The notes beneath the pieces are model-generated. The model saw only the letters and a program-made list of their open reading frames with translations, did no database searches and was not told where the DNA came from. The position numbers and the translations under genes are program-made. From a virus (lineage: Duplodnaviria > Caudoviricetes): a stretch of 44,285 nucleotides of DNA. How positions within the stretch are numbered: position 1 is the first letter of the stretch; each line of letters opens with the position of its first letter. Shown here in pieces: positions 1 through 44,285 of the stretch. The stretch is taken from the IMG/VR virus record IMGVR_UViG_3300034008_000051, positions 1 to 44,285 of that record; one strand, 5' to 3'.

Positions 1-187
1 TCGCTACGAATCCGCTACACTAAGCGGATGCGAGCAGCGTGTGGTGAGTGTGTGGTAACCCTGTGTGGGAACCGTGGGAATCAACGGTTCGTCGCATCTG
101 GTTTTCGCCGCCGTTTACCCTGGTCAAACGCCTGGACGCGCACTGGCGAAGTCTGCGTGGGCTGTTGTATGAAGCCACTCAGCTCGG
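1..187. repeat. Terminal direct repeat, left copy (187 bp)
   Basis: Bases 1-187 match 44099-44285 except A128 vs C44226; consistent with a circular or terminally redundant genome. Confidence 0.95.
2..82. promoter_or_regulatory. Candidate oriT/replication origin: hairpin plus iteron-like repeats upstream of the relaxase
   Basis: ATCCGCT(10-16)/AGCGGAT(23-29) inverted repeat extendable to 2-39; TGTGTGGTAACC(49-60), TGTGTGGGAACC(62-73), GTGGGAATC(74-82); TGTGGATAA DnaA box lies just across the circular junction (44088-44096). Confidence 0.45.
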
Positions 188-208
188 CGCCGGGATCGCG
201 GCGCGAGC

Positions 209-940
209 ATGGGGGTCTGCATGATGTTCAGTGACACATCCTCCGTCGACCTCTCACCCCGTGACCTATCCATCGTCCAGCTGGTCGCCCGCTTCAAGCA
301 GGTCGCATCCAGCCACATCCACGAACTACTTTTCACAGACATCAAGAGCCACACGCCAGCAGACCGAGCACTGCGAAGACTGACGGCGAGCGGGCACCTG
401 CAACGTGTCGAGCGTCGGATAGTCGGGGGAAGTCGGGGCGGGTCCGGCCAGTACGTCTACCAGTTGGGTCGGCGTGGCTTCTATGTCTACTTCGAGGGCA
501 GGTATGCACCGTGGCGAACTGTCAACTACCACGCCCTAGCCATAGTGGACTCATACGTTGTCATGCGCCGGCTAGAACGGGCGGGCTACGTAGCTATAGC
601 CGGCGTGTCTACCGAGCCTGATTGCTGGGTGAAAGTTGGCGGGAACGAGCTGAAGCCGGACCTGTACCTGGAACTGGCACGGGCAACGGGCGAGCGGCTG
701 AAGCTGTGGCTGGAGATCGACATGGGTACAGAGGGTCAGCGACAGATAAAAGACAAGCTAGAGCGGTATTGGCGGGCCTACAACGAAGCCGATTGGCCGG
801 TATTCCCGCGCACCATATGGGTAGCCGTGGACGCCGAGCGCGAGAAGGAACTGGCTTGGTTGATATCTCAAGGCCCGCCCGACGCACGCATACTATTTCA
901 GGTGACGACGCTGGCCGGTCTGCCTTCGTTGTTTGTGTGA
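209..940 (+). CDS. Replication-relaxation family protein (Replic_Relax, MOBC-like PD-(D/E)xK relaxase)
   Basis: N-terminal winged-helix-like segment (LSPRDLSIVQLVARFKQV...RALRRLTASGHL), GGSGQYVYQLG, H..AI, and KPD..L...WLEIDMGTE....IKDKLERY nuclease motif; true start may be ATG 221 or 224. Confidence 0.85.
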   Translation: MGVCMMFSDTSSVDLSPRDLSIVQLVARFKQVASSHIHELLFTDIKSHTPADRALRRLTASGHLQRVERRIVGGSRGGSGQYVYQLGRRGFYVYFEGRYAPWRTVNYHALAIVDSYVVMRRLERAGYVAIAGVSTEPDCWVKVGGNELKPDLYLELARATGERLKLWLEIDMGTEGQRQIKDKLERYWRAYNEADWPVFPRTIWVAVDAEREKELAWLISQGPPDARILFQVTTLAGLPSLFV

Positions 941-941
941 C

Positions 942-999
942 TTATCCACAGCTTTTTACCAGAAATAGTATTGACTATTCCTCATGCTAAGCGCATACT
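942..999 (+). promoter_or_regulatory. DnaA box plus sigma70-type promoter
   Basis: TTATCCACA at 942-950, then AATAGTA-TTGACT(971-976)-17 nt-CATACT(994-999). Confidence 0.7.
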
Positions 1000-1075
1000 G
1001 TAAGTATTGCATAAAACGCAACGCACCTTAGAAAACTCATGCGCTCATTGTCAGTAAGTAAAGGGAGACAATGAC

Positions 1076-1267
1076 ATGACAGAAAAAAGCACAGCATCTA
1101 CGCGGTACGGTGACATCATGTACTACTACTCACGAGAAGTTGAACCACGACCTTTTAGTCGGTTCACGTCAGATGATGCAGAGCAACAAGCGAACGATGA
1201 TTGGATTGAACGCGCATTGTCGTGGGGTAGTCATCACTTCGACGAGTATGGTCGCGTGGTTGCCTAG
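1076..1267 (+). CDS. Small hypothetical protein
   Basis: 63 aa, GGGAG ribosome-binding site, directly downstream of the promoter. Confidence 0.6.
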   Translation: MTEKSTASTRYGDIMYYYSREVEPRPFSRFTSDDAEQQANDDWIERALSWGSHHFDEYGRVVA

Positions 1268-1282
1268 CGGTTTACCGCTGGC
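1261..1282 (+). repeat. 22-bp gene-end repeat, copy 1
   Basis: TGCCTAGCGGTTTACCGCTGGC, 20/22 identical to 1502-1523; hairpin-forming. Confidence 0.8.
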
Positions 1283-1325
1283 CATGAGGGCATGAGTGAA
1301 TAGCAACAATTGATGGAGGAAACAT

Positions 1326-1508
1326 ATGAAATACTACTACTCGAATGTTTATCAAACGCTGTACTTTCTCGAAAACCGCACATTGTGTGGCGTTACGCGG
1401 AATAGTAGCGGCTTGCTCGATGCCGATGAGGCTTTCGTAGTAAACCTCGACAATGGCGAGGTCTCTCGCGAGTTTTACATTGAGGTCGCAGCCCGGTTGA
1501 GTGCCTAG
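1326..1508 (+). CDS. Small hypothetical protein
   Basis: 60 aa, strong GGAGG ribosome-binding site. Confidence 0.7.
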   Translation: MKYYYSNVYQTLYFLENRTLCGVTRNSSGLLDADEAFVVNLDNGEVSREFYIEVAARLSA

Positions 1509-1523
1509 TGATTTACCGCTGGC
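1502..1523 (+). repeat. 22-bp gene-end repeat, copy 2
   Basis: TGCCTAGTGATTTACCGCTGGC. Confidence 0.8.
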
Positions 1524-1563
1524 AAGTAGCGTGATAACTCATTAACGTAAGAGGAATAACTCT

Positions 1564-1764
1564 ATGACAACAGATACAGAACCAACGATGCAACTGGAGA
1601 TCTACAAGCGTACGCTGCTAATGCTTGAGCGTGAGAAGGCCGTCGTGGAGTTGGATGAACCGACCGGCGAGTTCAAAACAGAGTATCTGGTGGCGCTCGA
1701 CTATACGCTTGATATGGTGCGGCAAAATATCGCCCGCCTGAGTGCGGGGTCACCTTCACGATGA
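1564..1764 (+). CDS. Small hypothetical protein
   Basis: 66 aa, GAGG ribosome-binding site, ATGA overlap with the next ORF. Confidence 0.65.
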   Translation: MTTDTEPTMQLEIYKRTLLMLEREKAVVELDEPTGEFKTEYLVALDYTLDMVRQNIARLSAGSPSR

Positions 1765-1961
1765 AGCAGCGAAACGCTGTCCGCAACGCTCGCCTCAAGG
1801 CTGCGCAACTCCGCTGGGCTAGGGAAGATCGCGAACGGGGCTTCCCTGTCCGGCACAGGCGAATCTCTTGCATGGAACGAAAGAATCAACAACTTAATGA
1901 AGACCTGCTAGTAGTAGCCGCACTCGCGTTTGTATGCGTGTGGGTGGAACTGGCGGGGTAG
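1761..1961 (+). CDS. Small basic protein with C-terminal hydrophobic segment
   Basis: 66 aa, coupled to the previous ORF by an ATGA overlap. Confidence 0.5.
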   Translation: MKQRNAVRNARLKAAQLRWAREDRERGFPVRHRRISCMERKNQQLNEDLLVVAALAFVCVWVELAG

Positions 1962-1969
1962 GGAGTTAT

Positions 1970-2314
1970 ATGAGGGAATTGAAGTTTAGAGCGTGGGACG
2001 GGTCCAAGTTATATGAAGTGAAACATTTGGACTGTTTGCCAACGGGGGAGGCTTACGCCTCGGCGGCTGGTTACCTAGACAGTACGGCGGTCATGGAGTA
2101 CACCGGTATGAAGGACAAGAACGGCGTGGACATCTACGAGGGGGATATCATCGGGGTGGACGGAAAGGCTTGGCCGCGTGCGGTTGATTTTGAGGATGGC
2201 CGCTTCTGTCTTGGAGGTGGGGCACTGGTCGAGCGGATGGGTGACTGGTCAAGGCGTGGCGACCGTTACGAAGTCGTGGGCAACATCTATGAGAACCCGG
2301 GGCTACTGGCATGA
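1970..2314 (+). CDS. YopX family phage protein
   Basis: MRELKFRAWD...MEYTGMKDKNGVDIYEGDII...EVVGNIYENP signature; start moved to ATG 1970 after GGGAG. Confidence 0.92.
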   Translation: MRELKFRAWDGSKLYEVKHLDCLPTGEAYASAAGYLDSTAVMEYTGMKDKNGVDIYEGDIIGVDGKAWPRAVDFEDGRFCLGGGALVERMGDWSRRGDRYEVVGNIYENPGLLA

Positions 2315-2333
2315 GCGGGCCGCTTTTTGGTAC

Positions 2334-2880
2334 TCTAAGCAGCCTCTCTAATTCCCGGTAACGGGGGAGGCACCTCACGTTCGACTGGCTTAGAAGTGGG
2401 GACCGTTCAGAGTCTTCGTACTTGCTGAGCTAGTGGCGATTTGATAGATACAGCTACTGAACATCTCAGGCTACGGAGAGCAAGCGAAGCGCGGTAGTGA
2501 CGTTGTAGACAGGTGGTGAGGGAGTTTTCGGAAATGTGAGACACCGAGTAATTACTTCGGCTCAACTAATCCCTAGCTAGCGTAAACTTCCCCTCCAGCT
2601 GTCTACAATGGTATCTGCTTGTTAATGATCAGCGGGGGACTATCCGCACTTCCGCACCAGGCGCTTTACGGTAGCACTAAACGTCGTTGTACTGTGGCCT
2701 CATCAAGTAGGCAAATGGTCAGGGAAGAAGTACGTTACGCTTCGACTAGGGTGCGACCCTATCCAGATACTCTACTGGTATTGCCCAACCAACTGCCTAC
2801 TTGTCAAGGTGTGTGCCGCCCGTACTGAGTAATGTTTTGAGTCGTCTCAGTAGGTGATTCGGTGGCTGTACTGGCCTGCC
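2334..2880. ncRNA. Candidate large structured non-coding element (RNA or ssDNA), about 550 nt
   Basis: No credible ORF; stems 2334-2340/2388-2394, 2354-2365 (GTAA loop), 2405-2410/2457-2462, 2503-2512/2599-2608, 2704-2713/2794-2803, 2747-2761, 2823-2829/2846-2852. Confidence 0.5.
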
Positions 2881-2895
2881 TAGACTGATAGATGC

Positions 2896-2924
2896 TTGAC
2901 AAATAGAGAGCCAGTTCTCATAAT
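2896..2924 (+). promoter_or_regulatory. Sigma70-type promoter
   Basis: TTGACA(2896-2901)-17 nt-CATAAT(2919-2924). Confidence 0.7.
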
Positions 2925-2939
2925 CATGTATGTGATGGC

Positions 2940-2963
2940 AGCCCCTCGAAAGAGGGGTTTTCT
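2940..2963 (+). terminator. Intrinsic terminator-like hairpin
   Basis: GCCCCTC-GAAA-GAGGGGT followed by a T run. Confidence 0.7.
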
Positions 2964-3050
2964 ATTTGCGTGTGATGGCAAATATCCCTTGCATTTAAGC
3001 ACGATACGCGGCCTATTGCAACTTGCTACGGCTTATGGACGGGAAAAGTA

Positions 3051-3079
3051 TTGACTATTCATGGCGCATATGCTAGTAT
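3051..3079 (+). promoter_or_regulatory. Sigma70-type promoter
   Basis: AAGTA-TTGACT-17 nt-TAGTAT; shares AGTATTGACTATTC with the promoter at 971. Confidence 0.65.
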
Positions 3080-3110
3080 TAAAAGGTAAGTTAAACAAGG
3101 CAACATAAAT

Positions 3111-3530
3111 ATGAAGACAAAGGAACAAGCACTAGATACCACCCAGCCCGTCGAGCTCACGACGTTCCTGGAAGGCCAGGCCGCTCCCTTCGTCATCCGT
3201 GGCGACTACGAAGCCGTGGCGCCCATGGCTGAAGCCCTGCGCCAGGCTGACGAGCAGTTACCTACACAGGTGGCAACTCGTACCCGCAAGGTGGCTCAGG
3301 CAGCCGTTGAAGCAGTCTCCGCGCCGATACAGACAGGCCTCGGCCGGGTCGCGGTTGATGTCAAGGCGATCGTGTACGACAAGCTGCACCGCACGAACTT
3401 CTACGACCTGCTCCGCGACAAGCGGAACACTGAGCGTGATCTTCGGTTCGCCGGCAGTCTCGGCCTGTTCCAGGAAGAGGTCTGCGCCAAGCACCGCAAG
3501 GCCCTTCAGTCGGTACGGAGGGTCCGGTAA
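3111..3530 (+). CDS. Hypothetical protein
   Basis: 139 aa ORF directly downstream of the promoter. Confidence 0.7.
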   Translation: MKTKEQALDTTQPVELTTFLEGQAAPFVIRGDYEAVAPMAEALRQADEQLPTQVATRTRKVAQAAVEAVSAPIQTGLGRVAVDVKAIVYDKLHRTNFYDLLRDKRNTERDLRFAGSLGLFQEEVCAKHRKALQSVRRVR

Positions 3531-3610
3531 TGGCCTTCGAGCAGATAGCGACCGGCATCGTCTTAGCGCTCATGATGGTGCTGGCCGTGATAAATAAGAT
3601 TGTCGCTTAG
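3530..3610 (+). CDS. 26-aa hydrophobic peptide (MAFEQIATGIVLALMMVLAVINKIVA)
   Basis: TAATG coupling to the upstream stop; single predicted TM helix; not in the ORF track. Confidence 0.45.
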   Translation: MAFEQIATGIVLALMMVLAVINKIVA

Positions 3611-3637
3611 AGTCAGTAGGCTTATAATCAGTCGCAT

Positions 3638-3781
3638 ATGGAATTGTCTGACTACCTAGCAAAATCAACCGAAGCAAGCGGAGTGCCGTTGAAGGTAGCG
3701 GATAAGCCAGTGCTACGCGACATCGCCGCTCTGCTCATCGAGGGCAACCCCGAGTTCATGCCTCGAACGAAAGCCGCCTGA
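3638..3781 (+). CDS. 47-aa protein convergent on the integrase; candidate directionality factor or accessory protein
   Basis: MELSDYLAKSTEASGVPLKVADKPVLRDIAALLIEG...; own promoter TTGTCG(3600-3605)-17-TATAAT(3623-3628); no Shine-Dalgarno; stop 3 nt from the integrase stop. Confidence 0.55.
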   Translation: MELSDYLAKSTEASGVPLKVADKPVLRDIAALLIEGNPEFMPRTKAA

Positions 3782-3784
3782 CCG

Positions 3785-5239
3785 TCAGACCTTCCACTGG
3801 ATGTCTATCCACTGCGGATCGAACCTGTGTCGCTGACCGTCCCTCGTGACGTAGAACGGCTTGGTGCTGCCGGGGTTGACCACGATCTTGTCGATCAGCA
3901 TGGCAAGCAGCGTCCGGCGCCACGTATCACTGCCGCTGTTGTCCCACGCTGCCCGGACTGAATCACCTACAGGAATGAGACCGGCGGCCGTCCTGTGGCG
4001 GTTCACGACCTCCAGCTCGCGCTCCAGCCGTTCAAGCTCCGCCTCGGCCGCTCCCTTGGCTCTGGAGAACTGTTCCCGGTCAAGCAGCCCCGTTGCGTAG
4101 TCCTCGACGAGCGCGTCCAGTCGGGTCTTGGCGGCCTGGCGGCTGTGGAGCAGCAGGGAGATCGCGACATCTGTGTCGTTATCTCGCTTCAGCAGGTTGC
4201 CGAGCTCCGGTGTATCGAGCCGGTACAGGACGCACTCTTTTATCCAGTCGTCGAGCGCCTCAGCGTTGCGCCGTATCCGGTTGCAGCCGAACTTTTTGCC
4301 CTGAGCGTCCGTGCGCTTGGCACAGAAGTAGACGCGGCGCGGTGGGAAGCTGGGGCCAAGGTCGTACATGCGGGTGCCGCTGAGCGGGTTACCGCACCTG
4401 CCGCAGTAGGCGAGGCCGGTCAGTAGGTACTTGCGGGCGATGGGGCCCTTGAAGTTGGACTGCTCACGCCTGAGCCTGATGGTTAGCTGCAGCTGTTCCC
4501 ACGTAGCAGGGTCGAAGACCGGGTCCCAGACAGCGGGGTAATCAACGCCGTCGTACTCTCTTAAACCGGCGTTGCGCTTGCGGTTGAGCAGGTTGCGCAC
4601 GGTGATGTTGTGCCATGGCCTCCCCATGCTGGTCGCGTGACCCTGCTCGTTGGCCCAAATGGCGATCTCTTTGAATGAGTGGCCAGCCAAGTAGCGCCGG
4701 GCCATCTCTCGCATGATGGCGGCCTCAGTCTCGTTGATCGTCACCATGTCCGCCTCGTACCCAAACGGGCGGCGTGAGCCGTGTGGTTTGCCGGCGCGGG
4801 CCTTCTGAGCGTTGGCCCGGATCTGACGGTCACTCTTCTGCTCGATCTCGTAGCGTGCCCAGCCGGCGAGCTGGTCGGCCATCATGCGGCCCATCGCGGT
4901 CGACATGTCCAGGTCAGAGCCTCGAGCTAGGGCGATGATCGTCCGGTGCTTCTGGCAGGACTCGATCAGCCGGACGGTGTCCTGGCGGTTGCGCGTCAAT
5001 CTGTCCAAGCTCCAGGCGATGATGACGTCAATCTCGCCGCGGCCAAGGGCGTCCATCATCTTCTCGAACTCGGGGCGGTGCACCTTGCCCGAAGCCGATG
5101 TGTCATTGTCGATATAAGTGGTAGTCAATTGCCAGCCGCGGACGTCCGCTAGCTTTGCACAATCTTCTTCTTGGCGACTGACTCCCAGTGATTCACCTGT
5201 CTTATCCAGTGATATCCGTAGGTATAGAACTGCCCGCAT
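3785..5239 (-). CDS. Large serine recombinase (integrase)
   Basis: YLRIS catalytic Ser, RPEFEKM, AWSLDRLTRN, recombinase domain (PFGY), zinc ribbon (LLTGLAYCGRCG...YFC...C), coiled coil. Confidence 0.95.
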   Translation of the reverse strand: MRAVLYLRISLDKTGESLGVSRQEEDCAKLADVRGWQLTTTYIDNDTSASGKVHRPEFEKMMDALGRGEIDVIIAWSLDRLTRNRQDTVRLIESCQKHRTIIALARGSDLDMSTAMGRMMADQLAGWARYEIEQKSDRQIRANAQKARAGKPHGSRRPFGYEADMVTINETEAAIMREMARRYLAGHSFKEIAIWANEQGHATSMGRPWHNITVRNLLNRKRNAGLREYDGVDYPAVWDPVFDPATWEQLQLTIRLRREQSNFKGPIARKYLLTGLAYCGRCGNPLSGTRMYDLGPSFPPRRVYFCAKRTDAQGKKFGCNRIRRNAEALDDWIKECVLYRLDTPELGNLLKRDNDTDVAISLLLHSRQAAKTRLDALVEDYATGLLDREQFSRAKGAAEAELERLERELEVVNRHRTAAGLIPVGDSVRAAWDNSGSDTWRRTLLAMLIDKIVVNPGSTKPFYVTRDGQRHRFDPQWIDIQWKV

Positions 5240-5249
5240 GTAATGGTTC

Positions 5250-5289
5250 CTGCTTACTGGAGTTCATTATGAATGTTTCCAGTAGGTAG
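5250..5289. other. Candidate attP (imperfect inverted repeat just upstream of the integrase)
   Basis: CTGCTTACTGGA-GTTCAT-T-ATGAA-TGTT-TCCAGTAGGTAG; position is typical for serine-integrase attP sites. Confidence 0.35.
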
Positions 5290-5476
5290 TCAACACATCT
5301 TCCTCACGTTTGTCAACCCAACTAGCGGTTGACCAAGGGCTTTCTTCGGCCGTGACCGCCTTGCACCGTTGTAACGACACGCTGACGCTAGGCCAAACTA
5401 CACCCAAGTAATTCCACGATCTAGAACCAACACGGCGTGGCGCACCGCAAAAAACGTGGGCGTGGCATCAACGTTA

Positions 5477-5512
5477 TTTACAGGACCACCGAGCCCGCGG
5501 TGGTCCTGTAAA
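5477..5512. repeat. Perfect 15-bp inverted repeat
   Basis: TTTACAGGACCACCG-agcccg-CGGTGGTCCTGTAAA between the integrase and the transfer operon. Confidence 0.85.
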
Positions 5513-5598
5513 CCCCAAGGGAGTCACATCGTGACCAGCAACGCGGTGCTCGCCACCGTGAACCCCACCCCCCACCCCACCCGCCCTGAGGAGGCGTC

Positions 5599-5916
5599 AT
5601 GAGCTCACTCGTAGTGCAAGGCCGCCAGGACTACGACTGGCGGCTGCCCAGCCTTCGAAGCACGAGATCGACACGCAAGCAGGCTGAACGTCTGCAAGCA
5701 CAGCTAGCGATCGAGGAGGAGCGTCGCATCATCCAGCATGTACGGGTCCGAACAGTGACAGAGGTCGGAGTGGCTGCCATGCAAGGAACAAGCACTGTCA
5801 CGCAGGTCGCAGAGGCCGAAGCAGCTGCTGTACCCGGCGAACGTCACAGGGTCGACGCCATCGCTGACGCGACCGCTGCCGCCCTGTTGAAGATCGTCAT
5901 GGAGACAGGGCAGTGA
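5599..5916 (+). CDS. Hypothetical protein, first gene of the putative transfer operon
   Basis: GAGGAGG ribosome-binding site; Ala-rich helical 105 aa. Confidence 0.8.
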   Translation: MSSLVVQGRQDYDWRLPSLRSTRSTRKQAERLQAQLAIEEERRIIQHVRVRTVTEVGVAAMQGTSTVTQVAEAEAAAVPGERHRVDAIADATAAALLKIVMETGQ

Positions 5917-6215
5917 TCCTGGCCTCCGTCTTGCTGCTTCATCACATCGAGGGAGTCTGCAAGCCGCTGTCATGGGCGAAGCAGGCAGCGGTGGACTTCC
6001 TGGCCCGCACGGCAGCTCGGGATCGCACCGGCGCCGTCGAGCGGGCTGAGCAGGTCAAGGCAGAGCGTCTCGCTCGAGCCCAGCGGGCAGGGCAGAAGCA
6101 GGAACCTAAGGTCACCGAGAAGCCGATGCCGGCCATCACGCAAGGTGATCCCAGTAGTCACGAGTTCAGCGCACAGTTCAGAGAGAGCGAGGAATACTTA
6201 TGGAAACAGTCGTGA
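5913..6215 (+). CDS. Hypothetical protein
   Basis: GTGA overlap with the previous gene; 100 aa. Confidence 0.6.
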   Translation: MILASVLLLHHIEGVCKPLSWAKQAAVDFLARTAARDRTGAVERAEQVKAERLARAQRAGQKQEPKVTEKPMPAITQGDPSSHEFSAQFRESEEYLWKQS

Positions 6216-6427
6216 TTGTCACAATGCTTCTATCCCTGGCAATCGGCGTGATTCTTGGTGGAGCATTCTTCATGCACCGGTATGAGAAACAGCTGAATCA
6301 CCTCGGCCTGCTTCACACGATAGTCGGGATTGAGCAGCAGGGGATCGAGGCCCAGAAGCTCATTATGTCGGTGACCGGCAATGCTATTGCTGATATCCGT
6401 CGCCCGCGACTGGTCGACAGGAATTAG
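6200..6427 (+). CDS. Small membrane protein
   Basis: N-terminal TM helix; GAGG ribosome-binding site. Confidence 0.7.
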   Translation: METVVIVTMLLSLAIGVILGGAFFMHRYEKQLNHLGLLHTIVGIEQQGIEAQKLIMSVTGNAIADIRRPRLVDRN

Positions 6428-6430
6428 GAG

Positions 6431-6592
6431 ATGTTCCGCAGGTTCTGGGAACTGATCATCGTCCTGATAGTGCTTGGTCTGCTCCTCCAGATCTTCGTCG
6501 AGACGGTCAGGCCGATGATGCCTTACATCATTCTGGCCGGCATCGCGTTGATAGCTGGTCGAGTGCTATATAGGCGTAACCAGAACTGGTAG
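6431..6592 (+). CDS. 53-aa two-TM membrane protein (MFRRFWELIIVLIVLGLLLQ...YRRNQNW)
   Basis: Read manually; AGGAG immediately upstream; two hydrophobic helices; directly precedes the coupling ATPase. Confidence 0.7.
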   Translation: MFRRFWELIIVLIVLGLLLQIFVETVRPMMPYIILAGIALIAGRVLYRRNQNW

Positions 6593-6648
6593 TAGCCAAC
6601 GAAGAGCACAAGGACGTCCTAATCTATAGCTGTTAAAGTATTGCATAT

Positions 6649-8916
6649 ATGGACGTCCTTGTGCTCTCATTGCTGGCGATCTTCGCAACCATAGTAACGG
6701 GAGTTCTCATGGTAAAGACGCTCGACCAAAAGCGCCGCGATCATGAACGTAAGACATACCGGCTGACTTTCCCGTCCGAACTATCCGAAGACACTGTCAC
6801 TGCCTGGATCAGGGCCATCTCCGGCACGCTCCGCTTCAGCTCGTCGCGTCTCGTTGGAGTGCCGACTATCGGCTTCGAGCTCTGGGCGACCAACGACGGG
6901 CTTGTCCACCGACTGAAAATCCCCTGGCAGCACGCCGACTACGTCATCTCACAGTTGCGCAGTCTGGTGCCCGGCATCCGGGTAACACCCGAAGACGAGT
7001 GGCCACACCGGAAGTGGGTCAAGGCCGTTGAGGTCGGTCTGACGCACTCCGGTCGCCCGCTGCGCATCTACTCGCCAGCCGACATGGCGTCGTCTCTTCT
7101 GGCCAGCGTGCAAGCCCTACAGGCCGATGAGACCGTCATGGTGCAGTGGGTGGTGACACCGTCCGTGCCGGTCCATCCGCCGATCTACAAGCAGGCCCAG
7201 ACGGACACGCTGGGGCTACGTGTGTTGAGCACCGGCACGATGGCCAACCGCGACGAGGTTCGAGCGAGGCGCGAGAAGCTGGCCGAGCCCAACGTGCTGG
7301 CTGTCCTGCGGGTGGCGTCGGTGGCGAAGACTCCAGTACGGGCCGAGCATCTGATTCACCGCGTCAGGGCCTCACTGTCAAGTACGCGTGGCCCATCTTC
7401 GCGGTTCGTGAAGCGCATGGTGCCGGCCAAGAAGTTGCAGCAACGCATAGACCTGGCCAGCGGTTCGGTCAACTTCCCGATTCAACTATCAGCGCCGGAG
7501 CTGACGGCGCTACTGGCTTGGCCGATAGGGAATCCGTTCGTCACCGGCCTACCGCCGCGCATGTCACGTCAGCTACCGGCCACTGACCTGGTGCCGCGGG
7601 AGGGCCGGGTGCTTGGCCGCTCGAACTTCCCGGGAAACGAGCGGCGTATAGCTATCGACTACACCGCGGCGCGCAAGCACATGCACATTATCGGTCCGAC
7701 CGGGGCAGGGAAGACGGCGCTGCTGGCCAACATGATGAAGCAGGACATGGAAGCCGGGCACGGCGTCATCCTGATCGACGGCAAGGGTGGATCGTCGAGC
7801 CTGTTCTCTGCTGCCCTGGATTACGTGCCCAAGAGGCGTGTGGACGACGTCATCGTGCTCGACGTGCAAGACACGTCAAGGCCTGTGGGTTTCAACATCC
7901 TCAAGCAGGGCGACCCACGGGTAGTCATCGACGAGCTGACTGACCTGTTTGAGTCGATGTATGACAGCAAGAGCGTCTGGACCCGCGAGATCCTGTACCA
8001 CGGGCTCAGGACGATCATCAGCGATCCAAGGCTGACGTTCATCGACCTCGGGCCACTGCTCGTTCCGATGTCTGAAGACGATGGCAAGTGGCGCGACAAC
8101 CTGATCAGAGGCCTGGACGACGTCGAGCTGCGGCAGTTCTGGCAGCGCTTCGAGAACCAGCCGCGCTCCGCGCAGGACCGCATCACACAGCCTGTAATGG
8201 ATAGAATCTGGCAGCTCAACGCCCGCCCGGAGATACGGAACATCATCGGGCAGAGTTCCTCGGGCTTCCTGATGTCGGACGTGGTGGCGCAGGGCAAGAT
8301 TCTGTTGGTCAACCTTGGCGGCCTGTCGATAGACACGGCCAGCCTGACCGGCACGCTGCTCATGAACGCGCTGTGGCACACCGTGAAGACAACGCCGGCC
8401 GACCCGCCTACCTACCTGTACCTCGACGAGTTCCAAAAGTTCATCCGGTTGCCAATCGACCCGGAGAGCATGCTGGCTGAGGCTCGAGGCTTTGGGCTGG
8501 GCATGACCCTGGCCCACCAGCACCTCAACCAGCTGCCAACGGAGCTGCGGCAGGCGGTGCTCGCCAATGCCCGCTCGAAGATCATCTTCCAAACCACGGC
8601 CGACGATGCCCGAATCATGTCGAGAGAGTTCGGCAGCACCGTCACAGACGACGACTTCATGCACCTCGGCAAATTTGAAGCGATCACCCGTATAGCTACG
8701 CCGGATGGCGTGAGCTCCCCATTGACCATGACCACCATGGAGCCGGCCAAGCCAGCCGGTACAGCGAAGGAAGTGCGCTATGTTTCTAGGCAAAAGCACG
8801 GCCGGCCGGCCCACGAAGTGGAGGCGGAGATTATCAAGCGCCGCACGGTCGAGGAAAAGAAGACGAACCGACCAAGGCCAAAGATCAGCGGCTGGGACAA
8901 GCCTGACGCGTCCTGA
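6649..8916 (+). CDS. Type IV coupling protein-like ATPase (VirD4/TraG/TrwB-related conjugative DNA-transfer family)
   Basis: N-terminal TM; Walker A HMHIIGPTGAGKT; VILIDGKG; Walker B YLYLDEFQKF; EARGFGLGMTLAHQHLNQL; preceded by extended -10 TGTTAAAGT (6631-6639). Confidence 0.88.
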   Translation: MDVLVLSLLAIFATIVTGVLMVKTLDQKRRDHERKTYRLTFPSELSEDTVTAWIRAISGTLRFSSSRLVGVPTIGFELWATNDGLVHRLKIPWQHADYVISQLRSLVPGIRVTPEDEWPHRKWVKAVEVGLTHSGRPLRIYSPADMASSLLASVQALQADETVMVQWVVTPSVPVHPPIYKQAQTDTLGLRVLSTGTMANRDEVRARREKLAEPNVLAVLRVASVAKTPVRAEHLIHRVRASLSSTRGPSSRFVKRMVPAKKLQQRIDLASGSVNFPIQLSAPELTALLAWPIGNPFVTGLPPRMSRQLPATDLVPREGRVLGRSNFPGNERRIAIDYTAARKHMHIIGPTGAGKTALLANMMKQDMEAGHGVILIDGKGGSSSLFSAALDYVPKRRVDDVIVLDVQDTSRPVGFNILKQGDPRVVIDELTDLFESMYDSKSVWTREILYHGLRTIISDPRLTFIDLGPLLVPMSEDDGKWRDNLIRGLDDVELRQFWQRFENQPRSAQDRITQPVMDRIWQLNARPEIRNIIGQSSSGFLMSDVVAQGKILLVNLGGLSIDTASLTGTLLMNALWHTVKTTPADPPTYLYLDEFQKFIRLPIDPESMLAEARGFGLGMTLAHQHLNQLPTELRQAVLANARSKIIFQTTADDARIMSREFGSTVTDDDFMHLGKFEAITRIATPDGVSSPLTMTTMEPAKPAGTAKEVRYVSRQKHGRPAHEVEAEIIKRRTVEEKKTNRPRPKISGWDKPDAS

Positions 8917-9046
8917 AGCGGTTTCAAGCCGCTTTCCCTGGCTGAGTCGCTGGTTCTCCAAGTTTGAGGCGCAGAGGTACTCACACAGGCGCTACGTGCG
9001 TCCGTTGTGCACCTGCCAGCAGCAAAAAAATAGGAAGAGACGCTCC

Positions 9047-9244
9047 ATGGCAGGTGACAGTTTCGTCGAGCTAGGCCCGGAAGCTCGAGTTCAGGCGGCC
9101 ACACACGCTCTGGATACGATAGTTCGATTACGGCAGTATTCGGACGACAACATAGCCAGTGTGGATGATTCAGTAGCTAAGCTCAGAATAAAGATTGTAA
9201 CGGCTGTAGCCGAAGAGGCTGTCTTGAAAATTGCGTTCAGGTGA
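9047..9244 (+). CDS. Possible small hypothetical protein
   Basis: MAGDSFVELG... 65 aa with AGGA upstream; fills the gap between convergent units. Confidence 0.35.
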   Translation: MAGDSFVELGPEARVQAATHALDTIVRLRQYSDDNIASVDDSVAKLRIKIVTAVAEEAVLKIAFR

Positions 9245-9256
9245 CTTGTGTGTCTT

Positions 9257-10978
9257 TCAAAAAAACTGAAAGAAGTCTGTGGTGTTCGCTGGCGCACCGC
9301 CGCTCTTGCTCACTGTAATCCGTGGCGTCACCGCGTAGCTGTTTAAGACTGCGCCGTTGCGGAGTACGCGGAAATCGAGGGTATCAGTATCAGCGACGGC
9401 TGACGATACGACTGTGAGGCTGTAGAGATGTTCGGTGTAGTTGGAGGCGGTCAGCTGATGGTCGGTGACAAGTCCAGTTTCAGAGACTTCACCAGCTACA
9501 AATGAGCCGGTACCAGCGCCGAGGCGGTTGGTGGTAGCTCCACCGTCAGTGAGGGAGGGGGAGGCGTAGGGAACAACCTCTACGCCTGTGACTGTCGAAA
9601 TAGTGGCTACACTAAAACATACATCATTTGTATCTGCCGTCCACGTCCCCGCGTTTCGGATAGCTCGGTTTCCTCCATGCCCTGCTCCGAAGGTAACAGT
9701 AATATTATTCGTGTTAGTTAGTCCACTCCGGTCTAATACTATGAAGTAAGCGGATGCGGCCGTCGTTTTGTACATCTGTACCGAGGAAAAGATAAATTCT
9801 ACCAATGTATTAGTACTTGACTGTGTAGATGCGTCAAGAGAATTTGATGTCGCTAGCAAGGTGACAGGCACACCGCCGCTACCATAAGTACCACTATGTG
9901 AATAAAGTTTGGCAGATATACTCCCTGTCGCTGTTCCATTTCGGGCAATTCCTATCGAAGCACTAGCTATATACTTCCCATCCCCCAAGAATGACTGGCC
10001 AACCATATCTTGAGTACTACCGGAACCGCTCTGGTTTCCAACTCTGTTTGCCAAGGCAAATGTATCAGCAATTACAGGAGATTCGACAGTTCCGACATTC
10101 GCATACGCCCCGCCGTCAAGCGAATACTGCAACTGGTAATCATCCGTACTTGCCCCGGCGACCGCCCCGCTCTCCTGCAAGCGGACACGGAGGGCTAGGT
10201 TGCTGTCAGTGTCTACTGTGCGGGTGATGTTGGTGTTCTGGGCTGCTATGACTGTGCTGCCGGATTCCGTGCCGTCTTCGTAGAGGCGGAAGGCGGACTG
10301 GGCGACGACAGGTACAGCGGGCTTCAGCGCAAATACCTGATAAGCATTAATTGCCGTGACGATGGTTGCTACGGTCGTATCCGTAGAACCGGCCGTGGCT
10401 TTTATACCTGTATAGACACCGATACCACCACCCAGTCCTAATGCTGTTCCTGCGTCATAGCGCTCAGTCAGCGAGGTCAAGTTGGCATTGGTCATGCTCG
10501 TCACCCAAGCAGCGGCACTGTCGCTATCCTTGGTGATTCCAAGTACGACTAAAGACTCGGCTACCGTAGTCGTAAGGGCTGGCAGGGTTGCTGCGGTACT
10601 GGTAGCGGCCTTGACACCTCCGACGGGCGTATCGAACGGGTCGCCGGAGGTAATGACACCACGGAACGTCACAATCACGGCATGGGTGTGGTCGGCTAGG
10701 GAAGCGATAATAGGCGAAGCCATAGCGCCTGATGTTGCCCTGCACCAGAACATGTGTAGCTTGGTTCCCGCCGTGCCTGTGCCTGTGGACTGAACCGTGC
10801 CGAAGGCGACAAAACCGTTAGCCGTGCTTAGCGTAGGCGTAGCTGAGCCACCCGCGGTTTCCACGAACAAGATTGCCACATCGTTAGTTACATGCGCTGG
10901 CCATGCAACGGTTAAAGCCGCTACTGCCGCGGAGTGTCCAGCAGCGTTACTGACGGCCTGGAAAGTCGGAACCGCCAT
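9257..10978 (-). CDS. Large beta-rich virion-associated protein (fibre/receptor-binding-like)
   Basis: 573 aa rich in Thr/Ala/Gly/Ser, apparently multidomain, at the end of the late operon. Confidence 0.6.
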   Translation of the reverse strand: MAVPTFQAVSNAAGHSAAVAALTVAWPAHVTNDVAILFVETAGGSATPTLSTANGFVAFGTVQSTGTGTAGTKLHMFWCRATSGAMASPIIASLADHTHAVIVTFRGVITSGDPFDTPVGGVKAATSTAATLPALTTTVAESLVVLGITKDSDSAAAWVTSMTNANLTSLTERYDAGTALGLGGGIGVYTGIKATAGSTDTTVATIVTAINAYQVFALKPAVPVVAQSAFRLYEDGTESGSTVIAAQNTNITRTVDTDSNLALRVRLQESGAVAGASTDDYQLQYSLDGGAYANVGTVESPVIADTFALANRVGNQSGSGSTQDMVGQSFLGDGKYIASASIGIARNGTATGSISAKLYSHSGTYGSGGVPVTLLATSNSLDASTQSSTNTLVEFIFSSVQMYKTTAASAYFIVLDRSGLTNTNNITVTFGAGHGGNRAIRNAGTWTADTNDVCFSVATISTVTGVEVVPYASPSLTDGGATTNRLGAGTGSFVAGEVSETGLVTDHQLTASNYTEHLYSLTVVSSAVADTDTLDFRVLRNGAVLNSYAVTPRITVSKSGGAPANTTDFFQFF

Positions 10979-10981
10979 GGA

Positions 10982-11335
10982 TTAGGTCAATGGTCCTGCG
11001 GCCATACATCGCCACTTGTTGGTAGCTGCATTGCGCACAAAGCCGACGTCGAGCCGCTGCGTACCGATCGTTGTAGTCGGCAGAGCCACCGCACCGGCCT
11101 CGAATGAGGCACCCCACGTGATCGCCCGGGCAGCGGTGCCAGTGATGGCGATCCACAGCCTTTGGCCGTTGATAGGTGACCCAGACAAGTTGGTAGTGAA
11201 AGACGTGATATCTCCCGCTTGAGCGGTCAGGATATACATGTCGACGTCATCGGTGTTGATAGTTGGCGTCGCGCTCGATGCCACCGTGCCGACACGATGG
11301 ATTTGGTTGGAACTGGATAGCCGTCGAATGGCCAT
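10982..11335 (-). CDS. Tail fibre-associated protein
   Basis: GTAARAITWGASF...LPTTT...LDVGFVRNAATNKWRC resembles phage fibre/spike C-terminal modules. Confidence 0.55.
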   Translation of the reverse strand: MAIRRLSSSNQIHRVGTVASSATPTINTDDVDMYILTAQAGDITSFTTNLSGSPINGQRLWIAITGTAARAITWGASFEAGAVALPTTTIGTQRLDVGFVRNAATNKWRCMAAGPLT

Positions 11336-11338
11336 GGC

Positions 11339-12640
11339 CTACAGTCCCGCGATGACTACCTTGTAGGCACCGGAGGAAGGAGCCGTGGCAAACTTGAAGG
11401 TCGCTGTGCTGGTCGAGGTGGCTTCCCACTCAACTTCTACGCCAGTGTTGGTCGTCGCGTCCCGGACGGCCGGCACGATGTTTTGCGTGCCAAGGTTGTG
11501 CGTAACGACGATGTTAGATGTGGACCCATCACCGATCGTGGCGGCGTACCCGCGCATGAAGTCCGCTAGGCCGTCTGGCGTTACGACGACGGAGCTGGAT
11601 GAGCGAGCCTTCGTCTCATTCGTAGTGGCCAGCTCAACGACACCCGTAGCTGAGGTGGAAGCTTCTTGCTTGATGTTGCCGAAGGCGGTGGCGGCATTGT
11701 TGACGTCCGAAAGGTTAGAAGCGATCTTGAGTTGGGCATCATTCGTCACGTTCCCGAGTCCAACATCGCCCTTGGCAAGCGTGACTGCTCCTGTCTGGCC
11801 GGCCACGCTGAGCACCTGGTCGGTGTAGTCGAGCTTCAGCCAGTTGGCGGCATATGTACTGGTGCTGGCGTTGTCGGTGATCGCCAGTATGCGGTCATTG
11901 ATACTGAAAGGGATGGAGTTGACCGTACCTGCCACGCTCACGATGTAACTGGCTCCGGCCTGCGCAGTGCCGCCTCCGGGGAACGTCCCGGCGCTAGCGT
12001 CCCAAGTACCCATGAGGACAACTGAAGCATCAAGGGCATTGACGCGACTCTCTATGGCGTCGAGATCGACAGCCTGCGTGACTGTGACATGGTCAAGCTT
12101 TGTCTCATCGGCGGTCGTGAAACTGGCCGTGGTGTTGTTCAGCACTGTGCTGTTGCTGTGGGTGTGACGAGCTGCGGTGTTTGCGGCGACGTCGGTGTTG
12201 GCCGACACGGTGCTTTGGAAGTCCGAGATGGTGCTGGCCGTCTGTGAGCCCGTGTGGTTCGCCCTGGACTTCAAGTTGGCGTCGGTGTCGTTGGCAGTTG
12301 CCCCGGTGGCGATTCCGGATAGCTTGGTGAATTGGGCACTAGTGAAGACACCGGCGTTGGTGCCGTCGGCTGAGGCAATTGTGACGTCGGCACCAGTATT
12401 ACTGTTTATGGCGACGCTTGTGGCTGTAAGCGTACTAGACAGGTCAGTCGCGCCAGCGCCGCCCTGAACGCCGAGGTCAAGCCACGAGCCGTTCTTGCGG
12501 ATGTAGGCGGTCTGGTCCGTCGAGTTGTAGTACATCTGCCCTTCGGCGGGGCTTGATGGTGCGCTCGAGAGTACCTGAAGCACTGCGTTCTGCAGTTCTC
12601 TCTTGCCTAAGTCTATTGATGATCCGTAGGGTATTGCCAT
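11339..12640 (-). CDS. Tail fibre-like protein
   Basis: Fibre motifs (PSSPAEGQMYYNSTD, RANHTGSQ, VAGQTGAVTLAKGDVGLGNV, ASTSATGVVELAT, VTHNLGT). Confidence 0.7.
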   Translation of the reverse strand: MAIPYGSSIDLGKRELQNAVLQVLSSAPSSPAEGQMYYNSTDQTAYIRKNGSWLDLGVQGGAGATDLSSTLTATSVAINSNTGADVTIASADGTNAGVFTSAQFTKLSGIATGATANDTDANLKSRANHTGSQTASTISDFQSTVSANTDVAANTAARHTHSNSTVLNNTTASFTTADETKLDHVTVTQAVDLDAIESRVNALDASVVLMGTWDASAGTFPGGGTAQAGASYIVSVAGTVNSIPFSINDRILAITDNASTSTYAANWLKLDYTDQVLSVAGQTGAVTLAKGDVGLGNVTNDAQLKIASNLSDVNNAATAFGNIKQEASTSATGVVELATTNETKARSSSSVVVTPDGLADFMRGYAATIGDGSTSNIVVTHNLGTQNIVPAVRDATTNTGVEVEWEATSTSTATFKFATAPSSGAYKVVIAGL

Positions 12641-12681
12641 GCTTATTGCTGCTTTCTTACTTTAGTTTATCACCGCTTCGT

Positions 12682-13065
12682 CTAATTGCATACGACCCGC
12701 CCACCGAATGCTGCATCGAATTGCAGGAAAACTTGATTCAAATTGCCCGGTTGATAGTTCACCTCGACAATGACCTCATCCCCTGCGCTATTGATCACAG
12801 TCACGGCGGGATACTTGCCTAAGCTGTGTGTCACGGTTAGCGCTGTCGTGGGAGAGAACTCTTGCGTGTAATGAGAATCGTCGCTTCCATCAACTCCGGG
12901 TGGCCCCGGTTGACCAGGCGCACCGGGAAGGCCTTGTATACCGCCATCTCCCGTGAAGATCACTTCCTGGTCGGCGTCCTCGACTACGTCTATTTGTGCC
13001 TCCGGCTCGACGCCCAACACCTCGGTGTAGGAATCGTCAGTGACGATGATCTCGTCCATCGCCAT
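12682..13065 (-). CDS. Collagen-like minor structural protein
   Basis: Gly-X-Y run GIQGLPGAPGQPGPPG; VTHSLGKYPAVTV motif; TAATG-coupled start at 13065. Confidence 0.7.
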   Translation of the reverse strand: MAMDEIIVTDDSYTEVLGVEPEAQIDVVEDADQEVIFTGDGGIQGLPGAPGQPGPPGVDGSDDSHYTQEFSPTTALTVTHSLGKYPAVTVINSAGDEVIVEVNYQPGNLNQVFLQFDAAFGGRVVCN

Positions 13066-13439
13066 TAGGTTGTCCTCTGTGTGACCTCTGGGGTGATCTG
13101 ACACCGCGGCAGCTCACCGTTGCTCCGCTTGTAGGTGCGAATCTTGCCGCCTGAGTCTTTGAGCTGGATGTCGTAGACGTACTCACCAGGCACAGCTTTC
13201 GGTCCGCCGGTGACGGCTGCAGTCAGGGAAATGACGGTCTTGCCGTTCGCCGGGTCAGCTGCGGGATGGTCGTGCACGCTTTCCTGGGCCTTGATGACGG
13301 CGTTGCTATCGTCGGTATCCACCTTGTCGACCAGGTCCTCGGGCTTGACCGTGAAGAACACCGTGCAGCCAGTCAAGTTGGGCGCACCCGGAAGGGTGAC
13401 GCCAAAAGACTTGTCATCGCCGCGGGTGATCCTGAGCAT
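13065..13439 (-). CDS. BppU N-terminal-like baseplate/fibre adaptor
   Basis: ITRGD...LTGCTVFFTVK...G.YVYDIQL pattern. Confidence 0.6.
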   Translation of the reverse strand: MLRITRGDDKSFGVTLPGAPNLTGCTVFFTVKPEDLVDKVDTDDSNAVIKAQESVHDHPAADPANGKTVISLTAAVTGGPKAVPGEYVYDIQLKDSGGKIRTYKRSNGELPRCQITPEVTQRTT

Positions 13440-13441
13440 GG

Positions 13442-13633
13442 CTACGACCGAGGCGCTTCGTTCTTAGGCGCGGCGTAGACGATGACCGCGGTAATGATTG
13501 CACTAATCAAGACTTCGATGGCATCGTTGAGGTCATCCGCGATGATGATGTTGTACTTCGCCATGAAGAGCACGATTGCCCCCGCGACTGCTCCAGCTAA
13601 TGCTTTGCTGATTGGTTTGAATGCTTCTAACAT
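13442..13633 (-). CDS. Holin (two TM helices)
   Basis: 63 aa, two TMs, VY.APKN ending; immediately after the endolysin. Confidence 0.75.
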   Translation of the reverse strand: MLEAFKPISKALAGAVAGAIVLFMAKYNIIIADDLNDAIEVLISAIITAVIVYAAPKNEAPRS

Positions 13634-13642
13634 AGAATCTCC

Positions 13643-14305
13643 CTACTGTAAGTTACGTTGTATATAATCTACGACGGTCACCTTGTCGATGACCTTCGCC
13701 GGTGTCACGGCCGGTGCGGCTTGCTTGGCGATGAGGCCGTGCAGCTTGCTCACATCAGCCCAGAAGTTCACCATGGCGTCCAGGTTCTCCTGATTCGCGA
13801 CCTTGCCGGTGAACCGGTAGTCGTAGCCTTTGCCGGGGTAACCCCCGGTGGCCAGTACGGATAGTACGTTCTCTTGATCTTTCGTTATGGGCATTTCGCC
13901 TCCTTCGCTTATGTTCCATTTGCTGGCATCATCGTACTTCGCTTTGCTTTGGACAGTCGAGATGTGCAAGTGCTTGTCGTGAGGGTTCTCGCCGTAGTAC
14001 GGGGTCCAGACCCCGCCCTCCCAGATTCGCCGATTGAAGATGATGTACCAGATGCGCGAATCGCCTGACCGCAGTAAAGCGGTTGCCAGCTTGTTCATGT
14101 CTGCACCGTTTGCCGGGTCGTGCGTGATGTCCAGCGCCGTTACAACGCCTTCGGCGTTAGGGTTGTGCTCGCTCTTGACGGCCTGGTGCGCGGCATCCCC
14201 CAGCATGCCGTCCGACGCCTTGTTCCGCGCGGGATATAGAGCATTGACCTGAGCCAACAATGTTGCAAGACTCTGTGCCGGTCGAGGGTAGTTAGGCCAC
14301 GCCAT
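13643..14305 (-). CDS. Endolysin, Zn-peptidase (M15/LAS-like), actinophage-style
   Basis: SDGMLGDAAH...SEHNP....ALD...YIIFNRRIW...NPHDKHLHIS (H, D and HxH metal ligands). Confidence 0.8.
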   Translation of the reverse strand: MAWPNYPRPAQSLATLLAQVNALYPARNKASDGMLGDAAHQAVKSEHNPNAEGVVTALDITHDPANGADMNKLATALLRSGDSRIWYIIFNRRIWEGGVWTPYYGENPHDKHLHISTVQSKAKYDDASKWNISEGGEMPITKDQENVLSVLATGGYPGKGYDYRFTGKVANQENLDAMVNFWADVSKLHGLIAKQAAPAVTPAKVIDKVTVVDYIQRNLQ

Positions 14306-14762
14306 GAAGTGCCTTCTTCCTTAGGTGGTACCGGCGATTGCGGTCACGTGCGCATACCCGACAGCGATTCTTATCTACGAGCTTCGGTCGGTCCTCCGGA
14401 TACTTGTGACCGTTCGGACATACCTTGAGATCCGCTTTGCCATCACGGCCCTTGTTGAACATGTCCGCCATATTCTCGGCTTGAGTCCCTCGGCGGAGGT
14501 GAGATGGCTCGCTGCAGGAGGGATTATCACACTTGTGCAGGATGACGTCTGCTGACGTAAGTGGCCCGACCTTCATTCGATAGGCCAGGCGATGTACCCT
14601 CAATAGGCGCCCGCGATGCTGAGCACGAATCTGCCCATACCCGGACTGGTTACGATATCCGTTGTACTCGAGGCATCCGGCAGATGTTCGAGTCCAGCCT
14701 ATAGCTCGAACCTTATTCCACACTGCTTCGAAGCTTATATCTTGAAATGCTGCACGTGCCAT
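14292..14762 (-). CDS. HNH homing endonuclease-like protein
   Basis: GCLEY.G...GYG...RVHRLAY...ILHKCDNPSCSEPSHL..GTQAENMAD plus C-terminal CPNGH...CRVC; start taken at MARAAF. Confidence 0.88.
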   Translation of the reverse strand: MARAAFQDISFEAVWNKVRAIGWTRTSAGCLEYNGYRNQSGYGQIRAQHRGRLLRVHRLAYRMKVGPLTSADVILHKCDNPSCSEPSHLRRGTQAENMADMFNKGRDGKADLKVCPNGHKYPEDRPKLVDKNRCRVCARDRNRRYHLRKKALHGVA

Positions 14763-14920
14763 ATGCTTCCATAATAAAACAACCTTGAGACAATTCCTAT
14801 TTTTCATCGCAAGCAGGGTGACAGTAAGTTATCTGACTGTCACAGGACACACTTCGGCGCACCATGTAGACATGATCAAAAAACTATTCAACCCAAATAC
14901 GCTAGATCCGGAGCTACGGC

Positions 14921-15274
14921 TTAACTTCCTGCGACTACAACGTCGGCGGCTCGCACTTCGATAGGCGTGAACTCTGACGGCTGTCTGCCGCCCGGCAGAT
15001 CACTTTGGTCAAAGCAGTACTTCTGCCCACCAGGGTTCCTCGACTCGAGTGGCAGGATGAGCAGGCAAGTGATGTACCTGCGGTTTTCTTCAGTGCGGGT
15101 CCTACCGTCACGCTGAGCGTTGGCAACAAGTGCCTGTTGGTTGTGAGCCACTACGACTAGGGACACTAGGACGGCGGCTAGAACAAAGACCAGCAGTAGG
15201 AATGTGGCCACGCGTTGACGCTTGTCGTTCTTGACCAACCGCTCATAAGCCTTGTATTCGAGGTCACCTTCCAT
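14921..15274 (-). CDS. Membrane protein (lysis-accessory candidate)
   Basis: Single TM helix, two Cys; lies in the lysis region. Confidence 0.65.
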   Translation of the reverse strand: MEGDLEYKAYERLVKNDKRQRVATFLLLVFVLAAVLVSLVVVAHNQQALVANAQRDGRTRTEENRRYITCLLILPLESRNPGGQKYCFDQSDLPGGRQPSEFTPIEVRAADVVVAGS

Positions 15275-15608
15275 GCGAGATAATCCTAGCCAACGCGCTC
15301 ATGACTTCTTTGTGATTGTTACTCGTGAGGGTTGTGAGCTGGGCAATAGGAACACCGAAGTTCTGGTCTTTGTACTCCTGGAGAGCTCGCTCTCGTTCCT
15401 GCGCTCGGGCGGTACTGGCAGCAAGGTCAGCCTTGAGGTCCGTCCGCTCGAGTCGGAGATCGTTGTTTTGACCTCGGAGCTCATCATTGCCAGCCTGTAG
15501 GAGCGCGATCTGCGCCTCAAATCTCTGCTTATTAAATACTGTTGCCGCAGCAGATAGAACAGCGAGACCAATGCCAAAGACCAAGCCGAAAGTGTTAAGA
15601 GCATCCAT
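15264..15608 (-). CDS. Membrane-anchored coiled-coil protein (holin-like/lysis accessory)
   Basis: N-terminal TM followed by a coiled coil. Confidence 0.65.
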   Translation of the reverse strand: MDALNTFGLVFGIGLAVLSAAATVFNKQRFEAQIALLQAGNDELRGQNNDLRLERTDLKADLAASTARAQERERALQEYKDQNFGVPIAQLTTLTSNNHKEVMSALARIISHGR

Positions 15609-15631
15609 CCGACACTTTCTGTTGGCGCTGC

Positions 15632-16198
15632 TTACACATTGATGGGCTCCTTGAGAATATAAGTCGTGATCGTGCCGGCGAAGGTCTGACTCGGAGCCTG
15701 GATGCCAAACTCGTAGCGGATGTAGCTACTGTTCACGTTGCGCACGCGCAGATAGGAAAGCATGACGAACACGTTGGTTGTGCCGCCCCCTGTGCCCGGC
15801 GTGAAGAAGGGGATCGGATACAAGCCGGGGCTGCCATTAGTCAGCGTGTCGATTCGTACGGCTGACAGCGAGAGTGGGACATTCGACTGGTTGTGGACGG
15901 CGTCGACTGTTGCGCTAGATGGGTTCACGCCACCGGATGTGAGCGAGAATGGGGTGTTGATCACCTCGAGCACCTCAAAGGTCTTCTTGGTGCTACTCCA
16001 GATCAGCTGGCTCTCAGGCGCCGTCTTGACGTCGACTCCGGCCTCGGACAGCTTGCCGACTATGTTGCCTTCGTCGTCACGGCCGAGCAGCAGGATGTCG
16101 ACCCCAGCATCCGAAACGATCAGCCGTCCGTTCTCGTATTCGATCCGTAGTTCGCCGTTGTGGGTACCGAGCAGTGCTTGCCCGGAGTCTCCCGCCAT
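15632..16198 (-). CDS. Minor tail protein
   Basis: 188 aa, in the tail-tip region. Confidence 0.55.
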   Translation of the reverse strand: MAGDSGQALLGTHNGELRIEYENGRLIVSDAGVDILLLGRDDEGNIVGKLSEAGVDVKTAPESQLIWSSTKKTFEVLEVINTPFSLTSGGVNPSSATVDAVHNQSNVPLSLSAVRIDTLTNGSPGLYPIPFFTPGTGGGTTNVFVMLSYLRVRNVNSSYIRYEFGIQAPSQTFAGTITTYILKEPINV

Positions 16199-16386
16199 TA
16201 GGCAACCTCAACCTTTTCGAGTTCGATTGACTCGATGTTATTGTTGGTAGGATTGCCGTCAGCATCTTGCAGCTCACCCTCATAGAGGCCGGCAAGCTTG
16301 TTTCGCGCCGAGTCTTCGTTCTTCGCCTCTATAGAGCCGTCTGCGAAGCCTTGCTTGGTAGTTACATGGAAGTTGAATAATTGCAT
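16198..16386 (-). CDS. Small hypothetical protein
   Basis: 62 aa, TAATG-coupled to the next gene. Confidence 0.6.
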   Translation of the reverse strand: MQLFNFHVTTKQGFADGSIEAKNEDSARNKLAGLYEGELQDADGNPTNNNIESIELEKVEVA

Positions 16387-16395
16387 AACGTTTTC

Positions 16396-16950
16396 CTATA
16401 TGGCCTCCACCAAGATGAATGCGGGATAGCTTGCCCCTGCCTCGAGCTTCGCCGTGCCAGCAATCGTGTCGTGGGCCAGCCCGACGTTGTACGTCTTGGC
16501 GCCGGCGGAGGGCGTATGTACGGCCATGGCAAGGCCTATGGTTGCGCCTGAGCCACCTCCACCGAAGCCGTTGCCGCCACTCAGCCGGGTTCCTGAGCCC
16601 ACTGCACCGTCCCAGATGGACAGGACGATCTTGGCGTTCGCTGCCGTGGCGCTGTACAGCGTTGAGCAGTAAGCGGTGATCTTGACCCGGCGCCCACCGG
16701 GGGGAATCGTCACCGCGGCTGTCAGACCGGTGACCTGGCCGCCGGTCGTCGAGGTAGTGGTGAAGTCCGCAGTGATCTGGGCGTAACCGAGAGTGATGGC
16801 ACTAGTTGCCAGCGCAGCTGCCGGCACTGCACCCTGATTCAATCCAGTACCCGCTGCAAGGGCTTGATCGTTGGCGTTCAGTTCGTTCCACTGAGCAGTG
16901 GTCGGTATCTGACCGTTGGTGAATGTTTTAGATGGGTAAGGTAATGCCAC
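16396..16950 (-). CDS. Minor tail protein
   Basis: Gly/Thr/Ala-rich; FTNGQIPT.AQWN N-terminus; AGGAG ribosome-binding site and extended -10 at 16973-16981. Confidence 0.6.
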   Translation of the reverse strand: MALPYPSKTFTNGQIPTTAQWNELNANDQALAAGTGLNQGAVPAAALATSAITLGYAQITADFTTTSTTGGQVTGLTAAVTIPPGGRRVKITAYCSTLYSATAANAKIVLSIWDGAVGSGTRLSGGNGFGGGGSGATIGLAMAVHTPSAGAKTYNVGLAHDTIAGTAKLEAGASYPAFILVEAI

Positions 16951-16983
16951 TCGTTGTTATCTCCTAAGACTCAGTATAACAAA

Positions 16984-18564
16984 TCATGGCGCCAAACTAT
17001 GCGTGCCATTTATAGCACTGACGCCTATCTGGAAGTAGCTCGTGAAGTCTCTGGCCTCGAGAGTTAGTGACTGTGAAATGGGGGAGTTGGGGCTCATGCC
17101 GATACGGTTTCCTAGCACCACCGTCTTCAGGGTTTCGTTCGTATCTTCGATCGTCACGTTGACAACGTCACCGAATTGATAGGCCGGGTTGGGAAAGATA
17201 GGAGCCAGCATCTGCCGCCTCGGCTGGTTGTAAGCGGTAACGAGAATGTAGGCGTATGCCTGGGCGGTCGCGGCATCCTGAAGGTAGTCATTCGAGACTT
17301 CTTTGACAACGCCTCCGTCGTCAGGGTTGAGTCCGTTATCGTCGATGCTGGTCTGGTCCTTGTACTCCTCGACGATCTTGCTTGTCACCTTGGCTGGTTG
17401 TCCGAAGACGCTCATCCGCGTGATATAAGCCTCGCTGGACCCGGCATTGCTGAAGGTAGCGGCGAATGACGTGCCGAAGGTGTAGAAGCTATCGAGCGCC
17501 ACTGTGCCCGCCGCACTGGAGGTGCCGTCAGTGTCTGTTGTGGGGGAGTAGAAGCTGTTAGTGAGGATCTCGTCAGACTCGATCGGCGTCTGGATGTTGA
17601 TGACCGGCAGCTCGCCGTCCTGGTCGCTGAAGCTACCGATGTACTCGGTGGTGCCGCCGGCAGGAACCGTGATGTAGCCCGACAGCAGCCAGACAGGTTG
17701 TGAGTCCATCACCGTCCGCGGCTTCGTCGTGACTCTGACGTGGTTGATCACTGGCGTGTCAACGAACGTCAGGTCGACAATGTTGCTGTACGTCAGGGTG
17801 CCGACCGCGGCCGGGTTGCTATTGAAGTGATACCGGTTCCAGAAGCGGGCGATGCCCTGCTCGTCGATGAAGAACACGCCAAGCTCAGACTCGACCAGGT
17901 CGCGGATCAGTGTCCCGATCTTCTTGCCGTTGGGCGCAACGAAGTGGATGGCGTTCTGCAAGCTCGCGTCTAGGACGTACTGAGATGAAGTAAAGCCGAC
18001 CTCTTGTAGCAGCATGGCTATCAGATCGTGGACCATGACATCGGTCTGCATGCCGAGGCTACTCTCGGTGCTGTTGATGTACTCCATGGCGTCGAAAGCG
18101 TGGATGCTCAGTATTCGGTTGCCGAGGGTTATCCGGGGACGACCGCTGTAGCCAACGAACTGCGGCATGTTTTCACCGCTGAAGCCCATGTTGACCTTGA
18201 TCGGCCTTCCGGGTTTGATGTAGTTGCCGATGGTGGCATCGTAAGTGGGAAGATACCGTTTCGACGTGTTGTTGAACTCGATGTCCAATTGGGCGCTCAT
18301 GACCCCGATGGGAATGGTACTGACCACACGCTCGATGTTGATGCTGTTGACGTTAGCGGTTTCCTCGACATAGTTGTACTTATCGAAGAGCGTTACCGTC
18401 GCGCCTCCAGGGATGATGTCCGGGCCATTGATGGCACTGGTACCGATCTGGAAGAAGATGGCAGCGGAGTTGTAAGTCTTGAGCCAGCTAATCAAAGCCG
18501 AGAAGGTCGGTTGATTGGCGGCTGCGGCGGCTGCCGTGGTGAAGGCTGAGGAGACAGATTGCAT
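16984..18564 (-). CDS. Tail tip/baseplate hub-like protein
   Basis: 526 aa, two genes after the tape measure; FFIDEQG.ARF and FGDVVNV motifs. Confidence 0.65.
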   Translation of the reverse strand: MQSVSSAFTTAAAAAANQPTFSALISWLKTYNSAAIFFQIGTSAINGPDIIPGGATVTLFDKYNYVEETANVNSINIERVVSTIPIGVMSAQLDIEFNNTSKRYLPTYDATIGNYIKPGRPIKVNMGFSGENMPQFVGYSGRPRITLGNRILSIHAFDAMEYINSTESSLGMQTDVMVHDLIAMLLQEVGFTSSQYVLDASLQNAIHFVAPNGKKIGTLIRDLVESELGVFFIDEQGIARFWNRYHFNSNPAAVGTLTYSNIVDLTFVDTPVINHVRVTTKPRTVMDSQPVWLLSGYITVPAGGTTEYIGSFSDQDGELPVINIQTPIESDEILTNSFYSPTTDTDGTSSAAGTVALDSFYTFGTSFAATFSNAGSSEAYITRMSVFGQPAKVTSKIVEEYKDQTSIDDNGLNPDDGGVVKEVSNDYLQDAATAQAYAYILVTAYNQPRRQMLAPIFPNPAYQFGDVVNVTIEDTNETLKTVVLGNRIGMSPNSPISQSLTLEARDFTSYFQIGVSAINGTHSLAP

Positions 18565-18905
18565 TACACTTCGTCGATTCCGACGGTGAATACATCCGTC
18601 ATAAATGTCGCCCCCTTCTCGTATAGGCCAGGGCTCAGGATCGTCACGAGGCCAGTGAAGGCCCAGCCACCGCTGTAGCGGCTGTCAGAGTTGCTGTAGG
18701 CGTGGCTGCTGAGGTCGTCCGCCCAGGTGAGGATGGCTTGTAGCTCGACCGGTGTCAGGTCGGTCCACGTCAGCTCGGCGTACTTCTTCTTGCCCAACTG
18801 GTTGCGCTGCAGGCTGAAGTTCAAGCTACGGTTGTCATAACGGGAATACTTGTAGTACTCGGCCAAACCGTTCGGCATCTTGATCGTGTTGCCGTCTATC
18901 GTCAT
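18564..18905 (-). CDS. Distal tail protein-like
   Basis: 113 aa directly after the tape measure. Confidence 0.55.
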   Translation of the reverse strand: MTIDGNTIKMPNGLAEYYKYSRYDNRSLNFSLQRNQLGKKKYAELTWTDLTPVELQAILTWADDLSSHAYSNSDSRYSGGWAFTGLVTILSPGLYEKGATFMTDVFTVGIDEV

Positions 18906-20797
18906 GCGGCCGTCCTCAGTTGTGACACGCTGTCAGTGCCCTGGCCGCGTAGTGCCTGGTCGACCATCTGCGCCATCTGAACGGCAAGTCCGCGCAGCGC
19001 ACCTTCATTGCCGACGACGTTGCCGCCGATGTTGAAGGTGAAGTTGTAGGACGGCGCGCGCCCCCCTTGGTCGAGTGCCGCGGTGTCTCGTGCGTTGATG
19101 ATGTTGCCTGACTGTCCAGGTACGAAGATCTCCTCGCCTTGCTCACCGACCCGATAGGCCGTGCCGCCCTGGACATAGCCACCACTGGCCCGGCCCTGGA
19201 GGTTAGAGCGTCCCCCCTGTAGGCCGCCCGCAGCGCCCTGCACACTGAGCGCGGAGTTGGAGCTCTGAAGCTTCTGGACGTTGCTTTGAAGCGTCTGGAC
19301 GCTGCCCTGGAGCTTCGTAGCCGTAGCGGCCGTGCTGACGTCCAGGTCGACGACGCTGCGCCTCGCATCGTCTATCCGGCTGACCAGACCGCTGAACTTG
19401 TCGATGCGCAGCTGGATGCTGCTGGTGACGTCCGGTGTCGCGATGACGAGATTGCCCTCAGCGATATTCTGCAGGTTCTGTGCCTCGGTCACCTTGTCAG
19501 TCGCTTCCTGAAGCCTAAGCTTCGACTGCTCGAGGTTGTAGGACGCCTCACGCGCCTCGAGGGAGCTTGGGCCGTACTCTGCGACGGCTTCGTTATACGA
19601 ACGCTGCGCGCGCTCGACTGACAGAGCACTGCCCAGCTGGTCGAACTTCGCGTCGCCGAGTGCTTTGGTCGCCTGTGTGGCGTTGTCTAGGTTTCGCTTG
19701 TTGATCTCGAGCTGCTCGTTGAGCCGTTCCTCTACGGATGCTTGCTGAGCCGAGGCCTGGCTGGAATCCTCAGTCGCCTTTTTATGGCCACCGAACAGAT
19801 ACAGGGTGGATGAGATGGCTGCGCCGACAGCGAGAATCGCCCAGCCGACTGGACCTGTGGCGATCTGGAAAGCCCGCGACGCAACTGCGGCCATGTTCAG
19901 CCCGGCGGCCATGGTGCGGAGGTTCGCGCCGAACCCGATGACTGCGCCGGCAGCTGTCGCGACTGGGCCGCCAAAGGCCAGTACGTTGATGGTGGCGTCC
20001 CTGACCGGTCCCTCCGTGCGCAGGAAAGACTGAGCGACGCCGTTGATCCGGTTGTTGAACTCTGCCAACACAGGAGCTGTCAGGGTGCCCACGGCGATCT
20101 TGAGCGCGGTGGAGCTGTCTTTGAGGTCCTTCTGGGACTGCGTGTACTTCTTGACCGCTTCCACATTGCTGGTGGACAGGGTGAGGCCCAGTCTGTCTGC
20201 GTCTTCCTGAAGCTTCTTGATGCCCTCGCTGCCCTTGTTGAGGATCGGCAGCAGACTGAGACCTTGACGGCCGAAGAGCTCGAGCGCTGCCGCGCTCTTG
20301 TCGGCACCGTTCGGCATGGCAGCAAACCTGTCTGCCACGTCGAGCAGAATCTCGGAGAATGACCGGGCGAAGCCGGCGCTGTCCTTCACCTTGACGTTGA
20401 GCTCGGTCAGCTTGGACGTGGACGCCTTGCTGGCATCACCAGCCTCCGCGATCTTCCTGGAAAACAGCCCAAAGATCTGCGAGCTAGCCGTGGCATCGAC
20501 GCCCATGCGCTGGAAGGCGTACTGCAGCCGCGAAGCTTGTTCGACACCCTCCCCGGTAACCCTGGAAACTCTATTCACGCCGGCCACGTACTCGACCGTC
20601 GCGTCGGTCGCGTTCTTGGCGTATGCGGTGAGGCCGACCCCTACGGCAGCAATCGCAGCGCCAGCGATCTTGAAGTGCTTGCTCGTGTCGTCAGCTACCT
20701 TGCCACTGTCCGAGACATTACGACTCACAGTCCGAAGTGTCTGGGAGGCCTCATCCCTGGCTTTGATGGTCAGATTGAGTTCACTACTGTCAGCCAT
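18902..20797 (-). CDS. Tail tape measure protein
   Basis: Ala-rich helical 631 aa; LTIKARDEAS start, ELFGRQG, GRASGGYV...YRVGEQGEEIFVP. Confidence 0.9.
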   Translation of the reverse strand: MADSSELNLTIKARDEASQTLRTVSRNVSDSGKVADDTSKHFKIAGAAIAAVGVGLTAYAKNATDATVEYVAGVNRVSRVTGEGVEQASRLQYAFQRMGVDATASSQIFGLFSRKIAEAGDASKASTSKLTELNVKVKDSAGFARSFSEILLDVADRFAAMPNGADKSAAALELFGRQGLSLLPILNKGSEGIKKLQEDADRLGLTLSTSNVEAVKKYTQSQKDLKDSSTALKIAVGTLTAPVLAEFNNRINGVAQSFLRTEGPVRDATINVLAFGGPVATAAGAVIGFGANLRTMAAGLNMAAVASRAFQIATGPVGWAILAVGAAISSTLYLFGGHKKATEDSSQASAQQASVEERLNEQLEINKRNLDNATQATKALGDAKFDQLGSALSVERAQRSYNEAVAEYGPSSLEAREASYNLEQSKLRLQEATDKVTEAQNLQNIAEGNLVIATPDVTSSIQLRIDKFSGLVSRIDDARRSVVDLDVSTAATATKLQGSVQTLQSNVQKLQSSNSALSVQGAAGGLQGGRSNLQGRASGGYVQGGTAYRVGEQGEEIFVPGQSGNIINARDTAALDQGGRAPSYNFTFNIGGNVVGNEGALRGLAVQMAQMVDQALRGQGTDSVSQLRTAA

Positions 20798-21008
20798 GGT
20801 TTACCTGTGAAGCCTTTTTGCGCTCATCGAGTGCTATCTGCAGTAAAGCTCTGAACCAAGGAGGCTGAGATACGAACTGCTGATAACTCCAGAGCATTGT
20901 TATACACATCTCCATCATAGCAATATCAGGAGTGATTTTTAAGCTTGCTCCGCCTAAGTAGCGGGCGTAGTCTTCTCGGAATCTTCGCCCTCGGTCATCA
21001 CTAAAGGG
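20790..21008 (-). CDS. -1 frameshift extension of the tail assembly chaperone (gpGT-type)
   Basis: Slippery C CCT TTA at 21008-21002; the -1 frame stays open to TGA 20790 and encodes ...EDYARYLGG...MCITMLWSYQQFVSQPPWF. Confidence 0.75.
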   Translation of the reverse strand, partial: PFSDDRGRRFREDYARYLGGASLKITPDIAMMEMCITMLWSYQQFVSQPPWFRALLQIALDERKKASQVNHG

Positions 21009-21310
21009 TTGACTACCTTCTTGACCTCACGGCTTACTATCTTGTAGTCGGGGAGCGGAAGATTGCGAATCGCTTCGACGATGTCATCCGAGCTGCCATC
21101 AACGCTCACGACAGCTGCCAGCCACGCTTCATGATCAGCCGCGGCCATAGTCTCGCCCGTATAGGTGACGTTGCCAGCTGCGTTTACCTGGCCCCCATTG
21201 TAGTAATGGGCCTGGATGCGTTCGTCGTCTACGCCGGTGATCCAGTCCTTGAGAACGACCGTCTTGTTCGATATTGGTAGGTTGATTTTGTGAGTTGGAA
21301 TGTCTGACAT
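20954..21310 (-). CDS. Tail assembly chaperone
   Basis: 118 aa between the tail tube and tape measure, with an internal slippery site. Confidence 0.8.
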   Translation of the reverse strand: MSDIPTHKINLPISNKTVVLKDWITGVDDERIQAHYYNGGQVNAAGNVTYTGETMAAADHEAWLAAVVSVDGSSDDIVEAIRNLPLPDYKIVSREVKKVVNPLVMTEGEDSEKTTPAT

Positions 21311-21312
21311 GA

Positions 21313-22311
21313 CTAGTATGCCGAAGCACCATTTACAGCGTTGGTAAGTCGAGCAGTGATCTGTGAGGCAGTAGCGATGTTCAGTGACGCCTTGAACGGG
21401 ATGCTCAATGTGCTGATGTCGTCATTGCTGAACCCGCGCTCTGGGAACGACAGGATGATCTCGGGGAACTGGAAGCGCAGGGCAGGGTTGTGGGTCCCAC
21501 TAGTGCCAATGATGACGTCAGTGTTGACCATCTCAATGCGGAGTGCCTGATGAGTTCCAGCGGCGGCCAGCGTGTGGAAGGTCCGGTCGTCGTAGTACAT
21601 CTCGAAGGTGCCAGTGACATCGACGCGCTTGTTGACCACGTCGTCTATGTCGTTGGTGCCCATGACCTGCAGGCTTTCAGCATTCTTGGCGATCTCGAAG
21701 TTGACGGAGCGCACTTTGATGGCGGTTGCCGCGTCGAGCGTTGCGTCGTTCGCGCCGGCGGCAGCAAGCTTGACGCTCATGTGCTTGGGAAGGAACTCGT
21801 TCTCGTTCGTGAAGGCAACTGTCTCGGTGCTGGAAGCGCTGACCTTACCGATGAGGTTGACGGTGCGGCGGATGTAGTCGCCAACTTCGGCCTGTAGCGA
21901 CCAGGTGTTGACGGCGCACATCGGCGCCCGGCCCGAGTAGTTCGTGTCGGTCAGAGCTGCCGTCAGAGTGGCGTGCTGGTTGGTCTGCAGCATCGTGTAC
22001 GTGTTGTCGTACACGCCGGTCGTCGTGCGCTGTACGGACGTTGGGAGCTGTCCGAACACGCCCACGAGCTCGAGGCCGACTGACTTGTCGAAGATCTTGC
22101 CGCCGTAGTCACCTTCGGACCAGCGCTTGACGATCTGGGAGTCGCTGACACCGGCGAGATTGCCGAAGCCGGACTCGTTGTCCTTCATCTCCAGCTTGTC
22201 GTCGAAGCCGAGGTCGAGTACTGGAATAAAGTAGGTTGGTGCCACAGCGGTTCCGCGGGTAGTTTCGCGGCCCAGCCCTAGCTTAGTAAGTCGTCCTATA
22301 ATGCGTGTCAT
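21313..22311 (-). CDS. Major tail tube protein
   Basis: LGLGRETTRGTAVAP...VTGTFEMYYD pattern; 332 aa; gene order. Confidence 0.8.
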   Translation of the reverse strand: MTRIIGRLTKLGLGRETTRGTAVAPTYFIPVLDLGFDDKLEMKDNESGFGNLAGVSDSQIVKRWSEGDYGGKIFDKSVGLELVGVFGQLPTSVQRTTTGVYDNTYTMLQTNQHATLTAALTDTNYSGRAPMCAVNTWSLQAEVGDYIRRTVNLIGKVSASSTETVAFTNENEFLPKHMSVKLAAAGANDATLDAATAIKVRSVNFEIAKNAESLQVMGTNDIDDVVNKRVDVTGTFEMYYDDRTFHTLAAAGTHQALRIEMVNTDVIIGTSGTHNPALRFQFPEIILSFPERGFSNDDISTLSIPFKASLNIATASQITARLTNAVNGASAY

Positions 22312-22454
22312 TCACTAGCCTCGTCGCCTTTCTTTTCCTCAGCGAGCAAGTCTTTCAGCTGTTTGTCGGCTGCTTGCCGGTCAACGGCCTGAACCGTCTT
22401 GTTGTGCTCCGGGAAGTAGAACGTCTCGAGGTCTTGAGTATCTTTCTTTGGCAT
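22308..22454 (-). CDS. 48-aa small protein (MPKKDTQDLETFYFPEH...)
   Basis: AGGAG ribosome-binding site; ATGA overlap with the tail tube start; extended -10 TGCTAAGAT at 22471-22479. Confidence 0.65.
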   Translation of the reverse strand: MPKKDTQDLETFYFPEHNKTVQAVDRQAADKQLKDLLAEEKKGDEASE

Positions 22455-22479
22455 ATAAGCTCCTAACTAAATCTTAGCA

Positions 22480-22983
22480 TTAAAGGCCCGGCAATGGTAC
22501 ATGCAATCTGACGTTGAATCGCACGACTGCCTCTACCGAGAATGAACCTGGTCCGCGGCGGTCGACGCCTATTCCATAACTTACTTCTACCGGTGTGCCA
22601 ACCCCGATCCATAACTTCTCGTCGAGCTGCTGGCTCTTGCGCAGCTGGTAGAGCAGCGTTTCCTCTAGCAGCTGGTAGTCGTCGCTGCGGCCCTCGCAGA
22701 ACTCGTAGATCTCCGGTGTGCCGGCGACCAAGTCATATGCACCGTCCAAATCCTGGGTGAAGTCGAGGATAACCGTGGCCACCAGGGCGATCAGGTGCTC
22801 ATCCTCCATGTTCGTGGCCGGCGAGATGGTCGTACTGTCCTTGGCGACGTAGCAGAGGGGAAGCTCCGATTTGTTGGGTAGCAGGACGTCGCCATTTATG
22901 TAGCGGCCCTTGAGCTTGGACGGCCCGTGCTGCTCGAGCAGGTCGATGACCTTTTGGATGACGGGGTCCCGGTAGGCACTCAT
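22480..22983 (-). CDS. Tail terminator/completion protein (putative)
   Basis: Position and size (167 aa). Confidence 0.55.
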   Translation of the reverse strand: MSAYRDPVIQKVIDLLEQHGPSKLKGRYINGDVLLPNKSELPLCYVAKDSTTISPATNMEDEHLIALVATVILDFTQDLDGAYDLVAGTPEIYEFCEGRSDDYQLLEETLLYQLRKSQQLDEKLWIGVGTPVEVSYGIGVDRRGPGSFSVEAVVRFNVRLHVPLPGL

Positions 22984-23433
22984 CTAGCCCCTACTCCGCA
23001 TAAGGACGATTAAGTATTCCTGGAAGGTCTTCACAATAAACGTCTTACGGTCTTGGTCGATCTTCATCATGACGCGACGTGGAATGCGTTTACGTGGTTG
23101 GTTGCTTTGGTGATACTTGAAGTACTCGGCGCTGTTAGTCAACTCAATCTTCGTCTTGGTAGAGCTTGTGAGGAACGATTTGCGCATGACGCCTGTCTTT
23201 TCGAGCAAGGGCCACGTATCGGTTCGCTGCCCCTTCTTGAATTGTGGCGTTCGCTCCGGCCAGCCGCCGAATAGGCCACCTCGCTGGCTGAAGTTGAGTT
23301 GGAATGTTTTATGCAGTTCCGTACTTACCTGCTTGAGTGGGTTCGTGAAGTCGGACACGCCGTCAGTGACGATGTGCAGCCGCCGTGAGAATTGCTTGTC
23401 GCCTTCGATAGAGAAGCTTAGTTGGAAGGCCAT
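22984..23433 (-). CDS. Virion morphogenesis protein (Mu gpG-like)
   Basis: W...LLEKTGVMRKS...YFKYHQ...IPRR motif. Confidence 0.8.
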   Translation of the reverse strand: MAFQLSFSIEGDKQFSRRLHIVTDGVSDFTNPLKQVSTELHKTFQLNFSQRGGLFGGWPERTPQFKKGQRTDTWPLLEKTGVMRKSFLTSSTKTKIELTNSAEYFKYHQSNQPRKRIPRRVMMKIDQDRKTFIVKTFQEYLIVLMRSRG

Positions 23434-24134
23434 TACAGCGGTTGCCTCCGCATGAACCAGTCATCAGGGTCGACGTAGCCATCGTCTGGGCGACGCTCGA
23501 AGATGTCTCCGTCAGAGATAGCGCTTGCCTGGGCATTGCCAGTGGTGTTCGTGGCGTCGATGCGCTCCTCAGCCTCGAGTCCGCCAACGTAGTCCGCAAG
23601 CAGCTGGGTAGCGAGCTTGATCTTGGCGTAGCCGTCCTTTGACGTTTGCTCAGTGTCGACGCGTGCCCCCCAGTCTCGGGTCAGGATCAGGCCGGCGGCA
23701 TAGAGCTCGGCGGCCGTGGTGATAACTCCTGGCACAGGTTTGAGGGGCAGTGTCGGTGGCTTGGTCAGGGCGGCACCGCGGAACTTGAGGTCAATCCAAC
23801 TGTCAGCTTGCTTCTGCTTGCCTTCTACGTAGCCGTCGCTGATCGGGCTGAAGTAGTAGGTCAATGTGACTTTGGAGCTGGCAGTCGGAGCATCCTGCAG
23901 CGTGACGATGCCACCGCGGGCGTCGACCGACGCGACCTTAACGGCAGTGCCGTCTACGTACGCCTGGACGTCCTGCGTGGATACAGAGTCGTCGTTGTCG
24001 CTGTCGACGATCGGGCGGCGCTTCACAGTAAAGGCGCGGTTGGTTCCATTAACCGCGCCTGCTGGGGATTCATTGTCGGAGCGGGATTGCAGCCCCGCCC
24101 CTTCCCGGATCGCTTGTACGGAAGCGTAGGACAC
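23433..24134 (-). CDS. Head-tail adaptor-like protein
   Basis: MSYASV start, ADSWID, helical C-terminal half; inserted beta domain (VNGTNRAFTV...IVTLQDAP). Confidence 0.6.
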   Translation of the reverse strand: MSYASVQAIREGAGLQSRSDNESPAGAVNGTNRAFTVKRRPIVDSDNDDSVSTQDVQAYVDGTAVKVASVDARGGIVTLQDAPTASSKVTLTYYFSPISDGYVEGKQKQADSWIDLKFRGAALTKPPTLPLKPVPGVITTAAELYAAGLILTRDWGARVDTEQTSKDGYAKIKLATQLLADYVGGLEAEERIDATNTTGNAQASAISDGDIFERRPDDGYVDPDDWFMRRQPL

Positions 24135-24137
24135 GGG

Positions 24138-24569
24138 CTAGGCCTTCTTGCTGGCCTTTTCAGTGTCAGCCGTACCAGGGTTGTTGTCGCCGCCGCCAGG
24201 GACACCGATGTTGTTGTTCTGGTTGTCAGCCTTGTTGTCGTCGGTAATGACCGTCGCCGTGTTGGCAAGCCCACCGTTGACACCGGTGTCGTAGTTGCGG
24301 CCTGGCTTGGCCACAGCGTTGTCGCCAGGATCGCTGACGTCCTGCTCGCTGAGCGTTGCAGCAGCTTCGTCGAGCTTGGCAGCTTGCGTGCTGGTGACGA
24401 TCTCGAGTGACGGGTCAGCCTTGATCTGTTCGAGCTGTTCCTTGGTCAGTTCGACTTCCTGTGCCGTAGGACCAGGCAGGAAGTGGAGTCCTGCTCTGCG
24501 GTGGCCCTGCGCCAGTGTGAAGCCTTTGATCAACCGAACGTAATATTTCTTAGTCTTCTCTTCTGCCAT
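24138..24569 (-). CDS. HI1506-like Mu-type protein
   Basis: HRRAGLHF...LTKEQLEQIKADPSLEIV; follows a Mu-like capsid gene. Confidence 0.7.
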   Translation of the reverse strand: MAEEKTKKYYVRLIKGFTLAQGHRRAGLHFLPGPTAQEVELTKEQLEQIKADPSLEIVTSTQAAKLDEAAATLSEQDVSDPGDNAVAKPGRNYDTGVNGGLANTATVITDDNKADNQNNNIGVPGGGDNNPGTADTEKASKKA

Positions 24570-24594
24570 ATGGGTGATCTCCGCTTAGGTGTTA

Positions 24595-25512
24595 TTAGGC
24601 TCCGAGGGTGCCGGTCGCACCAGTCGAGGCGACTGCTTTCTGGAAGAGGCCGTAACCAACTGCACCGCGCCAATAGGTACCGGTGTAGACCTTGCGGCGC
24701 ATGAACTCGGCTTCGGACTGGTTGACGACAGTGCCGGCGGTTGGGATATGACCCAGGACTGCCAGCTCTTCGCGCTTCCGGTTGACCTGTACGAACGGCT
24801 TGATGACGCCTGTCTTGTTGATCAGGTACCACGTATCGGTATTGGTCAGCCAGGCGTTTACACGGATCTCAGCGGCGTTGTAGTACGGGTTGTCCGTACC
24901 GTTTGACAGTTTCTGGGTGCTGATCAGCGCCTCAGCAGCTGCCAGCAGCTCTGGAGGGATGATGAGTACGAGGTCGAGCACCGCGTTCAGCGGGCGGCCT
25001 TGGTCATCTTTGAACCGGTAGAACATGGTGCGTGCCGCACCGAAGGATGTGGGTCCAAGCTTTCCGGTAAGGACGTTGCTCTGGATACCGCTCGCACCAA
25101 CCTGGTGGTCAGTGTCGAAGAAGTACTGGCCGTCGTACGCCAGTCCTGTGAAACCACCGGGCAACAGGGTGCCGTAGAGCAGTTCGTCTGGGAAGGTGGC
25201 AGCCGATTCACCGATCTGGCCGGCCAGGATGGCGTACTTGCCGGTTTGGTCGTCATCAACGTCTTTGAGGTCGATGGCCATGGAAGCTTCGTACTCTTCG
25301 TTTTCGATGCTGTACTTGTAGGTACCGACCTGTACCGGCTTACGCTCACCGTCGAACAAGCGCATGCGAGGCACTGAGCCAAGCCACGCGAAGCTATCCG
25401 ATGGTCCATTACTGTTCATTTCCATAAGAATGCCCGCGCTGTTGGACTGGTAGGCGTCGAATGACTCCTGGAACTCCGAGCGCAAGCCTTTGACGAATAG
25501 ATCATCTAACAT
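24595..25512 (-). CDS. Major capsid protein (Mu gpT-like)
   Basis: AWLGSVPRMR, YSIENEEYEAS, DVDDDQTG, YDGQYFFDTDH, IKPFVQ. Confidence 0.92.
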   Translation of the reverse strand: MLDDLFVKGLRSEFQESFDAYQSNSAGILMEMNSNGPSDSFAWLGSVPRMRLFDGERKPVQVGTYKYSIENEEYEASMAIDLKDVDDDQTGKYAILAGQIGESAATFPDELLYGTLLPGGFTGLAYDGQYFFDTDHQVGASGIQSNVLTGKLGPTSFGAARTMFYRFKDDQGRPLNAVLDLVLIIPPELLAAAEALISTQKLSNGTDNPYYNAAEIRVNAWLTNTDTWYLINKTGVIKPFVQVNRKREELAVLGHIPTAGTVVNQSEAEFMRRKVYTGTYWRGAVGYGLFQKAVASTGATGTLGA

Positions 25513-25534
25513 TTATTCTGTCTCCGTTATTGGA

Positions 25535-25948
25535 CTAAGAGTCCGGGGTTAATGCTACGAATACTTGAGTCGCGCTGACTACCTCAGTCACAACGCCCAC
25601 GAGGACGTCATTGGTAGTAGTTGCTGCCAGAGCTACAGTCTGGTCGTCGACTGCATAGACCTTCTGGCCGGTCCATGTCTGGTCAGCGCCCGTGCATGCG
25701 AAGGGGAATACACCCCGTGCCCATACGCGGACCTTCTTGGAACCAGCAGCGCCCGTGGAGTTCTTGACGTTCTTGTCAGCAACTCCGACGAACTTGTGAC
25801 CGGATGTGTCGCCAGAGCGCTGGGCAAAGCCAGTAGCTTGGACAACTGATACGAGAGCACCGGCGAAAACGTCGACAGCTCCAACTTTGTAGGGACGGAT
25901 TACACCGTCGCCGCGCTGCATTGCCCGTGGGGCAGTGAGGTTAGCCAT
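25535..25948 (-). CDS. Capsid decoration/cement protein (DUF2190-like)
   Basis: FVGVAD...VRVWARGVF...GQKVYAVDDQTV; between protease and capsid. Confidence 0.75.
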   Translation of the reverse strand: MANLTAPRAMQRGDGVIRPYKVGAVDVFAGALVSVVQATGFAQRSGDTSGHKFVGVADKNVKNSTGAAGSKKVRVWARGVFPFACTGADQTWTGQKVYAVDDQTVALAATTTNDVLVGVVTEVVSATQVFVALTPDS

Positions 25949-25950
25949 AT

Positions 25951-27252
25951 CTATTTCTCCTCAATTTCATTCATGGTTATAGTTCCGGCTGCCAGCTGCT
26001 TCTTGAACTTCTCAACGCTGAAGCCGTACTTCTTGATTTTCTCTTCCTGATCTTTGGTAAGCTCGACTGTTGCCTCTCCCTCACCGCCTTGCTCGCCCAA
26101 CTTGATAGTCTTCGGGCCAGCATTCAAGATCGCAGATAACATAGTGGGGACTGTCAGGGCCTGGCCCTTGGCCAGCGTGATGCCCGGTACTGTGGCTGAC
26201 AGGGTGACCTTTGCCTGAGCTGCCGCCTTCGAGAGGCCTAAGAACAGTTCTTTCTGAGCAGGGACAATCTTGCCCTTGCTCAGCAGCGACTGGTATTCCT
26301 TCTCGGCTTCCCACTCGGCGCGCTCGCCGCGGAGGCGGGCTAGTTCTTTCTTCTCGTCCTCAGTAGTGGTCTCTACAGGGTCATCTCCGGTGGGCGTCGG
26401 GTCGGCGTCATCCGGGGTTTCCTTCGGATCAGCTGCCGGCGTTGAGCTCGGTTCAACTTCTGGAGGATCGGTGACTGCGGCGGTAGCGCCTGCAACCTGG
26501 CTTTTGACGGCCTCTTCTGCTTCAGCAGGTACCTCCAGCTCAGCGCCTGGCTGGGCGGTCTGCTTGACCTCGTTGCCTTCGGCGTCTTTGTAACTGACTT
26601 CGACTGCGAAGTCTTTATCATTGGTAACTTTAGCGAACTTCATACGCTTCAACTCCTCTACATTATTTTTTGACATCAGAATCAGGCCGGACTTGTTACT
26701 GACACCCAGGTTCTCAGCCAGCGCGTCGTAGCGACGCGACAGCTCGGCCTTGTCGGTCTTCTGAAAGTCATCCATGTCATTCAGATATGGGTCAGTCACA
26801 AGGGCGATGTGACCAATACAGAAGCCGTGTTTCATGCCGCTCTTCTGATCCTGGTAGTTCCAGTCGAAGCCCATGCTGACATCACCGATAAGACCCTTCT
26901 CAAGGTCCTCGAGAGTTCGTTCGTCGATGATGTCTAGATAAGCCCAGAGGCCGCCGACACCCTTCTCGAATTTGACTACCCAGCCAGCGTTGGCGTTGAC
27001 ATCGCCGGTGTGGTTGCGGGGGACAGAGATACGCTTGCCGTAGGTCTTGGCATTGAAGTTGGCGATGGCTTCATCAGCATGCTGCTCTGTGAGTTCCATG
27101 AAGATCTCATCTGACCACCAGTCAGGGTTGACCCAGGTGCCATACGACATGACTTGTTTGCGGAAGACGGTGCCCAATATTTGATCTGTCTTACCGAGCT
27201 GAACCGGGCTTATAAGATTTCGAAGCGTTGTTGCAGTTTGCCGGTCAGTCAT
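25951..27252 (-). CDS. Prohead protease/scaffold (Mu gpI-like)
   Basis: H...AGWV...GLWA...VSMGF...HIALVTDPYL, acidic linker, GKIVPAQKE scaffold tail. Confidence 0.82.
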   Translation of the reverse strand: MTDRQTATTLRNLISPVQLGKTDQILGTVFRKQVMSYGTWVNPDWWSDEIFMELTEQHADEAIANFNAKTYGKRISVPRNHTGDVNANAGWVVKFEKGVGGLWAYLDIIDERTLEDLEKGLIGDVSMGFDWNYQDQKSGMKHGFCIGHIALVTDPYLNDMDDFQKTDKAELSRRYDALAENLGVSNKSGLILMSKNNVEELKRMKFAKVTNDKDFAVEVSYKDAEGNEVKQTAQPGAELEVPAEAEEAVKSQVAGATAAVTDPPEVEPSSTPAADPKETPDDADPTPTGDDPVETTTEDEKKELARLRGERAEWEAEKEYQSLLSKGKIVPAQKELFLGLSKAAAQAKVTLSATVPGITLAKGQALTVPTMLSAILNAGPKTIKLGEQGGEGEATVELTKDQEEKIKKYGFSVEKFKKQLAAGTITMNEIEEK

Positions 27253-27303
27253 ATGCTTTCATTCTTACATAGCTTCCAGCAATTTGGAAGCGGCTAGCCG
27301 ATA

Positions 27304-28059
27304 TTACAAATGTTTCATTTCGGAGTACGCCCTTGACCCCAAGACGCTCAGCAATATCAGGCAACCTGCAATGACTACCCAGCCAGCAGTCTCGTTCCAC
27401 GAGTCGAACGGTGACCAAAGGAACTGTATCGCGACGAGACCAAGCACGATGATTACCGCCATTGGCTCTAGTAATCGTGCGATCGCCGCTCGCCTATACA
27501 GATTCATGGTCCGCATTGGACGCGACTGTTCTGCGAATCGGGAATAAACGGATATTTCACCGTGCGGCCCATCAGAAATGAGTTGCAGCTCGATCCACTC
27601 ACCGGGATTAAGGAGGCGCGGGATGATACTTAGCTCAATGGGGGGCGTCTTGCCCTCAATCCAGCCCGACACTGTCTTACGTTCGATAGTCGCTATGTCC
27701 GAACGAGCAGTACCCAATGAAGCGGCGGACAGTTCGGCGCTTGTATAGAAATTCTGTTCGTAGAAAACCGAAATCGGTTCTCCGCCCTTGAAGTCATCCT
27801 CAGTGACAGCAGACTTGCCAGTATTGTGGATACGGATAACAACAATCCTTGGGTCTTCGAGAGGATTGCCACCATATGTCACCTTGAGTTGGTCGAGGTA
27901 CTTAACCCGTGCGTTTATGAGTTGGAGATCGCTCACGATCTCGTAGTCGAGGCGTTTGGGACGCCGCAGAAACATCGCCCAGACACTGACGATGAGACCG
28001 AGGACACCGATCAGCGTTCCGACGGAGAACTCCCAATGCTCAACGATCCACGCCCACAT
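27304..28059 (-). CDS. Membrane moron protein
   Basis: One N-terminal and two C-terminal TMs; inserted between portal and protease; visibly lower GC than the portal gene. Confidence 0.75.
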   Translation of the reverse strand: MWAWIVEHWEFSVGTLIGVLGLIVSVWAMFLRRPKRLDYEIVSDLQLINARVKYLDQLKVTYGGNPLEDPRIVVIRIHNTGKSAVTEDDFKGGEPISVFYEQNFYTSAELSAASLGTARSDIATIERKTVSGWIEGKTPPIELSIIPRLLNPGEWIELQLISDGPHGEISVYSRFAEQSRPMRTMNLYRRAAIARLLEPMAVIIVLGLVAIQFLWSPFDSWNETAGWVVIAGCLILLSVLGSRAYSEMKHL

Positions 28060-28070
28060 GCCGCGTCACA

Positions 28071-30278
28071 CTAGCGGAGACGCGGTGGTGTCCTGGAGAG
28101 TGACGGCTCTGTAGCGCCGCCGGGGGAGTCAGGCAGCCCGCTGTAGTCCGGCTTCTCCTCCTCGTCGTCCATGATGGCGACCCAGATGCAGCGGCAGTTG
28201 AAGTGGATTGGCGGCATCCAGACGGTTGCCATGTACTCGGTGTTGGTCACGACGCTGCTATCGAGGTCCTCGCAGATGGCGCACACCTTGTCGTCGAGGA
28301 TGGCTGAGTACTGGTAGCCGTAGATGTCGCCGTCGTTGTCCTTGAAGACGTCGTCCCGGCCGATGTTGAGGGCTGCGGTGATGAGACTGCTGGCGGTCAG
28401 GTCTTCCTTGTCACCGAAGTAGGCGCTGAACATCTGCGTCACCAGGGCCAGGACGTTGCTCACCGACAGCTCGGTCTTGGCCAGCTGGTTCTTGCGGACG
28501 GCATCGGTCACGATCGTCTTCAGCTGGAACAGCATGTCGCTGTACTGCTTCTCGACGACGGCGGCGACGTGCTGCTTAATCATGTCCTTGCTGGTCTGCT
28601 TGTTCGCAGGGGCGGCTACCCCGATCTCGTCAGCTGCGGCCAGCTTGGCGTTGCCGTAGGCGTCCAGCATGGAGTCGGTCATGACCTGGCGGGCCTCGCT
28701 GTCGAACTTCAGCGTGAAGCCGTCGAGCGCCTTGACGCCCTTGTCGTCGAGTAGCGGCTCAAGCCGTTTGGTGGCGTCCTTGCTCAGCTTGTCGAACACG
28801 GGGCGGAGCTCGGTCAACAGCTTCGCCTCAGCCGTGTCAGCGTCCTTCTGGATCTTGGCAAACTGGACCTTGGCTTCGGGGGCTGTCAGCTCGCGCCACC
28901 ACGTGCCTTTAGCCAGTCGTTGGGGGGCGCGGCGCCGAGACTGCTGGGCGGCTGTGTCACCGCCCTTGACTTTTGGGTCGGCGTCTTCCTCCTCGTCGGG
29001 GTCATCCTCGCCAGCATCGTCCGGTTCCTCAATCTCCATCTGCTCAGCCACGCGCTTGGCGATGCCATCGGATACCCAACTCGGAACCGTGCCCTTGCTG
29101 ACCAGCCCCTTGAAGGCCTCGCGCAGCAGGGTCTCGACCGGATCGCTGAGTGCTTCGAACTTGAAGGTGCCGTAGAGCGGCTGGGCGAAGTTGTAGTCAT
29201 ACAGTTTGGCCACCAGGTAGGTGGTGATGTGCTCTTCAATGCTGGACATCAGGGCCATCTCACCGAGCATGAACAGGTCGAGGTGACTCTCTGCCAGCGC
29301 GTAGGAGCCACCTGTGCTGGCGGTTTGGTTGCCGAGCAGCATGCCCTGCGCCAGTACGGCACGGGCCATCTGGACATCCTGGTGGTCGATGGCGGGGGAG
29401 AGGTCGACGGCCCGGCCGGCTGTTTGGAACTCCAGCTCCCATCCGAAGGGCAGGGCTACGGTGGAGCGCACACCAAGGGCGTCGGCGATGGACAGGTTGG
29501 CGTCCCGCTGTTCCTTGGTGATGGAGTCGTCCGGCTCTTTCAGCACCTTCATGGGAACGGCCGAGACTTGGCCCTGCTGGTTCTGCAGGTAGTACAGCCG
29601 GTGCTTCTTGTCGTAGTGGTAGTAGCCGGCACGGAAGGCGCTGCGGCCCTTCAGCTTGTTGCGGGCCTTGTTGTAGGTGTACAGGAAGCAGTAGGGCACC
29701 TCGATGCGGATCTTCTCGTAGCTGTTGCCCCGCTTGACGCGCTGCTCCACACCTGCGAAGCCGCCGGTCTCGTCGGTCTTGATCTCGTACTCATGCCAGT
29801 CGCGGGCGACGACCTTCTGGAAAGCCACCCTGCCCTGCTCATCGAGCTTGTAGACGATCTCAAAGAAGCGGTGCCCTTGGGCGACACCAAGCAGGATGTC
29901 CTCGAGGACCAGTGAGAACGGCGTCGACATGCCGCCCTTGTGCTCAGGGTTGCGCAGGCAGGCCTCTACGAAATCCGCCTGTGGATGAGTCTCGGTACCG
30001 TCAGCATTCTTGACCATGTCCTCGGGGTCTGGCTCGATATGCCAGTTGGTCGCCTGTACGGGGAACTTCATGACGTTGAATAGCGCCTCGGCCGTACCGT
30101 CGTTGTCGATCATGTTCATGATCTGCGGGATGCTCGGCTGCTTGTTGATTCCGAGAAAATCGCCAAAGGCTAGGATGCCGGGCGTCATAGAGCCAGTCCC
30201 GCCCTGCTCGACACCCTTAGTAACGGGGGCTTTACTCCTCGACTTAGCCAGCGTCACATTGTATTTGCCGAGTCTCAC
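28071..30278 (-). CDS. Portal protein (Mu gp29/DUF935-like) fused to a MuF/SPP1 gp7-like domain
   Basis: Portal part (MARAVLAQ...GGSYALAESH), acidic linker, then YSAILDDKVCAIC...PPIHFNCRC. Confidence 0.85.
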   Translation of the reverse strand: MRLGKYNVTLAKSRSKAPVTKGVEQGGTGSMTPGILAFGDFLGINKQPSIPQIMNMIDNDGTAEALFNVMKFPVQATNWHIEPDPEDMVKNADGTETHPQADFVEACLRNPEHKGGMSTPFSLVLEDILLGVAQGHRFFEIVYKLDEQGRVAFQKVVARDWHEYEIKTDETGGFAGVEQRVKRGNSYEKIRIEVPYCFLYTYNKARNKLKGRSAFRAGYYHYDKKHRLYYLQNQQGQVSAVPMKVLKEPDDSITKEQRDANLSIADALGVRSTVALPFGWELEFQTAGRAVDLSPAIDHQDVQMARAVLAQGMLLGNQTASTGGSYALAESHLDLFMLGEMALMSSIEEHITTYLVAKLYDYNFAQPLYGTFKFEALSDPVETLLREAFKGLVSKGTVPSWVSDGIAKRVAEQMEIEEPDDAGEDDPDEEEDADPKVKGGDTAAQQSRRRAPQRLAKGTWWRELTAPEAKVQFAKIQKDADTAEAKLLTELRPVFDKLSKDATKRLEPLLDDKGVKALDGFTLKFDSEARQVMTDSMLDAYGNAKLAAADEIGVAAPANKQTSKDMIKQHVAAVVEKQYSDMLFQLKTIVTDAVRKNQLAKTELSVSNVLALVTQMFSAYFGDKEDLTASSLITAALNIGRDDVFKDNDGDIYGYQYSAILDDKVCAICEDLDSSVVTNTEYMATVWMPPIHFNCRCIWVAIMDDEEEKPDYSGLPDSPGGATEPSLSRTPPRLR

Positions 30279-30293
30279 CAGTTGCGATCCAGA

Positions 30294-31796
30294 TTAAAAG
30301 CCATTACTCGCATTATAAATCGACTCGTAACTATTACCAACAGAACCGACTCCATGACCGCTGCTTGCGGTAGATGGCCGGCCTTTGCGGATGTAGCGCA
30401 CCCAGTAGGCCATCATGGCGGCGTCTGCGATGTCCGGGCTGTGGCCGAGCATCAATTTGACGTCGTCCTTCGGGATGACCCGCATGACCTTCGTGGTGTC
30501 ATCACCCTCGTGCAGCTGCAACTCCTTCTTCAAGAAGCTGAGGTGAGGCATCCCACTGTAGAAGAAGACTTGAGCCGCTGTCAGATCCTGACTCCACAGG
30601 TAGTACATCTGGTCGCGCAGCATGCCGTACGGCGGCTTGATGCCCTTCGCCTTCTCCACGGCAGTCGGGATCGGCGCGTCACCAGAGCGGAACTGGAGCA
30701 CCTTCATGCCGTGCGCCAGCATGTCAGTCAGCCAGCCTTGGCCTACGCCAACAACGTCGCCACCGACGTTCAGATAGCCGACCCCCTCCCGCGCCATCAT
30801 GGCCCGCGTGAGGCGTCCTAGCACCGCGCCATAGTTCATCGGGTCGCACTCTTGGGGTTCGGCCAACGCCCGCAGCTGCTCACTGGTATAGACCTCGGCG
30901 TCGACGACCGTGTCGCCCTCCCACAGCACTATCGCTGCCTTGTCTGGCCCGCCAGCGTTTGGGTCGACCGCGATGTACTTCTCCGCCTGCTTCAGGCGGC
31001 TGATTGTCAGCGTGTCCAGCGTTCGAGCCTTAAACAGCGATTTCTCGTCGTCAAGAAAGAACCAGTTGTTGCGCAGGTACCGCTCACGCCACCACTTGGG
31101 GCGCGCCATGAACCGGTCGTAGTAGCCGGTCGGATGAAGCGGAGAGTCTTCCATCTGGAACTCGATCACGATCTTTTTCTGGTCCAGCGGCTCGATGCTG
31201 TCGTCGTCCAGGTCTGGCGGCAGCTTGCCCTCACGCTTCTTCCACGGTATGTAGATCTTGTTCTTGATCCAGCGGTCGTTGGGATTGCAGCAGTAGATCA
31301 TGATGCGTGGGGCGCCGTTCTCGTTCTTGCGGCCGGTGCGCGAGTACAGCATGTCGCAGCCGTCCTCTTCGACGTCGTCTGCCTCATCTACGCCGGCAGC
31401 TGTGGCCATGATCTTGAGCTTCGACCACTCACGGTCTCGGCTCTTGTTCATGCCGATGAACTTGATGATCGACCTGCCGATACGGATCTGAAGGTCGTTG
31501 GTTGCCTGGCGCAGACGGTAGTCAGTGCCCTCGACCATGCCCATCTTTTCGAGCACCTCGAGGTATGACAGGAAGGTTCCGATCTGGTGCTCCGCTGCGT
31601 CCTTGCGGCCCACCGGGATGACCGAGCCATCGAACTGCAGGGCGATGTTGATGTGCGCGTAGGCCATCACGAACGTCTTGCTAGTACCGATAGCACCGAT
31701 GAGGTAGATCTCTTCGACTCCGGTGATCGGAGCGTCCCGCACAGCCGCACAGACCTCCGCCTGCTTGAGCGTGATGCCGAACTGATCCGGCGGCAC
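30294..31796 (-). CDS. Terminase large subunit
   Basis: Walker A-like GAIGTSKT, Walker B AAGVDEAD, CCNP, nuclease AVDP...D and HSPDIADAAMM. Confidence 0.88.
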   Translation of the reverse strand: MPPDQFGITLKQAEVCAAVRDAPITGVEEIYLIGAIGTSKTFVMAYAHINIALQFDGSVIPVGRKDAAEHQIGTFLSYLEVLEKMGMVEGTDYRLRQATNDLQIRIGRSIIKFIGMNKSRDREWSKLKIMATAAGVDEADDVEEDGCDMLYSRTGRKNENGAPRIMIYCCNPNDRWIKNKIYIPWKKREGKLPPDLDDDSIEPLDQKKIVIEFQMEDSPLHPTGYYDRFMARPKWWRERYLRNNWFFLDDEKSLFKARTLDTLTISRLKQAEKYIAVDPNAGGPDKAAIVLWEGDTVVDAEVYTSEQLRALAEPQECDPMNYGAVLGRLTRAMMAREGVGYLNVGGDVVGVGQGWLTDMLAHGMKVLQFRSGDAPIPTAVEKAKGIKPPYGMLRDQMYYLWSQDLTAAQVFFYSGMPHLSFLKKELQLHEGDDTTKVMRVIPKDDVKLMLGHSPDIADAAMMAYWVRYIRKGRPSTASSGHGVGSVGNSYESIYNASNGF

Positions 31797-32282
31797 CTAG
31801 GACTCCTTGCGCTTGGCCGGCTTCCCTGACTGGGCGCGCATGTCGAAGATCGCCACGGTGCGTTCGAGCGGCTTGTTGTCTGAGGTGACATCGAGCTTGT
31901 CGCCATAGCGCTTAGGGTTCATTCGCGCCATATTCCACTTGAGCGTGTCGATGAGCAGACGCCGATGGCCAAGCATGTCTTCCTTTTTGACGGTGGTCTC
32001 GACATCCTCTCCGACCGTCTTCTCGGTGACGGTCTCACCCTCGAGTGGATTCTCCGCGATGTCGATCATTCTTTCGGCGAAAGCGTCTGCTCGAGCCTGA
32101 CACGCCAGCTCGTACTGGTCGCGAAATACTTTCATGCTGGGTAGTCTCAACCACCTGAACACCGTTGATTTGTCTGGCATTGCGAGATCTTCACAGACGG
32201 TCCGCAGCGACTCACCCTCAGCTAGGCGAGCACAAATCCGATCGCCTAACGCTTTAGAGTATCTACTTGGTCGTCCTGCCAT
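31797..32282 (-). CDS. Terminase small subunit (Sf6-like)
   Basis: GRPSRYS...ICARLAEGESLR...TVFRWL...LIDTLKW...PKRYGDK. Confidence 0.9.
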   Translation of the reverse strand: MAGRPSRYSKALGDRICARLAEGESLRTVCEDLAMPDKSTVFRWLRLPSMKVFRDQYELACQARADAFAERMIDIAENPLEGETVTEKTVGEDVETTVKKEDMLGHRRLLIDTLKWNMARMNPKRYGDKLDVTSDNKPLERTVAIFDMRAQSGKPAKRKES

Positions 32283-32374
32283 AATATATCCTCATAATAA
32301 CATCCTACGGGGGCTAATAGCCTCAAGTCAGCGTCGCAGTATCGCCGAGAGGCTCCCTGCACTAGCATCAACCT

Positions 32375-32950
32375 ATGGCAACACTGCTGACTCCCAAGCA
32401 ACGCACAGAAGCCGAGGTCAGCGCCGCAAGCACGCTGCGGGCCGCACGGCTCGCAGCAGCCGCAGGGTTGCTGGCAGCCCTCCTGGCAGGCGTTAGTTCC
32501 TTGGCAGGCATCGGCTTCGAGACGCAAAGATCAAAAGCTGAGTTTCTGCGTTCACAGAGGCAGGCGGTGTATACGCGCGTGGCCAGTCAAGAACAGGTCG
32601 TGAGAAAGGCAGAGTCGGATTATCTCGTGCAGATAATAACGCTGCTCAAACAAGGCAGCTCCCAGAGCGTGGTCTATCCAACGTACCTTAAGGCCTACAA
32701 CGCTCAGAACCTGTTGTCGGCTCAAAAAGGCAGCCTAGACATAGTAGGCTCTGACGAGGTCCGATTGGCGTTTGACAATCTTGAATCGGAGCATGTGAAG
32801 CAGGTGGGCAATCTAAACGTGTTGGCAAGCACGATCGTCAAAAAGGGACTCCCGTCGGGAGGCAAGAATGAGGTTGGCGACACATTCAAGCGAATCGACG
32901 GCGCCCGAGCTGAATGGGTTGCTGCCGCACGCGCAGACATGGGTACTTAA
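32375..32950 (+). CDS. Membrane-anchored moron protein
   Basis: Opposite strand to its neighbours; N-terminal hydrophobic helix plus helical domain. Confidence 0.65.
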   Translation: MATLLTPKQRTEAEVSAASTLRAARLAAAAGLLAALLAGVSSLAGIGFETQRSKAEFLRSQRQAVYTRVASQEQVVRKAESDYLVQIITLLKQGSSQSVVYPTYLKAYNAQNLLSAQKGSLDIVGSDEVRLAFDNLESEHVKQVGNLNVLASTIVKKGLPSGGKNEVGDTFKRIDGARAEWVAAARADMGT

Positions 32951-32959
32951 ACATGCACC

Positions 32960-33295
32960 TCAGGTATTCTGGCACTGCAGCTGCCACTGCTTCACCATCT
33001 TCACCCCCAGGTCGTGGGCGCTCGGCGTCTCGTCAGGCAGCTCGCGGACCAGGTCGCTTGTCAGGCCGTGCATGCAACGGGGGCAGTACCTGACCAGCAG
33101 GTGGAGCGGCAGGGCCAGTACGGCGTAGCTCGTGAACACGTAGGCCACCTGCAGTGGCTCGTGCAACTGGGTGGCAGGCCGCCGGGTAGACGTGAAGCTC
33201 TTGACTGCCCTACGGGCGATCAGCTTGGCTTGGGCGCGCTCGAGAGAGGCGTTCAATTGCAGGCCACCTTCACCGCGCACGTTGTAGCGCCCCAC
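32960..33295 (-). CDS. Possible hypothetical protein with CxxC
   Basis: CPRC motif; start uncertain and overlaps the LysM gene. Confidence 0.35.
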   Translation of the reverse strand: MGRYNVRGEGGLQLNASLERAQAKLIARRAVKSFTSTRRPATQLHEPLQVAYVFTSYAVLALPLHLLVRYCPRCMHGLTSDLVRELPDETPSAHDLGVKMVKQWQLQCQNT

Positions 33296-33873
33296 GGCTG
33301 CCAGCCTGACTGCTGGTACATGGCATATGCGGCGGCCACGTTGGCTGCAGGGTCGTACAGCTGGCCGCGTGTGCAGTTGATCTGGAATAGACCGAACGAG
33401 CCGGAGCAGGCGCCATGATCGTCAGCCATGTTCGTGGCGTTCGGGTCACAGTGAGACTCGGCCATCATGACTTGGTAGGCGACGTCAGTGTTCCAGTCGT
33501 ACTGGTTGATGAGGCTTCTGGCTAGCTCGCACCCTGTAAGGCCAGCCGATACGGGCTGTGGTGCCGGGGTAGGAGCTGGCGTAGGTGCGGCCGCTGGCTG
33601 TAGCGCTGACGCCGTGACGGGTGCAGGCGCCGCGGCCTGTCCCGCTTCGGGGATGACCAGCTGCGTGCCGGGGTAGATGCGGTTGGCGTCCTTGATGCTC
33701 GGGTTGACCTCGTGCAGCTTCTGCCATGTCGTGCCGTGCGTGCGGGCGATCCTGTCTAGGTAGTCGCCGCCCTTGATGGTGTAGCTGGCGGCTGTGGCCG
33801 TGACCGGGGCAAATATCACGGCTGCTGCCGCTAGTAATGCTAGTGCTGTGTTCTTGGTTCTGATGAGTGTCAT
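33253..33873 (-). CDS. Secreted LysM plus lytic transglycosylase (SLT/Rpf-like) protein
   Basis: Signal peptide, LysM (YTIKGGDYLDRIA...IYPGTQLVIP), Pro/Ala linker, MMAES...SFGLFQIN...GWQPW; start at MTLIRTK after AGGA. Confidence 0.88.
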   Translation of the reverse strand: MTLIRTKNTALALLAAAAVIFAPVTATAASYTIKGGDYLDRIARTHGTTWQKLHEVNPSIKDANRIYPGTQLVIPEAGQAAAPAPVTASALQPAAAPTPAPTPAPQPVSAGLTGCELARSLINQYDWNTDVAYQVMMAESHCDPNATNMADDHGACSGSFGLFQINCTRGQLYDPAANVAAAYAMYQQSGWQPWGATTCAVKVACN

Positions 33874-34057
33874 ATGCGGTTCCTGCTTAGTTGACCTATT
33901 CATTATCTCACGGACGCCACAAATCGGTATGGCCTCTGGTCAGGGGTGGGGGTTGTTTCGGCACTAGTTGTCCACACCACGTACCGCTAGCCAGAGCGTC
34001 GAGCACGCCACTAGCGTCCGAGAGTCCGAGTCACCCCTCTACAGAAAGAAGGACTCG

Positions 34058-34735
34058 ATGCAAGCAAAACTTGTAGCGCTGCTGGTTGCCCTCGTCATGG
34101 GCTTCATTGCGCCACAGTCCGCCCAGGCCGCCCCCGCGCCTCAACTCAGGGCCGTACCGACGGTCACCCAGTCAGCTGCACCGTTGATCAGTGTCCCGAC
34201 CCACAAGCGGAAGTGGACGAAGGCCGAGAAGCGCGAGACGGGCACCGCGATCAAGATCAAGCAGAAGGCCCAGCGTGGCAAAAAGCTCTACTTCAACCGG
34301 ATGTGGAAGGTCACACACAACCGGAACACGATCACCCGCTTCATCTACGGTCACAAGTTGGCCGGGGGCAAGGTCGTCTACCCGAAGGCCAGAACGGCTG
34401 TGATGCAGCGGGCTGACACAGTCACAGACGCCATGGTCGCCAAGGCGCGGTGCAACGGTAAGACGGATGGAAGCTGGCAGCCGTACGGCTACCGCATCAG
34501 GTTGAACAGTTGCCACGCCCAACGGGCTGAGTACGCCGCGATCTACGCGGCAGCCACAGTCGCCTTCCTGGGGGCTGTGGTTCGCGGCAACCCGCGAACC
34601 AAGATCGTCGTCGCTGTGACGGAGTTCTTCTTCACGGTGGGGGCGATCCAGCTGGCCATCTGTAACCGGAACTCAAAAGGTGTCAGAATCTTCTACATCA
34701 CCGTCACCGGCAGCGCGTTCTGCCGCCAGCAGTAG
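34058..34735 (+). CDS. Secreted cationic protein with Cys-flanked hydrophobic C-terminus (bacteriocin-like candidate)
   Basis: Signal peptide ending AQA; Lys/Arg-rich; four Cys; hydrophobic hairpin; GAAGGA ribosome-binding site. Confidence 0.7.
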   Translation: MQAKLVALLVALVMGFIAPQSAQAAPAPQLRAVPTVTQSAAPLISVPTHKRKWTKAEKRETGTAIKIKQKAQRGKKLYFNRMWKVTHNRNTITRFIYGHKLAGGKVVYPKARTAVMQRADTVTDAMVAKARCNGKTDGSWQPYGYRIRLNSCHAQRAEYAAIYAAATVAFLGAVVRGNPRTKIVVAVTEFFFTVGAIQLAICNRNSKGVRIFYITVTGSAFCRQQ

Positions 34736-34745
34736 GGGAGTGGTC

Positions 34746-34961
34746 ATGAGCTCAGCCCGTAGGCGTCTGCTTGGCAACGTCCTGATCTACGGCGTGAGCG
34801 GCGGCGCAGTCCTGGCGCTGCTCGTCCTCATGATTATCGCCTGGCCTCAGCCCTCGTCGCCCACGGGCCAGCTCATCGGGTACTGGATGCTGCCCATCAT
34901 GGCGGTCGGCATCGGTGCGGCCCACGCCGGCTCAAGGGTGAAGGCCACAGCCAGAACATAG
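34746..34961 (+). CDS. Small two-TM membrane protein (immunity candidate)
   Basis: GGGGAG ribosome-binding site; 71 aa; directly after the secreted protein. Confidence 0.7.
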   Translation: MSSARRRLLGNVLIYGVSGGAVLALLVLMIIAWPQPSSPTGQLIGYWMLPIMAVGIGAAHAGSRVKATART

Positions 34962-35048
34962 GTAAATCGGCATGTCATGCGTTCGGCAATGTGTATAAAC
35001 GCGCTACTATGACAGGTAACTACTCATGTTCGGGGAAGGCTACTCACA

Positions 35049-35387
35049 ATGGCATCCAGGGTCGTACTGGTCGACGATCTCGACGGAAGCGAAGGTGCGG
35101 AGACGATTACCTTCACTATCGACGGGACCACAACGGAGATTGACCTCTCTAAGCAGAACGCTGCCAACCTGCGCAAGGCGCTTTCTGAGTACCAAGCGCA
35201 TGGGCGGACTGTCCAGGCGACGCGCTCTGTAGCGGCGCCAAGCCGGCGCTCCAGTACAGGTCAGGGGAGTAGTCCCGCCCATCTGGCTCAAGTCAGGGAG
35301 TGGGCTAACAACCACGGATTCACGGTGTCCACCCGTGGCCGTATTCCGGGGAACGTCATGGCTGCCTACGAAGACGCTCACAAGTAA
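35049..35387 (+). CDS. lsr2: Lsr2 nucleoid-associated protein
   Basis: LVDDLDGSE..ETITFTIDG...EIDLS dimerisation domain; VREWA..HG..VSTRGRIP AT-hook. Confidence 0.95.
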   Translation: MASRVVLVDDLDGSEGAETITFTIDGTTTEIDLSKQNAANLRKALSEYQAHGRTVQATRSVAAPSRRSSTGQGSSPAHLAQVREWANNHGFTVSTRGRIPGNVMAAYEDAHK

Positions 35388-35396
35388 GCTGCAGCC

Positions 35397-35438
35397 AGCA
35401 ATAGCCCTCGGCCCTTACCGGCCGAGGGCTATTGCTTT
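35397..35438. terminator. Probable bidirectional terminator
   Basis: Perfect 17-bp stem AGCAATAGCCCTCGGCC/GGCCGAGGGCTATTGCT between convergent units. Confidence 0.85.
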
Positions 35439-35524
35439 GTCGTGGTGTAGGGGCAGTAGGTGCAGGTCAGAGAGCCAGCGTCGTGTCGGCATCGGTGCCC
35501 GAAGAGCCAGCATCTGATGCTCAT
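35429..35524 (-). CDS. 31-aa Cys/His-rich peptide (DUF1660-like)
   Basis: MSIRCWLFGHRC...CTYC; ATGA-coupled to the upstream gene. Confidence 0.5.
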   Translation of the reverse strand: MSIRCWLFGHRCRHDAGSLTCTYCPYTTTKQ

Positions 35525-35664
35525 GCTGCCTCGCTTCTAGTGCCGTCGATCCACTCGACCGGGACGTACCACTTACCGTTTATGTATTCTTTGTGGGCGA
35601 GAAGCTTTAAAATTTTATCACTGGCGTCGCTGCTTTCTGGGGAGGGGGTGGGGTTGTCAGTCAT
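35521..35664 (-). CDS. 47-aa hypothetical protein
   Basis: MTDNPTPS...YINGKWYVPVEWI; coupled at both ends. Confidence 0.55.
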   Translation of the reverse strand: MTDNPTPSPESSDASDKILKLLAHKEYINGKWYVPVEWIDGTRSEAA

Positions 35665-36133
35665 TATTCCCCCTCCCCCGTGGCTCCGGGACTGACAGGC
35701 GGTTACGTTCGGCTTCTACGGCAGAGAAGTTGATGTACCGCTGCCAAGTCCCATCAACGTCAACATCCTCGGAGTGTGTCTCGATGAGCCGTGTAAGCAC
35801 CCGCCGTACCTCGCTGGCGGCGTAAGCTTGGATAGCCGGTAACTGCTCATCTACTGCTCTGCCGCAAGCCTGTGCATCGTCAAGCATAGTTTTACTTTGG
35901 CGGGCATCATGACAGAGTTGTACCAACGGTTTGATTAATGCCATGCGCAGAATCATGTCGTTCTGTAACTCCGCCTCCCCTGCCGCCTCTGGTACGGGTT
36001 CGGCGGCCGGTTCGCTCAGGAGTTGCTTGAGGGCGGTGCGGGCTTCGTCTTTGCAATGCAAGTCTCCGGTGAGTAAACCAGCATGTAGTTTTTCGATTAT
36101 CCGATCTATAGCACTATCAATAGGGTCGCTCAT
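35657..36133 (-). CDS. Hypothetical protein
   Basis: Member of a translationally coupled operon. Confidence 0.7.
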   Translation of the reverse strand: MSDPIDSAIDRIIEKLHAGLLTGDLHCKDEARTALKQLLSEPAAEPVPEAAGEAELQNDMILRMALIKPLVQLCHDARQSKTMLDDAQACGRAVDEQLPAIQAYAASEVRRVLTRLIETHSEDVDVDGTWQRYINFSAVEAERNRLSVPEPRGRGNND

Positions 36134-36336
36134 AGCTTCGGCTCCAATTCTTCGGGCATAGGTTCAATGGTAATGACTGCATCTTTAGCGAAAGCCGACA
36201 GTTGGAGTTCTAGAGCTCCCTCGTCATCATTCCAGTCTTTCAGTGGCATGGGTGTAGCTTCACCTTCGTGTGCTGTCAGCCAAACGTAAAATCTGCTCAT
36301 GCTCTCCTCGCTTCCTTGTATGTAGTTAATGCTCAC
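36130..36336 (-). CDS. Hypothetical protein
   Basis: Member of a translationally coupled operon. Confidence 0.6.
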   Translation of the reverse strand: MSINYIQGSEESMSRFYVWLTAHEGEATPMPLKDWNDDEGALELQLSAFAKDAVITIEPMPEELEPKL

Positions 36337-36550
36337 CCAACCGCTCGGACTCGATCGTGTTCAACACATACGAACGGGTCACGAGATAGCGGCCATCCGG
36401 CACGGTGTGCTGCCTGACGGACGAGGCGATCCGGTCGAGCATCTGGTTGGTGCTGGTGATGTGCCAGTCCAGCAGCGTCTCGATCAGCTGTGTCTGGTCT
36501 GCAGCAGACATGTCACGGACGAGCTTGGTGACGGCCAGACGGTCGGTCAT
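36326..36550 (-). CDS. Hypothetical protein
   Basis: Member of a translationally coupled operon. Confidence 0.65.
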   Translation of the reverse strand: MTDRLAVTKLVRDMSAADQTQLIETLLDWHITSTNQMLDRIASSVRQHTVPDGRYLVTRSYVLNTIESERLGEH

Positions 36551-36732
36551 GATTTGTTCTCATTGACACAGTTTGAGCACTCTGCCGGTTCAATCAATTT
36601 CGTGAGTGCGATATGTCCACCCATAAAATTTCCTAATGCTACTAATCCTTGAGCATGTTTATCACAAGCATCGACCGGACCACTAGGCCAGTGAACCGTG
36701 CATGTCGCTGGATATTTGATAGTTGTACTCAT
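36547..36732 (-). CDS. Small Zn-finger-like protein
   Basis: C..H and CSNC motifs; first gene after the structured leader. Confidence 0.65.
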   Translation of the reverse strand: MSTTIKYPATCTVHWPSGPVDACDKHAQGLVALGNFMGGHIALTKLIEPAECSNCVNENKS

Positions 36733-36759
36733 TTATTCCATCCACCTGACATGGGTGTC

Positions 36760-37227
36760 TCCTGGTTCGTTACGACTTGTCTGCTGAAGCCTGCTGGCCG
36801 GTCGGCGGATGGAGGACACACCGATCGGCCAGCACGGTCTAGCAGGATTTGAGCAGGCTGTCCGCACCAAAAGGGGGTGGGCACCGCTTGGTGCGGACAG
36901 CGCTGGCAGTATTCCCAGCCTTCTTCGGCCGATGAATGGATCTCTCCTACTACCAGGACGCGCAGCAAGCAGGGTCTAGCACTGGGAGGGTTCTAGAGAT
37001 ACTTGCTGCGCTGTTACCTCTGCGAGCCAGCACTAATCCAATTATTGATGATAGTTGATATTAGTTCTCGCAGAGACTGTCTACTGCTCAAATTCTCAAG
37101 GTGCTGCTAATCATGTCGATACCTTCGCCAAGCTCCCGGTGTGGTTGCCATGCGGGCGTTCGTCGTTACGTCTTGCGCGCAACCTAGCTCGCCGTAGTCG
37201 TGACTATTGGCTGTCTGGCATCGACAT
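36760..37227 (-). ncRNA. Candidate structured leader or ncRNA, about 470-480 nt
   Basis: Stems 36760-66/36952-58, 36792-805/36821-34, 36857-70/36888-901, 36960-69/37002-11, 37018-26/37067-75, 37113-20/37220-27; starts right after a predicted minus-strand promoter. Confidence 0.5.
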
Positions 37228-37231
37228 AATC

Positions 37232-37298
37232 AGCATGCGCTTATCGACCGATATCGTCAATACTATTCTTGCTGTTTGGCGGCTATTCCTGTGGATAA
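37232..37298 (-). promoter_or_regulatory. DnaA box plus sigma70-type promoter
   Basis: Minus strand: TTATCCACA(37298-37290)...AATAGTA-TTGACG(37260-37255)-17-CATGCT(37237-37232). Confidence 0.65.
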
Positions 37299-37302
37299 CT
37301 CG

Positions 37303-37668
37303 TCAGTCATCGCTGTCTTCGTCATCGCAGACCACACGCTTCAGCCAGAAGGCGACGTTACGACCGCCGTTGTCCTCTATGGCGACCTCGAACTCGAGCG
37401 GCTCGATCGGCGGGTCGTCGGTCAGGATGGCGTCCACCGTTGACCGCATGGACGGGTAGTCGTCGCTGGCTGCCCATTCCTCTTCAGTCGCGTAGCCGGT
37501 CAACTCGGCTGTGGCCTCAGCCGTAGCCAGTTCGTCGTCGTTCGTGGCGTACTCCCGCATGGTGTCGATCAGGTAGCCGGCGGCGGGGAGCCACCGCTCG
37601 AAGCACTCGACCTGAGCCTCCGAGGGGGAACCCGCGACTGTCCTGCCGGCATGGAAGCGTTCGTTCAT
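37303..37668 (-). CDS. Acidic hypothetical protein
   Basis: 121 aa, ATGA-coupled. Confidence 0.7.
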   Translation of the reverse strand: MNERFHAGRTVAGSPSEAQVECFERWLPAAGYLIDTMREYATNDDELATAEATAELTGYATEEEWAASDDYPSMRSTVDAILTDDPPIEPLEFEVAIEDNGGRNVAFWLKRVVCDDEDSDD

Positions 37669-38069
37669 GCCTCGCTCTCGTCGACCAGTTCCACTTGGCG
37701 GAAGTACGGCTCGTGGACATAGAGCTCGTAGTCCGGGGATTCGACGCTGACGGACCGGTTGGCGTATTCACGGGCGTCGTCCCCGTTCTCAGCCTCGATG
37801 GTGAGTTCAACGTCAACCTGCATGCGGACGTTATAGCGAGGCCGGTACGGCTCTTCGCCCCAACTCCTGAGCACGTCGTTGGCGCCATGCCGGCAGATGG
37901 TGCCGTCTATGATCCTCGCGATGACGGTCTTGCGGACCATGCGGCGATAGCCCTCAAGCTTGGCGATCGCGTTGGCCGCTTCTTCACGGGCTTCCTGGAT
38001 CTGGTCGCGCAGGTGGTTGGGCAGTTGCTCGTCAGCCGTACTGCCGTTCGATGATAGTTCGTAATCCAT
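37665..38069 (-). CDS. Hypothetical protein
   Basis: 134 aa, AGGA ribosome-binding site. Confidence 0.75.
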   Translation of the reverse strand: MDYELSSNGSTADEQLPNHLRDQIQEAREEAANAIAKLEGYRRMVRKTVIARIIDGTICRHGANDVLRSWGEEPYRPRYNVRMQVDVELTIEAENGDDAREYANRSVSVESPDYELYVHEPYFRQVELVDESEA

Positions 38070-38249
38070 GCATGAGATTCCTGCTTAAGTTATAAGTGGA
38101 GCGTGGGGCACATAACGGGTCAGGGAACCCCGACCATATTGGCTCCAGTATTTTGGCCGGCCCCATATTCATTATTGCATATTTCTTGTGCGCAAGAATG
38201 AGCACATTTGTGTTACACAACCTCGACCTCTGTTGATGGCCAGATTGTC

Positions 38250-38278
38250 GTCGTACAATGTATCTTGGACGTTGTCAA
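38250..38278 (-). promoter_or_regulatory. Sigma70-type promoter
   Basis: TAGTAC-TTGACA-17 nt-TACGAC on the minus strand. Confidence 0.5.
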
Positions 38279-38347
38279 GTACTACTGTTGCGACGACTAA
38301 TGCGTTATACTTTCGTACAGATACCCTAATTTCACGGAGCGTATCTT

Positions 38348-38557
38348 GTGCGAAATACTGACCATGAACGCAACCAAAGAATAACTCGTGCTTATCAATC
38401 GTGCGAGTTTACGACTGAGTACATTGCCGAGCGCTACGGCATTACGCCCCGCCGCGTGCAGCAGATTGCCAAGCAGTACGGCATCGTGCGGACACGGGCT
38501 GAGGGCAACCGAGTGGCCACGCCTCTGAAGCGGCAGCGTCGGATCCGGCTCGGCTAG
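38348..38557 (+). CDS. Small HTH DNA-binding protein
   Basis: ERNQRI...TTEYIAERYGITPRRVQQI helix-turn-helix; divergent from the 38069 operon. Confidence 0.75.
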   Translation: MRNTDHERNQRITRAYQSCEFTTEYIAERYGITPRRVQQIAKQYGIVRTRAEGNRVATPLKRQRRIRLG

Positions 38558-38566
38558 CATGCCGTC

Positions 38567-39088
38567 GTGAACTCTGAATGGATCGGTCTGGCCGGCATCA
38601 TCGTCGGTGCTGCCGTAGCGCTCGTCAGCACAGCGCTGTCCCCGAGGGTCACGGCTAGGCAGACCCATAAGCACTGGTTGCGGGACAAGAGGGCCGAGTC
38701 ATACGAGAAGTTCTTCCTCGAGTTGCACGACATACTCACCCGTGAGGGCGTGCAGTACGAGCCGAGGGCCACACCGGAGGCGGTACCACCTGCAACCTCA
38801 GCAGAGTTGGCGGCTCGCATTCAGCGTCTGGGACGAGCGGTCAGTCAGGTGCAGTTGTACGCCTCCACCACGATGCGGACGCTATCGAATGCGGTTGCGG
38901 TCCGCTATGTCGTCCTCGTGTGCAGTACGGAGCCTGACGACCCCAACAATCGTAAGGCGGCATATCAGGAATTTGTCCAAGCCGCGCACATCGTGGACCA
39001 ACAAGTCCGTAAGGAGTTGAACGTCGAGGATCAGGACTCTAGGACTCGGCTGAGCGTCCTGCGCGCAAGATTCGATCGGTCGCGCTGA
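38567..39088 (+). CDS. Membrane-anchored moron protein
   Basis: N-terminal TM (WIGLAGIIVGAAVALVS) then a W.RDKR.ESY..F helical domain. Confidence 0.7.
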   Translation: MNSEWIGLAGIIVGAAVALVSTALSPRVTARQTHKHWLRDKRAESYEKFFLELHDILTREGVQYEPRATPEAVPPATSAELAARIQRLGRAVSQVQLYASTTMRTLSNAVAVRYVVLVCSTEPDDPNNRKAAYQEFVQAAHIVDQQVRKELNVEDQDSRTRLSVLRARFDRSR

Positions 39089-39824
39089 ACACCTGCCTGA
39101 TCGCGACGTCCGCGGGCCGCTCCCGCCGCAGCCAGCCTTGGATATAGCCCCTGCTCTCGCTGGCCTGCTGCTCGGTGAGCACGTCGAGCTCGTGCATGCT
39201 GAGGTACGACGTCGCCTCAGCCTGGAACTCCATGACGCCGCGGTGCGTGCCGTACTCGGCAACCTTGGCTGGTTCGGTGTGGCCCAGCACGATGTGACCG
39301 ATCTCGTGAAACGTCGTCCCGGTTGGGTCAGTCGCTACCGGGTTGAGCGCGAACTCCCGGCCGATTGAGTATCCCTGGGTGTTGCCGTCGAGCAACTGGA
39401 ACGGTACCTGACGGATGTCCAGCGCCTCGAGCGCCACAGGCAGCTTCCAGTCAGGTGTCTCCACAGGCGGGAGCTCGTCACCCTCCGTTTCGCTGACGGT
39501 GAACAAGCACTTGACCGGCTTGAACTTGGTCAGCTTTTTGGGTTCACCCTGGTCGTCGAGCTGGTCCTTGAGCGTGACGGTGATGGGCCGAATGATCTCT
39601 TTGGCCTTGCTGCCACGAAGGACCTGCCGGCCGATGGCCTTCCAGCGCTGGTAGGTGGCCACTGGTTCAAGGACGCCCTGGCTGAGCAGCAGCATTTGGT
39701 TCATGAAGCTGTAGTTGTAAAAACGGTTGTAGGTGTTGCCGACGCTGCCTGGCGCGGTCAACGCAGTTTCGATGAGCTTGCCCCAGTCGATGTCACGGGT
39801 TGTTGATTGTTTCTCAGTGGTCAT
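39039..39824 (-). CDS. ArdC-like ssDNA-binding protein with zincin-like C-terminus
   Basis: FYNYSFMNQML, ATYQRWKAIGRQVLRGSKA, FTVSETEG, HEIGH, EFQAEATSY, SRGYIQGW; start at MTTEKQ after GAGG. Confidence 0.82.
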   Translation of the reverse strand: MTTEKQSTTRDIDWGKLIETALTAPGSVGNTYNRFYNYSFMNQMLLLSQGVLEPVATYQRWKAIGRQVLRGSKAKEIIRPITVTLKDQLDDQGEPKKLTKFKPVKCLFTVSETEGDELPPVETPDWKLPVALEALDIRQVPFQLLDGNTQGYSIGREFALNPVATDPTGTTFHEIGHIVLGHTEPAKVAEYGTHRGVMEFQAEATSYLSMHELDVLTEQQASESRGYIQGWLRRERPADVAIRQVFSATDRILRAGRSAES

Positions 39825-40185
39825 CACCGTCCTCTCTTGTATTAGGTGGTAAATGGAACTCGTCGTTATCAGAACCGTAGGCCGGGTCGAGGCGTTGCTC
39901 CGCGGTCGCCTCGAGCTCACCCTTGTTGTGTATGGACAGGATCGTCCAGGCAAGTCCCAGCAGGTAGCGGTCTGACACAGGCTGGCTGGCGCGAAGCCGG
40001 TCGATGGTGCCCATGCAGATCTGCGCCTGGCGGTTGCCCGAGGCGGCCGCGATGCTCATTGCGGTGCGGTACCGGACGTAGTCATCGGCGTTGCTGACCA
40101 TGAAGCCCTTCAGCCAGCGGTACGCGCTGCGGGCTGCGGGGTGAAACTCGTCCGGTCTGATCTCGGTAGGGTCAGCGCTCATCAC
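39814..40185 (-). CDS. Hypothetical protein
   Basis: Member of a translationally coupled operon. Confidence 0.7.
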   Translation of the reverse strand: MMSADPTEIRPDEFHPAARSAYRWLKGFMVSNADDYVRYRTAMSIAAASGNRQAQICMGTIDRLRASQPVSDRYLLGLAWTILSIHNKGELEATAEQRLDPAYGSDNDEFHLPPNTREDGDDH

Positions 40186-40408
40186 CGTCCTTCTGCGCGT
40201 TGCGCCCTTCGAGCTGTCGCTTCTGAGCTAAGCAAACAGCGTGATAAACGCCGTCGCCGGTCATACTGTGGCCGCACCACCTGCATTCCGGCTGGCCGGC
40301 AGTCGACCTGTGGACAGGGGCGACATTGCGTGTCTCGAAGTTCTTGCCGCCTCTGCCATCCTCTTCAGCAATCATGTCCTGGCGGATCTGATCCTCGTCG
40401 TAGTTCAT
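40172..40408 (-). CDS. Small protein with CxxC...HxxC
   Basis: CRWC...YHAVC. Confidence 0.6.
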   Translation of the reverse strand: MNYDEDQIRQDMIAEEDGRGGKNFETRNVAPVHRSTAGQPECRWCGHSMTGDGVYHAVCLAQKRQLEGRNAQKDGDER

Positions 40409-40920
40409 CTCAACAGCTCCGTCTGGCGCAAGCGTCGGTGCGCCTCGAGCCGCAGATGCATGATGTGGCCATTGACTGAGTCATAGGCTCTCTCACCACG
40501 TAGTGGTTCCAGCATCTCCAGCAACGTGCGGAGGTAGTAGGCGTTGATAGCTTCCCTGGCCTGCTTCAGCTGCGCTGCTCGTTGCTTGAACGGGTTGTCA
40601 CTGTGGCCGACGCGCCTCGCCTGCTTGTACAGCTTTTCAAGGATCTCGGCCGGCGGGTAGTTCTGCGGAGGGGTTTCATCGCAGAAGGGCACCAGGTACA
40701 TGGCGGCGTTGTCGTTGCCGTCCACATGTTTGACGTCTGGCTCCGGTAGCCACCATGACTCCACGCCAGCCTCCTGCAGGGTCTGCCGGATGACCAGCTG
40801 GGCTACGTGGCCCGGCTTGTCCGCGTCCTCGAAGCTCAGGGCATCTACGACGGCCTGGTGGGCAGCTTCGCGCGACTCTGCCTCTACGTCGAAGGCCACC
40901 ACAACTAGGTGCTCCGTCAT
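40405..40920 (-). CDS. Hypothetical protein
   Basis: GGAGG ribosome-binding site; ATGA coupling. Confidence 0.75.
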   Translation of the reverse strand: MTEHLVVVAFDVEAESREAAHQAVVDALSFEDADKPGHVAQLVIRQTLQEAGVESWWLPEPDVKHVDGNDNAAMYLVPFCDETPPQNYPPAEILEKLYKQARRVGHSDNPFKQRAAQLKQAREAINAYYLRTLLEMLEPLRGERAYDSVNGHIMHLRLEAHRRLRQTELLR

Positions 40921-41384
40921 GACACGACCTCCCGCTGCAGAATGCCCTGCTTGAAGAGCTCAATCGCCAGCTTGCAGGCGGCATCTTCGGGGGTGGCCCC
41001 AAGCTGGCGGAACTGTTCGGCAGAACCGCGTTGGTCATAGCTGGCGGACCAGTAGGGCATGAATCCACCGCCATCGTTTGGTAGCGATGTGAGTTTGATG
41101 ATGGTGCGCTTGAACGTCGTCGGGTGCTTGTATTCCCGTGGCAGCTTCCGCAACAGGTAGCCAAGGTCGTAGGCGGGGTACATCTCATAAAGATGCGCGT
41201 CTCCTTCTTCGTAGTCGTACTGCGCGACGAAGCTGTCCCATTGCATTGGCTTGTTGATATGAACAATGCCGGGCACATCCATACGGCTGAACTGCTTGGA
41301 CACAACCCACACGTAGTCCATCTGGTCCTTCCATGCGCTGGCCGCGTGAAGTTCCTGGCACAGCCCAAGTGATGCGACATTCAT
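40917..41384 (-). CDS. Hypothetical phage protein
   Basis: SLGLCQEL...PAYDLGYLLRKLP...TPEDAACKLAIELFKQG pattern; coupled operon member. Confidence 0.75.
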   Translation of the reverse strand: MNVASLGLCQELHAASAWKDQMDYVWVVSKQFSRMDVPGIVHINKPMQWDSFVAQYDYEEGDAHLYEMYPAYDLGYLLRKLPREYKHPTTFKRTIIKLTSLPNDGGGFMPYWSASYDQRGSAEQFRQLGATPEDAACKLAIELFKQGILQREVVS

Positions 41385-41599
41385 GAGCTGATACCTCCGT
41401 GAGGGTCGCAGCCCACGTAGATCGTCGGCTTCGGCCGCTCCGGACCACCGACCCAGCCGGCCACGTATCCCGGTGGCAGGTCGAACTGAGGGGTGTAGTG
41501 AGCAGGAGAGTAGTCGACGCCGTAGCGGTCGCAGAGGCCGTGCAGAGCGGTGTCTTGGGCTTCGGTCAGGCCTTGGCGCTCAGGTGCGTGTTCGCTCAT
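41381..41599 (-). CDS. Hypothetical protein
   Basis: GGAGG ribosome-binding site; ATGA coupling. Confidence 0.7.
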   Translation of the reverse strand: MSEHAPERQGLTEAQDTALHGLCDRYGVDYSPAHYTPQFDLPPGYVAGWVGGPERPKPTIYVGCDPHGGISS

Positions 41600-41931
41600 G
41601 ACCAGGTCCTCCGTTGCTTCAACTGCTTATGTTCAGCCCGCCTGGCCCGAGCACGCTCACGGGCGGCGACCTTTCGATCCTCGTCGTAGATGTCGGTAAC
41701 TTCCTTGACGTTCATACGGACGGTCGCGCCGGTCGCCTTATCGGTGAAGTACACGGTCGGATATGTTGACAGCTGTGGCTTCGCGCCATGGTTGCTGCAG
41801 TAGCTGTTTACAGCGCGCAACTGTCGCTGAGTCCATACCTTCGCAAGGGGTGCCGACTTGGAGTCGCGGGCTGCAGCTGGTGTTTCGCGTGGCCGTTGCC
41901 CATCCGACAGCATGCTTGTCTGATTGCTCAT
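41596..41931 (-). CDS. Hypothetical protein
   Basis: GGAGG ribosome-binding site; ATGA coupling. Confidence 0.7.
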   Translation of the reverse strand: MSNQTSMLSDGQRPRETPAAARDSKSAPLAKVWTQRQLRAVNSYCSNHGAKPQLSTYPTVYFTDKATGATVRMNVKEVTDIYDEDRKVAARERARARRAEHKQLKQRRTWS

Positions 41932-42134
41932 GCCGCGGTACCTCCACCGTCAGGGAACCACCGTGCCAGCGCGTCCCTGACGATCATGACCTCGTCTTGT
42001 GCCTCAGCCAATCGCTGGCTGCACTGCACCTCAAGCAGCTGTAGCTCTTCAAGTGACAGGCGCCCGAGGTTCATAGTGACGCCGTTAATCCGTTCGATCT
42101 GTCTTCTTTCTGGAAAGTAGAATATCTCTGCCAT
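41928..42134 (-). CDS. Hypothetical protein
   Basis: AGGA ribosome-binding site; 68 aa. Confidence 0.7.
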   Translation of the reverse strand: MAEIFYFPERRQIERINGVTMNLGRLSLEELQLLEVQCSQRLAEAQDEVMIVRDALARWFPDGGGTAA

Positions 42135-42149
42135 ACATCTTGGTCCTGC

Positions 42150-42366
42150 TTAGTTAATAATCCCTGTGATCACTCGGGTGATCACTCGGGCGATCAGCTC
42201 GCCTAAGGACACGCTGTAGTCCTCGACCTGGTTTCCGAACTGCGGCCATAAGGCGCAGACGATGACGACGGCCCCAATGAGCCAGCCGGTCCAGGCGAGA
42301 GAGTCGAAGAGTTTGGCGCCGTTGCTCTTTAAGGTCTTCGAAGTCAAGCTTGAAATCATCGAGCAT
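42150..42366 (-). pseudogene. Small membrane gene apparently split by a frameshift near 42280
   Basis: Coupled start MLDDFKL...RLDRL is in one frame; the TM-containing LIGAVVIVCALWPQ...IIN is in another. Confidence 0.4.
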
Positions 42367-42566
42367 TACTCCTGGACCTTCTTAGGGCGGCGGCTGATAC
42401 GTCCGCCTTTGGCGCCCGCTATGCGGGCGCGCTGCCGGTCCGCCGCGAAGCCACCGGTGTGGCCCCTCCTGCCGCCAATGCTGCCAATCTTCGCGTAGTG
42501 GTCTGCGCCGTATTTCCTCTTGAGCGTGATTGCCGCAGCGCGTCCCCCTTCAGTAGTTCCTGCCAT
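42366..42566 (-). CDS. KGG-repeat (general stress/YciG-like) protein
   Basis: HYAKIGSIGGRRGHTGGFAAD..RARIAGAKGGRISRR; AGGAG ribosome-binding site. Confidence 0.85.
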   Translation of the reverse strand: MAGTTEGGRAAAITLKRKYGADHYAKIGSIGGRRGHTGGFAADRQRARIAGAKGGRISRRPKKVQE

Positions 42567-42592
42567 TGATTTGTCTCCTTGTCAAGTTGTAG

Positions 42593-42751
42593 TTAGTTGT
42601 TGGCGCCTCGGCCACAGTCAGGACATCCGCCTGGCTGCCACTTGCGACAGGGGTAGCCGATATCCTCACGCGGACAAGAGCGCACGAGCCTCAGAAGCAG
42701 CCAGGCGACGAATACGGGCACCACGGCGAATAGTAAGACGGTGGCCATCAT
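42593..42751 (-). CDS. 52-aa TM plus Cys-rich peptide
   Basis: MMATVLLFAVVPVFVAWLLL...C...C..CPDC; GGAGG ribosome-binding site. Confidence 0.5.
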   Translation of the reverse strand: MMATVLLFAVVPVFVAWLLLRLVRSCPREDIGYPCRKWQPGGCPDCGRGANN

Positions 42752-42840
42752 GACTCTGCCTCCGGCCAGTCGGGCTCTCGAGGATCAGTAACGTTGAGGA
42801 ACTCGTTGTCTGTTAGGTAGAAGATGTCATATTTGCTCAT
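42748..42840 (-). CDS. 30-aa acidic peptide
   Basis: MSKYDIFYLTD...; ATGA-coupled at both ends. Confidence 0.45.
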   Translation of the reverse strand: MSKYDIFYLTDNEFLNVTDPREPDWPEAES

Positions 42841-43436
42841 GCCTTAACCTTCAACCCTTCCAACACCCTGTTGGCCTCTGACTCGGTCATCTTGTGCGGA
42901 TCGACCACGTCAAAGCTGTCACGCATGATGTCGGCCATGTCTTCGTCGAGGATGTCTTGCTTACGCATCTCGTCCACTATGGTGCGGATCTGTAGCTTGG
43001 TTGCAGGAGCAGGGGCCGAGCCGACAGACGGTCTGTTCAACCGCGTGCCGGTGCCTATGCCGCTTTCCAGCTCTTCCTTGGTCCAGAGATCCAGTGCCAC
43101 GCCGAAGCGCATTGCAGCGTTGCGGAGGGCGTCACCGATCAGCTCCTTGATGCTGCTGCTTCCATCGCCGTAGCCGAGCCTAGTGACGCCGTGGATAGTG
43201 AGTTTGATCCAGAGGTTGCCCTTGCTGTCGAGCCGAGGCAGGGAGTTCTCATCCACAGATAGTGGCTCCCAATCCCAGTTCTCAGGGCCAGCGACGGTGT
43301 TTAAGCGATCCGTGACGGCCGCGTGGCCCACGTACTTGAGCTTGGCGCCGCCTCGACTCATCTCACCGATGGCCTCCGGTGGGAACGGCTTACGCAGCTC
43401 GTCCCAGATACTTGTGGTGTCCTTCTTGTCTGTCAT
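42837..43436 (-). CDS. Rad52/Rad22-family (Sak-like) ssDNA annealing protein
   Basis: LRKPFP...LKYVGHAAVTDRLN...W...KELIGDALRNAAMRFGVALDLW. Confidence 0.85.
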   Translation of the reverse strand: MTDKKDTTSIWDELRKPFPPEAIGEMSRGGAKLKYVGHAAVTDRLNTVAGPENWDWEPLSVDENSLPRLDSKGNLWIKLTIHGVTRLGYGDGSSSIKELIGDALRNAAMRFGVALDLWTKEELESGIGTGTRLNRPSVGSAPAPATKLQIRTIVDEMRKQDILDEDMADIMRDSFDVVDPHKMTESEANRVLEGLKVKA

Positions 43437-43460
43437 ATCGTTGTGCCTGTATTACGGTTG

Positions 43461-43991
43461 CTAAAAGAGAAGTCCGATCATGAACCCCAGTACGAGGACG
43501 CCGGCGCCTTGCCAGAGTCCGATATGCTTGCCCTTCTGGTCCTCTTCGCCCGCCGCGTACCCTGACTGGTAGCCGAAGTCGTAGCTCTTCATCGTCAGCG
43601 ACGTTGAGGCAGGGGCTGGGGGAGTGGAAGTGTCGAGGTCGGCCAACCACTCCGTACTATCCGTGGCATCATGAGGAATGTCGACTTCCCGCAACCGTTC
43701 TACTGACTCTTCTGTGAGTCGGAGTTTACCGGCTTCCGGATCGTCGGCATCAACTGTTCGTACTTCGAGTACAGTTGTCTCAGTTCCGGGCTTGTCCGCA
43801 GGCACAGCGTCATGACTATCGTCGCCATGCTTATCTTCCGGCCGGCTAGTTCGCTTTGCTGGCTTGCGTACTCGCGCAGTGCGAGGTTGAATGGTAAGCT
43901 TACCTTCCAGGTCACCGCCACCAGTTTGGCGCCCCACCGCTTGTTGGGCAGAAGCCACTTGGGGTTTGGCATCTAGTGTTCCTTTCGTCAT
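43461..43991 (-). CDS. Low-complexity protein with C-terminal TM anchor
   Basis: AGGAG ribosome-binding site; first gene after the leftward promoter. Confidence 0.7.
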   Translation of the reverse strand: MTKGTLDAKPQVASAQQAVGRQTGGGDLEGKLTIQPRTARVRKPAKRTSRPEDKHGDDSHDAVPADKPGTETTVLEVRTVDADDPEAGKLRLTEESVERLREVDIPHDATDSTEWLADLDTSTPPAPASTSLTMKSYDFGYQSGYAAGEEDQKGKHIGLWQGAGVLVLGFMIGLLF

Positions 43992-44030
43992 ATAGTTGAT
44001 GTACTCCTGTGTCGTTAGTTAACAATCATC

Positions 44031-44096
44031 ATTATGGATTATGCTTATACAAAGTCAATACTATTTGTGCTAGATAATGCATATTCCTGTGGATAA
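44031..44096 (-). promoter_or_regulatory. DnaA box plus sigma70-type promoter for the leftward arm
   Basis: Minus strand: TTATCCACA(44096-44088)...AATAGTA-TTGACT-16 nt-CATAAT. Confidence 0.7.
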
Positions 44097-44098
44097 GT

Positions 44099-44285
44099 TC
44101 GCTACGAATCCGCTACACTAAGCGGATGCGAGCAGCGTGTGGTGAGTGTGTGGTAACCCTGTGTGGGAACCGTGGGAATCAACGGTTCGTCGCATCTGGT
44201 TTTCGCCGCCGTTTACCCTGGTCAACCGCCTGGACGCGCACTGGCGAAGTCTGCGTGGGCTGTTGTATGAAGCCACTCAGCTCGG
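44099..44285. repeat. Terminal direct repeat, right copy
   Basis: Matches 1-187 with one mismatch. Confidence 0.95.

Follow-up and report, generated by a model that had tools for sequence, protein, structure and literature searches.

A siphovirus-like phage joining Saccharibacteria-related virion genes to an actinobacterial-type integration and predicted mobilization module

The window, by which we mean the whole 44,285-nucleotide stretch analysed, contains a complete, siphovirus-like phage genome corresponding to a 44,098-bp circle (Table 1). A contig of run X1 was also self-closing. The hallmarks of tailed phages (Caudoviricetes) were all found, namely TerS/TerL, portal, HK97-type capsid, tail tube and tape measure, and the integrase, together with relatives seen integrated, marks the phage as likely temperate. 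No CI-type immunity repressor was identified among the 68 ORFs with Pfam and PHROGs, many of the small ORFs carrying no assignment. The Mu likeness is confined to the head genes, the best cultured match of the capsid (38%) being in Pseudomonas Mu-like phages. The phage does not class as a transposable Mu-like phage, for which DDE transposase A and MuB would be expected; no transposase match was obtained among the 68 ORFs with Pfam and PHROGs. No close cultured phage was found: TerL gave one weak match, the relaxase and the KGG protein gave none among 50,697 deposited phage records, and the genome belonged to no cultured cluster.

Table 1. Features of the window, with positions numbered from its first letter.
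Feature	Position	Strand	Remarks
Terminal repeat (assembly overlap)	1..187		99% identical to 44099-44285
Replic_Relax (MOB_C-type) protein	209..940	+	PF13814, E 1e-17
DnaA box and sigma70-type early promoter	942..1000	+	other motif copies at 3045, 37256, 44054
YopX-family protein	1934..2314	+	frequent across the phage family
47-aa ORF, candidate directionality factor	3638..3781	+	homologous to small ORFs flanking related integrases
Large serine integrase	3785..5239	-	relatives interrupt actinobacterial genes
Imperfect inverted repeat, candidate attP or operator	5255..5284		upstream of integrase start, overlaps promoter-like sequence
Four small genes preceding coupling protein	5599..6592	+	last two with membrane segment
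VirD4-like coupling protein	6649..8916	+	N-terminal membrane segment, P-loop ATPase; PF10412/PF12696/PF02534
Tail-tip / decoration genes	9257..13439	-	mosaic
Holin-like gene and endolysin	13442..14305	-	actinobacterial-phage type
Endolysin	13643..14305	-	
Virion block	16984..32282	-	hub, tape measure, tube, neck, Mu-like capsid, protease, portal, TerL, TerS
LysM + SLT transglycosylase	33253..33903	-	SLT relatives in Saccharibacteria prophage remnants
Lsr2, predicted silencer of low-GC prophage	35049..35387	+	PF11774+PF23359
ArdC-type antirestriction / ssDNA-binding protein	39039..39821	-	PF08401; 42-66% in relatives
KGG protein	42366..42566	-	PF10685, E 0.0012, just under cut-off
Rad52/Sak-like single-strand annealing protein	42837..43436	-	
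Candidate origin (putative ori and/or oriT)	44054..44285		leftward promoter motif, DnaA box 44088-44096, TGTG repeats

Concerning mobilization, the Replic_Relax protein (the relaxase below) was modelled as a winged helix with a restriction-endonuclease-like domain (pLDDT 92.8), and the model gave weak Foldseek matches to wHTH proteins, FokI and NgoMIV. A further 186 homologues were detected, and in a quick tree built without an outgroup the window protein fell in a phage-specific clade holding 35 viral records. The operon of small genes and a coupling protein that had been claimed from sequence alone is indeed present. The serine integrase, VirD4 and PF13814 relaxase make up a trio like that of IME_Class_8, again without a channel of its own, neither VirB4 nor channel genes being found in the window genome. 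The compact order of coupling protein, relaxase and integrase is absent; in the window, 5.7 kb lie between the relaxase and the coupling protein, and the two genes are neighbours in only a few family members (e.g. L296 and L297), being usually apart. The coupling protein was 48-49% identical to copies in non-phage islands of two genomes (G734 and G806), where it adjoins a relaxase.

The DnaA box TTATCCACA occurs three times in the window (0.12 expected; none of 100 shuffles reached three) and the promoter motif AWAGTATTGAC four times (0.04 expected). Three of the four motif copies adjoin a box, and this enrichment confirmed the DnaA-box-linked promoters proposed earlier. The TGTG repeats of the candidate origin span the circular junction up to the start of the relaxase gene. 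Across 36 relatives, 21 of 63 DnaA boxes were no more than 600 bp away from the relaxase gene, although this zone makes up 6.3% of bases, and 19 of the 36 loci had a box within it. Lying next to this conserved region, the relaxase may have a role in replication rather than transfer.

We considered what the relaxase and coupling protein might do. The relaxase would act at the adjoining DnaA-box region and is likely the replication initiator, because no other was detected (Pfam, PHROGs). Together with the coupling protein it may also allow the circle, once excised, to pass between cells through a T4SS supplied by a helper, with ArdC protecting the incoming DNA. It is also possible, although we lean against it, that the two proteins take no part in transfer and serve as a replication or DNA-handling pair, an explanation that fits either host model. 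The lack of another initiator agrees with this, as do the usual separation of the two genes, the tie of the relaxase to the DnaA-box region, the absence of channel genes and one viral record, among the weak relaxase matches, that carries both. SPO1/SP-10-like Bacillus phages, which are large lytic myoviruses, likewise carry a distant VirD4-like homologue, but at 20-23% identity and without a link to an integrase. On the other hand, the coupling protein retains its membrane anchor and follows small membrane genes, its counterparts in the non-phage islands adjoin a relaxase, ArdC is present in all four of the integrated relatives described below, and the identical triad defines IME_Class_8 in the available text of PMC5357655.

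Relatives of the integrase split actinobacterial genes, which agrees with the likeness of its N-terminus to actinobacterial elements noted previously. Among 23 inspected loci, four adjoin a truncated cpaF-like gene (GC 0.64-0.71) and two carry a 3' piece of nucS; one of the latter, the close relative G707, also encodes WhiB. For the window itself, none of the 12 loose ends listed (out of 31) showed a host junction. The cultured-phage matches of Lsr2 (253) were all to actinobacterial phages, and a chromosomal Lsr2 above the cut-off was present in 2 of 81 Saccharimonadia; because of the latter, its description as essentially actinobacterial holds with exceptions. Four of six endolysin matches were to actinobacterial phages and two to an unassigned phage, supporting the likeness to actinobacterial elements that had been noted.

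Saccharibacteria are very small epibionts that grow on the surface of actinobacteria. A resemblance of the KGG protein to their proteins had been proposed earlier, and was borne out: KGG is an orthologue of a conserved chromosomal gene found in 135 of 151 Saccharimonadia genomes, with up to 74% identity to the window protein, compared with 45-62% for the prophage copies. A phylum-wide sample of Patescibacteria contained it in 2 of 41 genomes, both Saccharimonadia. Matches occurred in 16 of 151 Actinomycetota, where only the prophage copy of G001 exceeded 29 bits and was full-length. The same claim for the SLT transglycosylase stands in part; 4 of 151 Saccharimonadia matched at 36-39%, against weaker and mostly partial matches in 5 of 151 actinobacterial genomes, but the link is weaker than that of KGG and the atlas neighbours are chiefly phage clusters.

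The virion block is syntenic with, and 55-75% identical to, that of two sister phages of 45% GC (G1182 and G1183) that have neither integrase nor relaxase; their tail-tip genes differ from those of the window. One of the two has three adjacent early genes (44-78%) in common with an integrated Saccharibacteria prophage. A survey of 185,579 species genomes gave TerL relatives in five Saccharibacteria, three actinobacteria and one Aquaspirillum bin. In a quick tree without an outgroup, the four actinobacterial TerLs grouped together (98), with Saccharibacteria prophage TerLs (100) as their sister group; the window TerL fell in the half that does not hold the actinobacterial prophages. Proteins common to the window and to Saccharibacteria genomes or prophages were thus confirmed. 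Two family members also keep SSB tails of Saccharimonadia type, one matching a Saccharimonadia SSB over 13 identical residues.

Four relatives were found as low-GC prophages in actinobacterial chromosomes (G001, G002 and, of the same bacterial family, G1067 and G1016), every one with relaxase, coupling protein, Lsr2, ArdC and KGG. In Dietzia natronolimnaea (G001), an island of GC 0.55-0.62 with flanks of 0.65-0.78 on a 1.23-Mb contig splits a host pilin-like gene, and both junctions are visible. The Antrihabitans prophage (G002; GC 0.47-0.57 vs 0.60-0.67) has a tyrosine integrase and a tRNA-Leu at its edge. A comM-like gene is split in G1067, again with both junctions visible, and the left junction of G1016 lies in a comM-like gene. 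Named strains with such prophages include D. natronolimnaea JCM 11417 and Antrihabitans sp. YC2-6. Judged by the phage-type relaxase, no family prophage was found in a Saccharibacteria chromosome (0 of 301 Saccharimonadia genomes, a sample of mostly incomplete genomes in which phages in a lytic phase would not show up as prophages). The dual signature proposed by the sequence-only reading is real and family-wide, every gene it named being found, and the genes do not all fall within the phages of one phylum.

The virion and early genes are related to those of Saccharibacteria phages, and the actinobacterial-type part of the genome comprises the integrase, coupling protein, relaxase, Lsr2 and endolysin. 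Because relatives with this mixed signature sit in actinobacterial chromosomes, the family likely left the epibiont for the bacterium that carries it. The suggested exchange of genes between epibiont and host is upheld by these relatives and by the link of the virion block to Saccharibacteria phages. Lysogeny in an actinobacterium was seen for the four relatives, and judged by them the window is likely a temperate actinobacterial phage. We thus favour, with a probability of just under 0.6, a temperate actinobacterial phage whose ancestor infected Saccharibacteria and likely changed hosts where epibiont and host touch. Growth in actinobacteria is indicated by the lysin type, by the WhiB gene of a close relative and by synonymous codon ratios. 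The GC3 of capsid, tube, TerL and portal is 0.72-0.84 vs 0.42-0.53 in G1182/G1183, as after a drift away from low GC, the C/G-ending codon ratios of the four prophages are nearest those of actinobacterial chromosomes (0.79-1.20) and not Saccharimonadia (1.35-2.96), and prophage GC tracks host GC. A Saccharibacteria phage would have recombined with an actinobacterial integrative-mobilizable element bearing a serine integrase, VirD4 and a MOB_C relaxase. The integrase would place the phage genome into actinobacterial genes; Lsr2, as no CI-type repressor was detected, is predicted to silence AT-rich promoters in the lysogen; and the actinobacterial-type lysin would free progeny from the actinobacterium.

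Several observations run against this reading. Among them are the SSB tails, the absence of relaxase and KGG from the deposited phage records, and the place of the window TerL apart from the actinobacterial prophages. The sole taxon-named relaxase match (52%) and the best taxon-named integrase match (42%) are on contigs binned to Saccharimonadales, and Saccharimonadia with a GC of 0.59-0.60 and Lsr2 exist. A LysB motif was found in none of eight elements, four of them in mycolic-acid-family hosts. The GC content of the four prophages remains some 10-14 points lower than that of their hosts, and their Lys, Asn and stop-codon use was Saccharimonadia-like (Lys 4.4-5.3% vs 1.2-2.1% in hosts) in a comparison limited to prophages, hosts and Saccharimonadia.

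Much of this would also suit an ongoing shuttle between two hosts, with the family lytic in Saccharibacteria and lysogenic in actinobacteria. The relaxase and coupling protein would supply what the epibiont's relaxase-less T4SS is missing, docking phage DNA there to cross the junction; or virions released on induction would attack the epibiont on the cell surface, so that the prophage would arm the host against its parasite. Besides the low GC, the amino-acid and stop-codon use, the missing LysB motif and the binning of family contigs, the retention of KGG in all four prophages, the SSB tails and the family's lack of a cultured representative agree with a shuttle. CPR T4SSs mostly lack a relaxase, with MOB_C the commonest class, in the accessible part of 10.1101/2025.01.22.634366; some phages are co-targeted by spacers of Saccharibacteria and Actinobacteria (PMC10746230); and the available text of PMC13578794 describes limited replication of phage Xhp1 in TM7x. 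Against it stand the lack of the phage-type relaxase in the sampled Saccharimonadia, the actinobacterial lysin, WhiB in G707, the shift of codon ratios and GC3 towards actinobacteria with prophage GC following host GC, and tail-tip genes unlike those of G1182/G1183. We therefore consider a continuing shuttle rather unlikely, and of the earlier proposal that the phage bridges epibiont and host we retain the gene exchange. If a shuttle did operate, the integrated copy would be a weapon carried by the host, and its insertion in pilus and comM genes would alter both the surface of the host and its uptake of DNA. That the window is instead a phage of high-GC soil Saccharibacteria in which the actinobacterial module merely rides along, with integration in actinobacteria confined to its cousins, is very improbable: its virion block is nearest G1182/G1183, its GC (0.58) and GC3 (0.73) match those of G010/G042 and its KGG is nearer the chromosomal copies, but its integrase is intact and of a clade found at actinobacterial targets, its closest module relative (G707) carries the nucS piece, its lysin is actinobacterial and its virion-gene codon ratios are furthest from high-GC Saccharimonadia (3.96).

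To our knowledge, phage host jumps between phyla are seldom documented, and the contact between Saccharibacteria and Actinobacteria is a proposed site of such jumps. If descent by a host jump is correct, this widespread uncultured family shows the product of one inside actinobacterial chromosomes. Culturable strains bring three questions within reach: whether a phage can use both partners, whether the Saccharibacteria T4SS can move DNA, and whether a prophage can be both packaged and mobilized. Host prediction and MAG binning will place these phages in Saccharimonadales though relatives live in actinobacteria, which calls for caution.

Like the present family, the phages of PMC10746230 have Saccharibacteria-type proteomes and are also linked to Actinobacteria (7 of the 9 Saccharibacteria phages that are co-targeted). 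That link comes from spacers, with relaxase and conjugation unmentioned in the text, whereas in the present family phages of Saccharibacteria type form part of actinobacterial chromosomes and bring a mobilization module with them. The phage Xhp1 of Schaalia odontolytica is likewise a prophage of an actinobacterium; it interacts with a Saccharibacteria epibiont and replicates slightly there, and the available text of PMC13578794 mentions neither saccharibacterial ancestry nor a relaxase or coupling protein, and we set Xhp1 apart by description rather than sequence. The CGP3 prophage (PMC5137423) reportedly encodes the Lsr2-like CgpS on a foreign element in an actinobacterium, a likeness of description rather than sequence, and silencing by the window Lsr2 is predicted. 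The prophage of Rhodococcus erythropolis NI86/21 is annotated with T4SS DNA-transfer (coupling), replication-relaxation and antirestriction proteins (GC 59.7% vs 62.5%), and the strain lyses on mitomycin C; the available part of PMC12915292 mentions neither Saccharibacteria nor Patescibacteria, and judged by annotation rather than sequence this prophage is probably a family member, in which case it speaks for an actinobacterial host. IME_Class_8 elements, as described in the available text of PMC5357655, have the same serine integrase, VirD4 and MobC/PF13814 and also lack their own T4SS channel. In the window, by contrast, the trio lies inside a full virion-making genome, and the relaxase falls in a phage clade of its own and, across the family, mostly stands apart from the coupling protein gene.

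The sequence-only reading had placed actinobacterial modules beside Saccharibacteria-like genes in this phage, and that dual signature was confirmed. The KGG protein was matched in 135 of 151 Saccharimonadia genomes with identities of up to 74%, and all 253 cultured-phage matches to Lsr2 belonged to phages of Mycobacterium, Streptomyces, Gordonia or Curtobacterium. Our verdict is that the window belongs to a family of temperate phages in which a Saccharibacteria-phage backbone is combined with an actinobacterial integrative-mobilizable module and whose relatives are resident in actinobacteria. That a Saccharibacteria-phage lineage jumped to actinobacteria is the reading we favour, with a probability of roughly 0.6.

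A 187-nt terminal repeat is present at the ends of this complete virus record, and the genome is thus a 44,098-bp circle. In run X1, whose label is biocrust metagenome and which may be the source sample, a single self-closing contig spans positions 1-12000 at a flat depth of 15.9. As this contig crosses the module junctions in the 12 kb examined, an assembly chimera was ruled out; the occurrence of the same gene mixture in independent genomes also contradicts it. Run X2 gave a share of 0.10, and no RNA run containing the window was found among the sequencing runs listed. The 44,081-bp contig of run X1 starts and stops in a C-rich tract, where sequencing may have dropped out, the tract may vary or an att site may branch. 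A scan of 68 ORFs identified a Mu-like head and a siphovirus-type tail, together with a large serine integrase, a VirD4-like coupling protein, Replic_Relax, Lsr2, ArdC-N, YopX, a Rad52-like annealing protein, LysM-SLT and KGG. Repressor, primase, helicase and transposase families gave zero matches among these ORFs, and the window contained no tRNA genes. A perfect inverted repeat is a candidate terminator, operator or oriT. Accessory insertions resembling those in the table are found again in the prophages of Dietzia, Antrihabitans and G1067 (an actinobacterial genome), frequently in opposite orientation.

Coordinates of features in the window and of loci in other genomes
Feature	Position or locus	Strand	Remark
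Accessory membrane/secreted-type genes	27304-28059	-	within/beside late operon
Accessory membrane/secreted-type genes	32375-32950	+	within/beside late operon
Accessory membrane/secreted-type genes	33968-34961	+	within/beside late operon
HNH endonuclease	14292-14807	-	overlaps endolysin start
Inverted repeat, 14 bp, 8-nt loop	5477-5512		between integrase and coupling-protein operon
C-rich tract	5554-5572		ends of run X1 contig
Saccharimonadia Lsr2	L203 (G010:C12:247126)
Saccharimonadia Lsr2	L204 (G042:C7:6768)
Insertion targets	L022:10200, L025:5460
Insertion target	L194:330
Insertion target	L397:16130
Insertion targets	L259, L219, L220, L225

Concerning the backbone, a TerL alignment scan of one genome per species (185,579 species) returned nine loci, in five Saccharibacteria MAGs, three actinobacteria and one Aquaspirillum bin. 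Two complete phages with GC of 0.45-0.46, G1182 and G1183, carry the virion block of the window in the same order, with respective identities of 75 and 71% (capsid), 60 and 64% (tube), 57 and 59% (TerL) and 55 and 56% (portal); neither has a match for the relaxase, coupling protein, integrase, Lsr2 or ArdC. We call G1182 a putative Saccharibacteria phage because three adjacent early genes (60, 78 and 44%) are shared with a prophage integrated in the Saccharibacteria genome G004. KGG is a chromosomal gene whose neighbour in most of the eight loci read is a gene we take to be ROK-like, and it also occurs in two Saccharibacteria prophages. Genomes of Saccharimonadia, Patescibacteria and Actinomycetota were sampled one by one for KGG. 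Only 2 of 41 genomes across Patescibacteria matched, both Saccharimonadia, and among 151 Actinomycetota 16 matched, 15 of them at no more than 29 bits, with the sole strong copy lying inside the Dietzia prophage. Near-universal and mostly single-copy in Saccharimonadia (L143-L162) and not found in the other sampled Patescibacteria, KGG is a possible marker of the class, often carried by its phages. The evidence from the transglycosylase, also said to resemble Saccharibacteria proteins, is weaker: its SLT domain was matched in 4 of 151 Saccharimonadia, the two inspected copies lying in prophage remnants, and, at lower strength, in 5 of 151 actinobacterial genomes. An ORF at 3111-3530 that looked saccharibacterial from recall was matched in 0 of 41 Saccharimonadia, a scan run without a positive control. 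A family member (L069) and a Saccharibacteria MAG contig (L006) have four adjacent genes in common (36-49%).

On the actinobacterial side, Lsr2 had been called essentially actinobacterial, which holds for the phage matches but is qualified by chromosomal copies in 2 of 81 Saccharimonadia. Both genomes have GC of about 0.60 and likely acquired the gene from actinobacteria; neither copy lies within a family prophage. The suggested actinobacterial likeness of the endolysin was borne out by Glutamicibacter and Actinoplanes phages, which account for four of six matching records (36-49%). Among 120 integrase homologues listed, six were taxon-named (four actinobacterial, one Saccharimonadales MAG and one gammaproteobacterial MAG), and the best of these was the Saccharimonadales MAG at 42%. 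An alignment search for the integrase returned 160 loci, of which 23 were inspected, and none of these had Saccharibacteria flanks. Four adjoin a truncated pilus-ATPase gene, presumably cpaF-like, in surroundings of GC 0.64-0.71; the closest is 58% identical over 174 residues. Two phages carry a 3' piece of nucS, an actinobacterial and archaeal gene, beside the integrase, with PF01939 confirmed in one (L295). One of the two is G707, a complete genome closely related to the window, whose relaxase, coupling protein and integrase are 58, 62 and 50% identical to those of the window and which encodes WhiB.

Prophages of the family were found in actinobacterial chromosomes. Dietzia natronolimnaea JCM 11417 (G001) harbours one of about 55 kb (GC 0.55-0.62, flanks 0.65-0.78) that interrupts a small pilin-like gene, presumably Flp pilin/DUF4244, with both junctions visible. 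The prophage of Antrihabitans sp. YC2-6 (G002) measures about 45 kb, has a tyrosine integrase and is bordered by tRNA-Leu. At E≤1e-45, the relaxase profile matched 4 of 201 genomes of their host family, these two seeds and G1067 and G1016, whose prophages (GC 0.58, hosts 0.68-0.70) target a gene we take to be comM-like; both junctions were seen in G1067 and one in G1016. All four prophages carry the relaxase, coupling protein, Lsr2, ArdC and KGG, and three the serine integrase. Their head modules are unlike that of the window, so what defines the family is the module in combination with a Saccharibacteria-type backbone rather than a single type of virion. A quick, midpoint-rooted TerL tree of 36 rows grouped the four TerLs from actinobacterial genomes (G001, G002, G1067 and a Gordonia contig) in a single clade (98), with three TerLs from oral Saccharibacteria prophages as its sister (100); this half of the tree includes two more Saccharibacteria TerLs, and the TerL of the window lies in the other half. 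Neither the 13-kb contig of Gordonia sedimidis (L007), whose title gives a coverage of 1.08, nor the contig from the Aquaspirillum bin was taken as evidence of integration. The former, a low-coverage contig without host flank in an isolate assembly, has family-type head genes and is a candidate free phage, subpopulation or contaminant. Insertion targets concentrate in pilus and competence-related genes (the names being our assumption), and insertion there could affect how phages or epibionts attach and how DNA is taken up.

The relaxase model (pLDDT 92.8) comprises a winged helix and a restriction-endonuclease-like domain, and Foldseek returned only weak matches, none at E≤0.001. The profile matched 47 viral loci, 20 of 301 Saccharimonadia (best 147 bits; a coupling protein adjoins in 11 of 12 fetched), 14 of 401 Actinomycetota, with only the seed genome above 156 bits, and 22 of 301 genomes in the order of Dietzia; 72,556 plasmids gave no match. 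A quick tree of 89 rows, from which repeat retrievals, identical rows and matches shorter than 170 residues were left out, grouped the window with the four prophages and with 35 viral records in one clade (86) with zero Saccharimonadia genome rows, and island-type relaxases from both phyla intermixed in a separate clade (99). Unpublished genomes (G250, G393, G573, G306, G323, G353 and G425) enter this tree and the tallies of the relaxase in 301 Saccharimonadia and 401 Actinomycetota and of KGG in 151 Actinomycetota; no conclusion depends on them alone. The donor type is best represented, as a candidate, by two actinobacterial islands outside phages (G734 and G806), whose coupling proteins, 48-49% identical to that of the window, lie beside a relaxase. 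Their relaxase scores had suggested prophages, but 100 kb of each gave zero virion-gene matches. Islands of GC 0.61-0.70 with the same gene pair in Saccharimonadia genomes (L083, L090, L093 and L094, the last from G250) have relaxases grouping with actinobacterial ones and represent either recent transfer or bin contamination. Distant coupling proteins with weak relaxase matches in unrelated viral records (L082, L080 and L079, one of 132,562 bp) indicate that the pair may recur beyond the family. Of 63 DnaA boxes in 36 relatives, 21 are no more than 600 bp from the relaxase gene, in a zone that makes up 6.3% of the bases. Most of these sit 130-220 bp upstream, and in the four closest relatives TGTG repeats come after them. 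Because no other initiator was found, this region looks like a relaxase-served origin, for replication, transfer or both. DnaA boxes were rejected as a host marker: each chromosome set sampled, whichever the group, contained 0-2.

Which cell makes the virions was then weighed. GC3 of four virion genes is 0.72-0.84 versus 0.42-0.53 in G1182/G1183, prophage GC tracks the host (0.53 where the host has 0.64, 0.58 where hosts have 0.68-0.73) and the C/G-ending codon ratios of the four prophages are nearest to actinobacterial chromosomes, all of which count for virion production in actinobacteria, as do the lysin type and the WhiB of G707. A Rhodococcus strain with a comparably annotated prophage, a possible family member, is reported to lyse on mitomycin C (PMC12915292), which counts on the same side. 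Of the alternatives proposed from the sequence, gene exchange between epibiont and host is supported by the mixed prophages in actinobacteria; an ongoing shuttle between the two hosts is the less likely reading. Virion production in Saccharibacteria is favoured by prophage GC 10-14 points below the hosts, by Saccharimonadia-like lysine content (4.4-5.3%) and frequent TAG/TAA (from noisy gene calls without an actinophage control), by retention of KGG throughout, by absence of a LysB motif from eight elements and by IPF-type SSB tails in two family proteins (G706 and L069). Such tails were IPF in 7 of 7 Saccharimonadia SSBs read and PPF in the main SSBs of five actinobacteria; the window has neither type. 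These traits can be ancestral relics. That Saccharibacteria are the only host of the window is very improbable.

Cultured phages are distant. The best capsid match was 38%, TerL had a single weak match, the coupling protein matched 36 phage records at 20-23%, mainly Bacillus phages, and the relaxase, KGG and the 573-aa tail-tip protein had no match in deposited phages; the 433-aa tail-tip protein matched phages of mixed hosts. OX376641.1 was rejected as a relative, with the lysin alone in common. Viral-contig scans with a single TerL or coupling-protein sequence gave no matches, and alignment queries were needed. A search of literature listings, mostly of openly accessible papers, found no account of Saccharibacteria-derived prophages in actinobacterial chromosomes, nor a description of such a phage-IME hybrid. 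A two-host shuttle, if true, would be a categorically new kind of phage. Phages can touch both epibiont and host partners, as seen in spacer co-targeting (PMC10746230) and Xhp1 (PMC13578794), ArdC is reported to broaden conjugation host range (PMC7213743), silencing by CgpS is described (PMC5137423), and CPR type IV secretion systems mostly lack relaxases, MOB_C being the commonest among the few (10.1101/2025.01.22.634366). PF13814 corresponds to the MobC class, which in combination with a serine integrase and VirD4 defines IME_Class_8 (PMC5357655).

Follow-up and report, generated by a model that had tools for sequence, protein, structure and literature searches.

Background

In actinobacteria, conjugal transfer together with virion production has been reported for the Streptomyces plasmid-phage pZL12, a plasmid prophage with a TraB-type double-strand system, not a relaxase with a VirD4-like protein. 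In Bacillus, phages 0305phi8-36 (orf200-207) and SPO1 (gp27.3-27.9) carry a DNA translocation operon, and virion-free spread by this route was proposed in 2012; deletion of the operon gave no laboratory phenotype, which counts against a transfer function (PMC3357382). Among elements without virion genes, IME_Class_8 of streptococci combines a serine integrase with MobC (PF13814) and VirD4 (PMC5357655).

Here, we analyzed a stretch of viral DNA of 44,285 nucleotides (the window), for which the original prediction had proposed a tailed phage that also encodes a mobilization module. Since the concept was already published for Bacillus phage operons in 2012 (PMC3357382), the idea is less novel than first scored. 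New are the actinobacterial family, the split layout, the swappable virion modules and the cultured lysogens. A literature search, which covered journals other than subscription journals, returned no paper on this actinobacterial phage family and none on the DUF8128 domain; nor did it yield a follow-up of the 2012 translocation proposal.

Results

Genome and assembly

The window is the complete genome of a soil-crust phage, a circular temperate phage of 44.1 kb with a terminal repeat of 187 nt (1 mismatch), and its host is likely an actinobacterium. Portal, terminase, capsid, protease, neck, tail tube, tape measure and lysin were all found with Pfam and PHROG; terminase, portal, capsid, tail and lysis genes and the integrase lie together on a single circular genome. 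As predicted, the virion set shares this molecule with an intact relaxase, a VirD4-like ATPase, a serine integrase and ArdC, identified by domain matches (Table 1). Rfam gave zero matches for the window, and no RNA holder was listed. A closer integrated relative was absent from 401 Streptomycetaceae genomes, and no close plasmid relative was found.

It is hardly credible that a mobilizable element was newly inserted into an ordinary phage or that the record is an assembly chimera. One independently assembled Logan contig of 44,081 nt, from the probable source run, matches positions 1-5554 and 5572-14000 with zero differences and runs unbroken over the proposed joins at 940, 3600 and 9000, linking the modules through virion genes. 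In favor of an insertion or chimera are its opening point at 5555-5571, a C-rich stretch, and the similarity of the module genes, which is greater to elements in chromosomes than to those of any cultured phage. However, GC3 is uniform across the window (0.70-0.84), and at least 12 relatives share this split layout, five prophages lying between comM halves. The bridging contig and the layout of the relatives thus largely refute this explanation, and the module does not look like one recent insertion, as had been suspected from the start.

Table 1. Positions of the features discussed in the text (numbering of the window)
Feature	Position	Strand	Basis or remark
Candidate oriT/ori	9..127	+	hairpin, direct repeats, CTGGTCAA; predicted function
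MOBC-type (Replic_Relax) relaxase: winged helix and nuclease-like domain	209..940	+	PF13814
YopX-family phage gene	1934..2314	+	PF09643
Large serine integrase, the phage's own	3785..5239	-	Resolvase, Recombinase and Zn-ribbon domains
Predicted attP region, integrase promoter and 15-bp perfect hairpin (5477-5512)	5240..5598	.	host junctions of relatives
s1, conserved helical protein of ~100 aa	5599..5916	+	homologues in 34/94 loci
s2, non-conserved ORF	5913..6215	+	no homologue by tblastn in relatives
s3, single-helix membrane protein with basic tail	6200..6427	+	similar genes in 16/94 loci
s4, two-helix membrane hairpin of 53 aa	6431..6592	+	34/94 loci
VirD4/TrwB-like ATPase; DUF8128-like domain plus a single helix at the N-terminus	6649..8916	+	Pfam
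Virion and lysis genes: Mu-like portal/capsid, long-tail genes, lysin, holin-like gene	9257..32282	-	Pfam and PHROG
ArdC	39039..39824	-	PF08401 (ArdcN); 11-nt overlap with upstream early gene
Rad52-like single-strand annealing protein, divergent from relaxase	42837..43436	-	PF04098
Leftward (early) promoter-like element with DnaA-box-like nonamer (44088-44096)	44054..44098	-	upstream of relaxase across the circular join

Relaxase and upstream region

The Replic_Relax/MOBC-like identity of the first gene was borne out by its match to PF13814 (64.9 bits; cut-off 25.3) and by a winged helix in its predicted structure (pLDDT 93), residues 2-121 of which resemble MarR-type winged helices with Z up to 9.2. 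Translation probably starts at base 221 or 224, judged from an alignment; numbered from base 224, residues H103, D146, E164, D166 and K178 are invariant in 46/46 sequences. The model matches the fold of Bacillus phage proteins at full length (TM 0.73-0.79). A Foldseek check for a PD-(D/E)XK-like domain gave weak nuclease rows only (FokI, Can2; E > 0.001). No match of the relaxase was found in cultured phages. In midpoint-rooted FastTree trees, 13/13 relaxases from phages group in a single clade (SH 97) among actinobacterial virion-free elements, in which relaxase and ATPase genes are adjacent. In one relative (G022) the relaxase is interrupted, which counts against a role in transfer.

Upstream of the relaxase, the candidate origin consists of a hairpin (9-29), four GT[AG][GT]G direct repeats (39, 50, 63 and 74) and CTGGTCAA at 120, and is duplicated at 44107-44225 through the terminal repeat. 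The array is unique in the window, and likewise unique and upstream of the relaxase in relatives G001 and G004. For this motif, defined post hoc after the sequences had been seen, arrays of at least three repeats occur in 3/12 phage loci and 7/23 virion-free loci (expected 0.01 and 0.03), the array thus being common to both kinds of element. It is similar to the direct repeats bound by TraX, the prototype MOBC relaxase (PMC12857230). The motif CWGGTCAR is also enriched, yet uninformative on its own because it occurs mainly within coding DNA.

Part of the evidence around the relaxase points to replication. A possible but rather unlikely explanation is that the module has been repurposed inside the cell, with the relaxase as nicking initiator at a DnaA-assisted origin and the ATPase as membrane-anchored motor, no DNA passing between cells. 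The 260 nt preceding the relaxase contain a relaxed DnaA box in 11/12 phage loci and in 0/23 virion-free loci, and the window has 4 DnaA-box matches versus 0.46 expected. In all phage members, the relaxase is separated from the ATPase and relocated to the early divergent promoter, the position of the replication initiator in lambdoid phages, and in 10/10 annotated relatives a divergent ERF/Rad52/SSB-like gene stands ~1.5 kb or less away. The PHROG family of the relaxase is named 'replication initiation by nicking'. Three homologues are ~300 aa longer, and both of those examined have an intein-like insert in Walker A. Apart from a weak processivity-factor/RusA match, no initiator, helicase, primase or polymerase was recognized in the 71 ORFs of the window or in scans of 280 ORFs from 10 relatives; this is weak evidence, however, because 3/4 control phages without the module likewise showed no recognizable initiator. 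Replication alone does not account for s3 and s4, nor for the virion-free integrated elements, in which this ATPase is retained along with the membrane genes and the repeats; also, Bacillus phages with replication genes of their own retain the operon, which lytic growth does not need.

ATPase and small partner genes

The ATPase matches TrwB_AAD_bind, TraG-D_C and T4SS-DNA_transf above their cut-offs, its Walker A and B motifs are invariant in the alignment, and its DUF8128-like domain has an Atlas match with TM 0.82-0.87. No close relative was found in cultured phages, and in relative G005 the match contains one stop, a further point against transfer. Among solved structures it is nearer to coupling proteins than to HerA or FtsK ATPases: in the PDB profile search, DotL and TrwB were best (E about 1e-6), ahead of HerA (0.02-1.7) and FtsK (0.8). 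Profile libraries give a mixed picture, since all NCBIfam T4CP models stay far under cut-off and the top score in PADLOC is MADS mad8 (E 9.7e-23, residues 321-678), which with 79 bits lies above every Pfam model, including TrwB_AAD_bind with 46.

The mad8 match and weaker HerA matches could indicate that nuclease and ATPase serve the lysogen in defence or competition, with a HerA/MADS-like motor or by interference with rival elements. SMODS, SIR2, restriction and TIR genes in virion-free relatives would suit such a system, as would an ATPase operon beside the integrase that is transcribed separately from the late genes. It is nevertheless very unlikely: besides the structural ranking, the ATPase was the only one of 9 proteins to match a PADLOC model, relaxase and small genes matching none, and no MADS/HerA partner gene was clustered with it in PADLOC (these 9 proteins) or in Pfam and PHROG scans of the rest of the window. 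Moreover, the two genes are transcribed separately in phages, and a repeat array lies upstream of the relaxase.

The ATPase had been described as membrane-anchored behind four small, partly membrane genes. The N-terminal helix is present in the window, but by hydropathy in only 60/119 homologues. The small genes exist, only s3 and s4 being of membrane type and s2 lacking homologues. Zero Pfam or PDB matches and no known relative were found for s1, and the Atlas holds no family for s4, which nearly always immediately precedes the ATPase. An assignment of s4 as a pilin is unsupported; the pilin of D6E could not be aligned to it.

Integration and ArdC

The serine integrase was found in 14/15 relatives. 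Where relatives are integrated, the host junction falls ~50-60 nt before the integrase gene begins. In relatives comM is split beside the integrase, and five prophages are flanked by comM halves; an exact att core was sought in the window and not found.

ArdC is present in 12/15 relatives (45-67%). The protein originally listed as a sign of conjugation is real, but says little about transfer, since there are phages with ArdC that lack the ATPase (ATPase in 0/13). In 3/11 relatives ArdC and the relaxase are in the 'wrong' order, with ArdC on the opposite side, which counts against transfer. As a side observation, leading-region enrichment is absent in MOBC elements, which weakens the leading-region argument for ArdC (PMC11541004).

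Conservation and exchange of virion modules

Scans of viral contigs with single proteins gave nothing, and alignments were required to detect relatives. The family includes comM-splitting prophages in Micrococcales isolates, with intact-looking prophages in cultured soil isolates of Arthrobacter, Paeniglutamicibacter and Cryobacterium. Relaxase and ATPase are both present in 12/15 related elements; of the three exceptions, two are incomplete records and one is a 24-kb remnant in which the relaxase was lost along with the virion genes. One relative (G012), considered as a natural relaxase replacement, was rejected as a deletion remnant. Between relatives G020 and G021, dN/dS was 0.024 for the relaxase, 0.017 for the ATPase, 0.056 for ArdC and 0.061 for the integrase, indicating strong purifying selection on the module genes across relatives, so that the expectation that relatives keep relaxase and ATPase held. 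Indirect support comes from the protein database, in which 14/21 relaxase homologues on contigs of at least 36 kb pair with an ATPase homologue by identical contig size, and 30/36 long ATPase contigs measure 36-56 kb.

Module genes are 32-67% conserved, above the virion genes, and at least three head types occur across the family. Both genes travel with the backbone, because phages with the nearest head-tail module carry neither (0/5). Judged by these comparisons, the mobilization module is family backbone and not an insert, the head-tail modules being exchanged.

Channel genes

The predicted lack of VirB4 and other channel genes was confirmed: none was found among 71 ORFs (Pfam and PHROG) or 18 ORFs (NCBIfam) of the window, and no channel or mating-pair genes in the relatives scanned. 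The elements thus do not qualify as self-conjugative (ICE), VirB4 and mating-pair genes being absent from window and relatives scanned; integrase, relaxase and coupling-type protein without VirB4 match the IME_Class_8 gene set. No VirB4-like match above cut-off was found in 8/8 Micrococcales hosts. Among 301 Micrococcaceae genomes, 12 have VirB4-like genes and 16 the window-type ATPase, without overlap, which is uninformative because only ~0.6 was expected.

Discussion

We favor the reading that the conserved backbone of this temperate phage is an integrative mobilizable element with a second, virion-free route of spread, at a probability of about 0.47. After excision, the relaxase would bind the direct repeats upstream of its own gene and nick close by. 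Anchored in the membrane through its own helix or through s3/s4, the ATPase would pass the DNA to a channel leading into a touching cell. ArdC and the annealing protein may aid establishment in the recipient, where the integrase would insert the element (comM in Micrococcales relatives). The same nick possibly primes replication too. The relaxase may even mainly replicate the phage, because channel genes are lacking, VirB4-like genes are rare and no other initiator was found.

As to the channel, one borrowed from a co-resident conjugative element is the likeliest candidate, although at a low probability, and is made awkward by the scarcity of VirB4-like genes in the host family; such scarcity of helper channels in hosts also suits replication. 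A minimal pore of s1, s3 and s4 is possible but somewhat less likely. The same degree of belief as for the pore applies to conjugative prophages in a stricter sense, with a VirB4-less machine of ATPase and three tiny proteins, the relaxase as sole initiator, and virion modules acquired in evolution.

Since cultured lysogens exist, the transfer hypothesis is testable, and the family supplies a known site of integration, a candidate origin and, for deletion, four small targets. If transfer is true, it would mean spread bypassing receptors and lysis, possibly by a new minimal transfer machine; if the module serves replication instead, it would mean a tailed phage in which a MOBC nuclease starts replication.

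Comparison with known systems

Among temperate Bacillus and Geobacillus phages, Gamma, GBSV1, D6E and RBClin15 have relaxase or FtsK-replication-relaxation operons and, like the window, carry a nuclease and/or motor beside the integrase (PMC3357382, PMC11526630). In D6E, the VirD4-like gene is preceded by a pilin-like ORF and replication genes are present, but the stretch examined has no annotated relaxase, unlike the window; the RBClin15 motor is of FtsK type, again unlike the window. IME_Class_8 (PMC5357655) and the MOBC plasmids CloDF13 and pAD1 (TraX; PMC12857230) agree with the window in three signature proteins, in a winged-helix relaxase with a putative acidic nuclease motif, and in direct repeats at what is here the candidate origin. 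These elements are described there as compact and without virion genes, and s1, s3, s4 and the DUF8128 domain do not appear in those descriptions. Like the window, 0305phi8-36 and SPO1 are tailed phages with a MobC-related relaxase, a VirD4-like ATPase (20-23% between the window ATPase and orf201 and gp27.4), small membrane genes and no VirB4. They differ in being lytic, large and from Bacillus, in keeping the operon genes adjacent, and in encoding an MreB/ParM-like protein and replication functions of their own, whereas the window family, in which no further initiator was found, conserves ArdC, is temperate, 39-61 kb in size and likely actinobacterial, and has its relaxase split from the ATPase.

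Genome integrity and gene content

The window corresponds to a circular genome of 44.1 kb with a terminal repeat of 187 nt. Pfam and PHROG scans of its 71 ORFs agreed that relaxase, coupling-type ATPase, serine integrase and ArdC are located on one molecule with a full set of virion and lysis genes, as stated in the original prediction; YopX and a Rad52-like protein were also identified. The same scans revealed no VirB4 or channel genes, again as predicted, no replication genes and, despite the integrase, no repressor-like HTH gene. Chimeric joins had to be considered at positions 940, 3600 and 9000. A 44,081-nt contig, a second assembly from the probable source run (biocrust metagenome) but probably from the same sample, spans all three with zero differences and has a single opening.

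Features of the window and of related loci
Feature	Position	Remark
Relaxase	209-940
No convincing gene	2315-3110	~800 nt; long inverted repeat 2503-2608; no Rfam match
Serine integrase	3785-5239
Opening of contig	5555-5571
s1, s3, s4 (small genes)	5599-5916, 6200-6427, 6431-6592	upstream of ATPase
Coupling-type ATPase	6649-8916
LysM + lytic transglycosylase protein	33253-33903	early arm; not found in relatives
ArdC	39039-39824
DnaA-box-like nonamers	942, 37290, 44088	TTGAC promoter-like elements follow shortly downstream
Unannotated pilin-like ORF, phage D6E	L001:6451-6888	PF18895, just below cut-off; immediately before VirD4-like gene
Nuclease-FtsK fusions	L368:13687-15714 (G026), L370:5393-7423 (G027)	PD-(D/E)XK nuclease; beside RecT

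Conservation of the relaxase-ATPase module

Viral records and bacterial loci were retrieved by alignment-based scans, and 15 related elements were tabulated (G007, with the same matches as G011, counted once; fragment G008 excluded). Relatives keeping both relaxase and coupling protein, whose search had been proposed, amount to 12 of these 15; relaxase occurs in 13 (32-61% identity to the window), ATPase in 14 (37-66%), ArdC in 12 (45-67%) and integrase in 14 (28-49%). Virion genes of relatives mostly show 24-34% identity or no match, and the head modules of G002, G004 and the window are of three different kinds. Relaxase and ATPase are both missing from all five phages whose capsid comes closest (45-47%); three of these phages are at least 90% complete. 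In the sole clearly unsaturated pair, dN/dS is 0.017-0.061. Overall, the module is real, ancient and under selection. All 13 phage relaxases fall in one clade, while the ATPase tree intermixes phage rows with five virion-free rows.

Five Micrococcales prophages sit between comM halves 42-61 kb apart; for one of them (G022), virion evidence is one tail-tube gene only. A 24-kb comM remnant (G012, L365-L366) has kept integrase, ATPase and ArdC and lost relaxase and virion genes. Elements of Kribbella, Streptomyces, Lentzea, Kibdelosporangium and Amycolatopsis carry relaxase and ATPase mostly adjacent, with defence cargo and no virion genes among the ORFs scanned. Because of both trees and of Lsr2 and WhiB genes in relatives, we infer an actinobacterial host.

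Several further arrangements were observed. Several actinomycetes (L036, L039, L041, L042; G009, G013, G018) have a pair of divergent ATPase-relaxase modules facing each other at a distance of 3-47 kb. Related prophages L177, L181, L206, L215 and L219 carry restriction-modification and Pycsar-like cargo in the relaxase-terminase interval or inside virion genes, and G002 has ArdA. The fusions in G026 and G027, which are among the phages with the closest head-tail module, form an analogous nuclease-plus-motor.

ATPase and small partner genes

The ATPase has intact Walker motifs and a DUF8128-like N-terminal domain. Among solved structures DotL and TrwB lead, with HerA and FtsK far behind, in line with the predicted grouping with coupling proteins; the defence model mad8, which gives the highest profile score outside PHROG (79 bits), speaks against it. 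s1, s3 and s4 were found in 34, 16 and 34 of 94 loci screened, which include distant loci where none are expected. Homologues P0035 and P0080, and by length P0036, contain an intein-like insert of ~300 aa exactly within Walker A.

Proposed transfer and possible role in replication

Serine integrase, MobC and VirD4 are described as a unit of mobilisable elements (PMC5357655), and by its sequences the conserved unit of the window's family is of this type. Because of this, cell-contact DNA transfer, proposed from gene content, is the leading reading, at slightly below even odds (about 0.47). The search for VirB4-like genes was negative in 8 of 8 Micrococcales hosts; of 301 genomes of the host family Micrococcaceae, 12 have such a gene. 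Plasmids may be missing from both sets. ArdC, predicted as conjugative cargo, is reported to protect incoming conjugative DNA (PMC7213743), and in 8 of 11 relatives its gene sits on the arm pointing away from the relaxase. Yet 13 other ArdC-bearing phages (two complete) lack the ATPase, and a leading-region bias is not seen in MOBC elements (PMC11541004).

As the main alternative, the module could serve replication, which we regard as less likely than transfer. Neither the window nor 10 relatives yielded another initiator (selected ORFs of at least 100 aa, custom ORF caller), but three of four control phages equally lack a recognisable one. The transfer and replication readings are compatible.

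Four short direct repeats with 11-13-nt spacing, the only such array in the window, lie directly upstream of the relaxase and are placed likewise in G001 and G004. With a motif picked after viewing the data, upstream arrays were counted in 3 of 12 phage (expected 0.01) and 7 of 23 virion-free loci (expected 0.03). A DnaA-like box accompanies this region in 11 of 12 phage versus 0 of 23 virion-free loci.

Comparison with known systems

According to PMC12282955, no conjugative prophage is known. An operon of MobC, coupling ATPase and membrane anchor was described for 0305phi8-36 and SPO1; its deletion gave no laboratory phenotype, and propagation by translocation was proposed (PMC3357382). The operon is visible in the SPO1 records examined. 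A temperate Bacillus phage is reported to carry an FtsK-replication-relaxation operon (PMC11526630). The relaxase was modelled with high confidence (pLDDT 93) and comprises a winged helix and an alpha/beta domain in which D146, E164, D166 and K178 are invariant; comparison with solved structures gave no confirmation of a nuclease fold. The predicted architecture agrees with what is described for TraX, the MOBC prototype: restriction-nuclease-like, with a winged helix and a direct-repeat binding site (PMC12857230).
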